In this document: positions 1 through 57,011 of the stretch, piece after piece
Layout of the letters: each line of letters opens with the position of its first letter
Position numbering within the stretch: the stretch's first letter is position 1
Origin: Escherichia phage vB_EcoM_fHy-Eco03
Strand: one strand, 5' to 3'
Sequence record: MW602648.1
DNA length: 57,011 bases
Made by a program: the position numbers and the translations under genes
The notes under the pieces: model-generated
The model's input: the letters and a program-made list of their open reading frames with translations, nothing else
What the model was told of the DNA's origin: nothing
The model's database searches: none

Positions 1-45
1 GGCGCAAAAAGAAAAAAAGCCGGATTGCTTTTGAAATTATAGACA

Positions 46-74
46 TTTACACAAGTCTTAAACTATGTTACAAT
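46..74 (+). promoter_or_regulatory. Sigma70-like promoter (TTTACA-N17-TGtTACAAT) in terminal repeat
   Basis: TTTACA at 46..51, 17-bp spacer, TACAAT at 69..74 preceded by TG at 66..67; about 40 bp upstream of the ATG at 114. Duplicate at 53358..53386. Confidence 0.5.
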
Positions 75-113
75 AGTTATTATTTACAATGTTAAGCACA
101 ATAGGAATTCATC

Positions 114-311
114 ATGAGCTATACTGACCAACAAATTGACACAGCAGCGGTTTTATTGGCACAAGAGGTAGATTTATTGCATTCTTTGATGAATGCTAGT
201 CATGATAGAGCTGAAACTATCAAGAATCAGATACGGGAAATTTGGTCTCAGCAGGTCAGCAACGGTGTATCTTTGGACTTTTTGGTGTGCCGCCTGAGAG
301 GTCAACTGTAA
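114..311 (+). CDS. Hypothetical protein (65 aa)
   Basis: ATG ORF with AGGAA 6 nt upstream; stop overlaps the next start (TAATG). Confidence 0.5.
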   Translation: MSYTDQQIDTAAVLLAQEVDLLHSLMNASHDRAETIKNQIREIWSQQVSNGVSLDFLVCRLRGQL

Positions 312-736
312 TGGTAAACATAAGAAGCAAGGGCCAGAACTTTGAGCGTAAAATGTCGAAAATGTTCAATGAATCGTTCGGGTTATCTACTGAGAGAAAT
401 CTCCAGCAATCTATAAACGGTGGAGATGATTTGATGGGAGTCCCGTTCTTCAGCGTTGAGCTCAAGAAGCACAACACCAAAGCTATCGGGACTTGGTGGA
501 AGCAATGTGCGGAATCAGCACGGCGTCAAAGCAAGATGCCAGTGCTAATCTATGAGATGCCACGGCAAAAGCCCACTGTCGTGATGAGAATTGAGGACGT
601 CAGTCAAGCTTTGGCTGAGGCACCACTGTTGCCAGCGGCTAGTAACAGGCTCTTTGTGGGCTTGGTGGAATTAACATGGGAACAATTTTGCCGGGTCTAC
701 AACTTTTACGTTGCGCCCGGCGTCGAGGTTGCTTAG
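311..736 (+). CDS. Putative PD-(D/E)xK-family nuclease (141 aa)
   Basis: ATG at 311 overlaps the upstream stop. Motif GGDDLMGVPFFSVELKK (D...ELK) resembles the PD-(D/E)xK nuclease signature. Track ORF 242..736 is the same frame with an upstream start. Confidence 0.4.
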   Translation: MVNIRSKGQNFERKMSKMFNESFGLSTERNLQQSINGGDDLMGVPFFSVELKKHNTKAIGTWWKQCAESARRQSKMPVLIYEMPRQKPTVVMRIEDVSQALAEAPLLPAASNRLFVGLVELTWEQFCRVYNFYVAPGVEVA

Positions 737-774
737 GTTGATGCTTGCATCAACACCAGTCAACTGTAGTTGAC
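737..774. terminator. Two adjacent hairpins between convergent genes
   Basis: GTTGATG-cttg-CATCAAC (737..754) and GTCAAC-tgta-GTTGAC (759..774), between the + gene ending at 736 and the - gene ending at 777; no clear U-run. Confidence 0.3.
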
Positions 775-776
775 AC

Positions 777-962
777 TTAGTCTTGTTTCAACTCATCGCA
801 GATAACGCGTTGATTTTGAGCTGGTACAAACCCGAGTTCGAGCAAAGTGTAAGGACTATCGGCGACGCATTGTTCAATGGTAGTCCATTCAGTTTTGGAT
901 TCAATAATTTTGTAACTACAATCATGAGTAGCCACACATGTTGCCAGGATTAAGCCAATCAC
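777..962 (-). CDS. Hypothetical protein (61 aa, GTG start)
   Basis: GTG start overlaps the upstream stop (GTGA); GAAGGAG Shine-Dalgarno upstream. Confidence 0.45.
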   Translation of the reverse strand: MIGLILATCVATHDCSYKIIESKTEWTTIEQCVADSPYTLLELGFVPAQNQRVICDELKQD

Positions 963-1138
963 AAGTAATCTCCTTCAACCAGAAACTCAAACAATTGGTT
1001 GTAAACGTTGCAACCCTTAGCGAAAGAGCTTTCAGCAGGTTTACCATCGCGGACGATCATCATATATTCACCGCCATGAATATCCACCCAGTATTGCATG
1101 CCACCCTTGACAGGGTTACGTTGTAAGAATTTAAACAT
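959..1138 (-). CDS. Hypothetical protein (59 aa), absent from the ORF track
   Basis: Hand-translated: MFKFLQRNPVKGG...VEGDYL. AAGGAG 7 nt upstream of the ATG; start overlaps the upstream stop (TAATG) and stop overlaps the downstream GTG. Confidence 0.5.
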   Translation of the reverse strand: MFKFLQRNPVKGGMQYWVDIHGGEYMMIVRDGKPAESSFAKGCNVYNQLFEFLVEGDYL

Positions 1139-1383
1139 TATTTGCTCCTTACTCCAAGTTTATTCAATAACCACACTGTCATGTCAACCCAGGTTAACGG
1201 TACAGTTTTCGGGGGTTGATAAGACCAGCACTTTCCAGCTCTTTCCGCAATTTCTTCGCGCCTTGCCGCTTGGCGTAATACTGCATCGTCAGAAGTGCCG
1301 GCAGAAAAAATATCGGCAATACCAGATAAATCGCCTCGATGAACACGTCCAGCAAGTTCATGCAGTTGCTCCTCAGAAAACAT
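1138..1383 (-). CDS. Hypothetical protein (81 aa)
   Basis: ATG start overlaps the stop of the upstream small ORF (ATGTTTTCTGA); part of the coupled leftward array. Confidence 0.5.
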   Translation of the reverse strand: MFSEEQLHELAGRVHRGDLSGIADIFSAGTSDDAVLRQAARREEIAERAGKCWSYQPPKTVPLTWVDMTVWLLNKLGVRSK

Positions 1384-1492
1384 AAGACAACACCATTAGA
1401 ATGATGATAAAGACAGCAACGGCTTTCGCCATGCCACGAGATTCATTATACACCGGATTTTCAGTGGTGTACTCAACAACATGCTTTTTCAT
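1373..1492 (-). CDS. Small hydrophobic protein (39 aa), absent from the ORF track
   Basis: Hand-translated: MKKHVVEYTTENPVYNESRGMAKAVAVFIIILMVLSYVF. GGAGG Shine-Dalgarno upstream; hydrophobic C-terminal half suggests a membrane segment. Confidence 0.45.
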   Translation of the reverse strand: MKKHVVEYTTENPVYNESRGMAKAVAVFIIILMVLSYVF

Positions 1493-1549
1493 ACAACCTC
1501 CAGTGTGAGAAATATCAATTGATGGCACCCGCAGATGCCATCTCAGATA

Positions 1550-2122
1550 TTACTCGCCTTCAGTCTCAGATTTTTCTTCAGTCTGAGGTGCTGCGGCTTC
1601 GTAGACCGTCTTACCATCAGTGATTTTACCGGATTTAACATCGTTACGGTAATAACTCATGTAAGACTGTACAACACGTTTTGATTTAACATCATCTTCA
1701 GCCATTTCACAGGCTTTCATGGCATCCGCAAGAGCGAGTTTTGAATCGTCTTTGTCTGCCAAGTTGTAATCTTTGAAGACCGCGTAACAAGTATCTTTGG
1801 TACTCGGTCCTGAAGATTTACGAGTACAACCAGTTGAACCGGAACGACTAGCTTTCTTCACTTCAACATGCTCAACCTCAAGACTTTCAAGTGCCTTATA
1901 CAAAGCAGGCACCAGAACATCCTTGCTGTCTTTGTGGGTGACAGATGCTTCATCATCAAGACTTTTAATCATCTTGACCAGTTGAGCATTTTGGAACTCT
2001 TTGAGAGCGCCTTTCTCAACAACGATGCAACTCATCATGCCTTCCATTGACAGACCATCTTTGATGCCTTCAACAGAAAAAGCGGAAGTTAAGTAAACAT
2101 ACTGAGTGATAGAATTTTCCAT
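1550..2122 (-). CDS. Hypothetical early protein (190 aa)
   Basis: Long ORF with AAGAGGA Shine-Dalgarno upstream; largest ORF in the terminal repeat. Confidence 0.6.
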   Translation of the reverse strand: MENSITQYVYLTSAFSVEGIKDGLSMEGMMSCIVVEKGALKEFQNAQLVKMIKSLDDEASVTHKDSKDVLVPALYKALESLEVEHVEVKKASRSGSTGCTRKSSGPSTKDTCYAVFKDYNLADKDDSKLALADAMKACEMAEDDVKSKRVVQSYMSYYRNDVKSGKITDGKTVYEAAAPQTEEKSETEGE

Positions 2123-2252
2123 GATTTTGTCCTCTTGTTTGTGGTTGACATCATTATAATGTCATGACTTCAGTTGTTTGTACATCTCAAATCACACATT
2201 TTTGTGCAATTTTTATCATGCGGTACGAATTATACCGCATTGTAAAAATTAC

Positions 2253-2453
2253 TCAAGAAATAATTACCTCAGTAACTACTACAGTGTTAGCAGTCACTAA
2301 TGTCAAAACTTTACCAGCTTTTGACCTCACAGCTTTCAACCGTAATTGTGACTGTGTGTAATTATTCCACTCTTCATCACTGAGCACGGTCCTGGTAACT
2401 TCAGGTCGTTCATCTTTGCCAAGCTTCACTACTGTAACTTTGATTAATGGCAT
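2253..2453 (-). CDS. Hypothetical protein (66 aa)
   Basis: ORF packed 4 nt after the upstream gene. Confidence 0.45.
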   Translation of the reverse strand: MPLIKVTVVKLGKDERPEVTRTVLSDEEWNNYTQSQLRLKAVRSKAGKVLTLVTANTVVVTEVIIS

Positions 2454-2456
2454 TGC

Positions 2457-2684
2457 TTAAACCTCAAATTTTGATTCGTCATATTCAGGGTCAGTCACAT
2501 CACGAGTGACACAATTTTGGAGTGCAGTCCAGTATTTTTGGACTTCAGCACCCTCCATGTATAGTGTCCAACCGTGATAGTAACCCTCGAAACTATTCCA
2601 GGTCCGTTCCCAAATCTTTCCGTCTTCGAGCTTATACTCAGTTGGTCTTGAGTCAAACTCACGGATAGTTGTGAATGTTACCAT
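2457..2684 (-). CDS. Hypothetical protein (75 aa)
   Basis: ORF in the coupled leftward array. Confidence 0.45.
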   Translation of the reverse strand: MVTFTTIREFDSRPTEYKLEDGKIWERTWNSFEGYYHGWTLYMEGAEVQKYWTALQNCVTRDVTDPEYDESKFEV

Positions 2685-2753
2685 GCGTTGTTACGCCTCT
2701 GTTGAATAATTTCAATCATGAACTATCACAACTTTGATAGTTCATTGTTGAAA

Positions 2754-2933
2754 CTATTGTAACTTTGTACTAATTTGAATTGTCAATCTAAACTCTTCAA
2801 GTAAGTTATCAATGTTGGATTTATCTTCCACAGCGGTAGAAATTTGATCACTTACAATTTGAGCATTTGACTCAAGAAGTTCAATCAAATGTGTCAATTC
2901 GTCTGCTGTCAATGTCAATTCTTTCATCATCAT
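2754..2933 (-). CDS. Hypothetical acidic protein (59 aa), absent from the ORF track
   Basis: Hand-translated: MMMKELTLTADELTHLIELLESNAQIV... Start overlaps the stop of the upstream ORF (ATGATGA). Confidence 0.4.
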   Translation of the reverse strand: MMMKELTLTADELTHLIELLESNAQIVSDQISTAVEDKSNIDNLLEEFRLTIQISTKLQ

Positions 2934-3100
2934 TCTCCTGAGTTAAATTGTGTGTCAATTTCAATAACTTTGGAACGTACATATTCCAGACAGTCATCAT
3001 AATCGTATGAAGTGTAACTCGGCATTGGAGAATCCAACCCTTCGTTAACATTCCATTCACCTTCATTAACATCAAACCAGATGATTAATTGAGTATGCAT
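2930..3100 (-). CDS. Hypothetical protein (56 aa), absent from the ORF track
   Basis: Hand-translated: MHTQLIIWFDVNEGEWNVNEGLDSPMPSYTSYDYDDCLEYVRSKVIEIDTQFNSGE. AGGAGT Shine-Dalgarno 8 nt upstream of the ATG. Confidence 0.45.
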   Translation of the reverse strand: MHTQLIIWFDVNEGEWNVNEGLDSPMPSYTSYDYDDCLEYVRSKVIEIDTQFNSGE

Positions 3101-3270
3101 TGTTATTACTCCTGTGTTAAGTTGTTTCAGGTGAGACTACTAAACTACTAATAGTCTCTGGATGAAATAACTTCACAGAGAAACAAAACATGTACCAAAT
3201 TGTTAAAGAGCAAAAGACACCATTGACCATCTACCAGATGTGTCTGTTGACTGGTTAAGTACTAACTACA

Positions 3271-3462
3271 CTAAGTAACTACATGCATCCTCCTGAACCG
3301 TTTCTGTGTCAAGTTGTTCAACACATTCAATAAATACATTATGTCAAAGTCCCTGTTGGTTGTACACAATAGAAGTGCAAGTTTGTGCAAGCTTTTAGAA
3401 ATGATAATCATCTGCGGTTGATAGTGATTCTCGTATGCAATTGATATAGTAACGCTCGTCAC
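3271..3462 (-). CDS. Hypothetical protein (GTG start, uncertain)
   Basis: Track ORF; its 5' end overlaps repeat element A, so the start is uncertain. Confidence 0.3.
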   Translation of the reverse strand: MTSVTISIAYENHYQPQMIIISKSLHKLALLLCTTNRDFDIMYLLNVLNNLTQKRFRRMHVVT

Positions 3463-3545
3463 TACTCAGTGTGAAACAGTCGACGGGGGTAAACGTCACA
3501 CACCGGTGCTATATTAGTTCCCCGGCGCAATTTTTATAAAAAATA
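3440..3545. repeat. Imperfect direct repeat element A (about 100 bp)
   Basis: TTGATATAGTAACGCTCGTCACTACTCAGTGTGAAACAGTCGACGGGGGTAAACGTCACACACCGGTGCTATATTAGTTCCCCGGCGCAATTTTTAT aligns with element B 173 bp downstream. Confidence 0.6.
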
Positions 3546-3612
3546 CAATTTCGTTTGTAATCGTAGACATACGGTATAGTTGCGGCCCGGTACCGTCACG
3601 GTGAGTTGTGAT

Positions 3613-3720
3613 TACGATTGTAATGATAACGCACGTTACTATTCACTCTGAAGGGGTGCCGGGGGGTAATTGTCACCTAGGGGTGTTAATTTAAGCCCCG
3701 GCAAATTTTTTATTTTTTTC
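3613..3720. repeat. Imperfect direct repeat element B, spanning the terminal-repeat boundary
   Basis: TTGTAATGATAACGCACGTTACTATTCACTCTGAAGGGGTGCCGGGGGGTAATTGTCACCTAGGGGTGTTAATTTAAGCCCCGGCAAATTTTTTAT; the repeat boundary (3699/3700) falls inside it at CCCC|GGC. Confidence 0.6.
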
Positions 3721-3966
3721 GTCCTTTTTCATCTCAATCACTATCATTATGTGACAATCATCAGGTCACTGTACAATACCGTATACAATAAGCTTCACAA
3801 TCGCAATTGACTCTCCTCCATACAACAAAAGGCCCTCCAAAATTTTTTTATATCTTCCGTACCGAATATAGACACCTCTAAAAAGTGGTGTACTTTTCCA
3901 CCACTGCACGCTATCATTATTAGTAACTTCAACGGACTTCGGTCCTTCATATTGTGGGTTATATAA

Positions 3967-4461
3967 ATGGAAATTCAACAGCTTCTGCCATATCCGTACT
4001 ATATAGCTTGTGTCTTCAACCGAGCACAATACGATGAGCTTCGTGCTCAATTCAACTTACCAAGCTTTGGCTACTGGGAAGACCCAGAAGAAGAATGGCC
4101 AGTGGCTTCTGCATCATTCCTTGCACGCAAGGAACACCCTCGTAAACTGGGTATCATGTGCTTTTATGACAAGGATTTTGACATCTGCTCTGTAGCCCAC
4201 GAAGGTGTGCACATAATGTCTGACCTGATGCATCGCCTCGGCATTACCTACGACCCGTTAAACGACGAGCCGTATGCTTATCAGCTCGAGCAAATCATGT
4301 ACTTCGCACGGCATAAATACAACGAGCTTCACAGCGCTATTGAGCACGTTGAAAAGGCTGTTATTGACACAGGTAATCACCCTTTAGTGCTTGAACAGCC
4401 TCAAAATCAGCTCAATATGCTAAATTCGGCCCCTTCAACTGGCTTTCTGGACGGCAAATAA
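3967..4461 (+). CDS. Hypothetical protein with HExxH motif (164 aa)
   Basis: ORF containing HEGVH; first rightward gene after the terminal repeat. A metallopeptidase-like function is speculative. Confidence 0.4.
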   Translation: MEIQQLLPYPYYIACVFNRAQYDELRAQFNLPSFGYWEDPEEEWPVASASFLARKEHPRKLGIMCFYDKDFDICSVAHEGVHIMSDLMHRLGITYDPLNDEPYAYQLEQIMYFARHKYNELHSAIEHVEKAVIDTGNHPLVLEQPQNQLNMLNSAPSTGFLDGK

Positions 4462-4697
4462 TGACTGTAGTTGCACCTGTAAAACGCGAAGTCACTGTAC
4501 ACTACACAGTGCGCATAACTATACCGCGTATTAAAGACCAAGGGCTTCAGCGCGAAGTCATTGATACATGGGCCAAATTCTCCGTCCGGGCAGACCAGAA
4601 GCTTGACGAGGATAAAGCCAGGGCTATCCTGGAAGAGCGTTATATCAATAAACTGGGTGCAACCCACTTCAAATGGCTTAAATTTAAGGTAAAATGA
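4461..4697 (+). CDS. Hypothetical protein (78 aa)
   Basis: ORF coupled to the flanking genes. Confidence 0.4.
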   Translation: MTVVAPVKREVTVHYTVRITIPRIKDQGLQREVIDTWAKFSVRADQKLDEDKARAILEERYINKLGATHFKWLKFKVK

Positions 4698-5368
4698 TGA
4701 TTAATATCATGTTTGCTATGGGCAAAAACGGAGAATTCGGCCGTTCGCTGGAACTCCATAAATCGATTGTTGCCCAGTCTACTGACGAAGAGCTTCGCGC
4801 GCTTCCTAAAAATGGTCTCCCTTGGGTTTGTCGACCTGACATGCTCTTTTTCAGGACTATGACTAATGGTATTGCTTCCGATACAGGCTATAACGCATTT
4901 GAGCAGCTCCGCGGTCAATTTCCCAGCCAGCAGGTAAGCTCGGTAATCAATAACGCAGCCGGAGAGACATCCCAACACAACGTAATATTGGCAGGACGCA
5001 AAACCTGGTTGCAGATGAGCTTACCGCCTTCTCGCTATCGCACCTTTTTGCCCGTCAGCAGACAAGTATTCAAGGATAACGCTTTCTTGACGCTTGCTGA
5101 TATGTGCAAACACTGTGAAGACGCCGGAAATGACGTCTGGATTGTGGGTGGCAAGGAATTGATTATGTCAGCGCTGGTCGAGCACTCGCTGGGTGACCTC
5201 CGTGTTGACAACATGTTCATCAGTACAATAGCCAATGCGGGTCCGAGTGACATCCTACTGGACCGAGAAAAAATAATGGCGTACATAGATAGTGACTTCG
5301 CGTATAATGATGAATATGCTGAAAACAACGAAGTACTCATCCAACGATTTAGAGGCAAACACAAATGA
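4694..5368 (+). CDS. Dihydrofolate reductase-like protein
   Basis: DHFR-like motifs recalled from E. coli FolA and T4 Frd: LPW...FF..T, ILAGRKTW...LP..R, VWIVGGKELI. Carries insertions; not aligned. Confidence 0.5.
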   Translation: MMINIMFAMGKNGEFGRSLELHKSIVAQSTDEELRALPKNGLPWVCRPDMLFFRTMTNGIASDTGYNAFEQLRGQFPSQQVSSVINNAAGETSQHNVILAGRKTWLQMSLPPSRYRTFLPVSRQVFKDNAFLTLADMCKHCEDAGNDVWIVGGKELIMSALVEHSLGDLRVDNMFISTIANAGPSDILLDREKIMAYIDSDFAYNDEYAENNEVLIQRFRGKHK

Positions 5369-5871
5369 ACATCATAGTTGAGGGACCTGACAATGCTGGT
5401 AAATCTACACTTATTAAGTTCCTTGAATCTAATTTGCGCCGCAGTGTTATTCATAATACTGTTGACAAGGATTCGACATCGGTTCTGGGTAAACAAGCTC
5501 AAGAATTATCGCTTGAAGGTAACATTATTTATGACCGCAGCGCTGTTATATCTGAGTATATCTACTGCCTGGTTCTTCAACGTGCGCCTGTAGTCCCTTT
5601 TAATATATCTCATGTAGCAGACTTATGCGATAATGCTATTGTCGTGTTCTGTCTGCCGCCGTTAGATAAGGTTTTGGCCACAACTAAAGACGAAATGCCT
5701 GGTGTGGTCGAAAATCTTGAAAAGCTATATAACCAGTATGACAACTTGATTGATGAGTTAGTTATGATGGGTAAACAGTTCTTTGTATATGACTGGACCA
5801 TTGAAGAAGATGGTGCAGAAGCAGCACTAGAATACATCAATGAACGTAACGATAAGGAGTGGACTAAATGA
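5365..5871 (+). CDS. P-loop deoxynucleoside monophosphate kinase (thymidylate-kinase-like)
   Basis: N-terminal Walker A IVEGPDNAGKST, as in dNMP and thymidylate kinases; size about 168 aa. Confidence 0.5.
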   Translation: MNIIVEGPDNAGKSTLIKFLESNLRRSVIHNTVDKDSTSVLGKQAQELSLEGNIIYDRSAVISEYIYCLVLQRAPVVPFNISHVADLCDNAIVVFCLPPLDKVLATTKDEMPGVVENLEKLYNQYDNLIDELVMMGKQFFVYDWTIEEDGAEAALEYINERNDKEWTK

Positions 5872-6590
5872 CTAATAAAGTAGTTGTGCAAAAGGTTGTA
5901 GGTGAGATTTCTATCCGTTGTGAAGCCTCATCCGACCGCCGCGATGTTAGCATGCAAGACTTGCTGAATATCGCAAATATGGGTACAGGTAACGAAGATA
6001 CAGTGACAGGGCGTGAAGGCGTCAACGTATCTATTACTATGTCTGGACCTGATGCACCTGCTGAACCGCTGTTCACACCAGTAGAAGAGCCTCGTCCACG
6101 TGGTATCAGCTATGGTGCAATCAAAAAAGCTGATGACTTACGACGTGAGCAGGAAATTGAAAAGCTTGCGGTAGAGCGTCGTACAGAAGCAGTAAACATT
6201 TTCCGTCGTCGTTTATACGATGCAATGCACGGTTACGAGATGAATCCTGACGGCTTCAGAGCTGCATTGGAAAATGTTATCTGTTCTGCAGCTGACACTT
6301 ATCGTAGCATGCTTACGTCTGCCGATAAAGACAGAGCTGAACGCGACTTGATGAAAACAAACCTCGGTAAACTGAATACTGAGAACATGGAGTTGCAGCG
6401 GCAGGTAGATGATGCTGTTCGTGCTATGCAAAAACAGGCTGAAGACTTCAACAGACAAGCTGATGTTCATGCACAAACTGTTGATAACATCCTTGCAACG
6501 CGTGTCGCAACAGAAAAAGAGCTTGAAGAAGCTAACCGTAAAATCAAGCGCATGAAAGATTATGCCGTACGTTTGAATAGTATTTGCTAA
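5868..6590 (+). CDS. Hypothetical protein (240 aa)
   Basis: ORF; C-terminal half looks coiled-coil. Confidence 0.45.
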   Translation: MTNKVVVQKVVGEISIRCEASSDRRDVSMQDLLNIANMGTGNEDTVTGREGVNVSITMSGPDAPAEPLFTPVEEPRPRGISYGAIKKADDLRREQEIEKLAVERRTEAVNIFRRRLYDAMHGYEMNPDGFRAALENVICSAADTYRSMLTSADKDRAERDLMKTNLGKLNTENMELQRQVDDAVRAMQKQAEDFNRQADVHAQTVDNILATRVATEKELEEANRKIKRMKDYAVRLNSIC

Positions 6591-6880
6591 TGGACTTATT
6601 CGACTTAGTTGATAACCCACAAGTAGGACAGTCGGCTGAGAAGAAGCCCTTTAACTGGGAAGAGTTCAAAGCTGGCAAACCTGCTATATCTCGCTCAGGT
6701 GAGATAGCTTACTTTGGTGGTGAATACACACATCCCTTGGCAAGTAAGGACCGTTTTATAGCTATCATGACTGTTCCGGACCATGCTATAGTCAAATATG
6801 GTAAAGAAACAATGCCGTACGTGATTGATAATCGTGGTTACTTTGAAGGAATGGCTCCTTTGCTGGTAGAAATGGCATAA
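6584..6880 (+). CDS. Hypothetical protein (98 aa)
   Basis: ORF. Confidence 0.4.
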   Translation: MLMDLFDLVDNPQVGQSAEKKPFNWEEFKAGKPAISRSGEIAYFGGEYTHPLASKDRFIAIMTVPDHAIVKYGKETMPYVIDNRGYFEGMAPLLVEMA

Positions 6881-7016
6881 AACCGGATAAAAATAAGAGT
6901 GTCTAATCACTTCTTCTATATAAGGCGAGTACTTATAAGGATTTAGGCTGTAGACACTCTATCTCACCCTTTTAGACACTCCCATCTTTCACTTCTGCCT
7001 TATTCCTTATATAGCA

Positions 7017-7045
7017 TTTACATTTCCTCAAGTCCTCGTTATAAT
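7017..7045 (+). promoter_or_regulatory. Sigma70-like promoter (TTTACA-N17-TATAAT) upstream of the packaging/head operon
   Basis: TTTACA 7017..7022, 17-bp spacer, TATAAT 7040..7045; ATG of the first structural gene at 7076. Confidence 0.5.
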
Positions 7046-7075
7046 CCGGCATACCGGACCAGCGAGGATTTTTTC

Positions 7076-7399
7076 ATGGCACGAAAACCACAAAAGACAC
7101 GCGATGCCACAGCAGAACTGCTGGCTAGCATGAATCGTATTCAGCTCGACCCGCTTGAAGTTATTGCACGTGCCATCAAACTGGCTGAAGCTGACAGTGA
7201 TTATAAGACTATGATTGACGGTTCACTCGGCATTATGCCGTATATGTACCCTAAATTAAAAGAGTCTGTTGTTAAAGCTGATATTGACCAGACCATTTCT
7301 GGCGGCGGTGTTAACCTTAACATTACAGTCGGCGGTAAGAAAATAGTCGGCGAAGAACCAGAAGAAGAACCTGAGGACGAGGATAATAATGAATCTTGA
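7076..7399 (+). CDS. Putative terminase small subunit
   Basis: 107-aa ORF immediately upstream of, and overlapping, the large terminase; acidic C-terminus. Called by position only. Confidence 0.4.
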   Translation: MARKPQKTRDATAELLASMNRIQLDPLEVIARAIKLAEADSDYKTMIDGSLGIMPYMYPKLKESVVKADIDQTISGGGVNLNITVGGKKIVGEEPEEEPEDEDNNES

Positions 7400-8840
7400 T
7401 TTTGACCTGCACGACAGGCAAGGTGAAGCCCTGCTGTCCCAGGCCACCGAGATTCTTTATGGTGGTGCAGCAGGCGGGGGCAAATCCCACTTGATGCGCA
7501 TTATGGCTATCATTCTTTGCTGTATGATACCTCGTTTACAGATTTACTTGTTTCGCCGTAACTTTAATGACCTGACAGCTAACCATATGGTTGGTCCGTC
7601 AGGTTTTCCTGCATTGCTTGACCATATGGTTAAAGCTGGTAAATGCAAGATTAACTACTCCAGTAACGTGATTAAGTTCTGGAATGGTTCGCACATTAAC
7701 TTGTGTCACCTACAATACGAGAAAGATATATACACCTACCAGGGTGCTGAGATTCACGTTCTGTTAATGGATGAGCTTACTCACTTTACAGAAACGATGT
7801 ATCGATTCCTCCGTAACCGTGTTCGTTTAGGTGCGCTAAAGATTCCAAAGGACTTCTTCCGGCCGCTACCACTCATCTTTTGTGGGTCAAACCCCGGTGG
7901 TATCGGGCACAACTGGGTTAAGCGTACTTTCGTAACAGCTGCACCTCCTATGCACATGGTTAAACAACCTAAGCGTGAAGGTGGTATGATTCGCCAGTAC
8001 ATTCCGGCAAAAATGTCTGATAACCCAACCCTGATGGAAAACGACCCGGACTACGGTGACCGACTCGAAGGTCTGGGTGACCCGGCACTGGTTGCTGCAA
8101 TGAAAGAAGGCGACTGGGATATTGTTGCTGGTGGTGCGCTGGATGACGTGTGGAGTAACAAGTCAGTTATACCACGAATGAAAGTTCCTAAAGGCTGGAC
8201 AATTGAACGTTCAATGGACTGGGGCTCAACGCATCCATTCTCTATTGGTTGGTGGGCCATTTCAAATGGTGCTCCTCTGGTAGATGAGAAGACTGGCGAA
8301 GAGTATCACCTTCCAAACGGCTCATTAATCCGTATAGCTGAATGGTACGGGTGCAAGGAAAACGAAGCTAACACCGGTTTGAAATTGTCTGCAGGTGAAG
8401 TAGCTGACGGTATTCTTGAGATTGAAGAAAACTTGCTACTTGGCGGTTGGATTCATGACAAGCCTTGGCCTGGCCCGGCAGACGGACAGATTTATGCCGT
8501 TAAAGAGCGTGACGTAGAGACCATCGCTAAAAAGATGGAAGACAAAGGTGTGCACTGGGTGCGTGCCGACAAGTCACAGGGCTCAAGAATAAATGGCCTG
8601 GAGCTATTCCGTCAGCGACTGAAAAATGTTAAGATGGATAACTATGAAGAACCAGGCATTTACTTTATGGAAAACTGTACAGCTGCCATAAACACATTGC
8701 CAGTTATTCCGCGTGATAAAAACAACAGCGAAGACGTTGACACACATTCTGAAGACCACGTATATGACGATTGTAGGTACATGGTTCTGCGAGGTGTGAA
8801 TCGTTACGCTACATCATTGAACGTTAAGATGGGACGGTAA
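7389..8840 (+). CDS. Terminase large subunit
   Basis: Walker A YGGAAGGGKSH and Walker B VLLMDELTHF; 483 aa; followed by the portal gene. Confidence 0.85.
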   Translation: MNLDFDLHDRQGEALLSQATEILYGGAAGGGKSHLMRIMAIILCCMIPRLQIYLFRRNFNDLTANHMVGPSGFPALLDHMVKAGKCKINYSSNVIKFWNGSHINLCHLQYEKDIYTYQGAEIHVLLMDELTHFTETMYRFLRNRVRLGALKIPKDFFRPLPLIFCGSNPGGIGHNWVKRTFVTAAPPMHMVKQPKREGGMIRQYIPAKMSDNPTLMENDPDYGDRLEGLGDPALVAAMKEGDWDIVAGGALDDVWSNKSVIPRMKVPKGWTIERSMDWGSTHPFSIGWWAISNGAPLVDEKTGEEYHLPNGSLIRIAEWYGCKENEANTGLKLSAGEVADGILEIEENLLLGGWIHDKPWPGPADGQIYAVKERDVETIAKKMEDKGVHWVRADKSQGSRINGLELFRQRLKNVKMDNYEEPGIYFMENCTAAINTLPVIPRDKNNSEDVDTHSEDHVYDDCRYMVLRGVNRYATSLNVKMGR

Positions 8841-8841
8841 A

Positions 8842-10389
8842 ATGACAATTAGTCCAAGCACTCCCAATGTAGCATATCAGCGTCCTGAGCTTGTCAAGAA
8901 TGCTGGTAAGTATACACTAATTAAGGACTGCATCGAAGGTCAGGAAGCGATTAAGCAGAAAGGTGATATTTATCTGCCGCGTCCTGACCCGACGAACTGC
9001 ACGGAAGAAAACCTTGCACGATACGAGTCGTATAAACGTCGTGCAGTGTTCTACAACATTATTGCACGTACGTTGTCTGGTATGACAGGCCTGGTATTCC
9101 AACAGGAACCAGATATGTTAATGCCTGACGATATGAGTGTACTGAAAGTTAACATCGATGGTGCAGGTGTTGGCGCTGTACAACAGATGCGTAAAACCTT
9201 CAAAACTGTTCTGGCATTCGGTCGAGCTGGTATTCTGACTGACTTCCCGCCGGCTAAAGAAGACGGTTCAGGTTTTACACGTGCCGAAGTAATGAACGGT
9301 GAAGTGCAACCCACAATCACGATGTTCATGCCTTGGCAGGTTATTAACTGGCGCCAGGAATACCGTGAAGGTAAAGTAACACTGACCCAGGTTGTTATCT
9401 GTGAACAGATTCCAGGCGCGACAGATGGCTTCCAGCAGGATTATACTCCTGTATGGCGTCAACTGTACCTGGATGATGAAGGCAATTGCCGTCAGACAAT
9501 CTGGATTAACGAAGGTGACAAAAACGCCAAGGACACATACGGTGGTGCGCTGTACGTTCGCCAGCAAGACTACCAGATGTCTGACTCCAAAGGTCAGCCG
9601 CTGAAGTTCATCCCGTTCACCTTTGTGGGGTCAGAAACAAACAACCCGGATATTGACCCGGCGCCAATGTACGACCTGGCAGTCCTGAACATTGCGCACT
9701 ACCGTAACTCAGCAGACTACGAAGAATCATGTTTCGTAACTGGTCAGCCTACTGTCTGGGCGTCTGGCCTTACTGAAGCGTGGATTAAAGACGTGTTAGG
9801 TGGTCAGGTTCGTCTCGGTTCTTACGGTGGTATTCCGTTGCCGCCAAACGCAGCCGTTGGCATGATTCAGACTAACCCTAACACTCAACCATTCGAAGCT
9901 ATGAAGCAGAAAGAAGCACAGATGATTGCAATCGGTGCTCGTCTGATTCGCGAGAATGGTAGTGTTGAACGACGTGAAGTTGAAATTAAGAACGAAGCAG
10001 CATCTGAAGCATCTTTGATTGTTACAGTTGCTCAGAACGTTGAAGCTGCTTACCGTAAAGCACTTGAGTGGTGTGGTTTGTTCTACGGTCACAGCAAAGA
10101 AAGCATTACGCTGTCGCTGAGTTACAACTTCATCTATAGTCAGATGACTTATCAGGAACGCCAACAGCTGGTTAACGAATGGCTTAGCGGTGCAATTTCG
10201 TTTACTGAATTGCGTACTAACCTTAAACAGGCAGGTATTGCACGACAGACTAACGAAGAAGCCAAGTCAGAAATTGATAATGAAATGGCTGAACGCGATG
10301 CCAGAGAAGTCGCCAAACAAGCTGAACTGGCTAAGCAAAACGAGCCGTCAAATAACACCAATACTGACCCGGAAAAAAATTCCGAATAA
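8842..10389 (+). CDS. Portal protein
   Basis: 515-aa ORF directly after the large terminase; acidic C-terminal tail; conserved gene order. Confidence 0.65.
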   Translation: MTISPSTPNVAYQRPELVKNAGKYTLIKDCIEGQEAIKQKGDIYLPRPDPTNCTEENLARYESYKRRAVFYNIIARTLSGMTGLVFQQEPDMLMPDDMSVLKVNIDGAGVGAVQQMRKTFKTVLAFGRAGILTDFPPAKEDGSGFTRAEVMNGEVQPTITMFMPWQVINWRQEYREGKVTLTQVVICEQIPGATDGFQQDYTPVWRQLYLDDEGNCRQTIWINEGDKNAKDTYGGALYVRQQDYQMSDSKGQPLKFIPFTFVGSETNNPDIDPAPMYDLAVLNIAHYRNSADYEESCFVTGQPTVWASGLTEAWIKDVLGGQVRLGSYGGIPLPPNAAVGMIQTNPNTQPFEAMKQKEAQMIAIGARLIRENGSVERREVEIKNEAASEASLIVTVAQNVEAAYRKALEWCGLFYGHSKESITLSLSYNFIYSQMTYQERQQLVNEWLSGAISFTELRTNLKQAGIARQTNEEAKSEIDNEMAERDAREVAKQAELAKQNEPSNNTNTDPEKNSE

Positions 10390-10393
10390 AGTA

Positions 10394-10422
10394 TTTACAT
10401 TCTGTTCCACTGGTTATATAAT
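10394..10422 (+). promoter_or_regulatory. Sigma70-like promoter (TTTACA-N17-TATAAT) upstream of scaffold and capsid genes
   Basis: TTTACA 10394..10399, 17-bp spacer, TATAAT 10417..10422; followed by a long GC-rich inverted repeat at 10435..10498. Confidence 0.45.
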
Positions 10423-10565
10423 CTGGAACGTTGACCGCGCAAAAGGCCGGCCACTCGAGTCTGCAGGGCTCAGTGGATTACAGGGGCCGGCTGCGCGGTT
10501 GACGCCAACCCTGTTTAGAGCCCAGTTGAGCGGATTGAGCCCCTCTCATATAGGATTGAAAAATT

Positions 10566-11282
10566 ATGGCACTGAAAACGATTGTAGAATCACTCGACGA
10601 TATTGATGAAAGCTTTCACGGTCTGTATGTAAAAGACGACAGCGCGGGAGTTTACAAACTCGACGTTGAGCCGGATGAGCGCACAGCTAAAGAGCTGGAA
10701 GAACTGCGCAAAGAGAAGCAGCGTATGGAAGCCCATACCAAAAAGCTTCTTGAAGAAAAGAAAAAAGAAGCCGAGCGTGCTCGCCTTGCTGAAGAAGAGC
10801 GTGCGCGTCGTGAACGTGATGTTGAGTCGCTTGAGCGCTCCATCAAAGAAAAACACCAGGCTGAACTGGAAAATTATTCAGCGCGTACTGCTGCACTACA
10901 GGCGCAGCTGGAAGCGCAGATGGTTGATAACCTGGCGCTGAACCTGGCAAACCAACTCAGTGACACCCCTGCACTGATTATGCCACACATCAAGGCCCGA
11001 CTGCGCGCTCAGGAAATTGATGGTCGCTGGCGTACCAGTGTTGTTGATGTCATGGGTAACCCTACGGCTACAACACCTGATGAGTTAGTGGAACAAATGC
11101 GTGGTGACAAGCAGTTTGCTCCACTTGTACGTGGAACCCGTGCTGGCGGTGGCGGTGCTAACGGCGGCAATGCTAACCCTGGTGGGGAAGGCGGCGGTGG
11201 ACACGAACAGCCTAAATTCAATGGTGATGACCGTGTGGCACGTGCTCGTGCTAAAATCCAAAATACCAACTGGAATAAATAA
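10566..11282 (+). CDS. Scaffolding protein
   Basis: 238 aa, charged coiled-coil segment (KELEELRKEKQRMEAHTKKLLEEKKKEAERARLAEEERARRER), Gly-rich C-terminus; sits between portal and major capsid genes. Confidence 0.55.
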   Translation: MALKTIVESLDDIDESFHGLYVKDDSAGVYKLDVEPDERTAKELEELRKEKQRMEAHTKKLLEEKKKEAERARLAEEERARRERDVESLERSIKEKHQAELENYSARTAALQAQLEAQMVDNLALNLANQLSDTPALIMPHIKARLRAQEIDGRWRTSVVDVMGNPTATTPDELVEQMRGDKQFAPLVRGTRAGGGGANGGNANPGGEGGGGHEQPKFNGDDRVARARAKIQNTNWNK

Positions 11283-11284
11283 TC

Positions 11285-12253
11285 ATGACTTTATACGTAT
11301 TTAACGAACAAGTACGGTCCACCGCCACCGAACTGGTTGACCAGGACGTCCAGAAATTCAACGAAGCTTCAGCCGGTACCCTTATCCTGGGTAACCAGTA
11401 TGTAATCGGCGATTACGTTGAGCAGGCAATGTGGCAGCTGGTTGACGGCATCGCACAGCGCCGTAACGCATACGGCGGTACTACTGCTGTTGACGCCCAG
11501 ACGCTCGGCCAGATTCTGGACCGCTCTGTTAAAATCGACGGCCGTGTTGGTCCTCTGAACATCACCGGCACCATGATGCGTCGTATCGGTGCAGGTGACA
11601 CTGAACCTGCAGCTGTTGTTGCTGCGCAGGCTTCTGCTGCAATGTTCCAGGACTACCTGAACACCACCGCTGCTTGTCTGGTAGCTGCTATCGGCGGTAA
11701 CGCTAAAGTGGTTAAAGACGTTTCCGGCGAAACTGGTGATGCTGCTAACATCAGCATGCAGGGTCTGAACAAAGCTAACGCCCTGATGGGTGACCGCTCT
11801 CAGCAGATTCGTGCGTACATCATGCACTCTATGGCGTTCCACTCACTGGTTGACCAGGCGATTAACAACGCCGAGCGTCTGTTCTCCATCGGTGACCTGA
11901 CCGTGTACCGCGACTTCCTGGGTCGTCGTTACGTCGTCTCCGATATTCCTGCACTTGTGGGCGAAGAAGGCGCATACAAAACTCTGGGTCTGACTCCGTC
12001 AGCTGCTATCGTTCAGGTCGGCGGTCTGTACGATATGGTTACCTCCGAAAAAACCGGTGGTGAAAACATCCTGCGTCAGATGCAGGGTGAATACGACTTC
12101 AACGTGTCTCTGAAAGGTTACAGCTGGGTCGGTCAGAAAACTGGTCAGTCTCCGACTGATGCTGAGCTGGCTGCTAATGCTTCCTGGCAGAAAGTTGCTA
12201 CCTCTGACAAAGACACCGCGGGCGTTATGCTGCTGGCTAAGTCTGTAATCTAA
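11285..12253 (+). CDS. Major capsid protein
   Basis: 322-aa ORF after the scaffold gene; codon usage typical of a highly expressed gene; followed by a strong terminator. Confidence 0.65.
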   Translation: MTLYVFNEQVRSTATELVDQDVQKFNEASAGTLILGNQYVIGDYVEQAMWQLVDGIAQRRNAYGGTTAVDAQTLGQILDRSVKIDGRVGPLNITGTMMRRIGAGDTEPAAVVAAQASAAMFQDYLNTTAACLVAAIGGNAKVVKDVSGETGDAANISMQGLNKANALMGDRSQQIRAYIMHSMAFHSLVDQAINNAERLFSIGDLTVYRDFLGRRYVVSDIPALVGEEGAYKTLGLTPSAAIVQVGGLYDMVTSEKTGGENILRQMQGEYDFNVSLKGYSWVGQKTGQSPTDAELAANASWQKVATSDKDTAGVMLLAKSVI

Positions 12254-12272
12254 CGGTTACACTATCCAAACA

Positions 12273-12304
12273 AAAGCTGCATCTGACGAGATGCAGCTTT
12301 TTTA
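12273..12304 (+). terminator. Rho-independent terminator after the major capsid gene
   Basis: Perfect 11-bp stem AAAGCTGCATC / GATGCAGCTTT with a 6-nt loop, followed by a T-run. Confidence 0.8.
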
Positions 12305-12325
12305 TACAAAAAGAAAGGGTGCATT

Positions 12326-12694
12326 ATGGGTGGCGCAAGAATCAAACCAGAACCTTCACACATTCGCGGAATATGTATTACAGAAGGTTGTATTAACCCT
12401 CAAGTACGCAGGGATAAAAATAATTATAGAGCACATTGTGCTTCTTGCCACAACAAACGTCATAACATAGGTCCATCGCGATTTAAATATAGAAAGTTTA
12501 AAAAAGATGTTTGTGAAGAATGCGGATTTGTACCAGTACATCCATGTCAGTTAGATGTTGACCACGTAGATGGTAACCATAAAAACGATGACCCTTCTAA
12601 TTTGCGTACTCTTTGCGCTAACTGCCATAGACTCAAAACATACCTTAACAGGGACTGTGTCTCTAACTCTTCAGGTTTACTTGTACAAAATTAG
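12326..12694 (+). CDS. HNH endonuclease
   Basis: Cys-rich N-terminus (CASCHNKRH) and HNH core DVDHVDGNHKNDDPSNLRTLCANCH; free-standing gene inside the structural operon. Confidence 0.7.
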   Translation: MGGARIKPEPSHIRGICITEGCINPQVRRDKNNYRAHCASCHNKRHNIGPSRFKYRKFKKDVCEECGFVPVHPCQLDVDHVDGNHKNDDPSNLRTLCANCHRLKTYLNRDCVSNSSGLLVQN

Positions 12695-12729
12695 AGTGTA
12701 TAATCGGACTAAACAGCTGGAGACAGACT

Positions 12730-13224
12730 ATGGCTTTTGAACTCATTGTTGAAGACGGTAGCATTGTGCCAGGTGCCAACAGCTACGCTAGTAAAGAGCA
12801 GATTGATGACTTCCTGGAAAACGAAGGCATTGTACCACCCACAAACGTTTATTACATGGCTTCCAAAGCTGCTTACCGACTCGACGGTAAATACTCATGG
12901 CTCGGTCGCAAGGTAAGCAAGATTCAGCCTATGCAATGGCCTCGTACTGGACTTGGTCCTTGCAATATCGATATTGCGATGAATGTTATTCCGCCGCAGC
13001 TAATCCGAGCTCAACTGTACTTCCTTGCTGATATGCTTAGCAACGAAACAGAAGAAGGTGTGCGCGGTGACCAGGCTTTGCGTCGTAAGAAAGTTGGTAA
13101 CCTGGAGATTGAATTCTTCGATTCAAAATCTGGTGTAACTGGTAGCTCTAGCGACTGGATTACAGATGCGCGAGAGCTGGTTGCTGATTTAATCGGCGCA
13201 ATGTTCAAAACTCGTCGGGTGTAG
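12730..13224 (+). CDS. Putative head-tail adaptor protein
   Basis: 164-aa ORF after the capsid gene. Called by position and size. Confidence 0.4.
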   Translation: MAFELIVEDGSIVPGANSYASKEQIDDFLENEGIVPPTNVYYMASKAAYRLDGKYSWLGRKVSKIQPMQWPRTGLGPCNIDIAMNVIPPQLIRAQLYFLADMLSNETEEGVRGDQALRRKKVGNLEIEFFDSKSGVTGSSSDWITDARELVADLIGAMFKTRRV

Positions 13225-13225
13225 T

Positions 13226-13693
13226 ATGTACAAGATTCGCTTTGAGCGTCGCAATAAGGAGAAGTTCGACTTTACTTATCGTGCTTACAAATCCTTTAAC
13301 GGTCAGGGCGTATCTGTTGGTATACATCCTGACAAGAATAAACGGAAAGAAGGCGGCATAACAAACACCCAAGTTGCTATTATTCACGAGTACGGTGATA
13401 AGCATAACCCTGAACGTAGCTTTGTACGTCGTACACTTGCAAGACGCGCACCCGCGCGCCTCAAGATTAATGATATGTTTCGGTCAGGTGTTCCTGATGT
13501 ATTGAGCGGTAAGACGACAGCTCGCCAGCTTAATGCAGATATAGGGCAGATGATGGTTAGCGAAATTCGTAAGACCATAGATTCTGATGTTCCGCCTCCT
13601 AATAAACCTTCTACCGTTAAGCGTAAAGGTCACGGACTTACTCTTCGTGAGACCTGGCAGATGTATAACGCTATTGACTATAAGGTAAAGTAA
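13226..13693 (+). CDS. Putative head closure or neck protein
   Basis: 155-aa ORF in the neck module. Called by position and size. Confidence 0.4.
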   Translation: MYKIRFERRNKEKFDFTYRAYKSFNGQGVSVGIHPDKNKRKEGGITNTQVAIIHEYGDKHNPERSFVRRTLARRAPARLKINDMFRSGVPDVLSGKTTARQLNADIGQMMVSEIRKTIDSDVPPPNKPSTVKRKGHGLTLRETWQMYNAIDYKVK

Positions 13694-13694
13694 C

Positions 13695-14096
13695 ATGGGC
13701 CTGTTGAAGATTACTTCATTGCTGAAGAGTAAGACCTTTGTAAAAGATGTACCTGTTCTTATTCGTAAGCAAGGACGAGAAGCTAATGGCGACCTGATTG
13801 ATAACTACGACCAGACAACCTACAAGGCTAACGTCCAACCTGGTGCAGCTACTAACGCACCAAACCTGCTGCCAAAAGATGAGGGTGAACGTGAGCAACC
13901 TCGCATATCTGTTTACTCATTATCTCCGCTTAAACTCGGTGACTTTGTAATGTACACCGACGAAGGCGAAACTACTGGCGAATGGTATCGAGTATTCCGT
14001 ATTGAACCTTGGAGTCGTCATGGACACTATTACGTTACTGCAGTTCGACATATTGGACCTCAGGGAGCTCGTTCGCCGGCTTTTACAATTACCTGA
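13695..14096 (+). CDS. Putative neck or tail-completion protein
   Basis: 133-aa ORF. Called by position. Confidence 0.35.
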   Translation: MGLLKITSLLKSKTFVKDVPVLIRKQGREANGDLIDNYDQTTYKANVQPGAATNAPNLLPKDEGEREQPRISVYSLSPLKLGDFVMYTDEGETTGEWYRVFRIEPWSRHGHYYVTAVRHIGPQGARSPAFTIT

Positions 14097-14553
14097 TGGC
14101 GCGTGTATTATTGGCGAAGAGTCTGGTACAGTTGATGGTCAGCCGTTTGTATTCCTGAAGGAGATGGACGATGGTGACTTTGGTCCACCTCGTACAGTAC
14201 AGAACGACGACGATACAGAAACTGTAACACAACCAAAAATTGTAGATGTTGATATTGAAGCTGTTGGTCCCAAAGCTTCTGTACTTATGAGAAAGCTGCA
14301 TGTACTGTTAAAGAGTTCACCAGCTAAAGAATGGTGTAGAACACATCATTTCAGCATCAACCGTGTTAAGCGTCCATTCAACGTTGGTGGTTTAATGGGT
14401 GCTGGTTTTGAACAACGTTACCGTCTTACGGCTGAAGTAACGTACGTACACAAGGTTAAAATCACGCAGGCTTATATTCGTGACGTGGATATTACTGTGT
14501 ACAATGATAAGCACAAAGAAGACGTCAGACACATATCAGTTAAAACGGAGTAA
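14002..14553 (+). CDS. Putative tail-completion protein (start uncertain)
   Basis: ORF overlaps the upstream gene; the true start is probably internal or non-ATG. Confidence 0.35.
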   Translation: MNLGVVMDTITLLQFDILDLRELVRRLLQLPDGACIIGEESGTVDGQPFVFLKEMDDGDFGPPRTVQNDDDTETVTQPKIVDVDIEAVGPKASVLMRKLHVLLKSSPAKEWCRTHHFSINRVKRPFNVGGLMGAGFEQRYRLTAEVTYVHKVKITQAYIRDVDITVYNDKHKEDVRHISVKTE

Positions 14554-14555
14554 TC

Positions 14556-15176
14556 ATGGCCACTGGTGATGAAGAGATTCAAGCGCAGCTAGAGAAGTTA
14601 ACAACTGCCGTGCAGATTGTCCATGACTTCGGACAGTCAAGTGCGGAATCAATTGACAACCCTGAAGGCGGAGTAATCCGTACGATTGAGGGTATCAACA
14701 AGGCAATTGACGATGCCCTACCTAACTATGCAGATGCTGGAGCGGCAGCTACAGCTGCGAAGAATGCACGTGACGAAGCTAAGCAAGCACAAGCAGCAGC
14801 AGAAGCGGCTGCAGCAAATGCAGGTGGCGTTGTTGCGTCAGCAATCTATAAAGTGAAAACGTATCCCGGCGCTGCTACCATAGCGATTACACCTATGGAT
14901 GCAACTATCCACAAGGTAAACCTGAACCGCGCCAACACGACTCTTTCTGTGGGTTCTACGTCTGATGCAGCTGGTATGGCCCGTCAGATTACCCTGCAGT
15001 TGATTCAGCAAACAGGGTCAAGTAAAGTAACGTGGCCAAGCAACATTAAGTGGTCTCGTCAGCGAGTACCTGTGCTGTCGTTCACGACTGGTTATTCTGA
15101 CTTTGTAACGCTTGTGACAACTGACGCTGGCGCTACCTGGATTGGCTTCTTTAATGACGGATGGGTAAATGCATAA
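14556..15176 (+). CDS. Hypothetical virion protein (206 aa)
   Basis: Ala-rich segment; in the structural operon. Confidence 0.35.
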   Translation: MATGDEEIQAQLEKLTTAVQIVHDFGQSSAESIDNPEGGVIRTIEGINKAIDDALPNYADAGAAATAAKNARDEAKQAQAAAEAAAANAGGVVASAIYKVKTYPGAATIAITPMDATIHKVNLNRANTTLSVGSTSDAAGMARQITLQLIQQTGSSKVTWPSNIKWSRQRVPVLSFTTGYSDFVTLVTTDAGATWIGFFNDGWVNA

Positions 15177-18132
15177 CTTACTCCTGGAAGATGGTACTGA
15201 CCGCAGAGCTAACGTAAAGAGCCTGCTTGAAGGTCACCACCACTTTCTTGCCAATAACACTGGCAAGACAGACGATGCCCAGAAGCAACACTATGTCTTC
15301 AACCCGGAAGGCATAGTGTCAAACAACCGCCATTTTATTGCGCAGACTATGATGGAATATCAACCTAACGGTGATGCACCATCTGAAAGCCAGTCGCTGC
15401 TTATTCTTGGTGAGTTGCATGCTTACATGGCAACTAAAAAACCTGAGTACCTGCAAATGGCCGTAAAGTACTTTGACGCTTATGTCAAGTATTATTACGA
15501 GGGTGACCCGATTCCTGAGACACCTAAACGCTGGATTGCTAACTGGCTTTGCAACGGCAAAGAGCCAGTGCTGGCTAATTTTCCTATCAACCCTAACCAA
15601 CCCACACAAGGCGGATATAAATGCGTTCCGCTGAAGTTTGTGAATGGTAAGGCGCAGATTCCGCAGGGCGCTCCGCTCTGGGGTGAGTACCTGGACGTTG
15701 CTACCTGGGCACACCGCGGTCACATGGCATGGCCAGCTATTAACGGCGATGTACGAGCTATTAAAGATGCTATCAACTGGGACGACATCTATAATAACTA
15801 TCGTATCACAACTATGCCTGCTGAACCGTGGAGTCAGACTGCCTGGGTCGACTGGCAGCGCTATCTTGGTAAACCGTCGTACACAGTTGACTGGTATACG
15901 GATGACCCTAACCAACAGCTGGTAGAATACCTGGTAGCCTGGACCAACAATAAGATTGGCGTTAAGCCCGGCGAAAACGACTCTTTGTGGGGTGGTGACA
16001 TACTGGAGACAGGTCTGCCTGATTCACGCCGTGGCGAGATTCAGCTTCGCGACCATACTGTCAACGGTGTTTACCTGATGAACTACGCTGTGAAGCTGCC
16101 AGTAGAGCACGGCGGTTATATGCTGCAGCGTAACGAAGTATGGCACAACCGTCCCGTTAACGTACCGCTTTACGGTGATAAGCAACGTGGTAATGCTGCT
16201 GACGCCGAGCTCTGGTTCTGTGACGCTTGCTATATGCTATGGCGTGTAACTGGAGAACAACGTTACTATAACGCATGGCAGGCTGTGTTATTTACTCTGG
16301 AAGAATATCTTGATATTGACAGTCAAGACCAATTCTTCCGTAAAAGTTCACAGGCTTCGTCACCGTTTACTGACGGCATCTCTTACGACTGGGCTTATCC
16401 GGAAGAAGCTCGTGCTACTTATTCGCGCGACGCTGACGGCTACATTAACCTGCGACAAAATACTGCAGGCGCTCAATCATCGTTAGAGCAACAATCTGTT
16501 TGGTTCAAAGTCAAACCAACGGCTAAAATCAGAACTGAAGCAGGCGGCAAGGACGACGCAGGCGGTAACATCAACGTTAAGGTTGAAATGTACATGAACC
16601 GCGAGAAGGTTGATGTAGATGAAAACATTGTTGACTTTGTTGCACAGTTGCCACCGCTTGCGGCTACTCCGGCTAATTACTATATTGCGCTTAGTGATTT
16701 CGTTGCTGCTCAAAAGTCTGATGGTTCTGACTATATTCTTGCTGATTTACGGTCTGTTACTAACTATGGTAACTGCGTTATTACACAAGAATACAGAACT
16801 GATATTCTGGATGGGCGTCGCGGTAATACGATTAAGTTTAATATTCCAGACAGTGCCTCAGGGGGTATTGTCGGGTTCTGGTTACTTGATACAGGCGTGT
16901 CACCACTTACGTTGCTGACCTATACATCCAGCGGTAACTTGCTGCTTAAAGTTACTGATAACGAAAACTGGCGCTGGGAGTTAACTCTGCCTGCATCTGC
17001 TGGATGGACTACTAAGGCAATCAACCGTGGTGACTTCGTACTGTCGTCATGGCAAGAAAACACCGGCACTAAACCATCTTCACCTACCTGGACCGCTATT
17101 AACCAGTTCCAGTTGGTGTTACCTGATGACGCAAATGCAGGTGTTAACTTCAGTTACTACTGCGTTAATGATGTTCCGCCACGCTTTAACTGGGATGTGT
17201 CTTACACAATCCGTTATCGCCTGACGTTCAGTGCTAACTCAACTTATACCGTTAAGCTGGGTGACTGTACTGTTATTGGATACGAGCCTAACAACCTGGC
17301 CTATACGCCGGGTGTTGTACCGTTCTCCAACATCTATAACACTGAGTCTCAGCAGTTTGATGGCTGGCACGGTATGCCTTACCCAGGTTATCAGTATCCG
17401 TTTATCTTTACCCACGATGATTCTGCGCTAGGTGCATCGCGTATGAATAACATGGTCGACTTCTTATACGACTCTCAGCAGTGGTACTACAGACGATTCG
17501 GTCAGCTAGGTCCAGGTGCTTCTGCTTATATCTGGAACCGTTGGGATAACTTTAAATACGGTGTTGCTGATACCTTTACCATGTATCACTGGGGCAACGG
17601 TTCAGCCTGGTCAGGTTATCAGCCTCGTGCTTACTTCGGTGCAGCTCGTGCCTGGTATGAGCTGGTTAACCGTGGTAAGACTCCACCAGCACATCTGGTT
17701 GCTTACGTAAACAACTGGACTACTTGGTTGCTCAAGTTTATGCAGAATTCAGGCGGTGTGTCACCGACTAACTTCCCGCAGGAAGGTACGCCGCTGCCGG
17801 ACCCTACTGATTTCACCGGACACATGTGCGGTCTGTGGTTAGCAGGTGCCGCTATGACCGCCCTTTGTGGGTCAGCAGTAAGTCAACAAGCTGAGCAACT
17901 CATGGAGCTGTTGGTCAATGAACTGGAAACTCATTACGATATAACCGGAGTACCAGGTCACGTAATGGATGGTGGATGGTCACCAGCGTTGCGTCTGAGT
18001 ACTGGTAGCGGGCCAGAAAATAACGGCATGTACTTTGGCTTTTACTCTGGTGAAATTCTACGTGGTCTGGGTCTGTATCTGTTGTATCAACAAAAAGGGC
18101 CAAAAGGCGATATTTACGATATGAGCAAGTAA
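15169..18132 (+). CDS. Large structural-module protein of unknown function (987 aa)
   Basis: Largest ORF in the genome, between neck and tail-sheath genes; Trp/Tyr-rich; no motif recognised. Confidence 0.55.
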   Translation: MHNLLLEDGTDRRANVKSLLEGHHHFLANNTGKTDDAQKQHYVFNPEGIVSNNRHFIAQTMMEYQPNGDAPSESQSLLILGELHAYMATKKPEYLQMAVKYFDAYVKYYYEGDPIPETPKRWIANWLCNGKEPVLANFPINPNQPTQGGYKCVPLKFVNGKAQIPQGAPLWGEYLDVATWAHRGHMAWPAINGDVRAIKDAINWDDIYNNYRITTMPAEPWSQTAWVDWQRYLGKPSYTVDWYTDDPNQQLVEYLVAWTNNKIGVKPGENDSLWGGDILETGLPDSRRGEIQLRDHTVNGVYLMNYAVKLPVEHGGYMLQRNEVWHNRPVNVPLYGDKQRGNAADAELWFCDACYMLWRVTGEQRYYNAWQAVLFTLEEYLDIDSQDQFFRKSSQASSPFTDGISYDWAYPEEARATYSRDADGYINLRQNTAGAQSSLEQQSVWFKVKPTAKIRTEAGGKDDAGGNINVKVEMYMNREKVDVDENIVDFVAQLPPLAATPANYYIALSDFVAAQKSDGSDYILADLRSVTNYGNCVITQEYRTDILDGRRGNTIKFNIPDSASGGIVGFWLLDTGVSPLTLLTYTSSGNLLLKVTDNENWRWELTLPASAGWTTKAINRGDFVLSSWQENTGTKPSSPTWTAINQFQLVLPDDANAGVNFSYYCVNDVPPRFNWDVSYTIRYRLTFSANSTYTVKLGDCTVIGYEPNNLAYTPGVVPFSNIYNTESQQFDGWHGMPYPGYQYPFIFTHDDSALGASRMNNMVDFLYDSQQWYYRRFGQLGPGASAYIWNRWDNFKYGVADTFTMYHWGNGSAWSGYQPRAYFGAARAWYELVNRGKTPPAHLVAYVNNWTTWLLKFMQNSGGVSPTNFPQEGTPLPDPTDFTGHMCGLWLAGAAMTALCGSAVSQQAEQLMELLVNELETHYDITGVPGHVMDGGWSPALRLSTGSGPENNGMYFGFYSGEILRGLGLYLLYQQKGPKGDIYDMSK

Positions 18133-18137
18133 TCGTA

Positions 18138-18166
18138 TTTACTTAACCAAAAGTGCCTGCTATAAT
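18138..18166 (+). promoter_or_regulatory. Candidate promoter with extended -10 (TTTACT-N17-TGcTATAAT), overlapping a hairpin
   Basis: TATAAT 18161..18166 lies in the loop of a perfect 8-bp hairpin GTGCCTGC / GCAGGCAC (18153..18177). Confidence 0.35.
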
Positions 18167-18198
18167 ACTGCAGGCACGCAACCATGTTGGAGATAATC

Positions 18199-18630
18199 AT
18201 GGCAGAAGAAGCAAAGCTGAATGGTACAGCTATTGAAGTACCATATCCCGTACCAAAGGACCCGGTTCCTGACTACCGTCAAGAGTCGCCTGTTATTCAG
18301 GACGGTCCGGCACGTGGTAAAATCAATGTGGACTACCAGGGCAAATACGTTCCTGACGTTATCCATGTTGACGGCGTTACTGTTACGCCAAAAAGCAAAA
18401 CTCTGACCGTTGGTGATACCTACCAAATTGAGTCTGTCGTCACACCTGACGATGCTACTGATAAGTCAGTGACTTATAGCTCAAGCAACGACAATGTGAC
18501 TGTTGACTCAAAAGGTAAGTGCACCGCTGCTAAAGCTGGTACCGCTACCGTTACAGTTAAAACCAACGACGGCGGCAAAACTGCAACTGTTGCGTTCACT
18601 GTTAACGAGCCTGCAGATTCAGTTTTTTAA
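18199..18630 (+). CDS. Ig-like (Big_2-type) domain protein
   Basis: One copy of the Ig-like repeat VTPDDATDKSVTYSSSNDNVTVDSKGK...TATVTVKTNDGG; GGAG Shine-Dalgarno 6 nt before the ATG at 18199. Confidence 0.5.
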   Translation: MAEEAKLNGTAIEVPYPVPKDPVPDYRQESPVIQDGPARGKINVDYQGKYVPDVIHVDGVTVTPKSKTLTVGDTYQIESVVTPDDATDKSVTYSSSNDNVTVDSKGKCTAAKAGTATVTVKTNDGGKTATVAFTVNEPADSVF

Positions 18631-18660
18631 TACTCTAGGGCTTCGGCCCCATTTCGTTAG

Positions 18661-20787
18661 GTGCTAACAATGGGCTTACCTTTAAAAGAAATAGTTAACG
18701 TCCAGATTGGCGTTAGCAGCGGTGGTCCAGGCATACCTGAAGATGTACCAGTCAGAGGTATTGGCCTGTCCAAATACTTTTGGGAAATGCGTGTCAATGC
18801 AACTGACAGGCTATACCCAATGTTCAACCCAACAAACTCGCTAGACCGCAAAGTTTACTGGACCGAAGATTCAGACGGTAAAATAGTTACTGTTGATGAT
18901 GACGGTAGGGTGACAGGTCGTGGAATCGGTCAGGCTTACGTTACGTGTGTTACGGAAGACGGTGCTTATCGCGCTACCTGTTTGTATAATATACTGCGCG
19001 CTCTTATACTTGTTACGAGCATTGAATTAGATGCGTATGCAAAGACTATTGAAGAGGGCCAGTCATTTCAGCTTAACGCTACGGTGTTACCTGAGAATGC
19101 AGATGATAAAACTCTTCGCTGGGCTTCAGACAATCCTGACGTGGCTACTGTAAGTAACTCAGGTTTGGTAATAGCGCTTAAAGCAGGTACAGCTAATATA
19201 ACTGCTACCAACAACGTTGTTTCAAATCCCTGTATTGTAACTGTTACACCGCCAGTTATTCACGTCACAGGCATTACGCTTGACGAGAATTCAATAAACC
19301 ATGTTAAAGGCGATACCAAGCAGCTTGAAGCATACGTAGTACCCACAAACGCGACTAACAAAGCTGTTAGCTGGTCTTCCAGCGATACCAGCATTGCTAC
19401 GGTAGATGATACCGGGTTGGTAACATGTGTTGATGTAGGTACTGCCACAATTACCGCTAAGACGGTAGATGGCGGCTATGACGCTACATGCTCAGTTAAA
19501 GTTATACCGGCTATCGTTCGTGTAACAGGTGTTACACTCGACCAGGATGGTCCTCTCGACCTTGAGATTAATGACACGCAACAACTGTCTGCTACTGTTA
19601 CGCCTGACGACGCTACCGACAAGACTGTTGTATGGGACACAACTGACGCCAATGTTCTTATTGTGTCTGCTGAAGGCCTTGTCACCTGTGTTGGTGAAGG
19701 TATAGCAAGCATTACCGTTACTACCAATGACGGCGGCTTCACAGACAGTGTTGAGATTAAAGTTACTAATCCTAACATTGCTGTAACGGGTGTTGCATGG
19801 GCTACTAACTCTCCGACTAAAGTAAGTATCGGCCATCAGGTGCAAACCAAAATTGTTATAACACCCGACAACGCAACCAATAAAAAAGTAAGTTACAATA
19901 GCTCAAACCCAGACGCTGTTACTGTTGACACTAACGGAGTTATATATGGTCAATCTCCTGGAACTTCGACTATTACAGTTACAACAGACGACGGTGGACT
20001 TGAGGCTTCATTTGTAGCGGCTTGCACGGAGGTGGCTGTTATTACACCAGATGGTCTTGGTGGTATTCCAATTGGTGGTACTCAGCAGTTCACTTATACT
20101 GTTAGCCCGTCTGACGCTGAGCTGACTAATATTCGTTATGAGTCTGCTGACCCAGCTATTGCAACTGTTGATTCGTCTGGCGTTGTAACTGGTGTTGCTA
20201 GCGGCGGATGTAACATCTGGATTTACGCAACTAGTAATGGCGCTGACATTAGTGCAGCTACTTGGGCACAAATTTCTGAGAAGGTACAGGTATACCCTCA
20301 GTATGCCGAATGGCTTGTGGGTAACACCAAACAGCTTGATGTTGAGATTTATCCGTCTGACTCTAAGAGCGTTACCGTTACTTATGAATCGTCAGATGAC
20401 ACTATCATTAGTGTAGATGCAAATGGCTTGATGACTGCTAAGTCTGAAGGTTCAGCAACTATTACTGCTAACGTTGTGATGAACGGTGTTGCTGCTTCTG
20501 GTACAACATCTCCTTACGTGTCTGAGCTTTCTGTTACTACTGATTCACTGCCTGCACTTATTGTTGGCAACACGCAGCAACTGGTTGTAACTGTTAGACC
20601 TGAATACGCTAAGACAGACCCAGACTATAACATTCAGTATACAACTACAGACGATACTGTCGCTACTGTAAGTAATACCGGTGTTATTACTGGCGTTGGT
20701 AGTGGTGGATGTCGTATCGGCGCCACAGTAACTGTGAGAAATGCTACATCGTCGGACAGCTCTTATCAGTCCGTCAATGCGGCATAA
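18661..20787 (+). CDS. Multi-Ig-like (Big_2-type) domain protein, fiber or decoration candidate
   Basis: 708 aa with about 8 tandem divergent copies of the motif V.P..ATDK.V.W.SS.......VD..G.VT....GTATIT..T.DGG. Confidence 0.6.
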   Translation: MLTMGLPLKEIVNVQIGVSSGGPGIPEDVPVRGIGLSKYFWEMRVNATDRLYPMFNPTNSLDRKVYWTEDSDGKIVTVDDDGRVTGRGIGQAYVTCVTEDGAYRATCLYNILRALILVTSIELDAYAKTIEEGQSFQLNATVLPENADDKTLRWASDNPDVATVSNSGLVIALKAGTANITATNNVVSNPCIVTVTPPVIHVTGITLDENSINHVKGDTKQLEAYVVPTNATNKAVSWSSSDTSIATVDDTGLVTCVDVGTATITAKTVDGGYDATCSVKVIPAIVRVTGVTLDQDGPLDLEINDTQQLSATVTPDDATDKTVVWDTTDANVLIVSAEGLVTCVGEGIASITVTTNDGGFTDSVEIKVTNPNIAVTGVAWATNSPTKVSIGHQVQTKIVITPDNATNKKVSYNSSNPDAVTVDTNGVIYGQSPGTSTITVTTDDGGLEASFVAACTEVAVITPDGLGGIPIGGTQQFTYTVSPSDAELTNIRYESADPAIATVDSSGVVTGVASGGCNIWIYATSNGADISAATWAQISEKVQVYPQYAEWLVGNTKQLDVEIYPSDSKSVTVTYESSDDTIISVDANGLMTAKSEGSATITANVVMNGVAASGTTSPYVSELSVTTDSLPALIVGNTQQLVVTVRPEYAKTDPDYNIQYTTTDDTVATVSNTGVITGVGSGGCRIGATVTVRNATSSDSSYQSVNAA

Positions 20788-20849
20788 AAATTAATTAACT
20801 AATTACTGGCCATTTACTTGTTTAAGTTTACCGGGTATAATGGCCAGGA

Positions 20850-22007
20850 ATGTCCACAAGAGGATGGCCCGAAATGACGTTAAGTGTAAATAATGTTGTT
20901 AACGTCCAGCTCAATAACATCGCGACTGGCATCCGGAAAGGCGACTTCGGTAAGCTGGCATTTCTGACTCAGGATGCTGGTACCGCTTTCCCGGACACCT
21001 CAACGCCGAAGTATGTTGAGATTGGTACTATTGACGACGTGAAAGATTTATGGGGTACTGGTTCTGTAGTTTACCAGGCTGCTCAGGTATTCTTTGCACA
21101 GTCGCCTAAACCGAAGTCGTTTGTTGTTGGCTTTTGGGATAGCGAAGGTACTCTTACCGATGCTATTGCCAACCTGAACGACATTTATCCGAACTGGTAT
21201 GTTATGCGCCCGCTGCCGCCTACTGGTGTACTGACAGAAGCTCAAATCATTGAGCTGTCCACAGCCGTAGCGGCGTATGACAAAAAACGTTGTTCCTATA
21301 CAACGTCTGTTGCCACGCATATCGAAGCAGGTGATACTAACCCGCTGAAAGATTTGGCCGGTAAAGCTTTCAACAACATGTGGCTACAGTACGATAAGCA
21401 GAACCAGAGGTATGCTGACGTGTCCGCAATGGCGCGTGCTCTGTCTGTAAACTTCTCTGGTAACCGTACTACGATTACTATGAAGTTCAAACAAGAGCCA
21501 GGTATCTCGCCTAACGATAACTTGACGCTGACTGAAGCGAACAAGTGTAAGGCGCTTGGTATTAACTATTACACATATTACAGCACTTTTGCAATGATTG
21601 CGGAAGGTACTGTATTCGGTACTGACCAGCGTTTCTGGGATGAAATTCACGGGCTCGACTGGTTCTGTAATGCCGTGCAGACTTATGTCTTCAATGCGTT
21701 GGCGCAGTCTCCGACTAAAGTTCCTCAGACCAACAAAGGTAATGAGAAGCTGGTTGGTGCAGCAGCTGTTGCGTGTCAAGAAGCTGTCGATAACGGTTTT
21801 ATCGCGCCAGGCGTTTGGTACGGCGACGAGTTCGGTGAGCTTGCTTATGGCGACCGTCTGGAAACTGGTTTCTACATCTACATGCCGGATGTTGATACTC
21901 AGGACCAGGTAGACCGCGAAGCGCGTAAAGCAACTGTTATGCAGATTGCTATCAAACTGGCCGGCGCTATTCACTCTGCCGATATTATTATCAACTTTAC
22001 TCGCTAA
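20850..22007 (+). CDS. Putative tail sheath protein
   Basis: 385-aa ORF directly upstream of the tube, chaperone and tape-measure genes. Confidence 0.5.
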   Translation: MSTRGWPEMTLSVNNVVNVQLNNIATGIRKGDFGKLAFLTQDAGTAFPDTSTPKYVEIGTIDDVKDLWGTGSVVYQAAQVFFAQSPKPKSFVVGFWDSEGTLTDAIANLNDIYPNWYVMRPLPPTGVLTEAQIIELSTAVAAYDKKRCSYTTSVATHIEAGDTNPLKDLAGKAFNNMWLQYDKQNQRYADVSAMARALSVNFSGNRTTITMKFKQEPGISPNDNLTLTEANKCKALGINYYTYYSTFAMIAEGTVFGTDQRFWDEIHGLDWFCNAVQTYVFNALAQSPTKVPQTNKGNEKLVGAAAVACQEAVDNGFIAPGVWYGDEFGELAYGDRLETGFYIYMPDVDTQDQVDREARKATVMQIAIKLAGAIHSADIIINFTR

Positions 22008-22018
22008 GGAGTTAATCA

Positions 22019-22450
22019 ATGATTATCGATTCTTCCGAATGCGTGTTAAGCCTGAATAGTGTTCAGCTCAGTGACTGGGCTGACGGCACAGATGTTATCA
22101 ACGTTGAATGGGTTGACCCTGCGTCAACCTACCTCGCTGGTGCTGACGGCAAAGGTATTCAGATTCTTAACCCGTCGAAAGCGGTGCGTCTGACTGTTAA
22201 GGTTAAATCAAGCGGTCCTGACGCCAAGTACCTGAACGACCAGTACAACCTCCAGCGCAATAACATTCGTGGGTTTACCCCGTTTGTTCTGCAAGCCAAA
22301 GACCTGTTGAACCAGGATTTGGCCTGGGGTAAGAAAGGCTACTTTACCGACGGTACTCCTTGGACCCGTGGTAACGGCCATAACCCGGCGCAGTTCTCCA
22401 TCGTCTTCCATGACGGCGGTATGACACTGACTGAAGGCTTTGACAACTAA
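22019..22450 (+). CDS. Putative tail tube protein
   Basis: 143-aa ORF between the sheath and chaperone genes. Confidence 0.5.
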   Translation: MIIDSSECVLSLNSVQLSDWADGTDVINVEWVDPASTYLAGADGKGIQILNPSKAVRLTVKVKSSGPDAKYLNDQYNLQRNNIRGFTPFVLQAKDLLNQDLAWGKKGYFTDGTPWTRGNGHNPAQFSIVFHDGGMTLTEGFDN

Positions 22451-22468
22451 TAACAGGTAGATAGAAAT

Positions 22469-22927
22469 ATGAGTGAGCCCTCTACTTTTGAAATTGTTTC
22501 TGATGATGGTACAGGTACCGTTATCGAGTATCGCATGACACTCGCAAATGCTCTGCAATCCTGGGGTGCGCTTAAAAAAGCCGGTAAACTCCTTAAAGGT
22601 ATTGGTAGTGCCGATATTGTTGGTGCCGAAAATAAAATCGATAAGTCCAAAGCTATCTTGGCACTTGTCGAAGCGCTGCTTGAAAACGCGTCTTCTCCTG
22701 AGTTTACTGAAATTGAAAAGCTGATTTTTAACAACACCATTGTAGTTGAAAACGGTGACGCTAAGAAGCTACCCACAATTCAGGACCGCCACTTTAATGC
22801 TAACCGCTCGCACATTCTCCCTGTGCTGCAGAAAGGTTTAGTGTTCCAGTTCGGTGGTTTTTTCTCAGGGAATGGCCTGTCAGGAATAGCGGGTCTGGCC
22901 ATTCTCGCGACGTCAGGGAAAAGCTAA
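22469..22927 (+). CDS. Tail assembly chaperone (0-frame product)
   Basis: 152-aa ORF immediately upstream of the tape measure gene; contains the slippery heptamer T_TTT_TTC at 22858..22864. Confidence 0.6.
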   Translation: MSEPSTFEIVSDDGTGTVIEYRMTLANALQSWGALKKAGKLLKGIGSADIVGAENKIDKSKAILALVEALLENASSPEFTEIEKLIFNNTIVVENGDAKKLPTIQDRHFNANRSHILPVLQKGLVFQFGGFFSGNGLSGIAGLAILATSGKS

Positions 22928-23097
22928 AGCAGGACCTTGAACAAGGTACTGACTGGTTTATATGGCTGCCAATCCTCGAGGGTAAAGTTACCCTCGGGGA
23001 GTTAAAGCGCGACTATACTCTAGACGACTTATGCGACCTGCATTTTGCCATGTTCGACTTCGAGGAGCTAAAAGACAATGGCGACAATAATCGATAG
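22858..23097 (+). other. Programmed -1 frameshift site and extension of the tail chaperone
   Basis: 0-frame codons GGT TTT TTC give heptamer T TTT TTC (22858..22864). The -1 frame is open from there to TAG at 23095..23097 (...REKLKQDLEQGTDWFIWLPILEGKVTLGELKRDYTLDDLCDLHFAMFDFEELKDNGDNNR), overlapping the tape-measure start. Confidence 0.6.
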
Positions 23098-24769
23098 CTT
23101 CTTGGTAACGCTGGACAGTAAGGCAGACACTTCTGGTTTCGATTTATTCGAATCTCTCTCTAAGCGACTTGTCGTTACTCTTGGTGATGTTATTAACATT
23201 GCGGAGCGTGGCGCCAAAGCGCTTGGGGACCTTTTCAAGCCAGCTCTCGAAGCAGACGTTATAGCTGCTAAGATTCAAGGCTTCGGCTACGACGTACAAG
23301 ACACCTGGCAAAAGCTTTTGGATATGTCCATTAAAATGGGCACACCATTCCAGGAAGCACTTGACGGCTTTACCAAGCTGAAAGCCTACGGCGTAGAACC
23401 ACTCAATGAGTCTCTTAACGCCGGTCTACAAACTCTTAAAACGATTACTGCCGCTACTGGTGGTGACCTTAGACGAAGCATTGTTGCGTTCGGTCAGGCC
23501 ATGGCGATGGGCTCATTACAGGGCCAGGAAAAGAACCAGTTCATCAACGCCGGTGTTGACATCTGGGGTGCGTTAAAGCGTTACACTGGTAAGCAGCTCG
23601 GTGAGCTTCAGGATATGATGCGGCAGAAACAAATCACCGCAGATATTCTGTCAAAAGCTCTTCAAAAAGAAGCTGAACGACTTGCACCAATTGCTAACAA
23701 GGTTGCGCATACCTTAAAGGCTCAGCTTACTAACTTGCAGACAATCTGGTATAACGCCAGGGCAAGCTTTGCTAAAACGCGTTTGTGGCAGGAGTTAACC
23801 AATGGCGCTATTGTCATGGTTAAGACTCTTACTGATGCTCTGAACAATAAAACCATTCAAAATGCTTTCCAGCGTTTTGATGATTTAGTATTTAATACGA
23901 TACAAAATATTAAGCAGTTGTACACTGCGGTAACTGACAACTTCCCGGCGATGGTAGCCATAGGTTCCCTCGCTTTGTGGGCATTTATTCCTGTGCTCAC
24001 TAAATGGGTAACAGCAATTATAACCCAGATGGCGCGTCTTGCTGTTGCGCTGGCTACTAACCCAGTGTATCTAATGGTTGCCGCTATTGCTGCACTAGTA
24101 GCTGTACTCATTGATTTAGATGATGCTGCTGCAGGTCGTGAAACCGTTGTTAAATGGTCGAAAGATGCAGTAGACGGCTGGAAGCTCGTCAAGCAGTACA
24201 TCGTTATTATTGCTGATGCTATCAAGTCCATTTTTGATGGAAGAGCATGGGATGCTTTGTCAAACTGGTGGGACAGATTTATGGTCAAAGTTAAAGCTGG
24301 TATTGATAGCATAAAACTTTGGCTAACAGAAGCTATCTCCAAGCTGCCCGGTGGTAAGTATCTGATACGAGCTATCGGTGGCGATAACATGTTTGACTAT
24401 ACCGACCGCAAGCTTGCAGAAGCGCGTAACAGACTTGCTACTCAGGGAGGAAGTGACCAGAACGGTCCAAGTCTGCTGGATAACCTGTGGAGCTTTGGTT
24501 CACGGTTCAACCCTATCTGGGGTGACCTGTCAGCTGGCGGCCAAGGTATGAACGCAGCACTGGCGCAAGCTGCTGCCAACAGGGCCAATAGCCATGGCGG
24601 CGGTACGACTATCATTAACAATGATAACTCAGCTGTTGTTAACGCAACTGTTACTGAGGCACAAGATGCTAAGGCGACGGGCAAAGAGATTACGCAACAA
24701 GTTAAAGACCACCAGGCGGCGGCTAATGCTGTTGCCCAGTCAAATGCTAAAACGGCGGTTAAACAATGA
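23078..24769 (+). CDS. Tail tape measure protein
   Basis: 563 aa, alpha-helical and Ala/Gln-rich with a central hydrophobic segment; follows the chaperone frameshift pair. Confidence 0.7.
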   Translation: MATIIDSFLVTLDSKADTSGFDLFESLSKRLVVTLGDVINIAERGAKALGDLFKPALEADVIAAKIQGFGYDVQDTWQKLLDMSIKMGTPFQEALDGFTKLKAYGVEPLNESLNAGLQTLKTITAATGGDLRRSIVAFGQAMAMGSLQGQEKNQFINAGVDIWGALKRYTGKQLGELQDMMRQKQITADILSKALQKEAERLAPIANKVAHTLKAQLTNLQTIWYNARASFAKTRLWQELTNGAIVMVKTLTDALNNKTIQNAFQRFDDLVFNTIQNIKQLYTAVTDNFPAMVAIGSLALWAFIPVLTKWVTAIITQMARLAVALATNPVYLMVAAIAALVAVLIDLDDAAAGRETVVKWSKDAVDGWKLVKQYIVIIADAIKSIFDGRAWDALSNWWDRFMVKVKAGIDSIKLWLTEAISKLPGGKYLIRAIGGDNMFDYTDRKLAEARNRLATQGGSDQNGPSLLDNLWSFGSRFNPIWGDLSAGGQGMNAALAQAAANRANSHGGGTTIINNDNSAVVNATVTEAQDAKATGKEITQQVKDHQAAANAVAQSNAKTAVKQ

Positions 24770-25665
24770 GTGATATTCTTGCAGGTGCGCTTGATACTGC
24801 TCAAGGTTATTATGACGATGCAAAGAACCGTCTCTTCGGGGACGGTACTACCACTCTGCGCTTCCGCAACTGCGGAGGCGTTGTACTGGACGCAGTTACC
24901 AGCGAGGACCATGAGTCTGAGTTGACGATTGCAGACAATACATTAGAGACCGGTGCAAAGGCTTCTGACCACGCAGCACTCGAGCCGAAAGTAATTAGTG
25001 TAACCGGCACTGTAGTCGGTTACGATAATACGTCCGTACAAGAGGACTTTATCTCGGATATTACAGGTCTGAGAAGTACAGACTTCCTTGATAACCTTGG
25101 GCTGCCATCTGCGATGTCTACTGTAATAGATAAGACTCGAGATATGGTAGTTAATAAGTTAGCTACCTTTATAGACTGGGGCGCACTAGACGCTGCTATA
25201 TCTTCGTCCTTAGTTCCCTGGTTGCCGGACTTTAGTATCGCCGAGGAATTGAAGACCTCGGATAACATGCGTATTGAACAGATGTACCGTAACTTCCTCG
25301 ACTTCCAAAAGAATGTCGTATTCTGTACGGTTGACACGGGCATCTTCCAGTATGAAAACATGTTGCTTCAGTCTGTACGTGTAAGACAACAAAAAGATGG
25401 TTCTGCCGAATTTACTTTGCGATTCCGTGAAGTTATCGAAGTACCAATCACAGTTACAAACGCTGTTGCTTCTAAGTCGACAGGTCGACCAGGTAACAAC
25501 GGTACGAAGAAGAGTGGTCGTGCAGCCAGCCAGGGTGATGCAACAAAGAACAAGAACATTAACAACGCAACGTCTATCAAAGACAAAAAGGTCAATGACA
25601 ACCGCGGCGTAGGTGTTACACTTGGTGATATGCTGGGTGTTAACTTGAGAGGTTTCTTCGGATGA
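24766..25665 (+). CDS. Tail/baseplate assembly protein
   Basis: 299-aa ORF after the tape measure gene. Confidence 0.35.
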   Translation: MSDILAGALDTAQGYYDDAKNRLFGDGTTTLRFRNCGGVVLDAVTSEDHESELTIADNTLETGAKASDHAALEPKVISVTGTVVGYDNTSVQEDFISDITGLRSTDFLDNLGLPSAMSTVIDKTRDMVVNKLATFIDWGALDAAISSSLVPWLPDFSIAEELKTSDNMRIEQMYRNFLDFQKNVVFCTVDTGIFQYENMLLQSVRVRQQKDGSAEFTLRFREVIEVPITVTNAVASKSTGRPGNNGTKKSGRAASQGDATKNKNINNATSIKDKKVNDNRGVGVTLGDMLGVNLRGFFG

Positions 25666-26054
25666 TTTTTACAACAACTTCATTCTTAGACCTGGCCAAT
25701 GAGGATGCCAGCGGTCTGTATGACCTGGCTCCTACTACTGACCCACGACAGAGCATCTCGATCGCTGTCGGCGGTTACTCGTATCAGGTTGACCTTGTGT
25801 ATAATACTGTTGCCGAGTTGTGGATGGCTACAGTAACCGACGTGTCAAAATCAACTGTACTTTGTTCCAGCTTCGCATTACAATATGGACGTTTAGCCAT
25901 GGGTAACTGGAATACTCGCGTAGCGCTTGCCGTCGTTGATTATTCAGCTAACCGTATTGGCCCATTGACGCTTAATGACATGGGGAGCCGATGCAGTGTC
26001 TACATTATCGACAAGTCAGCCTACCCGGCAGTTTGGCCGAGCCTTACGTCTTGA
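25662..26054 (+). CDS. Tail protein (130 aa)
   Basis: ORF in the baseplate module. Confidence 0.35.
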   Translation: MIFTTTSFLDLANEDASGLYDLAPTTDPRQSISIAVGGYSYQVDLVYNTVAELWMATVTDVSKSTVLCSSFALQYGRLAMGNWNTRVALAVVDYSANRIGPLTLNDMGSRCSVYIIDKSAYPAVWPSLTS

Positions 26055-26943
26055 GGTCGGCAACGACTCCGAAGGCATTATAATTGAAAACCTTCGCGTT
26101 ACCTTTGATATTCAGAAGGGTAACGCGAAGCATCCCAATAAGGCTACCATAACCGTATTCAACTTGAAAGAGTCGAACCGTTATAAACTGGCAACCAAGG
26201 TTTGGGATTACGTCCGTCTCTCTGTGGGTTATGGCCTTAACAATATTACCTATCACCGAATCTTTGAAGGCAATATTTCCCGTGTAAACGACCAACGTAA
26301 TGGACTGGACATCCAGACTGTTTTGGAGTGTGGTGACGGGCGAACTGCCTTTACACAAAGCTTTGTATCTTCAACTATGGCTAAAGGTGCAACATACGAT
26401 GATGTTATCGATGAGTGCCTCGGCCAGATGGAAGGTATCGAAGAAGGTTATATCTGTGTAGACAAAGATACTCCTTTCACTCGCGCACGTACCCTGTACG
26501 GACAGGCCTCTCATATACTGGACGGTGTTGCCAAAGCTAATAATGCAACATGGTCAATACAGGATAATAAGCTTACCATCATCCCAAACGATTCCGTTAC
26601 GGATGCTGATGCTATTATCCTGTCCGCTTCTACTGGTATGGTAGGCGCACCTAAAGGCACAGACAAAGGACTGGAGGTGTCAGCTAACCTGAACCCTGAA
26701 TTTGCTATCGGCGGTTTCATCCAGGTAGATTCTATGTTTACACAGTACAACGGACAGTATAAAATTGACACCGTAAGATTCCGGGGAGACAACCATCCCA
26801 AAGGACCCTGGCTGGCAGACTTGACGCTTCTCGGCGGAGAGTTCGCCAAAAAGCTACGTCGTACTAAGAAGCCCAAGAAGCCACGTAAACCTGTTGAGTA
26901 TATCTATTCCACAGACGTAGGTGACACAGGTGTGAGAGGATAA
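25975..26943 (+). CDS. Putative baseplate hub protein (start uncertain)
   Basis: 322-aa ORF; position matches the P2 gpD / Mu gp44 slot; basic C-terminal tail. Confidence 0.4.
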   Translation: MTWGADAVSTLSTSQPTRQFGRALRLEVGNDSEGIIIENLRVTFDIQKGNAKHPNKATITVFNLKESNRYKLATKVWDYVRLSVGYGLNNITYHRIFEGNISRVNDQRNGLDIQTVLECGDGRTAFTQSFVSSTMAKGATYDDVIDECLGQMEGIEEGYICVDKDTPFTRARTLYGQASHILDGVAKANNATWSIQDNKLTIIPNDSVTDADAIILSASTGMVGAPKGTDKGLEVSANLNPEFAIGGFIQVDSMFTQYNGQYKIDTVRFRGDNHPKGPWLADLTLLGGEFAKKLRRTKKPKKPRKPVEYIYSTDVGDTGVRG

Positions 26944-26944
26944 G

Positions 26945-27586
26945 ATGGAAGCTGACTTTAATAATGCTTCGCTTGACGATACCATCGAGATGGCGCTGTT
27001 CGCTGCCTTAATAGGTAAGCGCCATTGTCTTCCTGGTCGTGTCGCGTCCTTTGATAGTGTCTCGCAAACAATTGTTGCCGAACCTATGATAAGCGCGGAG
27101 ACGGAAGATGGACAGCGTGTTCCTTTACCACCAGTTGCTGATGTTCCTTTATTTCAGCTTGGCGGTGGTTCATTCGTCATTACTTTAGAACCGAAAGCTG
27201 GCGACCCTTGTTTGCTTCTTGTTTCTGACCGTGCCATTGATGCTTGGTATGAGACAGGAGAGAACAGGGTGCCAGCTGACTTCCGACAGAACGACCTGTC
27301 TGACTGCTTTGCTCTTGTGGGCTTCAGACCTAAACCGCTGGCTATAACAAACTGGATGGAAGGTGTGACAATTCGTAAGGTTGACGGGTCACAGTATATC
27401 AATATCAACAACGCCGGTAAAGTATCTATAAAGGCAACGTCTGTTGATTTGCTTGACACACCAACTTTAACTGCGCCAAACACTAGCGCTACTTTTAAAG
27501 AAGCGACTATTGGCGGTATTAAGTTTGGTACCCACAAACACAAAGAGAACGGCGACGGTGGTGGTATTACTGACGGCCCGCAATAA
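26945..27586 (+). CDS. Putative baseplate spike protein (gpV-like)
   Basis: 213-aa ORF; N-terminal GRV..FD..S motif and position are consistent with gpV-like spike proteins. Confidence 0.45.
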   Translation: MEADFNNASLDDTIEMALFAALIGKRHCLPGRVASFDSVSQTIVAEPMISAETEDGQRVPLPPVADVPLFQLGGGSFVITLEPKAGDPCLLLVSDRAIDAWYETGENRVPADFRQNDLSDCFALVGFRPKPLAITNWMEGVTIRKVDGSQYININNAGKVSIKATSVDLLDTPTLTAPNTSATFKEATIGGIKFGTHKHKENGDGGGITDGPQ

Positions 27587-27594
27587 GGTGAGTT

Positions 27595-27954
27595 ATGAGA
27601 ACCAGACGACTTGATTCAAACTGGGATTGGACCTTTGGACGTGGCCGTGAAGACTATGCCGAAGATACCGAATCCATCGAACAGCGCATCAAACAAATTT
27701 TACAGTGCTTTACTAACGACTGGGTTCATGACCTGGAGTATGGCACTAACTGGTTCGGTCTTATGGATAAGCCTGTTAAATGGGCAGACCTTGAGACTGC
27801 GATTAAAACTGCGATACTCGCAGAATACGGTGTACAGTCGATTGATAGCTTTGAGCTTAACTTCGACCCTGATACACGTAAAGCGGTATATACTGTTGAG
27901 GTTAACGATGTATACCACAACAAAACAAAAATTTCTGACACTGTTGCGGGGTAG
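27595..27954 (+). CDS. Putative baseplate wedge protein (gpW / gp25-like)
   Basis: 119-aa ORF between spike-like and J-like genes; size and position typical. Confidence 0.45.
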   Translation: MRTRRLDSNWDWTFGRGREDYAEDTESIEQRIKQILQCFTNDWVHDLEYGTNWFGLMDKPVKWADLETAIKTAILAEYGVQSIDSFELNFDPDTRKAVYTVEVNDVYHNKTKISDTVAG

Positions 27955-27956
27955 TC

Positions 27957-29114
27957 ATGGGCTCAATTACTAATACAGGCTATGAACCCGTTGCACTTGC
28001 TGACTGGATTTCACGCTTCGAAACTTTGTTCCGTCGTGTGTACGGTTCTGATATTGACTTGTCTGCTAAGTCTGCAGATGGTCAGATGGTTGGTATTCTT
28101 GCGCAGATGTTTGCCGACCAGGACGAGCAAGTTGCAACTGGCTTTGCCATGCTGGACCCTAACCAGGCTTCTGGTACATGGGTTGACCAGTTCCTTGCTT
28201 ACTTGGCGCTGCGTCGTAAGTCAGCACAAACAACTCAGCTGACGATCGTTAAGATTGAAGGTATGCGCGATACTGTTATTCGTCCGCCTTATGTCGTTGT
28301 TTCTAAGTCTGGTGTTAAGTTCCAGCTTAACTCAACTGTTGCTATCGGCGATGATGGCTATGTGCAAACCAGCTTCAGCTCAGTAGAGCAAGGCCAGTTC
28401 AAAGTACTTGCTGGTGACGAGCTGACTCCTGAGACAGTTGTGCTCGGTGTAACTAAAGTAACTAACATGCAGGTATCGTCTGGTGGTTCTGGCGTCGAGC
28501 TTGACGCAGAAGCTATTGATCGTGCATTTGATTCTTACGGTATTACATCTCAGAATACTGTTGATGGTACTGTTGCAGCTATTCGCCAGATGGATGACGT
28601 TATTGCGTGTAACGGTTACGAGAACGAGGACGATGCAACTGACGCTAACGGTCAGGCACCGCATAGTCAGTGGATTATTGTCGACGGTGGAACACCTGCT
28701 AATATCGCTAAAGAGATTATGACTCGTAAGGCGCCAGGTGTTAAGCAAATTGGTGCGCAGACTTATGGCTGGACCGATGCATCTGGCACAGAACGAATTG
28801 CTAAATGGGACCAGCCTACTTATGTTGAACCATACATGAGTATTGTTGTTGCCCGTAAAGAGTTGTTTACCGATGTGTCTGAAGATTTTATCCGCCGCAC
28901 TATAGCATCAAAAATCTTTAACATCGGCGAAGAAGTATCTGCGTTTGAGCTTGGCAGACTGCTGCAAGAAAACCAGAACTTCTATATTAAGCAATTCTTG
29001 ATTGGCCGCACAGCTGAAACAACTACCGAGACGATTCTAAACATCGGTATTAAAGAGCGTGCGATTGTTAACACCGACAGAATCTCTATAGCGGTGGTGA
29101 ATACTAATGGCTAA
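27957..29114 (+). CDS. Putative baseplate J-like protein
   Basis: 385-aa ORF following the gp25-like gene. Confidence 0.5.
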   Translation: MGSITNTGYEPVALADWISRFETLFRRVYGSDIDLSAKSADGQMVGILAQMFADQDEQVATGFAMLDPNQASGTWVDQFLAYLALRRKSAQTTQLTIVKIEGMRDTVIRPPYVVVSKSGVKFQLNSTVAIGDDGYVQTSFSSVEQGQFKVLAGDELTPETVVLGVTKVTNMQVSSGGSGVELDAEAIDRAFDSYGITSQNTVDGTVAAIRQMDDVIACNGYENEDDATDANGQAPHSQWIIVDGGTPANIAKEIMTRKAPGVKQIGAQTYGWTDASGTERIAKWDQPTYVEPYMSIVVARKELFTDVSEDFIRRTIASKIFNIGEEVSAFELGRLLQENQNFYIKQFLIGRTAETTTETILNIGIKERAIVNTDRISIAVVNTNG

Positions 29115-29757
29115 CTATCGTAAACTGTTAATTCAGCAATACGCTCAGCAGCCAAAAGCCCTGGCAACAATCCATGGTTTCGACGATGCTATCCAGGAGA
29201 TTTGGGATGGTATGGTCGCAGTAACAAACAGCCTCAATATTGACTTGGCTTACGGTAAAGCGCTAGATAATGTTGCGGCACGGGTAGGCGCTAGTCGGTA
29301 TATTAAGAAAGGTGTTGAGCGTACTTTCTTCGGCTTTAATAACCTGGATACCACGGCAGGTTTCGGCGGTTCGTCTGGTTATCGTGGTGGTGTATTCTAC
29401 AGATACGGAGTGTCAACATTCGACCCGTTAACACTGGACGATACAGACTTACGCACATACATCAAGATGAAAATCTGGAAGAACATGCAGCAAGCTAACT
29501 TCCCGTACTTGATTGCGTTCTTAACCGAGTTCTTTGGCGAGAACAACTTTATTGTTACTGACAATGAAGATATGACGGTTAATATTGAAATTTATGGGAC
29601 ACTAACGCCGATTAAGCAAGTGTTGATTGTTAACTATGATATTCTGCCGCGTGCGTCAGGAGTCAAGTACAATCTCAATACGTCAATCACACCGACTGAC
29701 AGCCTTTATCGCTATGTCACAGTTAACTTACCAGCACAGGTGAATGTATATGGCTAA
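29107..29757 (+). CDS. Putative baseplate/tail protein (gpI-like)
   Basis: 216-aa ORF after the J-like gene. Confidence 0.4.
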   Translation: MANYRKLLIQQYAQQPKALATIHGFDDAIQEIWDGMVAVTNSLNIDLAYGKALDNVAARVGASRYIKKGVERTFFGFNNLDTTAGFGGSSGYRGGVFYRYGVSTFDPLTLDDTDLRTYIKMKIWKNMQQANFPYLIAFLTEFFGENNFIVTDNEDMTVNIEIYGTLTPIKQVLIVNYDILPRASGVKYNLNTSITPTDSLYRYVTVNLPAQVNVYG

Positions 29758-31099
29758 CGTACAAACTCGCCCGGACAATACTATCTTTGCGGAAAGCGCA
29801 TTGACGGGTGAAGTAACTGAATTCCAGAACCTTGCTCGTGGTTGGGGTTCTACCCTTACATATTCAGCGGGTATTCCGCCTATGGAGTGGTTTAACTTCA
29901 TCGGCCAGCGTTCTGATAAGGGTATTCACTATATCCTGCAGCAGGGTGTGGACCAGTGGAATGCCACTGAGACCTACCCTGTTGGGGCACTTGTTAAAGT
30001 TCTTGCCGATAACTGCCTTTATAAGGCGCTTACTCAGAACCTTAACAAAGAACCAAAAGCTAACGGTAACGACTGGGTTAAAGTTCTGGACGTTACAGCC
30101 GCATCTGCTGCTGCACGTCAGGTAGGTCGTAACACTGGTAATGTTGTACAGATTGGTGCATTTGGTATTGGTTCTACAGCTGAACAGATTACCAATGCTG
30201 ATTCACCAACTCAGTCTGGTTTTTACGGTTTACCAGCTACGGGTGCAGGTAACCCTGTATCTGGTCAGGCATCTGAGATTATCCATATTCAATATGATGC
30301 TAACAACGCTACTCAGTACGCTAAAGGTATCAATAAGCGTACCATCTATACTCGTGACCAAGTAAACGGTACTTGGACCGCATGGGAAGGTCAGTATGGC
30401 CCGAGCAACAAACCAACTGCGCAAGAGCTTGGCATCAACCAGGACTTTATACCGATGGATGGCTCTGAGTCAATCCGTGGTAACCTCGGTACTGTGGGCT
30501 GGGTTCATATTGCTCGCACTACGTCCGACCTATTGCGCGCTGCTAATAGCAGCGGTGTTGGTGTTGCCGAAATTGTTGGTAACGTTGCTGGAGGACTGGC
30601 CGTACAGCACCGACTGACATCTGTGTCGGTAGCAGCAAACTCTCATACAGCTTTCCTGGGTATGTGGGGTTCCGTTGCAATGACCAGCATTAAGCAGGTA
30701 CTGCAATCCAATGGTTCAACAAGATTTGACCTGGATGTATGCCGTCCTGGTTCAGTAGCTGACCGCCGTGTTACTGGTGCACAACTGGATGGTGCTAATA
30801 GCCGATTCACCACAACAAACGGCTTTACTTTGCAGGAAAACGGTGTTAGAGTATATTCACCTAACAACCCACAACCTGTGGATGTTTCCTGGGCCGTTCG
30901 TCGGGTTCGTCTTGGCAGTGAAGTTCGTAACAACCGTAACGGCAGTGAGTCGTTTGTACTCCGCATGCCAGCCGGTCACATGGCAACTGGTTTTGATATT
31001 CACTCTAAAGGCGGTCGTGAGGATGAGTTCAATGCCGTATTCTCTCGCCCAATTCAGATGAACATTAACGATGTATGGTATACGGTGGACCAACTATGA
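29744..31099 (+). CDS. Putative tail fiber protein
   Basis: 451-aa ORF after the baseplate genes; Gly/Asn/Thr-rich. Confidence 0.45.
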   Translation: MYMANVQTRPDNTIFAESALTGEVTEFQNLARGWGSTLTYSAGIPPMEWFNFIGQRSDKGIHYILQQGVDQWNATETYPVGALVKVLADNCLYKALTQNLNKEPKANGNDWVKVLDVTAASAAARQVGRNTGNVVQIGAFGIGSTAEQITNADSPTQSGFYGLPATGAGNPVSGQASEIIHIQYDANNATQYAKGINKRTIYTRDQVNGTWTAWEGQYGPSNKPTAQELGINQDFIPMDGSESIRGNLGTVGWVHIARTTSDLLRAANSSGVGVAEIVGNVAGGLAVQHRLTSVSVAANSHTAFLGMWGSVAMTSIKQVLQSNGSTRFDLDVCRPGSVADRRVTGAQLDGANSRFTTTNGFTLQENGVRVYSPNNPQPVDVSWAVRRVRLGSEVRNNRNGSESFVLRMPAGHMATGFDIHSKGGREDEFNAVFSRPIQMNINDVWYTVDQL

Positions 31100-31629
31100 T
31101 TATCTTTGAAAACTTTACTAAAGCTGTTCCGGTTACGCCGGAACAGTTAAAACTCTCTGAGCTGGGAGTTCAGTTCACTGTTGACAATACAGGCCGTTGC
31201 TGGTATGATATTGTTAATGAGCTCAACAAAGAAAATAAGGACGATTACAAAGTTCTTATCGATAATGACCGCCGTGTTGTAAGCTGGAGCAAAGATGCTT
31301 CTTCTATATTCCCGGTAGACCAGTCTGTTGTTGTTACTAGCAAACTGCCCGCAGGTCTTGCCAACAACAACGGCATGTGGAAGTTTGATGCTTCAGCTAA
31401 AGCATTCGTGCCTGACAGCTCGGCAGAAGAGAATTCAGCAATACGCTGGAAAGCCGCTGAACTTGCTGCTGTCAGCATTGAGATTGATACTCTCAAAGAT
31501 GCAGTAGAAGTGGACGAAGCAACTGAATCTGAAATTGAACGATTAGCTGCTCTTAAAAAGTATCGTATCGAGCTCAACCGCTATGATACTTCAGGCGGTG
31601 GAACAGGTAAACGCCCAGTTAAACCGTAA
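31075..31629 (+). CDS. Putative tail fiber assembly protein
   Basis: 184-aa ORF directly after the fiber gene. Confidence 0.35.
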   Translation: MVYGGPTMIIFENFTKAVPVTPEQLKLSELGVQFTVDNTGRCWYDIVNELNKENKDDYKVLIDNDRRVVSWSKDASSIFPVDQSVVVTSKLPAGLANNNGMWKFDASAKAFVPDSSAEENSAIRWKAAELAAVSIEIDTLKDAVEVDEATESEIERLAALKKYRIELNRYDTSGGGTGKRPVKP

Positions 31630-31636
31630 CTTATAC

Positions 31637-31670
31637 GCCTGCTCAATTTTTAGAGCAGGCTTATTTATTT
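31637..31670 (+). terminator. Rho-independent terminator after the tail genes
   Basis: Stem GCCTGCTC (31637..31644) / GAGCAGGC (31653..31660), then TTATTTATTT. Confidence 0.7.
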
Positions 31671-31692
31671 ACGGTACTAGATGTGCTATAAT
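31664..31692 (+). promoter_or_regulatory. Candidate promoter with extended -10 (TTTATT-N17-TGcTATAAT) for the lysis cassette
   Basis: TATAAT 31687..31692 preceded by TG at 31684..31685; TTTATT at 31664..31669; GGAG Shine-Dalgarno and ATG at 31727 downstream. Confidence 0.4.
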
Positions 31693-31726
31693 CCAGTCTT
31701 GGGCAACACTAAACTGGAGCAACACG

Positions 31727-31972
31727 ATGTTGAACAACTTATCGGAAAAGTTCCCGTTGATTGGGCAGATTATCGCTTGGATAACTGCCACAGTCAGTAC
31801 ATTGTCCTTGAGCGATTACGGAACTCTGGTAGGTATTTTTTCTTCTTTAGTAATGTTAATAGTTGTAACTTATAACCAAACCAAACGAACCAAGCTGCTT
31901 GCAGAATCATTGCAGCGCAGGTCCGAAATTATAGGGAACATCCACAATGAGTCTCAAATCAACAGCGACTAA
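31727..31972 (+). CDS. Putative holin or pinholin
   Basis: 81 aa from the internal ATG with GGAG Shine-Dalgarno; two hydrophobic segments (IGQIIAWITATVSTL and LVGIFSSLVMLIVV); immediately upstream of the endolysin. Confidence 0.5.
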   Translation: MLNNLSEKFPLIGQIIAWITATVSTLSLSDYGTLVGIFSSLVMLIVVTYNQTKRTKLLAESLQRRSEIIGNIHNESQINSD

Positions 31973-32510
31973 AGCTGGTGGTATAACTTGTTCAGTTATG
32001 GGCATCATTGCTTTGGTGGTATCTTCGACTAGCACACACGTCAGAACAAACCAGGAAGGCTTGGAGATAATTGGTAACGCTGAAGGATGTATGCGCAATC
32101 CTTACGTGTGTCCTACCGGTTATCTTACCGTTGGCATCGGAAGTCGTATCTATGAGAATGAACCCGCGGTGCGTCGCCCTGGACTAACTGACCAAGAGAT
32201 TGCAGACCGATGGGTTAAGAATATCCAGGAAGCTGAGAAATGCGTCAATGACTGGTTTCATGGTAAGGATATGAATGATAACCAGTTCAGTGCCATGACC
32301 TCAATGGTGTTCAACCACGGTTGCACCAAGCTCCGCAAGAACAAGGATGGTTCACCAACTAAAATTTATACTGCAGCTCGTTACCAGAACTGGACTGAGA
32401 TGTGTAATCGCATTACTGACTGGGATATGGGCGGTAAGTATAGAGGCTTGACAATACGCAAGCAAAAGGAAAAAGCGCTATGTCTAAAACCAGTGCCATC
32501 ATCGCGTTAA
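31947..32510 (+). CDS. SAR endolysin (lysozyme-like)
   Basis: N-terminal hydrophobic signal-anchor-like segment GGITCSVMGIIALVVSS, then lysozyme-like core EGCMRNPYVCPTGYLTVGIGS. Confidence 0.7.
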   Translation: MSLKSTATKAGGITCSVMGIIALVVSSTSTHVRTNQEGLEIIGNAEGCMRNPYVCPTGYLTVGIGSRIYENEPAVRRPGLTDQEIADRWVKNIQEAEKCVNDWFHGKDMNDNQFSAMTSMVFNHGCTKLRKNKDGSPTKIYTAARYQNWTEMCNRITDWDMGGKYRGLTIRKQKEKALCLKPVPSSR

Positions 32511-32830
32511 TAATGGGGCTGACAATAGTCTGCCTCTCTTTGTGGGTTAAGAGTCTCAAAACTGATATTGTCAATCGTGACCATACAATTGAAGCGCAAG
32601 TTAAGACAATTGCGGAGAAAGATAAAGCCAACAAAGATTTATCCACTGCTAATACTGTTCTGAGTAATCAGGTTGCCGCTGAAAGGCAGGCATCTGCTGA
32701 TAGAGCAGCTAAAATCAAAGAGCTTGAAGACAAGCTCAAAGATAAAAAGGGGAAGTATGAAAATGCAACGAAGAATGACCAGTGTGCTAATACTAATGCC
32801 CCTGACGCTGTTCTTGACCTCATGCAGTAA
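32480..32830 (+). CDS. Inner-membrane spanin (Rz-like)
   Basis: N-terminal transmembrane segment IIALIMGLTIVCLSLW followed by a coiled-coil region; directly after the endolysin. Confidence 0.55.
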   Translation: MSKTSAIIALIMGLTIVCLSLWVKSLKTDIVNRDHTIEAQVKTIAEKDKANKDLSTANTVLSNQVAAERQASADRAAKIKELEDKLKDKKGKYENATKNDQCANTNAPDAVLDLMQ

Positions 32831-33029
32831 AAAGCCCGAGTATATCTATGTTGACAGGGTTGTCAAACAATATCCTCCACAGGCTTATTTAGTCAAGTGT
32901 GATAAACCCACAATAAAAGGGAAGACGTGGAAAGCGATTGGTGAGCTGGCTATAGAACGTGGTAATGCTTTAGACGATTGTGCTGATAAGGTTGACAGCA
33001 TAATCAAGTGGAGTGAAGGGGCCAATTAA
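32757..33029 (+). CDS. Outer-membrane lipoprotein spanin (Rz1-like)
   Basis: Signal peptide with lipobox LTLFLTSC; AGGGGA Shine-Dalgarno before the ATG at 32757; overlaps the 3' end of the i-spanin gene in another frame. Confidence 0.55.
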   Translation: MKMQRRMTSVLILMPLTLFLTSCSKKPEYIYVDRVVKQYPPQAYLVKCDKPTIKGKTWKAIGELAIERGNALDDCADKVDSIIKWSEGAN

Positions 33030-33044
33030 GGCCCCTTTATTTTA
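33018..33044 (+). terminator. Terminator at the end of the rightward late operon
   Basis: GGGGCC-aattaa-GGCCCC then TTTATTTTA; lies between the convergent late and replication operons. Confidence 0.7.
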
Positions 33045-33320
33045 TACCTTCAGGAAGCCAGGAAACAGCTCGCCACGAAGCATGGCGCCTTTCAGTACCC
33101 AGATTTGGTCTTTAGCCTGGGCATGCGCATTCTCTTGTGCAACTTGCTTGCCGATTTCTGCATTGAATTCTGCAGGGTCAACACAGCCTGAAGTACCGAC
33201 ACCCATCTGGAAGCCTTCCAGTGTTGCCACACATACCGTTACAGTTGTGTTTGGCACTTGCCAGAAATGATATTCCAGCTTGTCTGCCAGGGCGTTTACT
33301 TCTTTGTAATCTACTTTCAT
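33042..33320 (-). CDS. Hypothetical protein (92 aa)
   Basis: Last gene of the leftward operon. Confidence 0.4.
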   Translation of the reverse strand: MKVDYKEVNALADKLEYHFWQVPNTTVTVCVATLEGFQMGVGTSGCVDPAEFNAEIGKQVAQENAHAQAKDQIWVLKGAMLRGELFPGFLKV

Positions 33321-33544
33321 TAGCGCTTTCCTTTCTTTTCGTTAAGCTGTGCGCATGAAGCACACAACACTGTGCCAGGTAACAGCTGGCGGCGTTTTTC
33401 TTCGATGTCGTCACCGCACTGATAACATTCCAGCGGGCTTACACCTGTATAACGAACACGATTAGATACAGCTGCGTCACGGGCAATTTGCTCAACGTCC
33501 GAAGCCATATCACTTACATCTGATGTGCGTGTAGATTCAATCAT
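33320..33544 (-). CDS. DksA/TraR-like C4 zinc-finger protein
   Basis: 74 aa with CYQC...(17 aa)...CASC, a four-Cys pattern typical of the TraR/DksA family. Confidence 0.5.
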   Translation of the reverse strand: MIESTRTSDVSDMASDVEQIARDAAVSNRVRYTGVSPLECYQCGDDIEEKRRQLLPGTVLCASCAQLNEKKGKR

Positions 33545-33688
33545 ATTTCTTAGCCAAGTAAGGAATTACAATTTTTACATAAATCATACCGAGAGCAAAC
33601 GCGGTAAATCCTTTGGCCCATACTGGCAGAATATTTTCAACTAAAAACATGCAGCAAACAAGAAATAAAACATCCAGGGTAAACTTTC

Positions 33689-33964
33689 TCATTTGCATTC
33701 TTCCTCGCAGTAAATAGTTTCAAGTTCATCGCACAGCCTTTGAGTCCAGGTGTCTTCTTCACCTCGTATCTCAAAACAAAGGGCTGCTATATCATAGCCG
33801 TCAATATTACTTTTGTAAAGCTTTTTTGCGACCTCTTCCGGTTCTTCGCTGAAAATCCGCATAAACCAGTCTAAAGGGCAGGTGCATTCTGAGGTGTCTA
33901 GAACCTCCTGAGCACGTAGCTTAAGCGTTTCATCTACTGGGTACTCTAAACCTATATTAGACAC
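33689..33964 (-). CDS. Hypothetical protein (91 aa)
   Basis: ORF. Confidence 0.4.
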   Translation of the reverse strand: MSNIGLEYPVDETLKLRAQEVLDTSECTCPLDWFMRIFSEEPEEVAKKLYKSNIDGYDIAALCFEIRGEEDTWTQRLCDELETIYCEEECK

Positions 33965-33985
33965 TTAATAGACTCCTTAATTATT

Positions 33986-35953
33986 TTAATGGGCCTCATC
34001 CCAGTTATTTCCTATCTGAGCATCTGTCAGAACTGGTACGCGAAGCGGTAACACTGTTTCCATAACCCGAACAAAGTCTTTAAATCCTGACTTGGCGCTG
34101 TCAGTGTCCGGAATAGAGAAGTTTAATTCATCGTGCACGGTTAAACGAGGTACACCAATCTCGTCAAAGTAACCGTCCTCATAACCTTTCAGCATCGCAG
34201 CTTTCATCTGGTCTGCAGAAGAACCCTGCAGGACTCGGTTGATAGCTTTGTGGGTATCGGCTAGTTTAATATTGTAGCCGTACTCTTCTCGCGCTTTATC
34301 CAGCGGTAAAGGCATCTTACCAAATCCACCACGTTTTGGTACCCATTTATCAAACCAGGTTTTGCGCCCCATAAAGGTTTCAACATAACCCTGCGAGTAG
34401 CATAGCTCCTCATAGTATTTCATTGTCGCACCAATGAACGGGGCACCTTTGTGGTATGCTTCAAGTATTGGTTTAGCTTCGTCTGGAGTCATTGCCAGCT
34501 TACGGGCCAAAGCATTCAGCATCATGCCATAGAGCAAACCAAAGTTAATTGTCTTAGCCGGTTTACGCTCTATAATGTGACCTGAGGCTTCCTTGATAAT
34601 GTCGACCATAACATTGTGGTAATCTGCTTCCGGGTTAGCCGCGAAAATTGCTCGTAACTCATCAGCGCCTGGGCCGATTGCAAAATGCGCCATGAATCGA
34701 TATTCAATTTGGGCGTAGTCGGCGGAAGCCCATTTGTGTCCGTAGTCCGGTACGAAACAAGAACGAACGAGTGGTCCCAATATTTTGTGTCGAGACGGTA
34801 TATTCTGCAGATTAGGGTCAGATGAGCTAAACCGACCACTAACGGTGCCACCGTCATCACCGCGCATTTGATGGAATTGACCGTGAAGGAAGCCATTGTT
34901 ATTTAACCCCAGTATGTAACCACGAATAAACGTGGATTGTATTTTCTCAAAAGACTTAATCTCCGTAACTAACTGAGCGAACGGATGATGTAAGCCTGCC
35001 AGGAAGTCAGCACCAAAGGAAGGGTTACCTTTCTCTGTCTTGCCGTATTCCAGACCTAAATGGTCAAAAGCTAACGCCAGGTCACTGCCTGAGTTAACGT
35101 TTATGCTAAAGCCAAGTTGAGAACGAATCTCCTGATGCATTTTGGCAATTTCTTGGTCCAGCCTGTCATCAGCTTTCTTGGCAGCATCAAGGTCAACTCG
35201 TACACCTGCAAGACGCATCTTAATCATCAGCGGAATCAGCTTTGTCTCCATCATGAAGACGTCCATCAGCTTCCACTTATTAAGTTGCGCCCATTGTTTT
35301 TTCAGTACGTGGATTGGCAAGTCAGCATCTGACTCAGCGTAATAACCCACAAGACGAGGTGGTGTTTTGTAGATGTAGCCACGTGCCTCTCCGTTAGGTT
35401 TACAACCATATGCTTCTGCAATCCATTCGTACATTTCCGACGAGTCTTTACCTTCGCCTACATACTTTTGGCCCAGTCCTTCAAGTGCGACCCTTGCACC
35501 CGGATTGAGAAGAGCTTCGGCAAATTGAACGTCAAACGTGAGCCCTTGTACTTCAACCCCTTCTGCCTTAAGCCAGCCCAAATCGTATGTAATGTTAGCA
35601 CCGACTTTAACTTGCCCCGGTCTGCCGAGCTCACGCTTGAGCCATCCCAATACTTCATAAGCTGGCAGATTATCCTCTGCGCCGAGCTCATGTCTGATGG
35701 GATAGTAAGCCTTGAACCCGTTGTCAGTAGCGATACTAACTCCAACGATGTGACCTTCCCCTCTCGCCCAACCAGGACCAGCTGTGAGGAGGCCAGGGTC
35801 CCATGTCTCACAGTCAAGGCCAATAATCTTTGCCGATGATAAATCCGGGTAATGCGCGCGCGGCCGCCATCCAGTATCTCTGACGTAAGGGATAGGCCTG
35901 TGAATCGGTTTAACATTCTTAGCTCCTTCAAACTCGTCAAAAAGAAAACTCAT
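33986..35953 (-). CDS. DNA polymerase, family A, with 3'-5' exonuclease domain
   Basis: Exo I motif IIGLDCETWD; motif A DYAQIEYRFMAH; motif B RKPAKTINFGLLYGM; motif C VHDE. Confidence 0.9.
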   Translation of the reverse strand: MSFLFDEFEGAKNVKPIHRPIPYVRDTGWRPRAHYPDLSSAKIIGLDCETWDPGLLTAGPGWARGEGHIVGVSIATDNGFKAYYPIRHELGAEDNLPAYEVLGWLKRELGRPGQVKVGANITYDLGWLKAEGVEVQGLTFDVQFAEALLNPGARVALEGLGQKYVGEGKDSSEMYEWIAEAYGCKPNGEARGYIYKTPPRLVGYYAESDADLPIHVLKKQWAQLNKWKLMDVFMMETKLIPLMIKMRLAGVRVDLDAAKKADDRLDQEIAKMHQEIRSQLGFSINVNSGSDLALAFDHLGLEYGKTEKGNPSFGADFLAGLHHPFAQLVTEIKSFEKIQSTFIRGYILGLNNNGFLHGQFHQMRGDDGGTVSGRFSSSDPNLQNIPSRHKILGPLVRSCFVPDYGHKWASADYAQIEYRFMAHFAIGPGADELRAIFAANPEADYHNVMVDIIKEASGHIIERKPAKTINFGLLYGMMLNALARKLAMTPDEAKPILEAYHKGAPFIGATMKYYEELCYSQGYVETFMGRKTWFDKWVPKRGGFGKMPLPLDKAREEYGYNIKLADTHKAINRVLQGSSADQMKAAMLKGYEDGYFDEIGVPRLTVHDELNFSIPDTDSAKSGFKDFVRVMETVLPLRVPVLTDAQIGNNWDEAH

Positions 35954-35954
35954 C

Positions 35955-36947
35955 TTAATCCCTCATCAGCGACAAGATTACAGTACGCGCCTCATTCCAC
36001 ATCTTCAGCGTCCTGCTTCCTATACCGATGTTGGTCATGCCTTTAGATAACTTACTCATGTGGCTAATTGATACATTAAACGGTAGTGGAAACTTAGTTG
36101 ATTCAAACTTAATGTCAACTGTCATTTTAGGAATTAGCTTATCTGGTAAAGAAGAGCGGGCGTTACTCTCATCCAGTATCTCCAGAATAGCCTGACCTTC
36201 GTCATACCCTGTTAACTGTTCAAGCGTTTCATTAAGCTCTTTGGTGTATTCAAACTCTTTGTGCTCAATGGTAAAGAAGTTGTTTATATCAGGCCACTTA
36301 TCCGCAAGAGTAGGTGCATCCATACTCAAGCCATCTTCAAACCCGAAGTAGAGTTTGTCACGGAAGTAGGCGATACTTGTGGGCTCAGACTTCAGCTTAA
36401 CCAAAGTCTGCAGCATTGGTTTTGTGATTGCACACTCAAACTCAAAGTCAACGTTGAGGCGCTCACGAATCATATATTTACCGTCTGAGGCAAACGCATA
36501 ACCATTGCGTAAAAGTAAAGTTGTTGCCCATGCTTTTGGCGCCTGGTCTGGCACCCATTTGGCTAACGCAATAAGTGTAGGAAGTAACTGACCATGTGTT
36601 GAGTACCAGTTATTAATTTTGTGGTGGTCAGGTATTGGTTCGTTGAGAAGCTGCATGCGAGTCTTCAGACGGCCTGCAGTTATTGTTAGGTTACCTGCTG
36701 CTGTAATATTAAATACAATCTCTTCAGACTTGGCAGCATTAACGGCTTTACGGAATGATTCAGCATCAACCTGAAAGTCTTCAACACCTTCTACAGGTTT
36801 CCACAGTAAGACGTTTTTGTAGTAAGAATACATAACCCCGTCTATAACCCAAATCTTTGACATCAATCCCGAGTCTTCGTATTTGATAGGACGAACAGAT
36901 TGCACATCTGCCTGCATCTGTTTTGTATTAACTGTGAATTTGCCCAT
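35955..36947 (-). CDS. Hypothetical replication-associated protein (330 aa)
   Basis: ORF immediately upstream of the DNA polymerase. Weak flap-endonuclease-like patterns (WVIDG, IGIGSRT) are not convincing. Confidence 0.4.
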   Translation of the reverse strand: MGKFTVNTKQMQADVQSVRPIKYEDSGLMSKIWVIDGVMYSYYKNVLLWKPVEGVEDFQVDAESFRKAVNAAKSEEIVFNITAAGNLTITAGRLKTRMQLLNEPIPDHHKINNWYSTHGQLLPTLIALAKWVPDQAPKAWATTLLLRNGYAFASDGKYMIRERLNVDFEFECAITKPMLQTLVKLKSEPTSIAYFRDKLYFGFEDGLSMDAPTLADKWPDINNFFTIEHKEFEYTKELNETLEQLTGYDEGQAILEILDESNARSSLPDKLIPKMTVDIKFESTKFPLPFNVSISHMSKLSKGMTNIGIGSRTLKMWNEARTVILSLMRD

Positions 36948-36982
36948 ATAATAAAAGGGACCCGAAGGCCCCTCTCCTGAAG

Positions 36983-37912
36983 TTAAACGGCCATTTGAAC
37001 TTTGATGTTAGCCTGTGGCTTATACTCATCAATCATATCTTGCACATCGGCAACCTGGAAGTCTGTCAACGGAACGTCTTCAATTGACTTGATAGACGGA
37101 CGGTTATCAGATGCAGGGTCATGGCAATCATGGTCTTTGAACAGACGTTTGCGGAACTGTTCAACTGCGTCGAGTGAGTTATTATACAGGTGGTAATCAC
37201 CCAAAGTAAACAACAAATCACCTGGGCGTTTACCTGTCTGAGCGGCCAGCATGATGAGCAGCAACTGGTGCAGCAGAATGTCATGAGGCAGACCCAGCAG
37301 AACATCAGCAGAACGCATATGGAACATCAGGTCCAGCTCGTTCTTTTCGTTTACAAAACACTGGAAGCCATGATAGCAAGGCGGCAGTGCCATATCTGCA
37401 AACTCTTCAGGGTTCCATGCCGTTACATACATACGGCGGTCAGCAGGATTAGTCTTCAGCGTTTCAATCAAACGCTCCAGCTGAGTTGTATACTCAGGAA
37501 CCTGATAACCAACAGGGTCACCGTACGTTTGGCCTTCAACCTTTACGCCGCAGATAAAGGGTTTAACCCATTGGGCGCCATACACTGGTCCCAAATCCCG
37601 ATTGTCAGGAGTTCCCCATTTGGCATTGGCAGCTTGCAGATTAGCTTCCCACCAATTGCATCCATGCCGTTTAAGTTCATCCACGTTAGTAATTCCGTTA
37701 ATGAAGCAGTAAAGCTCAGCAGCCACGGCCTTAATATTAACGGGCTTGAATAGCGGCACCATGAGCTTATTGTGGGTAAACTTAAGTCGAGCGCTAAAAC
37801 CGAAGCTGCGCTTAGTACCAACACCAGTACGATCGTTACTGCTCTCTCCCCCGGCTGTGAGCTCATTGAATAGGGTCTCCATCACATCGTCAACAGTATT
37901 AAAGGTGCGCAT
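36983..37912 (-). CDS. Thymidylate synthase-family enzyme, probably cytosine-specific (dCMP hydroxymethylase or methyltransferase candidate)
   Basis: Hand-aligned to E. coli ThyA from memory: NDRTG, DLGPVYG.QW, catalytic PPC (ALPPCYH), R-S-x-D, GD.HLY and C-terminal ...MAV. The residue matching ThyA Asn177 (PFNIAS) is Asp (PHDILL). ATG at 37912 overlaps the MazG stop. Confidence 0.8.
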   Translation of the reverse strand: MRTFNTVDDVMETLFNELTAGGESSNDRTGVGTKRSFGFSARLKFTHNKLMVPLFKPVNIKAVAAELYCFINGITNVDELKRHGCNWWEANLQAANAKWGTPDNRDLGPVYGAQWVKPFICGVKVEGQTYGDPVGYQVPEYTTQLERLIETLKTNPADRRMYVTAWNPEEFADMALPPCYHGFQCFVNEKNELDLMFHMRSADVLLGLPHDILLHQLLLIMLAAQTGKRPGDLLFTLGDYHLYNNSLDAVEQFRKRLFKDHDCHDPASDNRPSIKSIEDVPLTDFQVADVQDMIDEYKPQANIKVQMAV

Positions 37913-38514
37913 TATACATCCATCTCCATTTGTCCGCCTTTGGTCTGGTGCCACTCGACCACTTTATGAATGTCAGGTGCTGTCCAGCCTTCTGGCTTAA
38001 CGATGTCCTGACATGATTTGTGTTTGCTATCGCTTGCATCAGGTTTAGCACGTTCTTTCGCCATGTTGGCTTTTTGTACTTCGTCCCATGCTTCATCGAA
38101 TGGCCAGTTGTTATTAGCACACCATACGAAGATGTGATTAACCAGGCTTGCAAGGTGCTTGCAGTGAGTTGCTTCATCGTCAGTAAAATAGGCACGAAGC
38201 TCTTTTGCATTGAAGCGGTTCATGAATGAACATGGCTCAATGCCAGGCTGTACAGGATAATCGAAGTCATTGGTAAACCAGTGAACTTCATCGTACAGAT
38301 ACAGTGTACCAACAGCGATATAAACTGTATCAACCAGTGCATCCAGGAATTTACCCTTGTCATTTTCGTCCAAAGCTTCCTGGATTTCGTCTAGCTCTTC
38401 TACCAGACGGTCGTAGCGAAGTTTGAATTCTGGTTTACCACCCATGCTAAGTGGCTTGAGGTCAAACTTATTATGGAAAGCGATAACATCGCTTGCAGCT
38501 TTACTGAAATGCAT
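37912..38514 (-). CDS. MazG-like nucleoside triphosphate pyrophosphohydrolase
   Basis: All-alpha NTP-PPase motif EELDEIQEA...D; coupled to the thymidylate-synthase-family gene. Confidence 0.55.
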   Translation of the reverse strand: MHFSKAASDVIAFHNKFDLKPLSMGGKPEFKLRYDRLVEELDEIQEALDENDKGKFLDALVDTVYIAVGTLYLYDEVHWFTNDFDYPVQPGIEPCSFMNRFNAKELRAYFTDDEATHCKHLASLVNHIFVWCANNNWPFDEAWDEVQKANMAKERAKPDASDSKHKSCQDIVKPEGWTAPDIHKVVEWHQTKGGQMEMDV

Positions 38515-38899
38515 TGCGGAACTCCTCGTTCATCATGTTGATATACTTGCGCTTAAGACTTAAACTTTTAATATTGCTTTCAATCATATTGCGGCGGCGT
38601 TCACGCTCTTCAGTAGTACCCACAAGAGGGTGGACGAAGAGGCCTGAACGGTTGATTGATTTTACGTATGGCATTTTGAATTTAATCTCAGCCACTGCCT
38701 TATCGAACTTGGCCGATACTTCGCGGGTAAAGAATACGGAGTTGAGCTCTTGTTCTACGATACGGGTATGGTGAACAACTTCTTCAAACAGGGAAGATGG
38801 CAGATAGTCAGGGTTTGTGCCGTGCGTAAAGATGAGTTGACCTTCCAGACGCAGTTTCCAGATGCGGTATAATGATTCGGATAATCTTTGGATATTCAT
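38501..38899 (-). CDS. Hypothetical protein (132 aa)
   Basis: ORF overlapping the MazG start. Confidence 0.4.
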   Translation of the reverse strand: MNIQRLSESLYRIWKLRLEGQLIFTHGTNPDYLPSSLFEEVVHHTRIVEQELNSVFFTREVSAKFDKAVAEIKFKMPYVKSINRSGLFVHPLVGTTEERERRRNMIESNIKSLSLKRKYINMMNEEFRNAFQ

Positions 38900-38960
38900 G
38901 CTTCGCTCCTCAAAAAGATAACTTATTATACTACACCACTCTCTATCAGTAAAGCACTTT

Positions 38961-39000
38961 TTTATAAAAAGAAAAAGGACCTGTGGTCAGCAGGTCCTTT
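38961..39000 (-). terminator. Rho-independent terminator (minus strand)
   Basis: 10-bp stem AAAGGACCTG / CAGGTCCTTT (38974..38983 / 38991..39000) followed on the minus strand by UUUUUCUUUUU. Confidence 0.7.
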
Positions 39001-39487
39001 TGGATGTCAACGTAACAAGGATGGTGTTGCATGATGTCCCGAAGCGCGAGCTGAAGACACTTGAGTTGACTCTAACGGGAAAGGAGAGCATTCACACTGT
39101 GAGTTGCCGAAAAACCCGAAAGAGCCAACTAAACTGTTTTCAGTGACCGCCCTTCAAGCAGATTCCAACCGGTGGTCCATGGTAGCGAAGCACGTTTTGC
39201 CGGTCATACAGAACGCCTGAATCCAACAGGCAAGGGCATTTACCTAATCTCGGTCAGCGAGCAGACTCGAACTGCATTAAGTGTGACGCTTCAGCGCCTG
39301 AGTTATTGTGGATAACCTGCCATCCCGCGAGGATGTCAAAAAGGAAATGCCAAAGCGCCACACTTAATGCTACATTCAACTGAGCACCCTCACAAAACCA
39401 ACGCACCAGGCATGATGAAAAGGAGATGTAAAGTAAGGATACTCATTGAATGCACCTCCGAAGAGGTGCGTTCGTGATCAGCGCCGA
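39001..39487 (-). ncRNA. Candidate structured noncoding RNA or cis-element (ORF-free region)
   Basis: About 490 bp with no ORF of 60 aa or more in any frame and only trivial short ORFs; bounded by a UUCG-tetraloop hairpin (39452..39469) and the terminator at 38961..39000; lies inside a densely coded leftward operon. Confidence 0.3.
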
Positions 39488-39964
39488 TTATTCTGCGTAG
39501 GTGTTTTCACCGTCAGTATCGGTAGAACCAGCGGCCAACTTAGCAGCTTCAGCTTTAGCAGCTTCTGCTTTCTGGCGAGCTTTTTCAGCACGCTCTTCAG
39601 CTTTTTTGATTTGCTCAGCAGCTTTCTGCTCAGCTTTTTCAGCTTTGATGCGTGCACGCTCTTCAGCTTTACGCTGTTTTTCAGCAGCTTTAGCAGCATC
39701 GCGTTCTGCTTTAGCTGTATCAACGCGCTTAGCCAGAACCTTACCAGTGGCTTTACGCCAGTAGGTCAGCTGAGAAGAAACGGTACCGCGCGACATTTCG
39801 GTCTCTTTGGTTACGACGTCCATCACATCGGAGCTTGACTTACCAGCTTCGTGAGCTTTGTCAGCCATGTCCCAAACGTAACGTGCACCAGTACCAGCTG
39901 CCGGGTACAGAACACCGTTTACTTCTTCTTTACCAGTTGCAAAAGTCAGTTTAGATTCGCTCAT
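39488..39964 (-). CDS. Lys/Ala/Glu-rich low-complexity protein (158 aa)
   Basis: C-terminal half is a charged A/K/E repeat (AKAERDAAKAAEKQRKAEERARIKAEKAEQKAAEQIKKAEERAEKARQKAEAAKAEAAK). Confidence 0.5.
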   Translation of the reverse strand: MSESKLTFATGKEEVNGVLYPAAGTGARYVWDMADKAHEAGKSSSDVMDVVTKETEMSRGTVSSQLTYWRKATGKVLAKRVDTAKAERDAAKAAEKQRKAEERARIKAEKAEQKAAEQIKKAEERAEKARQKAEAAKAEAAKLAAGSTDTDGENTYAE

Positions 39965-40074
39965 TTTAAATTCCTCTATTAGTCCGCAGGGCTATTAATT
40001 CGTCATCACGAGAGTAAGTATATAGCACTATAAGATTTATGTACACACCTTTTTTAAACTTTTTTCATACGCGT

Positions 40075-40296
40075 CTAAAAAGGCACTTTATAGTCAAAAG
40101 ATTTACATCCGGTTGCCTGAATGCTTGCCGGTGGCATCTTACCACCAGCCAGTGCACATCCGGCGTTTGTAAAATGAACACACTGCACACAGCTCATGTC
40201 ATGCAGGATATTAATAAGTTGCCGGCGTTCTTCCGACGACAGCATCTTAACACGTTCAACTACTGCTTCAAACTGTTCTCGGTTGCCCAAAGCCAT
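40075..40296 (-). CDS. Hypothetical small Cys-containing protein (73 aa)
   Basis: ORF between the helicase and the low-complexity gene; overlaps the helicase 3' end. Confidence 0.3.
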   Translation of the reverse strand: MALGNREQFEAVVERVKMLSSEERRQLINILHDMSCVQCVHFTNAGCALAGGKMPPASIQATGCKSFDYKVPF

Positions 40297-41941
40297 TCCC
40301 CCAGTCGTAGTTCATGATTTGTGGGTGAGGTCGCTTAATCCAAACCTTAATGGCTTTAGGTATTGCAAGCTCACCTTTACGGCGTATAAATTCGTCGCAA
40401 GTCTCTGGCGGTTGAGTACCTGCTGCATTCTTCCACCAGATGTCTGCTAATGTCTTAGAGTTACCATACGCTTCAACGTTAACCCAGGTCGTAAAAATCT
40501 CCATGTTAGAATAGTATATAACCTTGATGCTGTCAGGTCGCCCTGCTTTCTGGAATAAAGCATAGTTTACAAGAGTTACTTCTTTGTCTTCAACTCTTAA
40601 CTTGCCGTCAGTCATTACATCTTCATTAGATGCCTCGCCAGCGATAGCCGGACCATTAGTTTTGAATAAAAACTCATGCCCGCAAAGTCTGTTCTCTTCA
40701 GGCTTACTACCTTTTGCTGGATGCTTACAGAACTTAGCTGCAAATCCACTTACCTGATGGCACACAGGGCATTCTTTACCACCCGGGTTACTTCGCTTAA
40801 TACCACCTTTTTTCTTTTTACCGACTCGTGGCGGTATAGCAGGGTCATCAATTGGGCCTAAGTTAATTGTGTTGCTGGTAAAGTCCATAACTAAACAGTT
40901 TTCTTTGCCAGGTGCAACACGTAAACCACGGCCCAGAATCTGTACCCACAAAGCGACTGAATCTGACGGACGCAATATAACAAGCAGGTCAATCTCTGGA
41001 TAGTCAAAACCTGTTGTCAATACGTTTACGTTGACACAAACACGATACACACCTGCTTTATAATCAGCAAGTGCTTGCTCACGTTCTTTCTTGCCGAGGC
41101 CGCCGTGAATAACTACAGCTGACCAGCCTCTTATCTCAAACTCGGCTGCTATATTATACGCATGCTCAACACTTACGGCAAATGCTAACACATGCTTTCT
41201 GTCGTGACCATAAGCCATTACTTCGCGTATTGCTGCCGATGTTATATCTGCCTGGTCTGCAGCTTGTTCAAGCTCTGACTGTATGTAATCACCCATCCTT
41301 GTACCAACATTACTTGTGTCAATCTTAGTTGCCACTTTCTTGTTGACAAGACGAGACAAGAAGCCTTCGTTAACCAGTCGGCTAAATGAATCCGGAGTTG
41401 TCAGGTCATAACAGATGTCGGTAAAGATACCACAATCCAGTAAGTGACCGCCTGCAAGACGGTATGGCGTTGCAGTTAACCCGCTGACCTTCAGCTTAGG
41501 ATTAACTTCTTTAAAGTGCGCAATAACACGACGATAAGTTGTTTCAGATTTCTCAGGAACAAGATGGGCTTCGTCGATAAAGATAAGATTGAACTTACCG
41601 GCTTCTTCCAGGTTGTTTACAATAGACTGAATAGAAGCTACAACGATTCTGCCGCTAAAGTCTTTACGACCTACGCCAGACGAATAGATTGATAATGGTG
41701 CATGTGGCCAGTGTCGAACAATTGCTTTAGCATCTTGCTCAACCAGCTCTTTGACGTGTGTCAGAATAAGAATACGCTGACGAGGATATTGGGTAAGAAT
41801 ATCCTTCATCAACATACCAAGCACAGGTGACTTACCTGAACCGGTAGGCATAACTATTAATGGGTTGCCGCTATAAGAGTTGAAGTAACTCCACCAGGCA
41901 GCTACTGCTTCTTGTTGATACCAGCGAGCTTCAAAAGCCAT
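40268..41941 (-). CDS. SF2 DEAD/DEAH-box DNA helicase
   Basis: Motif I MPTGSGKS, motif II FIDEAHLV, motif VI ILGRGLR; C-terminal Cys cluster CPVCHQ...CKHP suggests a zinc ribbon. Confidence 0.8.
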   Translation of the reverse strand: MAFEARWYQQEAVAAWWSYFNSYSGNPLIVMPTGSGKSPVLGMLMKDILTQYPRQRILILTHVKELVEQDAKAIVRHWPHAPLSIYSSGVGRKDFSGRIVVASIQSIVNNLEEAGKFNLIFIDEAHLVPEKSETTYRRVIAHFKEVNPKLKVSGLTATPYRLAGGHLLDCGIFTDICYDLTTPDSFSRLVNEGFLSRLVNKKVATKIDTSNVGTRMGDYIQSELEQAADQADITSAAIREVMAYGHDRKHVLAFAVSVEHAYNIAAEFEIRGWSAVVIHGGLGKKEREQALADYKAGVYRVCVNVNVLTTGFDYPEIDLLVILRPSDSVALWVQILGRGLRVAPGKENCLVMDFTSNTINLGPIDDPAIPPRVGKKKKGGIKRSNPGGKECPVCHQVSGFAAKFCKHPAKGSKPEENRLCGHEFLFKTNGPAIAGEASNEDVMTDGKLRVEDKEVTLVNYALFQKAGRPDSIKVIYYSNMEIFTTWVNVEAYGNSKTLADIWWKNAAGTQPPETCDEFIRRKGELAIPKAIKVWIKRPHPQIMNYDWGNGFGQPRTV

Positions 41942-42004
41942 TGTTAACCTCTCTTCGTTTCTATGTGTCTATTATATCACTTCCATGTGATAAGGTACAC
42001 TCCT

Positions 42005-42877
42005 TTATAAAGAGAAGGCTACTGCTGGTCCATCATCCTTTCGTGGGTATACATCAGCCATTGTGTAATCCCCACAAGCTGCCATCTGAGTTGCGATGGT
42101 TTCGAGATTGTGTTCATGCTTGGTGCAGTACCACACCTTGCCGCTTACAGGTTTACTGTAGGCACAGGTACGGCAATTCCTGTCTGGTGCCGCTCCCTTG
42201 TTGCAGATGTGTGTAAACTCACACATACGGCATTCCCACCACAGCGGTGATTCACTGATGCGCGGCATATCCAAACCAGACTCTGCTTCAATAACACTCT
42301 TAGCCCGGTCAAGTATAATGTCTGCAGACAGATTATCACGGTGTACAATCTCTATGTACAGCTCATCCGTGTTCTTATTGATTGCCATGTACACACACTT
42401 ATTCAGATTGAGTAAGTGCATATATACTTGCATCTGGTCATAGTGCACGGGCTTACACTCTTTTACCTTATGCTTAGCAAACTCCTTAAACGATTTGTCT
42501 CCATGAGTTTTAAACTCCAACAGGAACCATTCATCGTCTATCTTCGCCACACCATCGCATGACCCTGAGAAGATACCGTTAAACGCTGACACTCGCCATT
42601 GTTTATTGGTCTTAGGGTTTACAGGATAAAGCTCCTGCGCAATTGGTTTAAGCCATTCGAGGAACCGTACTTCTTCCCGTGAACCTCGGTCAAACAATCG
42701 AAGCTGCTTGGCATTAAACTTTTCTTTGTACGACCAGTGCAGCACATGCCACAAATAACGATAGCACTTATTACCAATTTGTGACGCACCCAGGTGACCA
42801 CGTCGCTCCTCCTTCTCATGGGCTTCAACAATCTTAACATCAATTCGCTTCTTCAGCGTTTCGGCCGTAATACTCAT
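42005..42877 (-). CDS. Cas4/RecB-like PD-(D/E)xK exonuclease with Cys cluster
   Basis: One N-terminal Cys (KCYRYLWH) plus C-terminal CRMCEFTHIC...CRTC, the Cas4-type arrangement. Start placed at the internal ATG (42877) with AGGGG Shine-Dalgarno; the track ORF extends to 42925. Confidence 0.45.
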   Translation of the reverse strand: MSITAETLKKRIDVKIVEAHEKEERRGHLGASQIGNKCYRYLWHVLHWSYKEKFNAKQLRLFDRGSREEVRFLEWLKPIAQELYPVNPKTNKQWRVSAFNGIFSGSCDGVAKIDDEWFLLEFKTHGDKSFKEFAKHKVKECKPVHYDQMQVYMHLLNLNKCVYMAINKNTDELYIEIVHRDNLSADIILDRAKSVIEAESGLDMPRISESPLWWECRMCEFTHICNKGAAPDRNCRTCAYSKPVSGKVWYCTKHEHNLETIATQMAACGDYTMADVYPRKDDGPAVAFSL

Positions 42878-43388
42878 TATAGCCCCTGTTAGCAAACTGA
42901 CCATGCATTTGAATACGCATTTCATCCAGCCAGTTTATTAGTTTAGTCCTGTTGTCTTCTGTCGCCAACATTGTCTTGGTCTTGCGTTTGCCGTCCTTAG
43001 TAATGCTGGCAACATAATATGGTTTACCTTTTAGTGTTACTCTTGATAACCCTTTTACACCAGATGTGTTATTAAGATATATATTTGTGTTGCAACGGTT
43101 ATCGCTACGTGTTGCTGCTCTGACATATTTATTGTCCTCTCGCGTTAGACTCGGATGGTCAACTTCCGGTGGTTCATACCCAAACTGCATGAAGTAGATT
43201 ACACGATGTACAAGGCACTGTCTCCCTTTAATGCGCACTGTTTTGTAACCGTCTTTACGTAAAGAACCGGCTTCCGTGCCGGCTTTAACTTTATTATTGG
43301 CCCTGTTAATCTTGTTCATTAACCGGCCATCTTCAACATAGAACAGCTCTGACAACTCAGCTTGTGTAGCCGGAATCGGCACAAACAT
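42840..43388 (-). CDS. HNH homing endonuclease
   Basis: GYKTVRIKGRQCLVHRVIY...EVDH...NRCNT pattern typical of phage HNH homing endonucleases; overlaps the neighbouring genes. Confidence 0.55.
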   Translation of the reverse strand: MFVPIPATQAELSELFYVEDGRLMNKINRANNKVKAGTEAGSLRKDGYKTVRIKGRQCLVHRVIYFMQFGYEPPEVDHPSLTREDNKYVRAATRSDNRCNTNIYLNNTSGVKGLSRVTLKGKPYYVASITKDGKRKTKTMLATEDNRTKLINWLDEMRIQMHGQFANRGYNEYYGRNAEEAN

Positions 43389-43806
43389 ATTCTACTCCTG
43401 AATCAGTTAAAAAAGCCTTTGCCTCGAGCATAGATGCATGCCATTTTGAGGCAGAATAAGCGTCTAGAGAGCTAGTCACTAGCCTTATAATAGGTATATT
43501 CGCCTTAAGCATTTTAGAGCACTCTAGGCATGGCGGATATGTGACATAAACGGTCACACCTTCTGTCAGTTGTGCCTTTAAATTAGCCATACAATTAACT
43601 TCTGCATGGATTGTATACACATTCTTCAGTTCCGCTGGGATAACCGACAAGCCATCCAGCTGACGAGGGAATCCATTGTAGCCTGTTGACAGTATGCGAT
43701 TGTCTTGTGATACTATAACACATCCAACTTTACGCTTATCATCTTTGGACCAGCTACCTATAAGGTGAGCCAGCTCCATAAATCGGCTATCCCAAAGGTT
43801 CTGCAT
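43357..43806 (-). CDS. dCMP deaminase
   Basis: Zinc-binding motifs HAE (IHAEVNCMA) and PCxxC (PPCLECSKM); AGGAG Shine-Dalgarno before the ATG at 43806. Confidence 0.8.
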   Translation of the reverse strand: MQNLWDSRFMELAHLIGSWSKDDKRKVGCVIVSQDNRILSTGYNGFPRQLDGLSVIPAELKNVYTIHAEVNCMANLKAQLTEGVTVYVTYPPCLECSKMLKANIPIIRLVTSSLDAYSASKWHASMLEAKAFLTDSGVEYVCADSGYTS

Positions 43807-43824
43807 GTTAAAGCTCCTGCGCAC

Positions 43825-43847
43825 AAAAAGGGTAGCCGAAGCTACCC
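43825..43847 (-). terminator. Intrinsic terminator hairpin (minus strand)
   Basis: GGGTAGC-cgaa-GCTACCC followed on the minus strand by a U-run (plus-strand AAAAA at 43825..43829). Confidence 0.6.
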
Positions 43848-43865
43848 TTTTATTAATCTACGGAA

Positions 43866-44393
43866 TTACTGGTTCCAAGGAGCGTCAGCGTCGTCTTCTT
43901 CACCAGGAGCAGCACCTGCAGAAGCAGCACCAGCTACAGCGTTAGCTGCAGTTTGAGTGTTGCTCGCGACGTTGCCAGTCACAGGAGCAGTTGCGGCAGC
44001 AGCAGATTTGTATTCACGCACATCGTTTGATGGGTCATATTCACCGGTCTTGTCGACTTTGATACCGACCTTACCAGCTACGATGCGGTTTTCCAGCATA
44101 TCAGTGGACTTCAGTTCCACGATACCTACAGCACGGCACAGCGTAGACAGTTTGCGATGGCCGATTTCAACAGCCTGGGCGTTCGGGTTCGAATAGGTAA
44201 TCATATCGAACACAGTGCGGTTATTAAACTCGCCACCCTGTACTTTCAACTGCAGTGACAGATAAGAACCGGTACCTGCTTTAGTAGGCTTCAGCTCTAC
44301 CTGTTCAATCATCAAATCGTACCAGCCTTTAGGAATCGGGTCAAAAGACTGTTGCGGTTCGACGTTTGCACTGTTGAATTGTAACTCTGCCAT
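43866..44393 (-). CDS. Putative ssDNA-binding protein
   Basis: 175 aa with a disordered Ala/Gly-rich region and acidic C-terminus (GEEDDADAPWNQ); adjacent to the Sak4-like ATPase gene. Confidence 0.35.
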   Translation of the reverse strand: MAELQFNSANVEPQQSFDPIPKGWYDLMIEQVELKPTKAGTGSYLSLQLKVQGGEFNNRTVFDMITYSNPNAQAVEIGHRKLSTLCRAVGIVELKSTDMLENRIVAGKVGIKVDKTGEYDPSNDVREYKSAAAATAPVTGNVASNTQTAANAVAGAASAGAAPGEEDDADAPWNQ

Positions 44394-44494
44394 TTTATGG
44401 TTTCCTTAGTTTAGTTTATTTGTTTAACGCATCGGAGCTACGTTCGGCTCGTGAGAAAGATTATACGCCACTTTTATTCATGGCGTAAACACTT

Positions 44495-45388
44495 TTATTC
44501 TTCGGTTTTATCTTCCGATACGGCTTCTTCCTGTCGTTGCTTGGCCAGCCACGCCGCATGCTTCTCTTTGTGGGCATCCGAACCGATTTTGGTTACAGTC
44601 ATAAGAGGGTCAGCAGACAGCTCATGTGCATCCATACCATTTAACAGCAGATACGTATCAGATTCCGTGTGATAGTACCACAGTTTCTGAGGATGTAAAC
44701 CCTGTAGCTTGGAGTAAATCCAACCCAGGTCTGCTGGCTCATGCTTATCCAGTGTACGACCTGGTGCATTACGGCACTTAGCATCCCATTGGAAGTCTGG
44801 CTGAGTCTGCACGTAGCGTGCTGAGTTACCGTCGTTGTCAGGTGCACTCATACGCATAGCAAGTACAGCATCCACAAGGTATGGCAGTTGCTTAGGAAGT
44901 TGTTGACCTGGCATAAGAGGAGAGTACAGCATTGCGCCGCTGACCTCATCTTTATTCTTCTCCAGCTTACAGATGTAAGCGATACTGAAAGGCAGGTCAC
45001 GGAACTGGCGCATGATATACATCATTTTATCTGCTACAGCACCGTAAGCCTGTCGCTTGTCGTTTACCTGAGTCTTCTCATACTCAAGGCATACTTCTGC
45101 AACGTCAGATAAAGAATCAAAAACAAGGTGCTTGTACTTCTTGGCACCTGGATTCTCTGTCAGCCATTTGTACAGGTCTAGAATATCCTGGAAGGTTTTA
45201 ATCTTCGTGGTATCAATGTCTGCATCTGCAATTGACATCAACCCGCCTTCCGCATCTACAATCAAAGTGCTTTCACGCGGAAGAGTACGGGCCATGCTTG
45301 TTTTACCTACGCCAGACTGACCATAGATAACGACCTTAGGCAGCTTGTTCTCAGCTGCCTCTTTAGTTGAACGGATTTCTACTGCCAT
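44495..45388 (-). CDS. Sak4-like RecA-fold ATPase (recombination)
   Basis: N-terminal Walker A VVIYGQSGVGKTS; Walker B-like HLVFDSL; size about 297 aa. Confidence 0.5.
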   Translation of the reverse strand: MAVEIRSTKEAAENKLPKVVIYGQSGVGKTSMARTLPRESTLIVDAEGGLMSIADADIDTTKIKTFQDILDLYKWLTENPGAKKYKHLVFDSLSDVAEVCLEYEKTQVNDKRQAYGAVADKMMYIMRQFRDLPFSIAYICKLEKNKDEVSGAMLYSPLMPGQQLPKQLPYLVDAVLAMRMSAPDNDGNSARYVQTQPDFQWDAKCRNAPGRTLDKHEPADLGWIYSKLQGLHPQKLWYYHTESDTYLLLNGMDAHELSADPLMTVTKIGSDAHKEKHAAWLAKQRQEEAVSEDKTEE

Positions 45389-45619
45389 TTAATACCCCTC
45401 TGTTAACATCTCTTCGTCACAGTACATGTTATAAAGCGCGTGTTCCGCTTCGTCCAGTGTGGCAAACTCTTCGCCGCAGATAACAAAACGAGATACATCA
45501 TCTTCGTCAGGATACTGCTCTTCAATCTGCCAGGTGCCACGTAAGCCGTAACACCAGAAGTCGCTGTCGTCGCCGGCTTTAAGTTTACGGGTTTGTTTGA
45601 ATTGATTGAACGTATACAT
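45389..45619 (-). CDS. Hypothetical protein (76 aa)
   Basis: ORF coupled to the Sak4-like gene. Confidence 0.4.
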   Translation of the reverse strand: MYTFNQFKQTRKLKAGDDSDFWCYGLRGTWQIEEQYPDEDDVSRFVICGEEFATLDEAEHALYNMYCDEEMLTEGY

Positions 45620-45676
45620 GATGCTCTCCTTGAGTTGATAAAAGTATTATACCCCTTTTAAGAGGTAATGTACACT

Positions 45677-46111
45677 TTATTTATACACTTCAATGGTACA
45701 CAAGTCGTGGTAGTGTCCCATTGCATGTAGTAACCGTCGCAGGTTACAAAGTGCTTGCTCAGGAGTGAATGCTTCAACCCACAAAGGGACCATGAGGCCG
45801 CACACAGCACCTTGGTCAGGTAGCTTGACACGGTAAAGATAGGTGTTAGTGTAAACACGGGTTACACTCATGACGTTCAGCATAGCATGAAGCTTAATAT
45901 CCTGTTGCTTCCAGAACTCATGGAACTCTTTGCTATTTACAATAGCACGGAACAAATGCTCTTTACTGGCAATAGCAGTTGCACGAATAAGAAAACGACA
46001 ACCAAAGAATTCGTCGACGTTAATGGTTTCAACAGCAAAGACAGGTGCATCAGTAGATGAACATTTATGCAGGTAGATAACAGACTTGGTGGCTTCCATA
46101 ATATTCTCCAC
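45677..46111 (-). CDS. Hypothetical protein (144 aa)
   Basis: ORF. Confidence 0.4.
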   Translation of the reverse strand: MENIMEATKSVIYLHKCSSTDAPVFAVETINVDEFFGCRFLIRATAIASKEHLFRAIVNSKEFHEFWKQQDIKLHAMLNVMSVTRVYTNTYLYRVKLPDQGAVCGLMVPLWVEAFTPEQALCNLRRLLHAMGHYHDLCTIEVYK

Positions 46112-46147
46112 AGTGTTAGAAAGCGGGACCGAAGTCCCGCACAGTTA

Positions 46148-47212
46148 TTACAGCAGTGATTTAAGCTGGTCGATAGATTTCAACAGCATTGCGATTTCAG
46201 GGTCACGCTCTGCCATCATGCGAAGCATGTCACCACGCATCATTTCCTGCACACGTTTGTCGAGTGCAGCTTCAGCAGCTTTCAGGTTCTCTTCGGCCTG
46301 CTGACGCGCACGATACATACCCAGGTCAACTACAGACACCAGCCATTTCAGGTCATAGTGAGTTGGGTTGTGGTCAAGCACATTAACTACTTCAACAACC
46401 TTAGTACCACACAGCTCTGGGTACATTTTATTTTCAACACGCACAACCGCTTCATCGCCGATGTTAACCTGACCACGATACTTGTAAGTATACAGCTTGC
46501 CGCCATCTTCAAACTGTACCTGCACATAACGGATTGGCTCTTCCTGCACGATAGCTGCAGCAGTCATAACACGACGCTCCAGTGCATTGAAGTCCAGAAC
46601 CAGCGCTTTAGGTTGTTCTTTCTTACCGTAAGCAGCTTGCATCTTCGCTGCAAGATACTGCTCGGAGTAAGTTACTTTGATGTTGCGCTTAAACGCCTGG
46701 CAACCATAAACCATCCAGCTACCAGTTTCATCAACGCAGTAGATTTGGTTAGAAGGTGCAGAAGCGCTTGCGCCATCTTTGGTTTTGGAAACGCGATACA
46801 GTTTGCCATATTCCAGGTTTACCTTAGGCTGTACAGCCTGCGCCCATTCAAGGTTTTCCTTAACGAACGGCTGGAAACGTTCACGGCTAAAGTTATGCTT
46901 CAGACCATGGTCGTCGATAACCCAGATGTTGTCGTGCTGACCGCCGAAAGAACCGAGGTTAGCATATACTTTACCCTGAGTCAGCAGTGAAGTGCTACCT
47001 TCATCAACACAGATAACGAAGTTGATTGCGTCATGAGCTTTACCGTTTTTGTCGAATACTTGTGCCATGGTCTTATTTCCTTGTTTAGTGACAGATACAA
47101 TACTTGTTTTGTGGGTACCAGGTGCTAAGCGCTCACCATCTTTTGCGTCAACCTTAATTTTAACTCGCAGGCCGCGACCGAGCATTTGAATCAATTCCAT
47201 TAAGAACCTCAT
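46148..47212 (-). CDS. Hypothetical protein (354 aa)
   Basis: ORF with coiled-coil-like C-terminus. Confidence 0.5.
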   Translation of the reverse strand: MRFLMELIQMLGRGLRVKIKVDAKDGERLAPGTHKTSIVSVTKQGNKTMAQVFDKNGKAHDAINFVICVDEGSTSLLTQGKVYANLGSFGGQHDNIWVIDDHGLKHNFSRERFQPFVKENLEWAQAVQPKVNLEYGKLYRVSKTKDGASASAPSNQIYCVDETGSWMVYGCQAFKRNIKVTYSEQYLAAKMQAAYGKKEQPKALVLDFNALERRVMTAAAIVQEEPIRYVQVQFEDGGKLYTYKYRGQVNIGDEAVVRVENKMYPELCGTKVVEVVNVLDHNPTHYDLKWLVSVVDLGMYRARQQAEENLKAAEAALDKRVQEMMRGDMLRMMAERDPEIAMLLKSIDQLKSLL

Positions 47213-47272
47213 TGCTTAACCGTTAAATACATTATGTCGCTAGACAGTGATGATGTACACTATTATTTTAAT

Positions 47273-47572
47273 TTATTTTAGTGCCCCTTCGCATATAGCA
47301 TGACACAACGCATGCCACGGTTTATCAAAGTCTTCTACTAAGAAGCATTCACCATTAGCAACAATGTCTACATCATTAACCTGTAGAGTCATACCAGCTT
47401 TGAACAAGATGTCAAATGCCTGTTCCTTGTTCTTGTACGGGTTATATATCTGATGGAAGCCACTCCCACAAAGAAGGCAAGGTTTTCCCTCCAGCTGATA
47501 CGCTTTAGAGTGTTTAACCACAACACCGGCTATCTTAGCCAGCTTCTCCAGCTTCTCGAAGTTCTCACTCAT
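47273..47572 (-). CDS. Hypothetical protein (99 aa)
   Basis: ORF. Confidence 0.4.
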   Translation of the reverse strand: MSENFEKLEKLAKIAGVVVKHSKAYQLEGKPCLLCGSGFHQIYNPYKNKEQAFDILFKAGMTLQVNDVDIVANGECFLVEDFDKPWHALCHAICEGALK

Positions 47573-47874
47573 GGCAGTTCTACCTGTACAGTTACTTGAC
47601 GCGGGTCAAACACATCTACCGATTTATTTTCGTTAACACGAATGAAGGCTACACCGTATATACGTGCTTTCTCTTCAGCCAGCATTAACGGAGCCAGCTT
47701 GTGTTCCAGCTCTACAGGAATGTCTGTAAGAGATGCCGTCTCAGGCATATCAAGCATCTTCATTACAGTACGTAATAAGCCAAGGTGATGGCGATACTTA
47801 TCTTCCTGACTGTACTTCTTGTTGACCGCTTTCATTCTTTTCAGACTCATTGTTAGACTCCTCAGTAATTGCAT
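47569..47874 (-). CDS. Hypothetical protein (101 aa)
   Basis: ORF coupled to the downstream gene (ATGA overlap). Confidence 0.4.
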   Translation of the reverse strand: MQLLRSLTMSLKRMKAVNKKYSQEDKYRHHLGLLRTVMKMLDMPETASLTDIPVELEHKLAPLMLAEEKARIYGVAFIRVNENKSVDVFDPRQVTVQVELP

Positions 47875-48166
47875 CCATCAAATCCCTGAATGTACCGTAC
47901 AACCATTGGTATGGTTGCGGCCATTTCAGGGCGTTGAGCATTACGATGGTTGTTAGTTTACGTTTGTACTTCTTCTCCGCAATAGCTTTCTTAAGAAGAT
48001 TACGGGCTATTGTATTCTTCTTAGGTTTGTTAAAGATTGCTGGCAGCATGATGTCTGTCAACATCGTCTTTATTTCTTCCAGGTCTTCAAGCAGCTCTTC
48101 AGGAGACGTCCTTTCAAAGAACGCCTCCCATCGAGCGGCGTTTTTACTCGTCGCCATTATCTTCAA
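47798..48166 (-). CDS. Hypothetical protein (start uncertain)
   Basis: ORF overlapping the downstream gene by about 77 nt. Confidence 0.3.
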   Translation of the reverse strand: MKIMATSKNAARWEAFFERTSPEELLEDLEEIKTMLTDIMLPAIFNKPKKNTIARNLLKKAIAEKKYKRKLTTIVMLNALKWPQPYQWLYGTFRDLMDAITEESNNESEKNESGQQEVQSGR

Positions 48167-48593
48167 TAGGTGTGAACGTTACAACAGGAATCCCCGGGCT
48201 TACTTTAACGATTGGTTCTACAATCGCCAGTTGCTCAGGCGTTAAGTTACGATAACCAGTAAGGCTAAGCTCGTATTTGGTTTTGAATACTTTTGCCCTT
48301 ACAACAGGAGGCAGCTTCTTCATTACTTCAGGCACCAGCTTCTGGTCAAGTGAACGGTTAACCTTCTGGTCAACCTTCAGCTTACCAGGTACACCATTGA
48401 CTGCATACTCAATAGTCTGTGTACCTTCTTTACCAGTCTGGATTGCCATGTCAGCTTCCAGACGCGCTTTGATTGTACGACGCAATGTTTCTGCGTCGGC
48501 TTTTGCTTTAGCCATCCAGGTGTTAACATTGGTGAGCTGAGTTAACAGCTCTTCAGTTGAACACTCTTCAATCGGCTTTTTGTTTATCAGCAT
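48144..48593 (-). CDS. Hypothetical protein (149 aa)
   Basis: ORF. Confidence 0.4.
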   Translation of the reverse strand: MLINKKPIEECSTEELLTQLTNVNTWMAKAKADAETLRRTIKARLEADMAIQTGKEGTQTIEYAVNGVPGKLKVDQKVNRSLDQKLVPEVMKKLPPVVRAKVFKTKYELSLTGYRNLTPEQLAIVEPIVKVSPGIPVVTFTPIEDNGDE

Positions 48594-48876
48594 TCTTCAG
48601 GTCCTCATCTGGAAGGAAGTTCCCTACAACATTGTACTGGAACAGGTATTGGTTGAACAAATCGCGAAATGCCTGGATTGCATCCGCTCTACTGATAGTC
48701 ATTATACCATCATTAGTGTAGACGTGTAAAACCTTTTTATTTCCGTCTTCAAATTCGATACGCACAACATCCTGCATATCCACAAGATGGATGGTACCTG
48801 CCCATTGCTGTTCACCCGGTTCAGCTTGATACGCAAATTTCATATTATCTCCAGCGTGCATGGTCGTCACAAACAT
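48568..48876 (-). CDS. Hypothetical protein (102 aa)
   Basis: ORF. Confidence 0.4.
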   Translation of the reverse strand: MFVTTMHAGDNMKFAYQAEPGEQQWAGTIHLVDMQDVVRIEFEDGNKKVLHVYTNDGIMTISRADAIQAFRDLFNQYLFQYNVVGNFLPDEDLKNADKQKAD

Positions 48877-49084
48877 AAAGCCAATCTGTTACCATAATTG
48901 GGTAACCACCTGTGGGGTTGCCTTTGCCATCGTATGTTGTGTGCCAAGTCATTCGTTGACGTGACTCATTAGTACGTTGGCAATTGTGCTTCTTCATATC
49001 CAGGTAATCCCAGCGTAAATAAACGATTAACCCGATTACGAAGAGCACAACAACAACAAATGTTACTGTGCCCTGATGTTTCAT
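48845..49084 (-). CDS. Hypothetical membrane protein (79 aa)
   Basis: N-terminal hydrophobic segment VTFVVVVLFVIGLIVYL. Confidence 0.4.
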   Translation of the reverse strand: MKHQGTVTFVVVVLFVIGLIVYLRWDYLDMKKHNCQRTNESRQRMTWHTTYDGKGNPTGGYPIMVTDWLYVCDDHARWR

Positions 49085-49174
49085 ATTATCTCGCTACAAA
49101 GTAAGCTGCCATACCCCATACCAGGGCACAATATACAATACAAGTTACTGCCATCCAACCGCGAGTAGAAAGTT

Positions 49175-49534
49175 TCACAGGCCTAACACCTCTTTGATTG
49201 ATTCCATCATTTCGTAGTCACGACAAGCATCTTTGCGGTCCTCCGGTAGAGGAGAGCATTCTTCAATTTCCTTCGCAAACTCAATCTCTTTGTCAAGTAA
49301 GCCCTTCAGGAAACGCATTGCCGCTTGATGTTTCTGTTCAACAGTAACAATACTTACTTCTTCACAATGACCAAGTGCATTATCACCAACCACGTATTGG
49401 AAGAAGCTCTGTGAACTGGACTTACTCGCCTGGTCTATTGTAGGTACAATATCAAACAGGAGTGTACTGCCTAGCTGACCTTTCTTGGCCCGCAGATAAC
49501 CGTTTGGCATCTTGTATACAAACATTGTTTTCAT
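49175..49534 (-). CDS. Hypothetical protein (119 aa)
   Basis: ORF. Confidence 0.4.
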   Translation of the reverse strand: MKTMFVYKMPNGYLRAKKGQLGSTLLFDIVPTIDQASKSSSQSFFQYVVGDNALGHCEEVSIVTVEQKHQAAMRFLKGLLDKEIEFAKEIEECSPLPEDRKDACRDYEMMESIKEVLGL

Positions 49535-49986
49535 TTGTTCAGGTCCAACCAGTTAGTATAATCACGAATGAACTGCGGCCATTCACTTGTGGGATGAAGA
49601 GTAATGTTAATGCCCGGTGCCAGTACAAAACCAGACTTGTTGGCATCGGCATAAAGTATTTTATCGAACGGGAACACGTTGCCCTGTTCATCTTTGAAAT
49701 ACGATACACAATGCTCAAGACCAATGGCCAACTGAGTCAACATATCAAGTTCATACTCGTTGTGTTCACGAGTAAAAGTGATTGCCGTGTTCTCACCTTC
49801 GGTAATAGTGTCGAGAGTCAACCAACCTTTAATCGGAATACCTGCCGCATCACGTTCAATAGTAATGTCCTTGATACTGGACGAACTAAACGTCATACGG
49901 GTTACAAACTGGTCGTCTTCTTTTTTAACCCGACGAGTAACGATTGAATGGAACATTGATTGTGTCTCCTTGTTGAATTTACACAT
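49531..49986 (-). CDS. Hypothetical protein, first gene of the leftward operon (151 aa)
   Basis: AAGGAG Shine-Dalgarno upstream; divergent from the rightward gene at 50114. Confidence 0.45.
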   Translation of the reverse strand: MCKFNKETQSMFHSIVTRRVKKEDDQFVTRMTFSSSSIKDITIERDAAGIPIKGWLTLDTITEGENTAITFTREHNEYELDMLTQLAIGLEHCVSYFKDEQGNVFPFDKILYADANKSGFVLAPGINITLHPTSEWPQFIRDYTNWLDLNK

Positions 49987-50052
49987 CTATTATGCATATA
50001 AAGGAAGGAGAAGTAAATAGCTCTTTTAAGTATTAAATACATTAAGTAGCTA

Positions 50053-50082
50053 TGTACATCAATGACGCCCTGACTATATAAT
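50053..50082 (+). promoter_or_regulatory. Candidate promoter in the divergent control region
   Basis: TATAAT at 50077..50082 with a weak -35 (TGTACA, 18-bp spacer); AAGGAGG and ATG at 50114 downstream. Region 49987..50113 separates divergent operons. Confidence 0.3.
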
Positions 50083-50113
50083 AGATGCTCACTTACAAAG
50101 GAGGCATCATGCG

Positions 50114-50443
50114 ATGATTAAGGCGAAGCTGTTAAAACATATTAGAGGCGGTATCAAACTGCTCAGCGATGGTAATGAGTATCAGCTGAAGCAGCGAGGC
50201 ATTACCAAGGTAGCAGCACTGATGGGAGAGCTGCCGACTCGGTTTTTTACTAAGGCACCTTTGTCACTTATTCCAGCAGCCGAATATTACAAGGACCCAG
50301 AAGCAGCACGTAACAAAATCAAGGAAGCACTCGACCAGTTGGTAGTAGAAGGTTACTTAACGGAACGTAACCACTCTGAAAAATCCGTATACTACAAACC
50401 GACTGACAAGGTAACAAACAATGTCGATGACACCGCAGAATAA
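50114..50443 (+). CDS. Hypothetical protein (109 aa)
   Basis: ORF with AAGGAGG Shine-Dalgarno. Confidence 0.45.
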   Translation: MIKAKLLKHIRGGIKLLSDGNEYQLKQRGITKVAALMGELPTRFFTKAPLSLIPAAEYYKDPEAARNKIKEALDQLVVEGYLTERNHSEKSVYYKPTDKVTNNVDDTAE

Positions 50444-52952
50444 TATTCTCGGTCTGAAATACTTTAAGCCTGAAGGTATTCCACAAGTCTTCAAAGATAT
50501 GAGACGTTGGGGTATTTTTGAGCTGACGTATGAAGACGATAAGCTAGAGGTTCAGGCCAAACCTAAAAAGCCTGCAAGAGCCCCATCCGGGAAATCATAC
50601 AGCACATCCAATGAAGCAGACTGGTTAACCTTTGACGAAGCACTTAATCGTTGTATTCGTAACCGTGAAGCTAAATTGAAAGCTGTGCAGGGTCATATCA
50701 CTTATATCCCGGCTTTGATTGTTCCCCGTAACTGGTACTTTGTCGACCTGGACAACCACGAAGACAACCCAGATATAGAGGCAACCCACAAAGCGATTAT
50801 TGAAGGGACTCGCGGCGCTTACGTAGAAACATCCGTATCTGGTAGAGGCCAGCATATTGCTGTACCTATGCCCTGGACTGTTGCAACGTCCAAAGAGAAA
50901 GATGAGCAGCTGGATATTAAAATCCAGAAGCCTGATATGTTCCTGGTAATGACAGGCAACGTAATCAGCAAGGAATACGCTGACCCGCTTCCAATGAAGC
51001 AATGGCATCAAACTATAGAACAATTCTTTATTGATGCTAACGTACCTGATATTGACGTGTCCTTTGAACAGGACCCAGACCGTGGTGCTGAACACGATAA
51101 AGAGATTTACGAATCGCTGGCAGATAACACTCGCTGGGCGCTTGAGCATTACCTCAACGAGGAAGCTCCTCCGGGTGTTGGTGTAAGTAACGACGGCTCA
51201 GAACGCTTAAGCCGTATATTAAAGGACTTGCTTCGCGCATCCCGCAATTACGAAGTTACTCACCGCATCTTTATGGCGAGTAAAGCTGCAGCATATGAAT
51301 GTCGACGTGCTAACAGAATGTCTTTATCAATCGATAAGTATCACGATTGGTTCGGGCGTGTTGGTAAGACGGTTCTTAAAGAACTCCAACGGGATGGCCT
51401 GTTTGTCAAAACTGAGTTTAAGCTTGACATTAATAAAGAGCTGATGAAACACAGTGGAGTTTCACTCGCTGAAAATGTTAGCTTCAAACCTAAGGATGAG
51501 ATTTCGTCCTCTGACTACTTTGTAAATACTGCACCGTCAGGCTTCAAGCGTTTGATTATGGAGATTCAAAACAATATTGCTCCAGCCAACCGTGTTAACG
51601 ATTATGCCATTGGCATTGCTCTTAACATTCTCAGTAACTGTGCTGGACGAAAGTATGTGTGCCCTGTAGATGGTCACGCTAACTTCCTGGCGACTAATAT
51701 TATTCTTGTGGGTACGTCCTCCATTGGTAAGTCCAATTATACTGAATTGTTCCCTCAGATTCAGGCAAATGTAGCCGAGAATTCGCCATTGAGTTTTGCA
51801 CGTATACCAAGAGAGCAGACGTTTGCAACTCGCCAGTTTGCTGAGCTTATGTCAAACCCGAGCTATCATTCAGTCCAGTTGTTCTATCCCGAGTTTGGGC
51901 AAGCACTCGGTTCTGGTTTACGCATGAATCCTAATAACCCGGATAACTTCCAACGTGCTATTATGGATGCTTCAACCAAGCGTAAAGTTGGCGGTATTCT
52001 TACAGGGATTAAGCGAGCTAATGCTGAGAATGATGTTAAGACTGTTAAAGAACCGTGCTATTCTATTTTAGGTGATTCAACTCTCGAATACATTCTTAAG
52101 TACACACATAAAGATGACTTCTCATCAGGCTTTTTGCCCCGCTTCCTGTTCATTCCGAACTACGAGCGAGCGGACTTCCAGAAACCTGAGAAAGTGGGCA
52201 GACGCAAAGAGATTACACGCGTTAAGTTCAGCGAAGAGCTAGTCAGCTGGCTTGAGGCAATTGCGTTTACCAGTATTATCCCGGGCAACGGTATGCTTAA
52301 GCCTGACCCTATTCCTGTATACGATGAATCAGACGACGATGACATCCTGTATGAGTATCAGTGCAAGATTATTGATATGCGCCGTTACTATAGGGATAAC
52401 GAGATAGCTTCTGCATTCATTGGCCGTATGGGTGAATATGTTTTCAACATTGCTGCATTGATTGGCTTACTCGATAACTGGGACAATCCTGTAATGACAC
52501 GTAACAACATCGAATGGGCTTACCGTTATGTATTACGGTGTATCACTTCGTGGGTTAATGAAGTAAGTAATGTTGTAGCTCCGCCTACTACCGATGCTGA
52601 AGTAGTTGACGGTATCCTCAAAGTCTACAGGGACCTTTTGGCACTGTATAACGACAAAGGATGGGAAGGCGTCAAACAAGGCTATCCTGAGAAGGTTACC
52701 CGCAATTTCAGAGAAGAACATCTCAAGATGAACGGGTTGCCAATCTATGCTATTCGCCAATCATTAAGCTGGTTTAAGAACAATTACGGCTTCAATATTG
52801 TTGCGAATAATAAGGCAATTGACGGCATGCTGCAGGACATGATTGAACAGGATTATCTTGCAATTCAAATGCTAACTGCCCACAAGGGGAAGCCTGGCAA
52901 GGTCTTTTGTCTTACCGAACGAGGATATGAGATAGCGAAGAAGCTTAAGTAA
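50421..52952 (+). CDS. Primase-polymerase (prim-pol) fused to a P-loop helicase-like domain
   Basis: N-terminal prim-pol motifs YFVDLDNHED (DxD) and SVSGRGQHIAV (sGxGxH); C-terminal Walker A ILVGTSSIGKS; 843 aa. Confidence 0.55.
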   Translation: MSMTPQNNILGLKYFKPEGIPQVFKDMRRWGIFELTYEDDKLEVQAKPKKPARAPSGKSYSTSNEADWLTFDEALNRCIRNREAKLKAVQGHITYIPALIVPRNWYFVDLDNHEDNPDIEATHKAIIEGTRGAYVETSVSGRGQHIAVPMPWTVATSKEKDEQLDIKIQKPDMFLVMTGNVISKEYADPLPMKQWHQTIEQFFIDANVPDIDVSFEQDPDRGAEHDKEIYESLADNTRWALEHYLNEEAPPGVGVSNDGSERLSRILKDLLRASRNYEVTHRIFMASKAAAYECRRANRMSLSIDKYHDWFGRVGKTVLKELQRDGLFVKTEFKLDINKELMKHSGVSLAENVSFKPKDEISSSDYFVNTAPSGFKRLIMEIQNNIAPANRVNDYAIGIALNILSNCAGRKYVCPVDGHANFLATNIILVGTSSIGKSNYTELFPQIQANVAENSPLSFARIPREQTFATRQFAELMSNPSYHSVQLFYPEFGQALGSGLRMNPNNPDNFQRAIMDASTKRKVGGILTGIKRANAENDVKTVKEPCYSILGDSTLEYILKYTHKDDFSSGFLPRFLFIPNYERADFQKPEKVGRRKEITRVKFSEELVSWLEAIAFTSIIPGNGMLKPDPIPVYDESDDDDILYEYQCKIIDMRRYYRDNEIASAFIGRMGEYVFNIAALIGLLDNWDNPVMTRNNIEWAYRYVLRCITSWVNEVSNVVAPPTTDAEVVDGILKVYRDLLALYNDKGWEGVKQGYPEKVTRNFREEHLKMNGLPIYAIRQSLSWFKNNYGFNIVANNKAIDGMLQDMIEQDYLAIQMLTAHKGKPGKVFCLTERGYEIAKKLK

Positions 52953-52965
52953 AGAGTAAGTAAAT

Positions 52966-53009
52966 CAAGGACTTATGCTGTAGACGTTATAGCTAAGTCC
53001 TTGTTTTTT
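52966..53009 (+). terminator. Rho-independent terminator after the primase gene
   Basis: 10-bp stem CAAGGACTTA (52966..52975) / TAAGTCCTTG (52994..53003) followed by TTTTTT. Confidence 0.7.
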
Positions 53010-53185
53010 ATACTGTTTCCCAAAAACTGATTAACGTTTATACTATAGTCTTTATATAAACACTAAACTACTGATTTTATTACTCTTTTTTACCCGTATA
53101 AATATAAGCTCTCCTTTAAATAAATAAGGGGGGAAAAAGAAAATACGGTCCCGGAAAAAGAGAGTTATTATTATTATTTATTTAT

Positions 53186-53203
53186 TATATATATATATAT
53201 ATT
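53186..53203. repeat. (TA)n dinucleotide microsatellite in an AT-rich low-complexity spacer
   Basis: TATATATATATATATATT within the AT-rich noncoding region 53040..53312, preceded by ATTATTATTATTTATTTATT. Confidence 0.8.
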
Positions 53204-53357
53204 TATATAAAAGATAGAGAGTATTTAAAACAAGTACTTAGGCATCCTTATTCATGTAATCCGGTTATATGTATTATATAATTATCAGATTGGATAAGAA
53301 AAAGTTATTGCCGGCGCAAAAAGAAAAAAAGCCGGATTGCTTTTGAAATTATAGACA

Positions 53358-53386
53358 TTTACACAAGTCTTAAACTATGTTACAAT
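53358..53386 (+). promoter_or_regulatory. Copy of the terminal-repeat promoter (TTTACA-N17-TGtTACAAT)
   Basis: Duplicate of 46..74. Confidence 0.5.
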
Positions 53387-53425
53387 AGTTATTATTTACA
53401 ATGTTAAGCACAATAGGAATTCATC

Positions 53426-53623
53426 ATGAGCTATACTGACCAACAAATTGACACAGCAGCGGTTTTATTGGCACAAGAGGTAGATTTATTGCATTCTTTG
53501 ATGAATGCTAGTCATGATAGAGCTGAAACTATCAAGAATCAGATACGGGAAATTTGGTCTCAGCAGGTCAGCAACGGTGTATCTTTGGACTTTTTGGTGT
53601 GCCGCCTGAGAGGTCAACTGTAA
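53426..53623 (+). CDS. Hypothetical protein (duplicate of 114..311)
   Basis: Identical copy in the right terminal repeat. Confidence 0.5.
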   Translation: MSYTDQQIDTAAVLLAQEVDLLHSLMNASHDRAETIKNQIREIWSQQVSNGVSLDFLVCRLRGQL

Positions 53624-54048
53624 TGGTAAACATAAGAAGCAAGGGCCAGAACTTTGAGCGTAAAATGTCGAAAATGTTCAATGAATCGTTCGGGTTATCT
53701 ACTGAGAGAAATCTCCAGCAATCTATAAACGGTGGAGATGATTTGATGGGAGTCCCGTTCTTCAGCGTTGAGCTCAAGAAGCACAACACCAAAGCTATCG
53801 GGACTTGGTGGAAGCAATGTGCGGAATCAGCACGGCGTCAAAGCAAGATGCCAGTGCTAATCTATGAGATGCCACGGCAAAAGCCCACTGTCGTGATGAG
53901 AATTGAGGACGTCAGTCAAGCTTTGGCTGAGGCACCACTGTTGCCAGCGGCTAGTAACAGGCTCTTTGTGGGCTTGGTGGAATTAACATGGGAACAATTT
54001 TGCCGGGTCTACAACTTTTACGTTGCGCCCGGCGTCGAGGTTGCTTAG
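53623..54048 (+). CDS. Putative PD-(D/E)xK-family nuclease (duplicate of 311..736)
   Basis: Identical copy in the right terminal repeat. Confidence 0.4.
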   Translation: MVNIRSKGQNFERKMSKMFNESFGLSTERNLQQSINGGDDLMGVPFFSVELKKHNTKAIGTWWKQCAESARRQSKMPVLIYEMPRQKPTVVMRIEDVSQALAEAPLLPAASNRLFVGLVELTWEQFCRVYNFYVAPGVEVA

Positions 54049-54088
54049 GTTGATGCTTGCATCAACACCAGTCAACTGTAGTTGACAC

Positions 54089-54274
54089 TTAGTCTTGTTT
54101 CAACTCATCGCAGATAACGCGTTGATTTTGAGCTGGTACAAACCCGAGTTCGAGCAAAGTGTAAGGACTATCGGCGACGCATTGTTCAATGGTAGTCCAT
54201 TCAGTTTTGGATTCAATAATTTTGTAACTACAATCATGAGTAGCCACACATGTTGCCAGGATTAAGCCAATCAC
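54089..54274 (-). CDS. Hypothetical protein (duplicate of 777..962)
   Basis: Identical copy in the right terminal repeat. Confidence 0.45.
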   Translation of the reverse strand: MIGLILATCVATHDCSYKIIESKTEWTTIEQCVADSPYTLLELGFVPAQNQRVICDELKQD

Positions 54275-54450
54275 AAGTAATCTCCTTCAACCAGAAACTC
54301 AAACAATTGGTTGTAAACGTTGCAACCCTTAGCGAAAGAGCTTTCAGCAGGTTTACCATCGCGGACGATCATCATATATTCACCGCCATGAATATCCACC
54401 CAGTATTGCATGCCACCCTTGACAGGGTTACGTTGTAAGAATTTAAACAT
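54271..54450 (-). CDS. Hypothetical protein (duplicate of 959..1138)
   Basis: Identical copy in the right terminal repeat. Confidence 0.5.
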   Translation of the reverse strand: MFKFLQRNPVKGGMQYWVDIHGGEYMMIVRDGKPAESSFAKGCNVYNQLFEFLVEGDYL

Positions 54451-54695
54451 TATTTGCTCCTTACTCCAAGTTTATTCAATAACCACACTGTCATGTCAAC
54501 CCAGGTTAACGGTACAGTTTTCGGGGGTTGATAAGACCAGCACTTTCCAGCTCTTTCCGCAATTTCTTCGCGCCTTGCCGCTTGGCGTAATACTGCATCG
54601 TCAGAAGTGCCGGCAGAAAAAATATCGGCAATACCAGATAAATCGCCTCGATGAACACGTCCAGCAAGTTCATGCAGTTGCTCCTCAGAAAACAT
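54450..54695 (-). CDS. Hypothetical protein (duplicate of 1138..1383)
   Basis: Identical copy in the right terminal repeat. Confidence 0.5.
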   Translation of the reverse strand: MFSEEQLHELAGRVHRGDLSGIADIFSAGTSDDAVLRQAARREEIAERAGKCWSYQPPKTVPLTWVDMTVWLLNKLGVRSK

Positions 54696-54804
54696 AAGAC
54701 AACACCATTAGAATGATGATAAAGACAGCAACGGCTTTCGCCATGCCACGAGATTCATTATACACCGGATTTTCAGTGGTGTACTCAACAACATGCTTTT
54801 TCAT
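54685..54804 (-). CDS. Small hydrophobic protein (duplicate of 1373..1492)
   Basis: Identical copy in the right terminal repeat. Confidence 0.45.
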   Translation of the reverse strand: MKKHVVEYTTENPVYNESRGMAKAVAVFIIILMVLSYVF

Positions 54805-54861
54805 ACAACCTCCAGTGTGAGAAATATCAATTGATGGCACCCGCAGATGCCATCTCAGATA

Positions 54862-55434
54862 TTACTCGCCTTCAGTCTCAGATTTTTCTTCAGTCTGAGG
54901 TGCTGCGGCTTCGTAGACCGTCTTACCATCAGTGATTTTACCGGATTTAACATCGTTACGGTAATAACTCATGTAAGACTGTACAACACGTTTTGATTTA
55001 ACATCATCTTCAGCCATTTCACAGGCTTTCATGGCATCCGCAAGAGCGAGTTTTGAATCGTCTTTGTCTGCCAAGTTGTAATCTTTGAAGACCGCGTAAC
55101 AAGTATCTTTGGTACTCGGTCCTGAAGATTTACGAGTACAACCAGTTGAACCGGAACGACTAGCTTTCTTCACTTCAACATGCTCAACCTCAAGACTTTC
55201 AAGTGCCTTATACAAAGCAGGCACCAGAACATCCTTGCTGTCTTTGTGGGTGACAGATGCTTCATCATCAAGACTTTTAATCATCTTGACCAGTTGAGCA
55301 TTTTGGAACTCTTTGAGAGCGCCTTTCTCAACAACGATGCAACTCATCATGCCTTCCATTGACAGACCATCTTTGATGCCTTCAACAGAAAAAGCGGAAG
55401 TTAAGTAAACATACTGAGTGATAGAATTTTCCAT
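54862..55434 (-). CDS. Hypothetical early protein (duplicate of 1550..2122)
   Basis: Identical copy in the right terminal repeat. Confidence 0.6.
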   Translation of the reverse strand: MENSITQYVYLTSAFSVEGIKDGLSMEGMMSCIVVEKGALKEFQNAQLVKMIKSLDDEASVTHKDSKDVLVPALYKALESLEVEHVEVKKASRSGSTGCTRKSSGPSTKDTCYAVFKDYNLADKDDSKLALADAMKACEMAEDDVKSKRVVQSYMSYYRNDVKSGKITDGKTVYEAAAPQTEEKSETEGE

Positions 55435-55564
55435 GATTTTGTCCTCTTGTTTGTGGTTGACATCATTATAATGTCATGACTTCAGTTGTTTGTACATCTC
55501 AAATCACACATTTTTGTGCAATTTTTATCATGCGGTACGAATTATACCGCATTGTAAAAATTAC

Positions 55565-55765
55565 TCAAGAAATAATTACCTCAGTAACTACTACAGTGTT
55601 AGCAGTCACTAATGTCAAAACTTTACCAGCTTTTGACCTCACAGCTTTCAACCGTAATTGTGACTGTGTGTAATTATTCCACTCTTCATCACTGAGCACG
55701 GTCCTGGTAACTTCAGGTCGTTCATCTTTGCCAAGCTTCACTACTGTAACTTTGATTAATGGCAT
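55565..55765 (-). CDS. Hypothetical protein (duplicate of 2253..2453)
   Basis: Identical copy in the right terminal repeat. Confidence 0.45.
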   Translation of the reverse strand: MPLIKVTVVKLGKDERPEVTRTVLSDEEWNNYTQSQLRLKAVRSKAGKVLTLVTANTVVVTEVIIS

Positions 55766-55768
55766 TGC

Positions 55769-55996
55769 TTAAACCTCAAATTTTGATTCGTCATATTCAG
55801 GGTCAGTCACATCACGAGTGACACAATTTTGGAGTGCAGTCCAGTATTTTTGGACTTCAGCACCCTCCATGTATAGTGTCCAACCGTGATAGTAACCCTC
55901 GAAACTATTCCAGGTCCGTTCCCAAATCTTTCCGTCTTCGAGCTTATACTCAGTTGGTCTTGAGTCAAACTCACGGATAGTTGTGAATGTTACCAT
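55769..55996 (-). CDS. Hypothetical protein (duplicate of 2457..2684)
   Basis: Identical copy in the right terminal repeat. Confidence 0.45.
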   Translation of the reverse strand: MVTFTTIREFDSRPTEYKLEDGKIWERTWNSFEGYYHGWTLYMEGAEVQKYWTALQNCVTRDVTDPEYDESKFEV

Positions 55997-56065
55997 GCGT
56001 TGTTACGCCTCTGTTGAATAATTTCAATCATGAACTATCACAACTTTGATAGTTCATTGTTGAAA

Positions 56066-56245
56066 CTATTGTAACTTTGTACTAATTTGAATTGTCAATC
56101 TAAACTCTTCAAGTAAGTTATCAATGTTGGATTTATCTTCCACAGCGGTAGAAATTTGATCACTTACAATTTGAGCATTTGACTCAAGAAGTTCAATCAA
56201 ATGTGTCAATTCGTCTGCTGTCAATGTCAATTCTTTCATCATCAT
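56066..56245 (-). CDS. Hypothetical protein (duplicate of 2754..2933)
   Basis: Identical copy in the right terminal repeat. Confidence 0.4.
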   Translation of the reverse strand: MMMKELTLTADELTHLIELLESNAQIVSDQISTAVEDKSNIDNLLEEFRLTIQISTKLQ

Positions 56246-56412
56246 TCTCCTGAGTTAAATTGTGTGTCAATTTCAATAACTTTGGAACGTACATATTCCA
56301 GACAGTCATCATAATCGTATGAAGTGTAACTCGGCATTGGAGAATCCAACCCTTCGTTAACATTCCATTCACCTTCATTAACATCAAACCAGATGATTAA
56401 TTGAGTATGCAT
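56242..56412 (-). CDS. Hypothetical protein (duplicate of 2930..3100)
   Basis: Identical copy in the right terminal repeat. Confidence 0.45.
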   Translation of the reverse strand: MHTQLIIWFDVNEGEWNVNEGLDSPMPSYTSYDYDDCLEYVRSKVIEIDTQFNSGE

Positions 56413-56582
56413 TGTTATTACTCCTGTGTTAAGTTGTTTCAGGTGAGACTACTAAACTACTAATAGTCTCTGGATGAAATAACTTCACAGAGAAACAAAA
56501 CATGTACCAAATTGTTAAAGAGCAAAAGACACCATTGACCATCTACCAGATGTGTCTGTTGACTGGTTAAGTACTAACTACA

Positions 56583-56774
56583 CTAAGTAACTACATGCAT
56601 CCTCCTGAACCGTTTCTGTGTCAAGTTGTTCAACACATTCAATAAATACATTATGTCAAAGTCCCTGTTGGTTGTACACAATAGAAGTGCAAGTTTGTGC
56701 AAGCTTTTAGAAATGATAATCATCTGCGGTTGATAGTGATTCTCGTATGCAATTGATATAGTAACGCTCGTCAC
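56583..56774 (-). CDS. Hypothetical protein (duplicate of 3271..3462)
   Basis: Identical copy in the right terminal repeat. Confidence 0.3.
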   Translation of the reverse strand: MTSVTISIAYENHYQPQMIIISKSLHKLALLLCTTNRDFDIMYLLNVLNNLTQKRFRRMHVVT

Positions 56775-57011
56775 TACTCAGTGTGAAACAGTCGACGGGG
56801 GTAAACGTCACACACCGGTGCTATATTAGTTCCCCGGCGCAATTTTTATAAAAAATACAATTTCGTTTGTAATCGTAGACATACGGTATAGTTGCGGCCC
56901 GGTACCGTCACGGTGAGTTGTGATTACGATTGTAATGATAACGCACGTTACTATTCACTCTGAAGGGGTGCCGGGGGGTAATTGTCACCTAGGGGTGTTA
57001 ATTTAAGCCCC

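Follow-up and report, generated by a model that had tools for sequence, protein, structure and literature searches.

The long terminal repeats of Escherichia phage vB_EcoM_fHy-Eco03 are bounded by the same short, oriented site, which lies inverted at the two boundaries, and a third copy inside the repeat is also cut in published data. To explain the whole, we somewhat favor the view that this conserved oriented site is nicked on the top strand at one boundary and on the bottom strand at the other, that the repeat between them is then copied by strand-displacement synthesis, and that the third site is cut as well.

The window, meaning the whole stretch of 57,011 nucleotides that was analyzed, is the mature virion DNA of fHy-Eco03 (MW602648). 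It consists of a unique genome unit of 53,312 bp, the first 3,699 bp of which are present once more at the right end. Self-comparison of the sequence showed that bases 1–3699 equal bases 53313–57011 with 0 mismatches in 3,699, and each repeat makes up 6.5% of the window. The GC content (45.1%), the gene coordinates, and nine in silico ScaI fragments are identical to those published for fHy-Eco03, and the right-end ScaI fragment of 439 bp was reproduced in silico.

Positions 1–3699, no strand: left direct terminal repeat, defined by exact identity to 53313–57011 and by the published PhageTerm repeat.
Positions 53313–57011, no strand: right direct terminal repeat, defined by exact identity to 1–3699 and by the 439-bp ScaI end fragment.
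Positions 46–74, plus strand: conserved sigma-70-like promoter, TTTACA-N17-TACAAT with an upstream TG; second copy at 53358–53386.

Within the left repeat are 11 small genes of early type, among them toxic gp05 and g02, an Hjc-like resolvase. The promoter sits 45 bp inside the left end and drives g01 and g02.

The terminal repeat itself was already known from publication. Kasurinen et al. (2021; PMC8145870) reported a genome of 57,011 bp with a 3,699-bp PhageTerm repeat, called 'DTR (long), T5 class, 3699 bp' and 'Permuted: No', and observed ScaI end fragments of 3,260 and 439 bp. Their paper gives the repeat length only. The boundary motif, its conservation, and a further pair of PhageTerm peaks go unmentioned there; what is reported here on the motif is new. 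The preliminary description of this DNA as a complete genome with identical terminal repeats and fixed, non-permuted ends was borne out by the self-comparison, the published peaks, and the ScaI ends. That the repeat is an assembly or deposition artifact of a circularly permuted, headful-packaged genome is effectively refuted. Most relatives are deposited without repeats, as 52–53 kb records, but the published peaks have p values of 1e-114 to 1e-195 with a 'not permuted' call and the ScaI end fragments were observed (PMC8145870), restriction mapping of S144 locates one end of the DNA physically within the same gap between genes, and the ends of vB_SalM_Sz (Sz) and AEV23 agree. Cohesive ends of the cos type were rejected, as the main ends carry 3,699 bp of redundancy.

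Three cleavage sites, one of them present again in the second repeat, are listed below, with a slash marking the cut.

Positions 53296–53319, plus strand: left cleavage site L, AAGAAAAAGTTATTGCC/GGCGCAA, placed by the plus-strand PhageTerm peak, conservation, and the ends of Sz and AEV23.
Positions 3695–3719, minus strand: right cleavage site R, top strand GCCCC/GGCAAATTTTTTATTTTTTT, placed by the minus-strand PhageTerm peak, conservation, and Sz and AEV23.
Positions 3518–3535, no strand: third site S3, TTCCCC/GGCGCAATTTTT, placed by PhageTerm peaks on both strands and conservation.
Positions 56830–56847, no strand: second S3, belonging to the right repeat and 176 bp short of the right end, which follows from the exact repeat.

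The right junction of the left repeat reads CCCC/GGCAAA (3696–3705) and the left junction of the right repeat reads TGCC/GGCGCAAA (53309–53320), so the claim that both junctions share a short motif holds, with CC/GGC in each. At L, cleavage of the top strand falls between 53312 and 53313, and the virion 5' end GGCGCAA is window position 1. The cut strand at R is the bottom strand, AAAAAAATAAAAAATTTGCC/GGGGC, between 3699 and 3700, and S3 is cut on both strands between 3523 and 3524. A third motif copy inside the repeat had been described at 3510..3522; the copy, CCCCGGCGCAATT, exists, but those coordinates were off by 10, the true position being 3520–3532. S3 is a composite of the inner half of R and the inner half of L, and it therefore mimics the junction of a mature right end with a mature left end. 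The concatemer junction put forward earlier, ...AAGCCCC/GGCGCAAAAAG, would need two mature ends to be joined, whereas a replicative concatemer is expected to hold one repeat per unit; what stands of it is that S3 resembles such a junction.

Taken alone, the pentamer CCGGC is frequent: the plus strand has 37 copies. The short core CCGG(C/G)G has 29 occurrences. The longer sequence CCGGCGCAA is found exactly twice in the concatemer-form genome, at L and S3 only. TTGCC/GGCG at 40219 has no peak in the published PhageTerm table, and the other CCGG(C/G)G sites are likewise peak-free there, so the core falls short of a full definition of the recognized site, which counts against our best explanation. 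Chance does not explain the motif at the boundaries, given the specificity of the longer sequence, the conservation in relatives, and three copies that match read-start peaks to the base.

The published PhageTerm table (PMC8145870) holds four highly significant peaks, all on CC/GG: at window position 1 on the plus strand (L; T=0.66, p=1.5e-114), at 3699 on the minus strand (R; T=0.68, p=1e-195), at 3524 on the plus strand (S3; T=0.40, p=2e-26), and at 3523 on the minus strand (S3; T=0.59, p=4e-149). The S3 pair was published as positions 51117/51118, which correspond to window positions 3523/3524. No motif was present at the positions of weak or non-significant peaks. The cut positions are based on this one published table and on two deposited or published repeat lengths (Sz and AEV23). 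The motif marks real cleavage positions, and S3 is cut in these data as well. As for the proposal that the motif is a terminase recognition or nicking site, the cleavage positions are upheld by three independent end determinations and by the cutting of S3, but the data do not demonstrate the terminase, as against another nuclease, as the cutter. The T values of the main ends (0.66–0.68) exceed the simple expectation of 0.5, which we count against our best explanation.

Judged by sequence matching, L and R fit better as an inverted pair than as a direct repeat, the form in which the boundary motif had first been described: in-register identities are 129/216 inverted versus 95/216 direct. Among 106,782 positions, a right-site matrix built from relatives only placed L 4th when the minus strand was scored and 1,672nd when the plus strand was. 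With the reciprocal left-site matrix, the cut strands ranked 2nd–10th (R-bottom) and 3rd–17th (S3-bottom), and the uncut strands ranked 20th–675th (R-top) and beyond 100th (L-bottom). The boundary sites ranked 2–10 of about 107,000 genome-wide positions, in exact register. At both boundaries, the site on the cut strand is composed of an A-tract, 4–7 bases, and GCY/GG(C/G)G, its 5' end being the one seen. The two boundaries carry the same oriented site, inverted, with the 5' end of the cut strand facing outward.

Orientation bears on an alternative that we consider unlikely though not negligible, in which the terminase cleaves both DNA strands at the motif instead of nicking one. The enzyme would cut at L, package one unit, and cut at R beyond the next repeat with no synthetic duplication, the neighboring unit being sacrificed or extra copies being supplied by replication or recombination. 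The palindromic CC/GG core is consistent with this, as are the S3 5' ends, which lie on both strands at one phosphodiester bond as from a blunt cut. The outer products of double-strand cuts at L and R would not be packaged, so their absence from the data is uninformative and read starts at these two sites cannot separate nicking from double-strand cleavage. However, the sites are asymmetric and inverted, and high scores were limited to those strands with a 5' end directed at the repeat, which fits strand-specific action. The internal L-bottom and R-top copies, present in every virion, are also uncut, with no peak in the published PhageTerm table (T<0.06).

The sites are conserved in Rosemountvirus and Loughboroughvirus, of which 61 records match the terminal repeat and its flanks. 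BP63-like phages show nucleotide similarity and synteny with the window, and their large terminases are 83–99% identical. L is conserved in 9 phages as GCC/GGCG after an A-tract, R is conserved in these 9 as GCC/RRC followed by a T-run, and S3 is kept in 9/9 phages of the two genera, 175–177 bp from R. Three independently determined repeats (fHy-Eco03, 3,699 bp; Sz, 4,263 bp; AEV23, 3,915 bp), from both genera, share the same terminal alignment columns: the deposited repeat of Sz has its left end in the L column and its right end in the R column, and the motif-to-motif distance in AEV23 equals its published PhageTerm repeat length. The homology of AEV23 to S144 breaks exactly at L, where foreign DNA is joined exactly at /GGCGG. 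The motif pair was not found in PMBT28 and DMU1, the nearest outgroups, whose large terminases are 55–59% identical. The PhageTerm call for the Rosemountvirus vB_SenM-1 is 'COS'. Both observations are also counted against our best explanation.

The DNA leading up to the right boundary contains two paralogous non-coding units and a hairpin.

Positions 3348–3523, plus strand: non-coding unit 1, paralogous to unit 2 and ending at S3 (global alignment; clade conservation).
Positions 3524–3699, plus strand: non-coding unit 2, ending at R (alignment to unit 1; clade conservation).
Positions 3657–3704, plus strand: hairpin across the right cut, followed by a T-run (-27 kcal/mol, z=-3.0).

The global alignment of the two units scored 31, compared with -5.7 +/- 5.3 for shuffles. 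The tandem paralogy is part of a further alternative, improbable in our judgment, in which the S3 signal arises from a separate nicking system of the T5/phiKMV/tf type that is unrelated to packaging, and S3 resembles the termini through the paralogy of the units. Repeat-ended phages with localized nicks are known, including T5 (R/GCGCRGG), phiKMV-like phages, and tf (TACT/RTGMC), and T values of 0.4–0.6 suit partial nicking. The known systems, however, mark one strand at many sites, whereas a single extra site is marked here on both strands, and plain nicks are normally without sharp read starts on both strands. The right half of S3 also matches the left terminus, which is outside the unit duplication, in keeping with the restriction of the longer sequence to L and S3. 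One-strand breaks at several consensus sites, as in T5, tf, or phiKMV, were rejected as a class for this phage: the internal sequence-specific break is present, but at one site and on both strands.

It is very improbable that the likeness of the boundaries is incidental and reflects transcription signals, namely, on the right, a hairpin and T-run resembling a terminator and, on the left, an A-tract or a UP-like element belonging to an early promoter, with the terminase recognizing something else and cutting nearby. In fHy-Eco03, the right cut does lie inside a strong hairpin and T-run, the conserved promoter is close to the left end, and the 3300–3970 region is a conserved regulatory hub. The hairpin resembles an intrinsic terminator and is strong in fHy-Eco03 and KM only; in Sz, SOI901, S144, and KE26, the sequence folds no better than shuffled sequence. 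A conserved intrinsic (Rho-independent) terminator at the right boundary was rejected on the basis of this loss, and the same four lineages keep the primary sequence and the cut column. Moreover, L is not terminator-like on either strand, and the exact cut phosphodiester bond lies in a motif common to three sites, with the genome-wide ranks given above.

The genes considered for cutting and synthesis are as follows.

Positions 7389–8840, plus strand: large terminase subunit gp19, the presumed cutting enzyme (Pfam Terminase_6N; PHROG 979/2).
Positions 7076–7399, plus strand: g18, candidate small terminase by position only, overlapping the start of the large terminase gene.
Positions 33986–35953, minus strand: family A DNA polymerase with a 3'-5' exonuclease domain (Pfam DNA_pol_A, 9.5e-68).

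A published HHpred search matched the large terminase to T4 gp17 (PMC8145870). Its matches include Rosemountvirus/Loughboroughvirus, DMU1, PMBT28, siphoviruses of Pseudomonas, Xanthomonas, and Arthrobacter, Seuratvirus, and Nonagvirus; among its 649 phage matches with E<=1e-10, T5-like and SPO1-like large terminases were absent as judged by organism counts. These counts leave no room for the hundreds of T5-like records that the searched collection contains, so by this search the lineage is not T5-like or SPO1-like. The earlier assignment to T5/SPO1-type packaging is right as to the long-repeat class but does not extend to the large terminase. A homolog of g18 is labeled 'terminase small subunit' in one source; the structure model of g18 was poor (pLDDT 62) and gave no fold match, and no small terminase was identified in the phage genome, a further point against our best explanation. 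The family A polymerase is a candidate for the strand-displacement synthesis.

We infer that the boundaries are nicked, not cut through both strands, and that strand displacement duplicates the repeat, the ends of which would be fixed because a phage nuclease, most likely gp19, cuts at the conserved oriented site. L would be nicked on the top strand and R on the bottom strand, each resulting 5' end becoming the outer end of the repeat. In a concatemer with one repeat per unit, the two nicks would lie 3.7 kb apart on opposite strands, and the polymerase would extend each 3'-OH across the repeat by strand displacement, duplicating the repeat and freeing blunt-ended genomes in a classical T7-type scheme at long range. 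S3, 176 bp inside the right end, has both strands cut in a sizeable share of the molecules. The outcome would be either internal interruptions or additional end types, with repeat lengths of 3,523, 176, or 0 bp, and a minor class of blunt, non-redundant S3-S3 genomes may accompany the main ends. The cutting of both strands at S3 is not predicted by a simple one-strand nickase rule and is counted against this explanation. A bolder version, which we put forward only tentatively, is that Rosemountvirus and Loughboroughvirus use a strand-specific packaging nickase, that long-range staggered nicks and synthesis make repeats of 3.6–4.8 kb, and that S3 substitutes for either boundary, so that one lysate would mix repeats of 3,699, 3,523, 176, and 0 bp. 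If true, long-repeat, short-repeat, and blunt unit-length packaging would coexist in one phage.

Phage T7 has a 160-bp repeat and a concatemer junction with one repeat, and it uses staggered cuts and synthesis. fHy-Eco03 is similar in its fixed, non-permuted, blunt, redundant ends and in the proposed opposite-strand boundary cuts with strand displacement, but its repeat is 23 times longer, a third internal site is cut, and sequence searching at the level used showed no relation between the two large terminases. To our knowledge, no common oriented motif has been defined at both repeat boundaries of T7. With T5 (10-kb repeat), fHy-Eco03 shares the PhageTerm 'DTR long' class, early host-takeover-type genes in the repeat, and a GC-rich, sequence-specific interruption of virion DNA; T5, in contrast, nicks one strand at many sites, whereas fHy-Eco03 has one extra site, cut on both strands, with sequence common to the termini, and its large terminase lacks T5 homology among the matched records. 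At lambda cosN/cosB, the large terminase nicks opposite strands of a partly symmetric site adjoining accessory recognition or bending DNA, and the nicks, 12 bp apart, produce cohesive ends. The proposed opposite-strand nicks and the accessory DNA beside the cut core are common features, A-tracts flanking the core in fHy-Eco03, but here a distance of 3,699 bp would separate the half-reactions, which would take place at two inverted sites and give a terminal repeat. N4 and N4-like phages have a unique left end, several right ends, and repeats of about 400 bp. The peaks at 3523 and 3699 can be read in this way, as several discrete right ends with mixed repeat lengths, but fHy-Eco03 also has a second left end (3524), and its alternative site mimics the sequence of the main sites.

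The origin of long terminal repeats is poorly understood, including in T5 and SPO1. The novelty of our findings is modest, and the model is testable. The clade comprises about 60 sequenced phages of Salmonella, E. coli, Klebsiella, and Erwinia, several of which have been proposed for therapy or biocontrol, and its members combine a cut site that is short, conserved, and oriented at each repeat boundary with a natural third site that is cleaved in published data. The motif predicts the true ends and repeat lengths (predicted 3,631 to 4,770 bp) of relatives held in collapsed records, and it exposes chimeric records such as AEV23. Because the oriented sites are conserved and the third site is cleaved, oligonucleotide substrates and point mutants would allow a direct test of the mechanism.

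The sequences at positions 1–3699 and 53313–57011 are identical without a single mismatch, so the unit genome is 53,312 bp and each repeat makes up 6.5% of the window. The junction at 3699^3700 (a caret marks a cut or boundary) reads ...AAGCCCC^GGCAAATTTTTT and that at 53312^53313 reads ...TTATTGCC^GGCGCAAAAAG; the preliminary description was accurate in the identity over 3,699 bp and in both junctions. A third motif copy, CCCCGGCGCAATT, does exist inside the repeat as had been described, at 3520–3532, ten bases away from the position first assigned to it. The repeat is real and not an assembly artefact, since it has already been published for fHy-Eco03 with experimental support (57,011 bp, 45.1% GC, GenBank MW602648; Kasurinen et al. 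2021, PMC8145870). Independent restriction mapping of the related phage S144 had put a physical end into the corresponding intergenic gap as well. The terminal repeat already known is that of this exact genome: the nine in-silico ScaI fragments of the window are identical to those published, among them a left-end fragment of 3,260 bp and a right-end fragment of 439 bp, the gene coordinates are those of Table S2 of the same paper, and the protein of 7076–7399 is recorded as fHyEco03_gp18. A note to Table S2 in the supplement gives "3229 bp terminal repeats", which is inconsistent with the 3,699 bp stated both by PhageTerm and in the body of the paper.

The gene for gp05 (81 aa, 1138–1383, minus strand) sits within the repeat, so each virion carries two copies of it, an arrangement reminiscent of T5, whose terminal repeat holds the pre-early genes. 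This is the protein studied structurally and functionally in the toxic-protein screen of PMC8145870.

Cut positions were taken from the PhageTerm table in Fig. S6 of the PMC8145870 supplement, in which the window position equals the assembly position minus 47,594. The main peaks are assigned to the left site (L, 53312^53313), the right site (R, 3699^3700) and the third motif copy (S3, 3523^3524).

PhageTerm read-start peaks and the 5' ends observed at each site
Window 1 (assembly 47595), plus strand, T 0.66, p 1.5e-114: L, top strand, TTATTGCC^GGCGCAA
Window 3524 (assembly 51118), plus strand, T 0.40, p 2.1e-26: S3, top strand, GTTCCCC^GGCGCAA
Window 3699 (assembly 51293), minus strand, T 0.68, p 1e-195: R, bottom strand, AAATTTGCC^GGGGC
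Window 3523 (assembly 51117), minus strand, T 0.59, p 3.9e-149: S3, bottom strand, AATTGCGCC^GGGGA

The ends of the fHy-Eco03 genome are fixed and redundant, and the uncut strands at both L and R read CC^GGCAA. The peaks at 3524 (plus) and 3523 (minus) show that S3, TTCCCC^GGCGCAATT, is also cleaved; according to the published table, the cut falls on both strands at the CC^GG bond in a large fraction of molecules. This peak pair is present in the PMC8145870 supplement and was left undiscussed in that paper. All other peaks in the table have T≤0.10 and lie at no motif; two of them are weak and nominally significant, at 3859^3860 (T=0.07, p=1.7e-7) and 46997^46998 (T=0.10, p=1.3e-4).

By megablast and blastn the window groups with the BP63-like Salmonella and Escherichia myoviruses of the genera Rosemountvirus and Loughboroughvirus. 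One of them, the Salmonella phage vB_SalM_Sz (PP236111, 57,020 bp), carries in its deposited record a perfect repeat of 4,263 bp, and its ends are GGCGAAAAAAATAAAAAAGCCGGATTG... and ...CAGGAGCC^AGCGGAATTTTTTTATTTTTT. Nine phages (fHy-Eco03, KM, SOI901, KE26, S144, Sz, birk, 8-19 and JEP7) were aligned over the region bounded by the primase and Ku-like genes, and the ends of Sz and fHy-Eco03 share alignment columns at both boundaries. Across the nine, the left boundary consists of an A-tract, 4–7 bases, GCC^GGCG, a second A-tract and G(C/T)CGGATTG, beyond which lies a sigma-70-like promoter that is also conserved (TTTACA-N17-TACAAT). At the right boundary the conserved sequence is (G/C)GCC^RRC(R)(R)A and then a T7-A-T6-like run. 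The motif rule predicts repeats of 4,770 bp (birk), 4,452 bp (8-19), 4,269 bp (JEP7), 3,936 bp (KM), 3,879 bp (KE26) and 3,631 bp (SOI901).

A third end determination, for the Klebsiella phage AEV23, gave a PhageTerm repeat of 3,915 bp (PMC12918118); in its record the two motifs are precisely that far apart, as they are in S144. Neither of the oversized records, UPF_BP2 and AEV23, contains a deposited repeat; the extra length of AEV23 is instead an IS5 transposase and methyltransferase segment, joined exactly where homology to S144 stops, at ^GGCGG. This foreign DNA of about 1.7 kb (OR810919.1, 53894–55637) is fused in the GenBank record exactly at the phage left terminus, a joint that probably reflects chimeric assembly where the DNA physically ends. 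Weak support comes from two other record ends near the left site: that of SB2 falls 1 nt before the left cut but has a 265-nt assembly overlap, and PEA2-3 was opened 12 nt inside the repeat. The two nearest outgroups, PMBT28 and DMU1, have no motif pair.

The preliminary description had the boundary sites in direct orientation, which fits the matrix scans less well than the inverted one. A position weight matrix built only from the relatives' right sites was used to score all 106,782 positions on the two strands of the genome in concatemer form; the right site ranked first and the left site fourth, on the minus strand and in exact register, whereas the left site in direct orientation ranked 1,672th. 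In-register identities between R and L over the nine phages were 129/216 inverted and 95/216 direct, the inverted alignment being better in eight of the nine. L and R are therefore inverted relative to each other, and cleavage occurs at a conserved, oriented motif. The reciprocal left-site matrix gave the following ranks.

Ranks of cut and uncut strands under the left-site matrix
R, bottom strand, cut: rank 2–10
S3, bottom strand, cut: rank 3–17
R, top strand, uncut: rank 20–675
L, bottom strand, uncut: rank beyond 100

Besides L and S3, no site carries CCGGCGCAA. The 29 occurrences of the short core CCGG(C/G)G yield no peaks elsewhere, so the adjoining A/T tracts must contribute. CCGGAT boxes on either side of the left site were weighed as binding sites for a small terminase and rejected for lack of genome-wide enrichment (18 found, 21 expected).

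A transcription terminator was weighed as the conserved feature of the right site, because in fHy-Eco03 a strong hairpin (-27 kcal/mol, z=-3.0) with a T-run behind it has the right cut in its 3' arm. The same region in Sz, SOI901, S144 and KE26 folds no better than shuffled sequence, and the left site has no terminator-like feature on either strand. The hairpin is lineage-specific, and the terminator was therefore rejected as the conserved feature; conservation lies in the primary sequence rather than in an RNA structure. Rfam (gathering thresholds) and tRNA scans of the whole window gave no matches.

S3 is composed of the inner half of R joined to the inner half of L and so looks like two mature ends joined together. 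This composite structure is found in every lineage, for example as GGAGCC^GGCGAAA in the Sz group and GGCGCC^GGCGAAA in SOI901, and the distance from S3 to R is 175–177 bp throughout. In fHy-Eco03, two paralogous 176-nt non-coding units terminate in S3 and R. They lie in a non-coding stretch of about 670 bp (3300–3970), from the last repeat gene to the Ku-like gene, that is highly conserved across the two genera and also holds a third partial unit ending near 3835–3860, recurring TAGAC(A/G) boxes and divergent promoters. The minimum of the cumulative GC skew coincides with this stretch, which, besides being a packaging site, may act as an origin of replication or as a hub of regulation.

From these data we infer a scheme of the T7 type, here stretched to 3.7 kb. 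In a concatemer with one repeat per unit, a nuclease would nick L on the top strand and R on the bottom strand, and both 3'-OH ends would be extended across the repeat by strand displacement, yielding two blunt-ended genomes with a full repeat each and each terminus fixed by the 5' end of its template strand. Nicks in S3 would give left ends at 3524 (top strand) and right ends at 3523 (bottom strand); together with the boundary nicks, these would account for all four observed peaks. Alternatively, the S3 cuts may be internal interruptions like those of T5. Both the nick and the alternative-end models roughly fit the PhageTerm T values, which therefore do not separate the two. Rosemountvirus vB_SenM-1 (MT012730.1) was called "COS" by PhageTerm (PMC7503781), a call that could arise if blunt cleavage of the S3 type prevailed in certain relatives.

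The large terminase is gp19 (7389–8840), whose nearest relatives are its own clade, then DMU1 (59% identical) and PMBT28 (55%); at 30–40% follow Pseudomonas, Xanthomonas and Arthrobacter siphoviruses, Seuratvirus and Nonagvirus. T5-like and SPO1-like phages were absent among these relatives, and a sequence search found no PDB relatives. No small terminase was recognisable in fHy-Eco03, nor a shared one in PMBT28 and DMU1. The gene directly upstream of gp19, g18, is a candidate by position; it had no Pfam or PDB sequence match, and its poor AlphaFold model (pLDDT 62) retrieved nothing below E=1 from the PDB with Foldseek. A family A DNA polymerase is encoded at 33986–35953 (minus strand).

Another candidate for the nuclease that processes the ends is g02 (311–736, plus strand; copy at 53623–54048), an Hjc-like PD-(D/E)XK Holliday-junction resolvase (Pfam PDDEXK_15). 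Its gene lies within the repeat, some 310 bp in from the left terminus, and follows a strong, conserved promoter. Table S2 has a "yes" for it in a column apparently recording LC-MS/MS detection in phage particles (PMC8145870).

The DNA of fHy-Eco03 resists all tested restriction enzymes except ScaI (PMC8145870). This resistance points to an unknown DNA modification. Genes for a thymidylate-synthase-family enzyme, a MazG-like pyrophosphohydrolase, a DHFR and a nucleotide kinase are present (36983–38514, minus strand, and 4694–5871, plus strand), and base-modification pathways typically have such a set.

T7, T5, SPO1, N4 and lambda cos are known examples of packaging with fixed ends and a sequence-specific cut. 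In the searchable literature we found no report of the conserved cut-site motif of this clade, of its inverted arrangement at both boundaries, or of cleavage at S3, which a published supplement shows without discussing it. With these sites, the formation of long terminal repeats, a long-standing question, becomes directly testable.

Follow-up and report, generated by a model that had tools for sequence, protein, structure and literature searches.

Does a phage in which no RNA polymerase gene is recognised carry a promoter sequence of its own kind, and which enzyme would read it? The question is raised by the TTTACA-N17-TATAAT sites that recur in the stretch of DNA analysed here (the window, 57,011 nt), which consists of a 53,312-bp genome and a 3,699-bp wrap-around, positions 1..3699 being identical to 53313..57011. 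The phage is a Rosemountvirus-like virulent myophage of the BP63-like Salmonella/E. coli group, and it was compared with five relatives (KE25, BP63, SOI901, SE4 and AEV23), the genomes being about 79% identical. A preliminary description had reported three such sites and two weaker variants. All five were present as described when the sequence was read directly, but the family turned out to hold about 18 members, and the site at 18138, taken for a weak variant, is in fact a full member.

Motif statistics were calculated on one 53,312-bp genome unit, on both strands, against 200 dinucleotide shuffles. The family follows the promoter-like consensus (G)T-N-TAC(A/T)-N17/18-(T/C)ATAAT. The strict form TTTAC[AT]-N17-TATAAT was observed 6 times against 0.04 expected, and the wider pattern T[TG]TACN-N17/18-NATAAT 17 times against 0.58, with a shuffle maximum of 3; the recurrence is genuine and well beyond what chance would give. 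Matches were not equally frequent in coding DNA, since 13 of the 17 lay in the intergenic DNA that makes up 7.0% of the genome (binomial p 1.7e-12). All 13 read towards the gene that follows. For 11 of them the start codon lay 18 to 144 nt from the -10, after two ORF starts had been corrected (20874 and the start below P50017); the next modelled gene lies 108 nt from P3366 and 516 nt from P3775. Exact TATAAT hexamers had T[TG]TAC 17/18 bp away in 10/19 intergenic cases versus 2/24 coding ones. The matrix scan suggested earlier gave a divided answer: a generic sigma-70 matrix, built from consensus frequencies, was only modestly enriched (8/26 top matches intergenic), and the 9-of-12 matches of a simple consensus scan barely exceeded shuffles, whereas the specific variant was strongly enriched. 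The signal thus resides in the T-N-TAC variant.

The canonical TTGACN-N16-18-NATAAT had no match in the window and at most one in any relative. In the family -35 box the consensus G never occurs at the third position, where T is invariant and G is absent in about 90 orthologous instances, and the second position varies between T, G and A; these two positions are normally the best conserved of a -35 element. Promoters of structural genes all have TTTAC, and their discriminators are richer in GC. Among early promoters TTTAC, TGTAC and TATAC all occur; these promoters have AT-rich discriminators and A-tracts, the AAAAAAGG-type tracts lying directly upstream of the -35 box, at the place of the proximal UP subsite. 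TGn extensions are found at 46, 18138, 31684 and 48709.

Table. Promoter sites, hairpins and the TraR-family gene, in window coordinates.
Feature	Position	Strand	Description
P46	46..74	+	TTTACA-N17-TACAAT, TGt extension; orthologs in KE25, BP63, SOI901, SE4
P3366	3338..3366	-	TGTACA-N17-CATAAT; within 736-bp non-coding region 3231..3966; orthologs in BP63, SOI901
P3775 (candidate)	3746..3775	-	TGTACA-N18-CATAAT
P3889 (weaker candidate)	3889..3917	+	TGTACT-N17-TATCAT, upstream A-tract
P7017	7017..7045	+	TTTACA-N17-TATAAT; ortholog-supported
P10394	10394..10422	+	TTTACA-N17-TATAAT, A7 tract upstream; between portal and scaffold genes
Imperfect hairpin, 74 nt	10430..10503	+	opens leader of about 140 nt, P10394 to scaffold gene (10566)
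P12676	12676..12704	+	TTTACT-N17-TATAAT; upstream of head-tail adaptor gene (12730)
P18138	18138..18166	+	TTTACT-N17-TATAAT, TGc; upstream of Ig-domain structural protein gene
Hairpin, 8-bp stem	18153..18177	+	GTGCCTGC/GCAGGCAC; loop contains P18138 -10 hexamer
P20813	20813..20841	+	TTTACT-N17-TATAAT; upstream of sheath-like gene (DUF3383)
Hairpin, about 42 nt	20806..20847	+	encloses entire P20813; CTGGCCATTTACTTG pairs with CGGGTA-T-AATGGCCAG, many G-U pairs
Terminator-like hairpin and T-run	31637..31660	+	directly upstream of lysis promoter
Lysis-cassette promoter	31664..31692	+	TTTATT-N17-TATAAT, TGc; extended -10 TGcTATAATCC at 31684..31694
TraR-family (DksA/TraR zinc-finger) protein, 74 aa	33320..33544	-	PF01258, 36.7 bits
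P38953	38925..38953	-	TTTACT-N17-TATAAT, A6 tract; orthologs
Terminator-like hairpin	38973..39001		just upstream of P38953
P40045	40017..40045	-	TGTACA-N17-TATACT
P41999	41971..41999	-	TGTACC-N17-TATAAT; upstream of helicase gene
Spacer hairpin of P41999	41976..41991		ATCAC-atggaa-GTGAT
P44489	44460..44489	-	TTTACG-N18-TATAAT
Spacer hairpin of P44489	44464..44487		TACGCCA..TGGCGTA, then T-rich tail; terminator-like
P45674	45646..45674	-	TGTACA-N17-TATAAT; ortholog-supported
Spacer hairpin of P45674	45650..45667		then TAATACTTTT; terminator-like
P47259	47231..47259	-	TGTACA-N17-CATAAT, AT-rich upstream region
P48730	48701..48730	-	TTTACA-N18-TATAAT, TGg extension, A5 tract; inside ORF 48568..48876
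P50017	49989..50017	-	TTTACT-N17-CATAAT; leftward half of divergent pair
P50053	50053..50082	+	TGTACA-N18-TATAAT; rightward half of divergent pair

Family sites were found at orthologous positions in all five relatives, with conserved hexamers and diverging spacers. The pattern used for the ortholog table required the motif and so biases hexamer identity; unbiased MAFFT alignments, a check that removes the bias only partly, also gave the hexamers as the conserved blocks (TTTAC and TCGTTATAATCC in the P7017 region). The -35 reads TATACA in the BP63 ortholog of P41999 and in the SE4 and AEV23 orthologs of P47259. Promoters have been annotated in this group before. The RefSeq record of BP63, the Rosemountvirus type species, lists seven 'similar to TTGACA(N15-18)TATAAT with 2bp mismatch', which are the orthologs of P46, P12676, P18138, P38953, P40045, P41999 and P44489; it omits P7017, P10394, P20813 and most early sites. 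The paper on phage S144 predicted 18 host-type promoters, remarked that an RNA polymerase is lacking and proposed that a DksA-like protein controls later genes, and the record of Klebsiella phage AEV23 (Loughboroughvirus) likewise has promoter features. All of these are generic predictions, with no family consensus, TTGAC absence, early/late differences or embedded hairpins.

P7017 comes first among the promoters of the packaging/structural module and is followed by a gene at 7076..7399 and then the terminase large subunit. Further along this arm, an inserted HNH gene (HNH match) overlaps the -35 of P12676 with its 3′ end, and the sheath-like gene probably starts at 20874. At the lysis cassette, every relative keeps TGcTATAATCC but the -35 region (TTTATT) drifts, so that only the extended -10 is conserved; the site is intergenic, given the holin start placed at 31727. 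The hairpin and T-run before it occupy the equivalent place in KE25, BP63, SE4 and AEV23. In the other units, P46 precedes a 65-aa ORF (114..311) and the gene of a PDDEXK/RusA-like nuclease, its exact copy at 53358..53386 being due to the wrap-around of the window. P3889 precedes nucleotide-metabolism genes starting at 3967, P40045 has AAAAAAGGTG in front of it, where a proximal UP element would lie, and P50053 lies upstream of a 109-aa ORF and a primase-like gene. P38953 heads the replication operon, of which the TraR-like gene is the last.

Several promoters carry conserved RNA hairpins. The one at 10430..10503 matched no Rfam family; it is nearly invariant in the relatives, too conserved to give covariation. 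For the P18138 hairpin, 94.6% of cells were paired, two pairs had compensatory changes and the covariation score was reached by 0/500 shuffles, all with 7 sequences only; from genome to genome its stem moves by one base with respect to the -10 hexamer. The hairpin around P20813 was 97.3% paired versus at most 46% with the partners slid, and its folding z was -3.3 to -7.2 in all genomes, with weak covariation (48/500 shuffles). In SOI901 the spacer hairpin of P41999 reads CGCGC-atggaa-GCGCG and that of P44489 shows the compensatory TACATCA..TGGTGTA, and the P45674 spacer hairpin gave folding z of -2.4 to -6.4 in all genomes.

Neither an RNA polymerase nor a sigma factor turned up in the annotation of the five relatives or in Pfam/PHROGs scans of about 35 ORFs, including all the large ones scanned, in agreement with the preliminary description; about 20 early ORFs among those scanned had no recognisable function, which leaves room for an unrecognised polymerase modifier. 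In the literature searched, no transcription starts, RNA-seq or polymerase-binding data were found for this phage group. The ORF at 33320..33544, earlier called DksA/TraR-like, is by its sequence a genuine TraR/DksA-family protein. It scored above the curated cut-off of PF01258, and among solved structures its closest relative is F-plasmid TraR in complex with RNA polymerase, with F-plasmid TraR matching over nearly the full length (E 4.5e-6). All known functional motifs are present, namely D9VSDMA14 (DxxDxA), C40/C43/C61/C64 (C4) and R51R52 (RR), and these are listed as functional in the TraR family, whose phage members inhibit rRNA and ribosomal-protein promoters (PMC9239242). F-plasmid TraR, lambda Orf73 and P2 Orf82 have 73 aa, versus 74 aa here, and share with it the C4 zinc finger, the DxxDxA tip motif, the RR pair and the C-terminal helix region. 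Both P2 Orf82 and this protein are encoded with replication genes, but the carrier here is a virulent myophage, not a temperate phage or plasmid, and the function here is predicted.

We consider it quite probable that the sites are promoters of a polymerase-less Rosemountvirus-like phage, recognised by the host sigma-70 holoenzyme; the reliance on this enzyme proposed earlier gains support from site anatomy, position, orientation, conservation and the lack of a recognised polymerase. T4 is a virulent phage with no polymerase of its own and uses the host sigma-70 holoenzyme at its early promoters, as is proposed for the present phage. The host polymerase acts there unmodified (PMC2988021), and the T4 early promoters have the -35 GTTTAC at -36..-31 and A-rich DNA at -40..-44 (PMC1524935). 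A scan of T4, covering its first 50 kb, gave 8 matches to T[TG][TG]AC-N16-18-TAnAAT, all of them TTTAC. T4 early promoters and the present sites have in common a -35 with T for G at -33, often with a G before the box, TATAAT at 17 bp, an A-rich tract at about -40 to -44 and occasional TGn or G/T-rich bases preceding the -10. Unlike the T4 early type, the second -35 position is variable here (TTTAC, TGTAC, TATAC), and structural and lysis genes use the same -35 box, whereas T4 uses its own sigma gp55 with TATAAATA. No homologue of Alt, AsiA, MotA or gp55 was recognised among the ORFs scanned, and the promoters here are predicted from sequence, whereas the T4 early type is published. The lysis site also resembles extended -10 promoters (TGnTATAAT), as the only such site and directly after a terminator.

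It seems unlikely that the T-N-TAC box needs a phage-encoded or virion-delivered factor, such as an AsiA/MotA-like sigma-appropriation pair, an Alt-like alpha modifier or a small activator, and that only the -10 is a host element. The invariant third T, the missing G and the variable second position would suit such a factor, as would the early ORFs of no known function, but TTTACA is a functional -35 in the lac promoter, and the first promoters after injection must function without newly made phage proteins. Furthermore, the 17/18-bp spacing, UP-like A-tracts and TGn are ordinary sigma-70 architecture, and AsiA, MotA and Alt homologues were not found among the ORFs scanned, a subset of all ORFs. 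The T at -33 in T4 is reported as believed to be a preferred contact of Alt-ribosylated alpha (PMC1524935), yet the T4 early promoters, which carry this box, are strong when the host polymerase is unmodified (PMC2988021).

We regard it as very unlikely that the structural-arm sites, notably 18138 and 20813, are not promoters but RNA hairpins of a long late transcript, acting as processing sites, 3′-end stabilisers or attenuators. Strong hairpins do form in every one of the six genomes, with folding z between -2.6 and -7.3, and the compensatory changes at P18138, the G-U-rich pairing at P20813, which points to sense-strand RNA, and the terminator-like hairpins nested in the P44489 and P45674 spacers speak for RNA function. 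However, nothing in a hairpin calls for exactly TTTAC(A/T) and TATAAT with a spacing of exactly 17 bp, identical hexamers stand at 7017, 10394 and 12676 with no hairpin, and the one-base shift of the P18138 stem suggests two independent constraints; since both roles can coexist, the hairpins compete only as an exclusive explanation. Chance matches in AT-rich intergenic DNA can practically be dismissed. Such DNA is generally enriched in A/T-rich words, and the simple consensus scan stayed close to shuffles, but this reading is refuted by the whole-genome dinucleotide shuffles, by the -35 pentamer at fixed distance from intergenic TATAAT, by the orientation of every intergenic member and by hexamers conserved amid divergent spacers.

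As host-type promoters, the sites would have their near-perfect -10 hexamer read by sigma region 2, as their anatomy suggests, the TGn extension, where present, by region 3 and the T4 early-type -35, (G)T-N-TAC(A/T), 17 or 18 bp upstream, by region 4, while the alpha C-terminal domains would bind the A-tracts just upstream of early promoters. From their predicted start sites, the approximately 18 promoters, often right after or overlapping hairpins/terminators, would break the genome up into a series of short transcription units. Leftward transcription would cover an early/replication arm (about 50017 to 33042) and a set of small genes (3775 to 777). Rightward transcription would cover a nucleotide-metabolism unit (from 3889) and the structural and lysis arm (7017 to 33029), and a primase unit would begin at 50053. 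Late structural genes are the ones preceded by the best matches of the genome, so temporal control is not explained by the sites alone. The TraR-like protein, presumably a product of the replication operon, most likely binds host RNA polymerase in its secondary channel and most likely shuts down rRNA and ribosomal-protein promoters, which would free polymerase for phage promoters. It may also tell apart two kinetic promoter flavours, the early one with an AT-rich discriminator and UP element and the structural one with a GC-richer discriminator.

The finding of host-type promoters is sound but already public, in the BP63 RefSeq record and the S144 paper. What is added here is the difference between early and structural promoters and the conserved RNA hairpins at several of them.

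The first and the last 3,699 bp of the window are exact duplicates (1..3699 = 53313..57011, 0 mismatches); the window is one circularly wrapped 53,312-bp genome plus the wrap-around, so that every feature of the first 3.7 kb is present twice. Megablast assigns it to the virulent myophages grouped with BP63, with a nucleotide identity of 93% to Salmonella phage vB_SEnST11_KE25 (genus Rosemountvirus) and of about 79% to BP63, SE13 and several E. coli phages; Erwinia phage SOI901 and the Loughboroughvirus phages SE4 and AEV23 are further kin. It was also observed that in SOI901 two tRNA genes (Gln, Pro; 5192..5352 of its own sequence) are annotated at the place where the window has a 354-bp non-coding gap (38900..39253), and ARAGORN detected no tRNA anywhere in the window.

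Host-type promoters had been proposed in the preliminary description at 46, 7017 and 10394, with two weaker extended -10 variants at 18138 and 31664, and direct reading returned all five sequences exactly as described. To these a motif count was added, carried out on one genome unit and both strands with 200 dinucleotide shuffles as the null. The strict pattern TTTAC[AT]-N17-TATAAT was observed 6 times against 0.04 in the shuffles, and the relaxed pattern T[TG]TACN-N17/18-NATAAT gave 17 matches, where 0.58 were expected and no shuffle had more than 3. Thirteen of these 17 matches were intergenic, while intergenic DNA makes up 7.0% of the genome under the curated gene model (p 1.7e-12); the matches are clearly not equally frequent inside coding sequence, and all 13 point in the direction of the next gene. 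When exact TATAAT hexamers were examined for T[TG]TAC 17 or 18 bp away, it was present at 10 of 19 intergenic hexamers and at 2 of 24 coding ones. The family matches are not chance. A simple consensus scan and a generic sigma-70 matrix, the latter built from consensus frequencies, gave weak to modest enrichment only, because the family departs from TTGACA; the signal is one specific promoter variant and not a general promoter-likeness. The five sites first described are thus real, but they belong to a larger family of about 18, and of the two taken for weaker variants, 18138 is a full member.

Positions in the window of the promoter family, associated motifs and genome segments
Feature	Position	Strand
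Promoter family, plus strand	46, 3889 (weak), 7017, 10394, 12676, 18138, 20813, 50053, 31664 (lysis promoter)	+
Promoter family, minus strand	50017, 48730, 47259, 45674, 44489, 41999, 40045, 38953, 3775, 3366	-
TAGACA(C) copies	6901..6977; 40..45; 3564; 3869; 47241; 52981	
Separate terminator-then-promoter modules	12274..12303; 31637..31660; 38973..39001	
Small nuclease unit	after 46	
Small leftward genes	777..3230	-
Non-coding region, 736 bp	3231..3966	
Nucleotide-metabolism genes	3967..6880	+
Packaging, head, tail and lysis genes	7076..33029	+
Replication/early arm	49986 down to 33042	-
Primase unit	50114..52952	+

Motif matches inside coding sequence were observed at 37181..37210 and 42332..42360 on the minus strand and at 25856..25884 and 26737..26765 on the plus strand. 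KE25 and SOI901 share the match that lies within the thymidylate-synthase gene, and the two in the baseplate region are kept by all relatives, spacers included; such conserved spacers would fit protein-coding constraint better than promoter function. The in-coding matches could be internal promoters.

Across the family, 18 of 18 sites had a -10 hexamer near TATAAT in which the second base is A and the sixth is T; the hexamer was exactly TATAAT at 11 of them and CATAAT, TACAAT, TATACT or TATCAT at the others. The spacer measured 17 bp at 13 sites and 18 bp at 5, and a TGn extension was present at four. Compared with TTGACA, the -35 box (TTTACA, TGTACA) matched at 4-5 of 6 positions and never carried the consensus G at position 3; the canonical TTGACN-N16-18-NATAAT was absent from the window and had at most one match in any relative. 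At the orthologous places in KE25, BP63, SOI901, SE4 and AEV23 the pattern was present, with the hexamers kept and the spacers and flanks diverged, the hexamer identity figures being inflated since this five-relative table came from a pattern search. Four orthologous intergenic regions were also aligned by MAFFT with the motif ignored, and the invariant blocks were TTTAC/GTGTAC and TATAAT, plus CC behind the -10 at P7017 (candidate promoters are named by window position); two orthologous -35 positions read TATACA in these alignments. The conserved -35 core is T-N-T-A-C-(A/T) with T invariant as the third base, and the consensus of the leftward early arm is (A)nGTG-T(T/G)TAC(A/T)-N17/18-TATAAT. 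Its A-tracts stand directly upstream of the -35 box (for example AAAAAAGGTG ahead of P40045), which is also the position of the proximal UP subsite, and may be read as placed like such subsites. In IMG/VR loci anchored on the 987-aa tail protein (45-49% protein identity, 59-64% G+C) no family sites were found; the family thus appears confined to the enterobacterial clade, and the distant loci were of no use as covariation material.

By anatomy, the family has the appearance of strong sigma-70 promoters of the T4 early type. In the published consensus of T4 early promoters, GTTTAC occupies -36..-31, an A-rich tract covers -40..-44 and the bases preceding -12 are rich in G and T; the T at -33 was singled out as a peculiarity of T4 (PMC1524935); unmodified host polymerase uses these promoters immediately after infection (PMC2988021). 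When the first 50 kb of T4 were scanned with T[TG][TG]AC-N16-18-TAnAAT, 8 of 8 matches were TTTAC. The odd -35 box is thus a known phage solution and not a new element. The GTTTAC-type -35, the upstream A-tract and TATAAT are all common to T4 early promoters and the early-arm sites, but the deployment differs: T4 places them before immediate-early genes, whereas here the best matches precede terminase, scaffold, adaptor, tail and sheath genes.

Promoters for a phage-encoded polymerase of the T7 or N4 type, which are long conserved sequences or hairpins, would be a different matter, as conservation here is found only in the two hexamers, and no polymerase domain was seen in the large ORFs or in the annotated relatives, none of the five listing an RNA polymerase or a sigma factor. 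About 35 ORFs searched with Pfam and PHROGs gave a family-A DNA polymerase, a helicase, a clamp-like protein, nucleases and structural proteins, and no transcriptional protein besides the TraR-like one. The 843-aa ORF at 50421..52952, which had neither a Pfam-A match (E <= 0.001) nor a PDB sequence match (best E 0.13), was considered as a cryptic polymerase and rejected: its sole match, at full length, is PHROG 3022, annotated DNA primase, the relatives annotate it likewise, and evidence for a polymerase is nil. Its fold and activity are putative and taken from annotation. The motif differs equally from T4 middle promoters (MotA box at -30, AsiA/MotA) and late promoters (TATAAATA, the phage sigma gp55), and no MotA, AsiA or gp55-like protein was present among the ORFs scanned, which are a part of all ORFs. 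Neither Pfam nor PHROGs gave a match to a sigma, anti-sigma, activator or ADP-ribosyltransferase among about 20 early ORFs; a small polymerase-binding protein may yet be hidden among these ORFs of no recognised function. All the computable evidence agrees with the proposed reliance on host sigma-70 holoenzyme in a phage that appears to have no RNA polymerase of its own.

The 74-aa protein at 33320..33544 (-), labeled DksA/TraR-like on the first inspection, deserves this name: it matched PF01258 at 36.7 bits (cut-off 24.9) and contains CxxC-N17-CxxC, a C4 zinc finger, in a family of about 73 aa. Its best solved relative is F-plasmid TraR in the polymerase complexes 6N57 and 5W1S, with a nearly full-length alignment; D9-V-S-D-M-A14 corresponds to DxxDxA, and R51R52 aligned with the RR of TraR (R48/R49 equivalents). 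DxxDxA, the four cysteines and the RR pair are the functional motifs of the TraR family (PMC9239242), and all motifs given there as important are present. In phages, homologues of TraR were shown to bind polymerase and to inhibit the promoters of rRNA and ribosomal proteins, and they have been proposed to release polymerase for phage production (PMC9239242). The gene sits close to the end of the operon that P38953 heads, adjoining the DNA polymerase gene. T4-early-type sigma-70 promoters together with a TraR-family modulator are, on this sequence evidence, probably the best explanation.

Several promoters were found to be embedded in hairpins. At P18138, in the structural arm, an 8-bp stem has the -10 hexamer as its loop in six genomes of six (folding z -2.6 to -7.3); 94.6% of cells in the stem were paired among seven sequences, with compensatory changes in two pairs, and the covariation score was reached by no shuffle, though with only seven sequences. 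A hairpin of about 42 nt encloses the entire P20813, also in the structural arm, pairing the -35 box with the -10 region; here 97.3% of cells were paired against at most 46% with slid partners, formal covariation was weak, and the many G-U pairs indicate a sense-strand RNA. The leftward P44489, P45674 and P41999 have the hairpin inside the spacer, with compensatory differences in SOI901. At P44489 and P45674 the conserved spacer hairpin is followed by TATAAT and a T-rich tail and was flagged terminator-like by the scan, the tails being only moderately U-rich and variable among relatives. In this dense genome, the promoters seem to be stacked on hairpins by which the message from upstream would be ended or stabilised.

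The leader of about 140 nt from P10394 to the scaffold gene (10423..10565) was almost invariant, though the genomes are otherwise about 79% identical. It opens with an imperfect 74-nt hairpin (10430..10503; the 152-nt fold gave -59.5 kcal/mol, z -3.0), which showed no covariation, its sequence being nearly invariant. Rfam gave no match on the whole window at the gathering threshold, and an E-value search with the leader returned noise only. KE25 has a 33-aa ORF annotated here; possible roles of the leader are those of an RNase III site, a translational operator, a small RNA and a DNA site.

The promoters also fell into two flavours. Over the 7 bases that follow the -10, the five structural TTTAC sites and the lysis promoter had 4-6 G/C against 1-3 at the 13 others (Mann-Whitney p 0.0004 for the window sites); as group means over the relatives the ranges were 3.4-6.0 and 1.0-4.0 and overlapped (p 0.005). 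The structural-arm TTTAC promoters were TTTAC in 25 of 25 non-redundant orthologs, while early orthologs were half TTTAC and half TGTAC, and upstream AT content was marginally higher at early sites (p 0.09). A division of TGTACA and TTTACA into separate regulons was weakened by orthologs that interchange both, and also TATACA. Since DksA, ppGpp and TraR discriminate among promoters through discriminator composition, the discriminator difference may be a reasonable lead for temporal control. A much bolder scheme, which we regard as improbable, is that the whole programme is timed by a single host sigma factor together with two kinetic classes of the same T4-early-like promoter. The early class would have a UP-like A-tract and an AT-rich discriminator, and the structural/lysis class would always be TTTAC, with a GC-richer discriminator and several members folded into conserved sense-strand RNA hairpins. 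The early-to-late switch would come from the TraR-like secondary-channel protein, or from RNA processing at the promoter-embedded hairpins. If true, the timing of expression would need no sigma factor, polymerase or DNA-binding activator from the phage.

At the lysis promoter the relatives keep only TGcTATAATCC, and 31664 is best described as a predicted extended -10 promoter immediately 3' of a terminator. The holin ATG at 31727 has GGAG 7 nt upstream and opens 81 aa (31727..31972) in the frame of ORF 31583..31972, while the nearest relative is annotated with a 64-aa ORF from 31681 in a different frame. The holin start is most likely 31727 and probably not 31681, which makes the lysis promoter intergenic.

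Of the 16 copies of a second word, TAGACA(C), 8 are intergenic, where 1.1 would be expected (p 4e-6). Upstream of P7017, at a distance of 44-150 bp, there are three copies, ahead of the small gene preceding the terminase large subunit, and they are kept in relatives; another adjoins the -35 box of P46 in all the relatives (tgTAGACgTTTACA). TAGACA may serve as a site for a regulator or as packaging boxes (pac/TerS). As a second -35 class it was rejected, reading by eye having found no -10-like hexamer 16-18 bp on. Between the capsid-gene terminator and P12676 lies an HNH endonuclease ORF (12326..12694, 122 aa, PF01844, 34.8 bits) whose 3' end runs into the -35 box; this ORF is missing from KE25, BP63, SOI901, SE4 and AEV23 and is probably a homing endonuclease. 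The non-coding region 3231..3966, without a convincing ORF, has a similar gap of about 820 bp in BP63. It contains two leftward and one rightward family promoters, and CTTGCA words are repeated upstream of P3366 (aaaagCTTGCAcaaaCTTGCActtc) and kept in BP63 and SOI901. The region may be an origin or control region.

The literature search returned no transcript mapping or transcriptome for this phage group. In the RefSeq record of BP63, the Rosemountvirus type species, seven promoters are annotated as 'similar to TTGACA(N15-18)TATAAT with 2bp mismatch', orthologous to seven family sites, and the AEV23 record has promoter features too; for phage S144, absence of a polymerase gene, 18 predicted host-type promoters and a DksA-type protein suggested to control later genes were reported (PMC7432712). 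The observation and its interpretation are therefore already public as predictions, and host-type promoters, polymerase absence and a possible DksA/TraR-like role add little to what the BP63 record and the paper on S144 contain. The modest gain lies in the consensus of the family, in its two flavours and in the hairpins embedded in promoters. The list of about 18 promoters with a consensus aids the annotation of Rosemountvirus and Loughboroughvirus genomes, which are under development for Salmonella and Klebsiella biocontrol, and is useful for reporter or engineered phage design and for choosing fragments for transcription tests of the TraR-like protein. The early/late discriminator difference and the embedded hairpins offer cheap leads on how such a phage may order its expression without its own sigma factor or polymerase.

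Follow-up and report, generated by a model that had tools for sequence, protein, structure and literature searches.

The terminal repeat of Escherichia phage vB_EcoM_fHy-Eco03 (Rosemountvirus; 57,011 bp, with a direct terminal repeat of 3,699 bp), whose entire genome is the window analysed here, harbours a leftward cluster of nine small genes, g03 to g11. We assign a probability of roughly 60% to the reading that these are nine real genes in four blocks, that they make up an accessory early module and that the g05 locus is likely dual-coding. The array is not a new observation, being already annotated as the g03–g11 cluster and with most of its genes previously cloned. What is apparently new is a conserved gene for a 55-aa membrane protein, here designated alt55, which is hidden in another frame of g05 and was also absent from the ORFs listed in the original prediction about this region. 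Early timing, a part in host takeover and the assignment of the g05-locus toxicity to either of its two products are matters of inference from the data below.

The array is located within an exact terminal repeat

Self-comparison of the genome showed 0 mismatches between positions 1–3699 and 53313–57011. The left repeat copy (1..3699) contains g01 and g02, in the plus strand, the leftward array and the array leader, whereas in the right copy (53313..57011) the array genes are found at their left-copy coordinates plus 53312 (54089–56412); GenBank MW602648 annotates them in both copies (gp05R/gp05L). The repeat (3,699 bp, for a genome of 57,011 bp) was previously determined with PhageTerm and described as containing 11 genes, and a ScaI digest agreed with the predicted fragments (Kasurinen et al. 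2021, PMC8145870). It is very improbable that the repeat arose as an artefact of assembly or reporting, which would leave the array as a single-copy, internal region unrelated to the genome ends. This could be suspected because most related GenBank records measure 52–53 kb, lack a repeat and have circularly permuted numbering; however, it conflicts with the PhageTerm determination and the matching digest, with the exact repeat of 4,263 bp of the independently sequenced relative vB_SalM_Sz, which starts and ends at homologous positions, and with the motif TTGCC|GG, common to both repeat boundaries in opposite orientation. The array is thus wholly inside the terminal repeat, as originally predicted, and hence lies within ~3.5 kb of either end and occurs twice in virion DNA. 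The double dose proposed with that location holds for the infecting linear genome, but would not apply to replicating concatemers.

Nine minus-strand genes, including four of less than 60 codons

The nine minus-strand ORFs g03–g11 (39–190 aa, all within 777–3100) are real genes, including the four that are shorter than 60 aa. Together with alt55 they cover 89% of 777–3100, and the GC content of the array is 40% vs 45.7%. Coordinates are identical to those in GenBank MW602648 for g03–g09 and g11, and the record starts g10 at its second ATG (2930). In comparisons with ten relatives, all nine showed coding signatures (conservation, an excess of third-position substitutions and pN/pS below 1), so that the synonymous-site analysis named as a possible refutation of the original prediction did find coding constraint. 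The four shortest ORFs (g04, g06, g10 and g11), which had been put forward as genes, have homologues in relatives and show an excess of third-position changes, pN/pS of 0–0.5 at informative divergence and neither stops nor frame-breaking gaps. They had also been described as invisible to the 60-aa ORF track, and this holds for that track only, all four being annotated in GenBank MW602648. Conversely, the five ORFs dismissed as shadow frames (938..1126, 1098..1385, 1797..1985 and 1868..2050 in the plus strand, and 2881..3075 in the minus strand) indeed contain stops in relatives or show pN/pS ≥ 1.

The first gene of the array, g11 (2930..3100; 56 aa; phrog_5461), has an SD AGGAG (−6.9 kcal/mol), pN/pS of 0.15–0.17 in comparisons with KM and SOI901, and a very acidic product (net charge −10.4 in 56 aa). 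The product of g10 (2754..2930/2933; pN/pS 0.26–0.30) is an acidic, helical protein of 58–59 aa (net charge −7.4 in 58 aa), whose start is likely the second ATG (2930; SD −7.4 kcal/mol), overlapping the g11 stop. Gene g09 (2457..2684) also codes for an acidic product, of 75 aa (net −7.4; pN/pS about 0.3), which corresponds to the C-terminal portion of a protein of 129 aa in other Rosemountviruses (phrog_37772 positions 56–128/129), and g08 (2253..2453; phrog_35966) for a basic protein of 66 aa. The largest gene, g07 (1550..2122; 190 aa), shows pN/pS of 0.08–0.38 and its product is modelled by AF2 as two helical domains with a Ser/Gly-rich linker; its translation is documented by two peptides in LC-MS/MS (Table S6 in Kasurinen et al. 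2021, PMC8145870). Gene g06 (1373..1492; 39 aa; SD GGAGG, −9.9 kcal/mol; pN/pS 0.17–0.49) is predicted to encode a small membrane protein with a C-terminal transmembrane helix (Kyte-Doolittle 2.46; phrog_10979, 'membrane protein'). It is followed by g05 (1138..1383; 81 aa) and by g04 (959..1138; 59 aa; SD AAGGAG, −8.4 kcal/mol), which differs from its birk counterpart by nine synonymous and 0 non-synonymous changes. Finally, g03 (777..962; 61 aa; GTG start; SD −8.8 kcal/mol; pN/pS 0.12–0.18) encodes a protein with four cysteines and a short, conserved hydrophobic N-terminus ending in Cys. All these genes are in the minus strand.

Organisation in blocks and the conserved leader

The array had been described as a chain of about ten coupled ORFs with good Shine-Dalgarno sites. 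We find nine genes, with the predicted overlaps present at g11/g10 (ATGA, or TGATG with the second ATG, which is better spaced), g05/g04 (TAATG) and g04/g03 (GTGA), and in addition an 11-nt overlap between the g06 stop and the g05 start and a spacing of only 3 nt between the g09 stop and g08; however, three junctions are not couplings but gaps of 57–130 nt with stable hairpins. The array is therefore composed of four blocks (g11-g10, g09-g08, g07 and g06-g05-g04-g03), set apart by these RNA hairpins, and translation in blocks is probably coupled, because most within-block junctions overlap stop and start. Pairing with the anti-SD is strong for g03, g04, g06, g10 (second ATG) and g11 (−6.9 to −9.9 kcal/mol, in the best ~1–6% among the 212 start-like codons of the region) but only moderate for g07, g08 and g09.

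The hairpins between blocks greatly exceed shuffled sequence in stability. The one in the g10–g09 gap (2710..2753, minus strand) has an MFE of −21.3 kcal/mol (z = −5.5), with 0/200 shuffles as stable, and that after g08 (2206..2252, minus strand) is in a 130-nt gap that folds with z = −5.7 and overlaps a promoter-like site, TTGAGT-N16-TATAAT (2256..2229; 10/12 in the promoter scan). There is also a terminator-like hairpin directly 3' of the g07 stop (1521..1542, minus strand; z = −2.7) and, from the sequence scan, another between the convergent g02 and g03 (759..774).

Upstream of g11 there is a conserved, non-coding leader/promoter region of ~470 bp (3101..3570, minus strand), showing 75–79% identity across genera and indels that are not multiples of three. 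Genes end at 3100, so that the array does not reach 3462 as originally delimited: this upper limit corresponds to ORF 3271–3462, which lacks an SD, is interrupted in ZCSE2 by a stop in frame and is shortened by truncation in the birk group. Together with ORF 3117–3230, which also lacks an SD, it is non-coding and part of the conserved leader. The best conserved candidate for a sigma-70-like promoter is TGTACA-N17-CATAAT (3338..3366, minus strand), with an invariant −35 and a −10 that is either TATTAT or CATAAT across all lineages. Alignments also revealed a conserved SD, AGGAGG, preceding an invariant ATG that is followed by a stop at once or one codon later (here ATG-TAG; 3279..3294, minus strand). 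Counting consensus matches only, we found 16 promoter-like sites versus 10.5 ± 3.5 expected, ~1.6 sd above shuffles. From the candidate promoters in the leader, host RNA polymerase would read the array once either genome end enters the cell.

Two conserved frames in the g05 locus

The ORF alt55 (1194..1361, minus strand; 55 aa; phrog_28081) is in the +1 frame inside g05 and has its own SD, GAGGAG, which doubles as g05 coding sequence. Its product is predicted to contain one N-terminal transmembrane helix and a basic tail, presumably cytoplasmic. The frame carries no annotation in fHy-Eco03, and is annotated in place of g05 in KM, KE25, S144, birk and Sz. Both frames are open and keep their starts in 15/15 distinct sequences, from Rosemountvirus, Loughboroughvirus, Erwinia phage SOI901 and metagenomes, and no other embedded ORF is conserved across the array. 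The pattern of substitutions shows constraint on both frames, with synonymous variation of g05 suppressed where alt55 overlaps it: third positions account for 58% of the g05 changes in the non-overlapped tail but for only 30% in the overlap (Fisher p = 3.5e-4; binomial p = 7e-6 for the overlap versus 50%), and the substitution rate per site is 0.74 in the overlap vs 1.13 in the tail. Most likely, judging from these sequence comparisons, the locus encodes two proteins from overlapping frames. Gp05 would probably be translated via coupling to g06, and the alt55 peptide from its own strong SD, for which the anti-SD pairing is −8.4 kcal/mol vs −2.8 for g05.

It is doubtful that only one of these frames is a gene, be it Gp05, with alt55 as a by-product of composition, or alt55, with g05 open by chance. 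Annotators did consistently pick a single frame, either g05 or alt55, and the sample is small, being limited to about 5–7 lineages and some 120 inferred changes. Also, given the Gp05 sequence alone, 19% of codon resamplings produce a +1 ORF that starts with ATG and has 55 codons or more, a figure from a single sequence and in the weaker direction of the test, and the third-position excess in alt55 itself is marginal (p = 0.05). Nevertheless, if Gp05 were the only product, its third-position excess should not vanish exactly at the alt55 overlap, nor should the ATG and SD of alt55 be kept, and its frame be stop-free, in all lineages. The opposite option, alt55 alone, faces the fact that, when the alt55 protein is given, only 0.8% of resamplings leave the g05 frame open. 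It is further contradicted by the clear codon signature of the g05 tail, with an excess of third-position changes (18, 7 and 35 by codon position; p = 6e-5) and pN/pS of 0.07–0.42, by the survival of the g05 start in SE4 in spite of a two-codon indel, and by a metagenomic lineage, L016, with changes that alter the alt55 protein while being silent in g05. When selection on a single frame was simulated, the other frame was intact in all seven lineages in 0.1–0.2% of runs, p-values that are too small because the star-tree approximation takes seven related lineages as independent.

The two frames bear directly on the toxicity of this locus. A published screen of clones of eight array genes (g03, g04, g05, g06, g08, g09, g10 and g11) showed clear toxicity for the g05 clone alone, whose NGS ratio was 0.003 and plating fraction 0.16, and which also inhibited growth from pBAD30; g10 gave a borderline result in one assay (plating toxicity), and the other six had no toxic effect in E. 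coli DH10B (Kasurinen et al. 2021, Viruses 13:750, PMC8145870). Because the alt55 SD is inside the forward cloning primer used for g05, all g05 constructs obtained with this primer contain alt55; the toxic clone thus carried alt55 intact and its toxicity is not yet assignable to Gp05, as either Gp05 or alt55 could explain it. It is possible, and we suggest it only tentatively, that the locus is truly dual-coding and that the toxicity credited to Gp05 belongs to the alt55 membrane peptide. If so, it would represent a small membrane-targeting toxin nested inside another early gene of a phage terminal repeat.

Searches for function and the proposed role of the array

As anticipated in the original prediction, no recognisable function emerged for the array products. 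There were no matches in Pfam, NCBIfam or PADLOC; PHROGs returned private families throughout, of 'unknown function' except for the bare label 'membrane protein' of g06; and nothing credible at E ≤ 1 was found in PDB sequence searches with g03, g04 and g08–g11, or in PDB-sequence profile searches with Gp05 and Gp07. Foldseek comparisons of the Gp05 and Gp07 models with PDB gave no fold match and no similarity to the anti-defence folds that had been proposed as a target for structure-based searches, although the modest quality of the AF2 models (pTM 0.30 and 0.39) makes these negative results weak evidence. In BFVD, Gp07 matched only uncharacterised proteins from T4-like phages. Likewise, when alt55 and g07 were compared by tblastn with 50,697 phage records, the only hits were in this phage group, plus a few T4-like phages for g07. 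A similarity to RecG suggested previously (PMC8145870) was not reproduced by the PDB-sequence profile search or by Foldseek.

In the reading that we favour, the cluster would be the accessory early module of the phage, and its products small host-directed proteins, comprising the acidic g09–g11, the single-pass membrane g06 and alt55 and the two-domain g07, with a gene content that would be shuffled and replaced between relatives. In fact, some lineages show replacement or high divergence of g04, g08, g10 and g11, whereas g05/alt55, g06 and g07 are in every cluster member examined. This mosaic content, together with the low GC, fits an accessory host-interaction module. However, a general host shut-off is unsupported for most array genes, because six of the eight screened were not toxic in DH10B. 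A rather unlikely alternative is that the array is accessory cargo, serving to protect the infected cell or to exclude other phages instead of taking over the host; g06, alt55 and the Cys-rich g03 would then act at the envelope, in the manner of T4 Imm/Sp or T5 Llp, the rest being dispensable 'morons'. The mosaicism and the general lack of toxicity of singly expressed genes suit this option as well, and so do the two predicted single-pass membrane peptides and the cysteines and N-terminus of g03; nevertheless, the N-terminal segment of g03 has 8 residues before the Cys, which is short by the standards of lipoprotein signal peptides. Besides, the ten products include three strongly acidic, soluble proteins and the soluble g07 with its two domains, and the g05-locus fragment is strongly toxic, all of which speaks against cargo.

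Comparison with relatives and with known systems

The published description of fHy-Eco03 does not deal with the leader or present the array as an early module, lacks alt55 in its annotation and includes proteomics of purified virions only (Kasurinen et al. 2021, PMC8145870). In Salmonella phage S144 (Loughboroughvirus), the corresponding 'Cluster E' has low GC and predicted promoters (Gambino et al. 2020, PMC7432712). The equivalents in S144, BP63, ZCSE2, birk and other relatives are homologous leftward clusters of small genes with no assigned function, located between a RusA-like resolvase gene and a Ku-like gene; they differ in gene order and content, g07 being near the start of the array in S144, ZCSE2 and birk, and S144 annotates alt55 (ORF72, transmembrane) and not Gp05. 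With regard to the anti-defence proteins Ocr, ArdA, Arn, gp5.9, Dar and Acr, the products of g09–g11 are small and strongly acidic, as in the DNA-mimic type; this is compatible with such a function but not specific, and the array products searched show no sequence or fold similarity to them.

Dense arrays of small genes, mostly of unknown function, occur in long exact terminal repeats, adjoining the first-entering end, in the pre-early region of T5, in the host-takeover module of SPO1, which is in a 13-kb terminal redundancy and includes the small membrane protein gp56, and in the 'tre' genes of Twort-like phages. The fHy-Eco03 array is similar in being wholly contained in a long exact direct repeat, in its dense, small genes without assignable function and in specifying at least one product toxic to the host, from the g05 locus, and differs in that its repeat is of 3.7 kb versus 10–13 kb and that most of its products are not toxic alone. 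No similarity to these modules or to anti-defence proteins was found by sequence, for the array, or by fold, for the Gp05 and Gp07 models; by analogy, the array may plausibly be an early module for host interaction, comparable to those of T5 or SPO1. Out-of-frame gene pairs are also familiar in phages: phiX174 has B embedded in A and E in D, and lambda has Rz1 embedded in Rz. Known here from sequence, alt55 resembles them as a short membrane ORF in the +1 frame, wholly inside g05, with its own SD and start and with both frames conserved.

Gene content and coding constraint of the array

The array is a compact set of nine, and probably ten, small minus-strand genes that are partly translationally coupled. 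Read along this strand, the nine annotated members are g11 (2930–3100, 56 aa), g10 (2754–2930/2933, 58–59 aa), g09 (2457–2684, 75 aa), g08 (2253–2453, 66 aa), g07 (1550–2122, 190 aa), g06 (1373–1492, 39 aa), g05 (1138–1383, 81 aa), g04 (959–1138, 59 aa) and g03 (777–962, 61 aa, with a GTG start). The GenBank table of MW602648 contains them as g03R to g11R, with the coordinates of the original prediction, and the protein encoded at 1138–1383 (81 aa) matches fHyEco03_gp05R and gp05L at 100% identity. From g11 to g03, the distances between each stop and the next start are −4 (g11/g10), +69, +3, +130, +57, −11, −1 and −4 nt; the predicted ATGA, TAATG and GTGA overlaps do exist, and the genes form four coupled blocks instead of the single chain that had been proposed. 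Anti-Shine-Dalgarno pairing is strong (−6.9 to −9.9 kcal/mol, among the best ca. 1–6% of the region's 212 start-like codons) for g03, g04, g06, g11 and the second ATG of g10, and moderate for g07, g08 and g09; g05 shows weak pairing and its start overlaps instead the stop of g06.

We compared the array with its counterparts in ten relatives (KM, KE25, SOI901, Sz, S144, ZCSE2, AEV23, JEP7, birk and SPLA12), in which all nine genes have homologues without internal stops or frame-breaking gaps. Coding constraint, whose absence would have argued against these genes, is evident in all nine: in each, differences are in excess at third positions, and pN/pS at informative divergence is ca. 0–0.5. For instance, g04 differs from its birk homologue by 9 synonymous and 0 non-synonymous changes, and the differences between g07 and its ZCSE2 homologue amount to 51, 33 and 90 by codon position. 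The five frames dismissed in the original prediction as shadows (938–1126, 1098–1385, 1797–1985 and 1868–2050 on the plus strand, and 2881–3075 on the minus strand) are indeed such, with stops in relatives or pN/pS ≥ 1, and their differences lie mostly where the real genes have third codon positions. We also rejected the embedded minus-strand ORFs 788–937, 922–1047, 1543–1641, 1858–1959 and 2495–2662, none of which has a Shine-Dalgarno site; most contain stops in relatives, ORF 2495–2662 has diverged more rapidly than the gene around it, and ORF 922–1047 is open in the relatives carrying g04. Likewise, a GTG-extended version of g06 (1373–1528) was discarded, with a weak Shine-Dalgarno site and a start within a hairpin.

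The array has a GC content of 40%, versus 45.7% in the unique part of the genome, and its gene content and order vary among relatives. Several diverged or replaced versions exist of g03, g04, g08, g10 and g11, and in ZCSE2 and birk g07 occupies another place within the array; only g05 with its embedded ORF, g06 and g07 are universal among the members examined. Very stable hairpins occupy the three larger intergenic gaps, at 2710–2753, 2206–2252 and 1521–1542 (minus strand; z = −5.5, −5.7 and −2.7 versus shuffled sequence), and may serve in termination, RNase III-type processing or mRNA stabilisation. The gap between g08 and g07 also contains a promoter-like site, TTGAGT-N16-TATAAT, overlapping the hairpin that follows g08.

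In all, the original prediction was largely correct, except for its upper boundary and an overlooked embedded ORF. The array was already annotated, published and partly tested, and finding it is in itself ordinary; the only noteworthy addition is the probable dual coding at g05.

Probable dual coding at the g05 locus

The list of ORFs in the original prediction lacked a 55-aa ORF, here alt55, which lies in the +1 frame inside g05 at 1194–1361 on the minus strand (54506–54673 in the right repeat copy). The predicted product, MNLLDVFIEAIYLVLPIFFLPALLTMQYYAKRQGAKKLRKELESAGLINPRKLYR, combines a single hydrophobic helix (Kyte-Doolittle 2.36) with a basic tail (pI 9.9), and the ATG of alt55 is preceded, 7 nt upstream, by the Shine-Dalgarno sequence GAGGAG (−8.4 kcal/mol). 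Annotators have chosen one frame or the other: the 81-aa frame is annotated in fHy-Eco03, ZCSE2, JEP7, SPLA12, AEV23 and SOI901, and the 55-aa frame in KM, KE25, S144, birk and Sz, with no compared record annotating both. In PHROGs, the 55-aa protein has its own family (phrog_28081), and Gp05 has none. We estimate a probability of about 70% that both frames are coding.

Both frames are open and keep their start codons in 15 of 15 distinct sequences, including two metagenomic lineages, and an antisense frame of 95 aa is interrupted in most of them. Four observations argue for the reality of g05, and against a reading in which alt55 is the only gene and the g05 frame is open by chance. When the alt55 protein is held fixed, the g05 frame stays open in 0.8% of codon resamplings; in the g05 tail, the 18 codons past the alt55 stop, changes distribute as 18, 7 and 35 by codon position (p = 6e-5), with a pN/pS of 0.07–0.42; a two-codon indel in SE4 leaves the g05 start in place; and the changes in lineage L016 are silent in g05 and not in alt55. 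We also considered whether ribosomes might pass from alt55 into the tail of g05 by a −1 frameshift at CCCCCGAAAAC, which is nearly invariant, and did not adopt this possibility, as the site holds no canonical slippery heptamer and g05 keeps its start.

The opposite reading, that only g05 is translated, draws on the ease with which such an ORF arises, because a comparable +1 ORF appears in 19% of resamplings from the Gp05 amino acid sequence alone, which is the weakest link in the case for alt55. Against it, the third-position excess of g05 vanishes in the overlap, where changes amount to 49, 35 and 36 by codon position and third positions take a 30% share versus 58% in the tail (Fisher p = 3.5e-4); the commonest changes in the overlap fall at alt55 third positions; and the substitution rate is lower in the overlap than in the g05 tail (0.74 versus 1.13 per site). 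These three features together support alt55 as a real gene. In simulations of selection on one frame, the other remained intact in all seven lineages in 0.1–0.2% of runs, an optimistic figure obtained with a star tree. None of the other embedded ORFs of the array shows conservation like that of alt55. Searches of IMG/VR, metagenome contigs and a large protein database for relatives retrieved only this phage group.

If dual coding is correct, as is probable, it bears on which product underlies the only experimentally supported phenotype of the array. Clones of g03, g04, g05, g06, g08, g09, g10 and g11 have been screened for toxicity, and only g05 was clearly toxic, with an NGS ratio of 0.003, a plating fraction of 0.16 and growth inhibition from pBAD30; g10 was borderline, in the plating assay only (PMC8145870). 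Gp05 has been put forward as a possible interactor of RecG and as a lead towards antimicrobials inspired by phages; a profile search of PDB sequences with Gp05 did not reproduce the RecG similarity suggested in that work. The cloned PCR fragment ran from 1383 to 1138, with the alt55 Shine-Dalgarno site inside the forward primer (PMC8145870), which means that alt55 was intact in the toxic clone. Since alt55 also has the stronger ribosome-binding site, the toxic product may be either of the two proteins. Because pBAD30 is not known to supply a Shine-Dalgarno site, inserts without one from the vector would favour alt55 expression. Single-base changes exist that stop one frame of the locus yet stay silent in the other: on the minus strand, T>A at 1354 truncates alt55 at codon 3 and T>C at 1360 abolishes its ATG, both silent in Gp05, and G>T at 1350 truncates Gp05 at codon 12 and is silent in alt55.

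A conserved non-coding leader upstream of the array

The original prediction extended the array up to an ORF at 3271–3462, which is not a gene: it lacks a Shine-Dalgarno site, is interrupted by an in-frame stop in ZCSE2 and occurs only in truncated form in the birk group. ORFs 3395–3499 and 3117–3230, likewise devoid of a Shine-Dalgarno site, were also rejected. Across both Rosemountvirus and Loughboroughvirus, positions 3125–3568 align at 75–79% identity with indels of 1, 2, 8 and 13 nt, and this stretch is a conserved non-coding leader and putative promoter region. An invariant TGTACA stands there 17 nt ahead of CATAAT or TATTAT (3366..3338, minus strand), and at 3279–3294 (minus strand) a conserved AGGAGG leads to an invariant ATG with a stop directly or one codon later. 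This conserved "start-stop" mini-ORF reads ATG-TAG here (3284–3279), in KM and in ZCSE2, ATG-GTT-TAA/TAG in the birk group and ATG-AGG-TAA in SOI901.

The leader also carries a candidate hairpin at 3200–3243 (minus strand), AGACAC…GTGTCT followed by TTTTGCTCTTT. Compensatory changes support it in a single lineage, birk/JEP7, where AGGTAC…GTACCT gives two such pairs, and its stability does not exceed that of shuffled sequence (z = +1.07). It may act as an attenuator or mark where a short RNA ends. An Rfam search of 1–4200 retrieved nothing credible.

Records of Rosemountvirus and Loughboroughvirus are inconsistent in the frame chosen at the g05 locus and sometimes include leader ORFs. The KM record (PV660647), for example, has several ORFs of 30–50 aa in the non-coding leader (4945–5327 and 5467–5745) that are probable over-calls, and in the SOI901 record (PP700703) the g05 homologue (2503–2850) is probably over-called, with an N-terminal extension of ca. 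33 codons across the g06 homologue. Annotation of the g05 locus and the leader could be corrected in ca. 60 genomes, many of them from candidate therapeutic phages.

Terminal repeat and genome ends

Self-comparison of the window showed that bases 1–3,699 are an exact copy of 53313–57011, and Kasurinen et al. (2021; PMC8145870) reported a genome of 57,011 bp with direct terminal repeats of 3,699 bp, determined by PhageTerm, holding 11 predicted genes. The array does therefore lie inside a genuine repeat, as predicted, and the proposed double dose would apply only to the incoming linear genome. In Megablast comparisons with phage records, relatives from Rosemountvirus and Loughboroughvirus match the window at 80–95% identity; vB_SalM_Sz (57,020 bp), an independent relative, has a repeat of 4,263 bp whose start and end positions are homologous to those of the fHy-Eco03 repeat.

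The left repeat boundary (53308–53317, plus strand) reads TTGCC/GGCGC, with the slash at the boundary, and the right one (3695–3704, read on the minus strand) TTGCC/GGGGC, the same motif in opposite orientation; a similar copy of the motif occurs near 3525. The opposite orientations fit staggered nicks on opposite strands during generation of the repeat. At 46–74 (plus strand), 46 bp from the left end, a good candidate sigma-70-like promoter, TTTACA-N17-TACAAT with an upstream TG, precedes g01 and g02 (RusA-like resolvase), and could allow their expression from the left repeat copy, which has no g79–g80 upstream. The DNA of fHy-Eco03 was uncut by 9 of 10 restriction enzymes, for which the authors suggest an unidentified DNA modification (PMC8145870); this resistance bears on restriction evasion by the phage and has no relation to the array.

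Predicted properties of the array products

The products were predicted to have no recognisable function, and our searches agree. Scans of all ten against Pfam, NCBIfam and PADLOC gave nothing above noise; their PHROG families are all of "unknown function", save for a bare "membrane protein" label for g06; and PDB sequence searches yielded only chance-level matches. Residues 29–50 of g11 (YTSYDYDDCLEYVRSKVIEIDT) resemble, over 22 residues, the helix pair of a designed consensus TPR, which we rejected as homology because the low E-value is inflated by the eight repeats of the designed protein. The AF2 model of Gp07 (pLDDT 64.8) shows helical domains at 34–81 and 106–175 separated by a disordered Ser/Gly-rich linker, without a match among PDB folds; in BFVD it matched only itself and uncharacterised proteins of T4-like phages. 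For the Gp05 model (four helices, pTM 0.30), Foldseek found no match. Two Gp07 peptides were detected in a virion preparation that also contained lysozyme and spanin (PMC8145870), and they thus show translation and not a structural role.

The first three genes of the array encode very acidic products (net charge −10 for g11, −7 for g10 and −7 for g09), and g06 and alt55 are predicted single-pass membrane peptides. The 61-aa g03 product contains four cysteines and opens with a hydrophobic N-terminus. It may be a lipoprotein or an envelope protein with disulfide bonds, although this hydrophobic segment is unusually short; its N-terminal motif, M-[I/F]-GLIL-[A/G]-[T/V]-C, is kept across divergent versions.

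A possible early module

We propose that host sigma-70 RNA polymerase would transcribe the array from the conserved leader soon after DNA entry, with at least one internal promoter also contributing. The intergenic hairpins would separate blocks as terminators, processing sites or stabilisers, and the products would be directed at the host or the envelope. The host-takeover or anti-defence role that had been suggested is a reasonable interpretation and not a proven one.

Phages T5 and SPO1 and the Twort-like phages carry early modules in their terminal repeats. The array does not belong to any of these by homology, and the functional features that define them, early timing and host shut-off, may apply to it in part. 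By analogy it resembles three such terminal-repeat modules: the pre-early region of T5, the host-takeover module of SPO1 and the Twort-like "tre" genes.

Follow-up and report, generated by a model that had tools for sequence, protein, structure and literature searches.

The chromosome of Escherichia phage vB_EcoM_fHy-Eco03 carries two imperfect copies of a noncoding sequence at the inner edge of its long terminal repeat (DTR), and this locus raises the question of whether the copies serve transcription, replication or the making of the chromosome ends. The window analysed here is the whole chromosome, which is complete and linear and has a length of 57,011 bp (MW602648.1). On self-comparison of the window the DTR is exact and 3,699 bp long, with positions 1-3699 matching 53313-57011 at 0 mismatches. 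The paper describing fHy-Eco03 reported 3,699-bp DTRs from PhageTerm, with restriction digests in agreement and 11 genes inside the repeat, and its supplement gives the PhageTerm class as 'DTR (long), T5'; the paper is silent on promoters and on repeats in the intergenic gap (PMC8145870). It is internally inconsistent on the repeat length, with '3229 bp terminal repeats' in a table note, '3.6 kb' in a figure legend and 3,699 bp in the text and the PhageTerm output (PMC8145870). The phage DNA was left uncut by many restriction enzymes (PMC8145870), and this resistance suggests an unknown base modification. The DTR holds small leftward genes that are presumed to be early. The relatives of the phage fall into the myovirus genera Rosemountvirus and Loughboroughvirus, and most of their records are collapsed, at 52-53 kb.

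Two tandem elements at the boundary of the terminal repeat

The original prediction described two imperfect direct repeats of about 100 bp, A (3440-3545) and B (3613-3720), and these align far beyond chance. Between A (3430-3550) and B (3603-3725) the mean column identity is 78% over 125 columns, and the local alignment score is 44, compared with 14.4 ± 2.2 (max 28) for 2,000 shuffles and 14.3 ± 2.0 (max 26) for 3,000 random genomic segments. The noncoding gap that contains them, first put at 500 bp, measures 866 bp (3101-3966) and lies between the ORFs at 2930..3100 (- strand) and 3967..4461 (+ strand). The two elements stand in tandem orientation and are not divergent.

Each element can be divided at a CC^GGC core, where the caret marks the position of a DNA end. 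The upstream half of A, which we call the R-module (3440..3523, + strand), is the part that A has in common with B by alignment and is conserved in 20/20 genomes; it contains an extended -10-like motif, TGATATAGT (3442-3450), a G-run GGGGG (3485-3489) followed by TAA, and CAC..GGTG (3497-3508), and is closed by CCCC (3520-3523). The downstream half of A, the L-module (3524..3568, + strand), is common to A and the left terminus of the chromosome and consists of GGCGCAA, an AT-rich stretch and TAGAC (3564-3568). In B, the R-module (3613..3699, + strand) includes CACC..GGTG, has a G-run GGGGGG (3661-3666) followed by TAA and is likewise closed by CCCC (3696-3699). As had been predicted, B straddles the DTR boundary, which, given the exact DTR, falls between 3699 and 3700 in ...AAGCCCC^GGCAAATTTTTT. 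The B tail beyond the DTR (3700..3722, + strand) is GGCAAA and then T6-A-T7. Only 3 unique sites in the genome match A5-N-A6. Two of them adjoin the two DTR cuts; the third, at 40808-40819 on the - strand, lies in the unique part of the genome. The right end of the chromosome (56752..57011, + strand) repeats both elements, with A complete (cut position between 56835 and 56836) and B truncated at its own cut, at 57011. A partial third copy of core and tail is found at 3831-3873 (GGCCCTCC AAAATTTTTTTATATCTTCCGT), with 80% identity to the B tail and a TAGAC at 3869-3873 after it; a minor - strand PhageTerm peak (3859, T 0.07, p 1.7e-7) lies inside this copy.

Conservation of the elements in related genomes was assessed with 12 GenBank relatives and 8 Logan/ENA contigs, 20 genomes altogether, and A and B proved to be present and syntenic in 20/20, about 176 bp apart. 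Over these genomes the G-run of A stands 34 nt before the CC^GGCG core, or 35 nt in a single genome, that of B stands 32-34 nt before its core, and the A core lies 175-178 bp from the B core. The column-wise conservation profile has maxima at the G-run (3480-3499), over the core with its AT-rich tail (3520-3559) and in the T-tracts of B (3700-3719). A is better conserved than B across genomes; the B T-tracts are kept in about 18-19/20 and are lacking in the metagenomic genome L140. Within a genome A and B are 59-72% identical, compared with 57-61% for the window A against B copies elsewhere, and the last 6-8 nt ahead of the cut change together in the two elements (TCCCC/GCCCC in the window, GGCGCC/GGCGCC in SOI901, GGAGCC/GGAGCC in emiel). 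By these measures the two elements co-evolve inside each genome. The B tail of L140 (GGCAATTTTTATAAATTTTG, 6990-7010) resembles its A tail, which suggests A-to-B gene conversion in that genome. In two other genomes, L142 and L137, the left terminus and A are almost identical to those of the window, yet B is of the Loughboroughvirus type, and the B region is therefore mosaic. A protein-based scan of IMG/VR for further relatives found nothing, and a DNA pattern scan of the same database was unspecific, nhmmer recovering only four true relatives among 120 loci.

DNA ends at A, B and the left terminus

The top five PhageTerm read-start positions per strand are listed in Figure S6 of the fHy-Eco03 supplement (PMC8145870), and a PhageTerm coordinate minus 47,594 gives the window coordinate. 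We rejected the mirror mapping of these coordinates, which would put the A peaks at the junction of 176 and 177, where the motif is absent. On the + strand there are peaks at the left terminus, L (47595, window 1; T 0.66, p 1.5e-114), and at A (51118, window 3524; T 0.40, p 2.1e-26), and on the - strand at B (51293, window 3699; T 0.68, p 1e-195) and again at A (51117, window 3523; T 0.59, p 3.9e-149). Positions 3523 and 3524 are the bases on either side of CCCC^GGCG in A, the exact homologue of the B cut, so that DNA ends map right after the conserved CC in both elements, to the base. A is cut bluntly (3523..3524, both strands), because its + and - peaks are adjacent. The partner positions of the other two ends, 47594 at L and 51294 at B, are absent from the top five of either strand, which places their T below 0.06. 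Among the peaks, then, L contributes its rightward face only, B its leftward face only and A both faces. Mis-assignment of reads among the three cuts is excluded, as the 20 nt beside each are too different. The authors used the top peak of each strand alone and left the second pair undiscussed (PMC8145870); A is a second cut site, 176 bp upstream of B, that had gone unremarked.

Two further data sets place termini at homologous bases. The record of Sz has a DTR of 4,263 bp that begins ^GGCGAAAAAAAT and ends ...GGAGCC^, the homologous bases. For the Klebsiella phage AEV23 a DTR of 3,915 bp was published from PhageTerm (PMC12918118), and the L-to-B distance that homology predicts for this phage is 3,915 bp, exactly the published length. 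The B cut (3699..3700), at once the inner DTR boundary and the right end of the chromosome (...GCCCC), is accordingly placed by the exact DTR, by PhageTerm, by Sz and by AEV23, and termini coincide in three independent data sets (fHy-Eco03, Sz and AEV23). The AEV23 record (OR810919.1) is chimeric exactly at the left terminus, ^GGCGG; its positions 1-1583 are about 1.6 kb of E. coli-like DNA with an IS5 transposase and a methyltransferase, and the phage part is closed by an 8-nt overlap of its two ends. The record looks like an assembly chimera formed at the physical end, and its stated length of 55,637 bp is suspect.

The T values do not separate classes of molecules in fHy-Eco03, as a 1:1 mixture of L-to-B with A-to-A chromosomes and one of L-to-A with A-to-B chromosomes would both give roughly equal peaks. 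The ends at A could also be produced once packaging is over or while the DNA is being prepared. A further possibility is that B and L alone are functional, with A a decaying duplicate whose peaks mark a fragile or nuclease-sensitive site in extracted DNA. The restriction digests of the authors fit the 57,011-bp L-to-B map (PMC8145870), and the + strand T at A is below the values at L and B, both of which agree with such an explanation. We nevertheless regard it as quite improbable: A is the better conserved copy, on each strand the A peak sits precisely at the homologous base (p 2e-26 and 4e-149, rounded), and the other CCGGC sites of the genome are not among the PhageTerm peaks listed. Published work on two related phages also argues against it. 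In S144, a 12,604-bp SspI fragment (40,301-52,905) was replaced by two bands of 5-7 kb, and digests were the same after fast or slow cooling; the authors saw no cohesive ends and inferred short direct repeats in the gap (PMC7432712). In S144, ends at A/B predict SspI fragments of 7,117 and 5,663 bp, which agree with the mapping, and a left end at L predicts one of about 11,050 bp, which does not. The Rosemountvirus vB_SenM-1 was classed as 'COS' by PhageTerm, with the position of the site not given (PMC7503781), and adjacent + and - peaks such as those at A would yield this class.

Transcription, RNA structure and replication

The suggestion that the elements could be divergent early promoters, operators or packaging signals stands for packaging signals, since the conserved core coincides with the mapped DNA ends, and for a promoter in A as a sequence match; the elements are not divergent, and nothing operator-like exceeded chance. 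The motif TGATATAGT at the 5' edge of A is a rightward extended -10 match that is kept in 18/20 genomes, and its position is annotated as a predicted promoter in the S144 record. It is probably a rightward promoter for the host RNA polymerase that overlaps the module; the S144 authors state that the phage lacks its own RNA polymerase, unlike T7 and T3. The two metagenomic genomes L140 and L141 have TGATAACAG in place of TGATATAGT, with the G-run and core intact. The promoter-like hexamers of B vary in strand and position between lineages and are inconsistent at the homologous position. A conserved leftward promoter-like site, TGTACA-17-CATAAT (3366..3338), lies outside both elements. A promoter role of A is thus plausible and can coexist with a cleavage role, but it is not what the repeat conserves.

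Operator-like palindromes in the 5' parts of the elements were considered and discarded, as their best arms are no longer than those of shuffles. The palindrome TTACNNNNGTAA has 5 unique sites in the genome (2264, 3612, 23581, 33807 and 44967), where about 1 is expected and 0/100 shuffles reach the count; its enrichment is genome-wide and not specific to A and B. At 3612 the palindrome sits on the 5' border of B, and in relatives it is found again within the 5' portions of A or B.

The original prediction further gave each element a hairpin of a G5 and a C4 segment. This is true of B in the window, where the hairpin reaches -27.2 kcal/mol (z -2.7, and z -4.0 in per-lineage folding) with the stem GCCGGGG..CCCCGGC, and it fails for A (z about -0.2). 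When each lineage is folded separately, the hairpin beats shuffles only in the window and in its closest relative, KM. In the window B hairpin is followed by a T-run, and a consensus terminator scan flagged neither A nor B. An intrinsic terminator at B was not found in the relatives, in which the hairpin has z > -1.7 or stands apart from the T-run. Searched at the gathering score, Rfam gave no match, relaxing the limit to E<=10 brought none in either element, and ARAGORN found no tRNAs. For 12 B sequences RNAalifold returned no consensus structure (-1.3 kcal/mol). For 11 A sequences it returned a weak one (-9.05 kcal/mol) in which two pairs are broken in the window sequence, with essentially no covariation (a positive covariation term and one compensatory change in one sequence). 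We reject a structured RNA on the results of Rfam, ARAGORN, RNAalifold and per-lineage folding taken together. With no conserved RNA structure, it is therefore the primary sequence at fixed spacing that is conserved, as expected of a DNA site recognised by a protein.

Two other structures were seen in the same gap. An imperfect long inverted repeat at 3105-3187 (CTGTGTTAAGTTGTTTCAGGTGAGACTA ... TAGTCTCTGGATGAAATAACTTCACAG) lies directly upstream of the first leftward gene (start 3100); it produces spurious mir-582 matches on both strands, and the conservation of the region is 0.79-0.86. In 3880-3905, the best-conserved 20-nt bin of the gap (0.93), there is a hairpin AGTGGTG-TACTTTTC-CACCACT, about 60 nt upstream of a Ku/Gam-like gene (3967-4461), which could be a 5'-UTR structure or a regulatory site.

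These results bear on the possibility that A and B are primarily transcription signals, each with a rightward early promoter and, after it, a terminator made of a hairpin and a T-run, giving two RNAs of about 75 nt or attenuation into the rightward operon, with the DNA ends coincidental. The conserved extended -10 with its S144 annotation and, in window B, the hairpin before T6-A-T7 are in keeping with such signals. We consider them an unlikely primary function, as TGATATAGT can be replaced with the G-run and core unchanged, the B hexamers shift, the RNA searches and consensus folds give neither family nor structure, and the hairpin is significant in two lineages only; ends at the same base in both copies would also go unexplained. 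A replication origin is another conceivable function, in which the promoter, a G-rich segment able to form an R-loop and an AT-rich unwinding segment would act together and the ends would be replication intermediates. The cumulative GC skew is lowest at about 3-5 kb, and each G-run has AT-rich tracts after it. Yet the skew tracks the direction of transcription and is thus not independent evidence, no iterons or DnaA-box-like repeats were seen, and virion DNA ends are not expected at origins, so that we give an origin very little credence. The reading that we favour, and judge likely, is that the module present in A and again, in tandem, in B acts in cis to set where the packaging nuclease, presumably terminase, cuts the replicated DNA.

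Proposed half-signals and the formation of chromosome ends

The left terminus, ^GGCGCAAAAAGAAAAAAAGCCGG (1..75, and again 53313-53387; + strand), begins at the + strand PhageTerm peak and contains TAGAC (40-44) and a sigma-70-like promoter, TTTACA (46-51), 17 nt and TACAAT (69-74), all on the + strand. Its pattern, ...ACGCC^GGCG, an A-rich stretch, GYCGG, about 20 nt, TAGAC and TTTACA-17-TACAAT, is conserved in 10 lineages. This promoter (46-74), close to consensus and 45 nt in from the left end, faces g01 and a gene near the left end for a PDDEXK nuclease (242-736; PF24608, elsewhere annotated RusA-like), a layout kept in all relatives. The 66 nt downstream of the A cut are 53-62% identical to the first 66 nt of the genome in 9 lineages, at or above the maximum of 300 shuffles in 8/9 of them, a likeness that is modest and AT-rich and that was found before the PhageTerm table was read. 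The downstream part of B matches L at chance level, 42-50% in 8/9 lineages and 57% in KM. The upstream 66 nt are common to A and B (62-71%) and not to L. Little weight was left to an inverted-symmetry motif relating the L and B boundaries, as its scores are only marginally above background and driven by A/T-tracts; this symmetry is of low complexity and is not universal, KM and SOI901 being without the first A-run at L.

By comparison of the ends, the R-module (about 85 bp, with the G-run 32-35 nt upstream of the cut and CAC..GGTG) is present at every right-type end (A and B), and the L-module (GGCG, an AT-rich stretch and TAGAC) at every left-type end (L and A), with a spacing from GGCG to TAGAC of 39-40 nt at both across lineages. 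As the R-module is common to A and B and the L-module to A and L, A is therefore a composite of both half-signals.

From this match of modules to ends, we infer that each half-signal may direct a cut in one strand: the top-strand 5' end would come from the L-module and the bottom-strand 5' end from the R-module. If the modules abut, as in A, the result would be a blunt double-strand break, cos-like and without an overhang. With a distance between them (3.7 kb for L and B, 176 bp for A and B), the nicks would be staggered and would be resolved by strand-displacement synthesis, duplicating the intervening DNA as a terminal repeat. Staggered nicks with strand-displacement fill-in are the classical scheme for phages of the T7 type. 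Virion DNA would then be a mixture of L-to-B molecules of 57,011 bp (DTR 3,699), A-to-B molecules of 53,488 bp (DTR 176), L-to-A molecules of 56,835 bp and A-to-A molecules of 53,312 bp with no redundancy. We put forward tentatively, as a possibility somewhat short of an even chance, a full three-site, two-module system in which the L-type module nicks the top strand and the R-type the bottom strand, and the distance between the chosen pair sets the redundancy: none for A with A, 176 bp for A with B, and 3.5-4.8 kb for L with A or L with B. The large terminase subunit is encoded at 7389-8840 (PF03237 and phrog_979). The candidate for the small subunit is the ORF at 7076-7399 (gp18), whose AlphaFold model has a pLDDT of 63 and for which there was no Pfam, PDB-sequence or Foldseek match.

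Several known systems resemble parts of this layout. Concatemer junctions of T7 and T3 are processed at pac signals into an exact short DTR by staggered cuts and fill-in. The phages studied here agree with T7/T3 in having exact, sequence-defined ends with a DTR, one recovered face per boundary cut, a promoter towards the right end and G/C-rich inverted segments near the ends. They differ in that the repeat can be 3.5-4.8 kb with early genes inside, in having three cut sites, of which one is blunt and two-faced, where T7/T3 have two, and in lacking sequence similarity to T7. In lambda cos, the cosN nick site is flanked by the recognition elements cosB and cosQ. Site A is similarly single, both of its products are chromosome ends, distinct recognition sequences lie on each side of the cut and a repeated element is nearby; unlike lambda, it has a duplicated recognition element of about 85 bp in place of 16-bp R boxes, and cohesive ends of the lambda type were not found at A, the adjacent peaks there being those of a blunt cut. 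In SPP1 the pac region consists of pacL, pacC and pacR, and there too recognition boxes flank the cleavage region with A/T-tract DNA alongside, but in SPP1 a single cut starts headful packaging and the ends are permuted, whereas the ends here are exact.

Phages with long DTRs include the T5 class of PhageTerm, and SPO1 and the Kayvirus group have early genes in the repeat. fHy-Eco03 shares its T5 class assignment with the former and, as in phage K, has small leftward, presumably early genes in its repeat. Kayvirus long terminal repeats may be bracketed by inverted repeats. We know of no defined boundary signal with a nearby cleaved paralogue in SPO1, Kayvirus or T5-class phages, and the literature that we searched gave no usable confirmation of boundary repeats in other long-DTR phages. 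Nor did it contain an earlier description of the three-site, two-module layout. The elements are most likely duplicated chromosome-end cleavage signals; cis signals of the cos and pac type and DTR formation of the T7 type were already known, and it is the proposed layout that would be new.

To our knowledge, little is understood, T7-like phages apart, of how long exact terminal repeats are made and what sets their boundaries. In the present case three independent phages have boundaries placed to single-base precision, and the signal is conserved and duplicated, with a composite copy that is itself cut, which makes the predictions testable by mutation. If the three-site system is true, one phage packages a defined mixture of chromosome types, long terminal repeats arose simply by the separation of two half-signals, and these phages would offer a sequence-defined and genetically tractable model for the making of long exact terminal repeats. 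The same three sites can give rise to a long DTR, a short DTR or a 'cos' end, which may explain the differing end types reported for related phages. The three-site picture would reconcile these accounts for Rosemountvirus and Loughboroughvirus, several members of which are candidates for therapy or biocontrol, and would make the physical ends and the DTR length predictable from nothing more than the sequence in the many circularly collapsed records of 52-53 kb.
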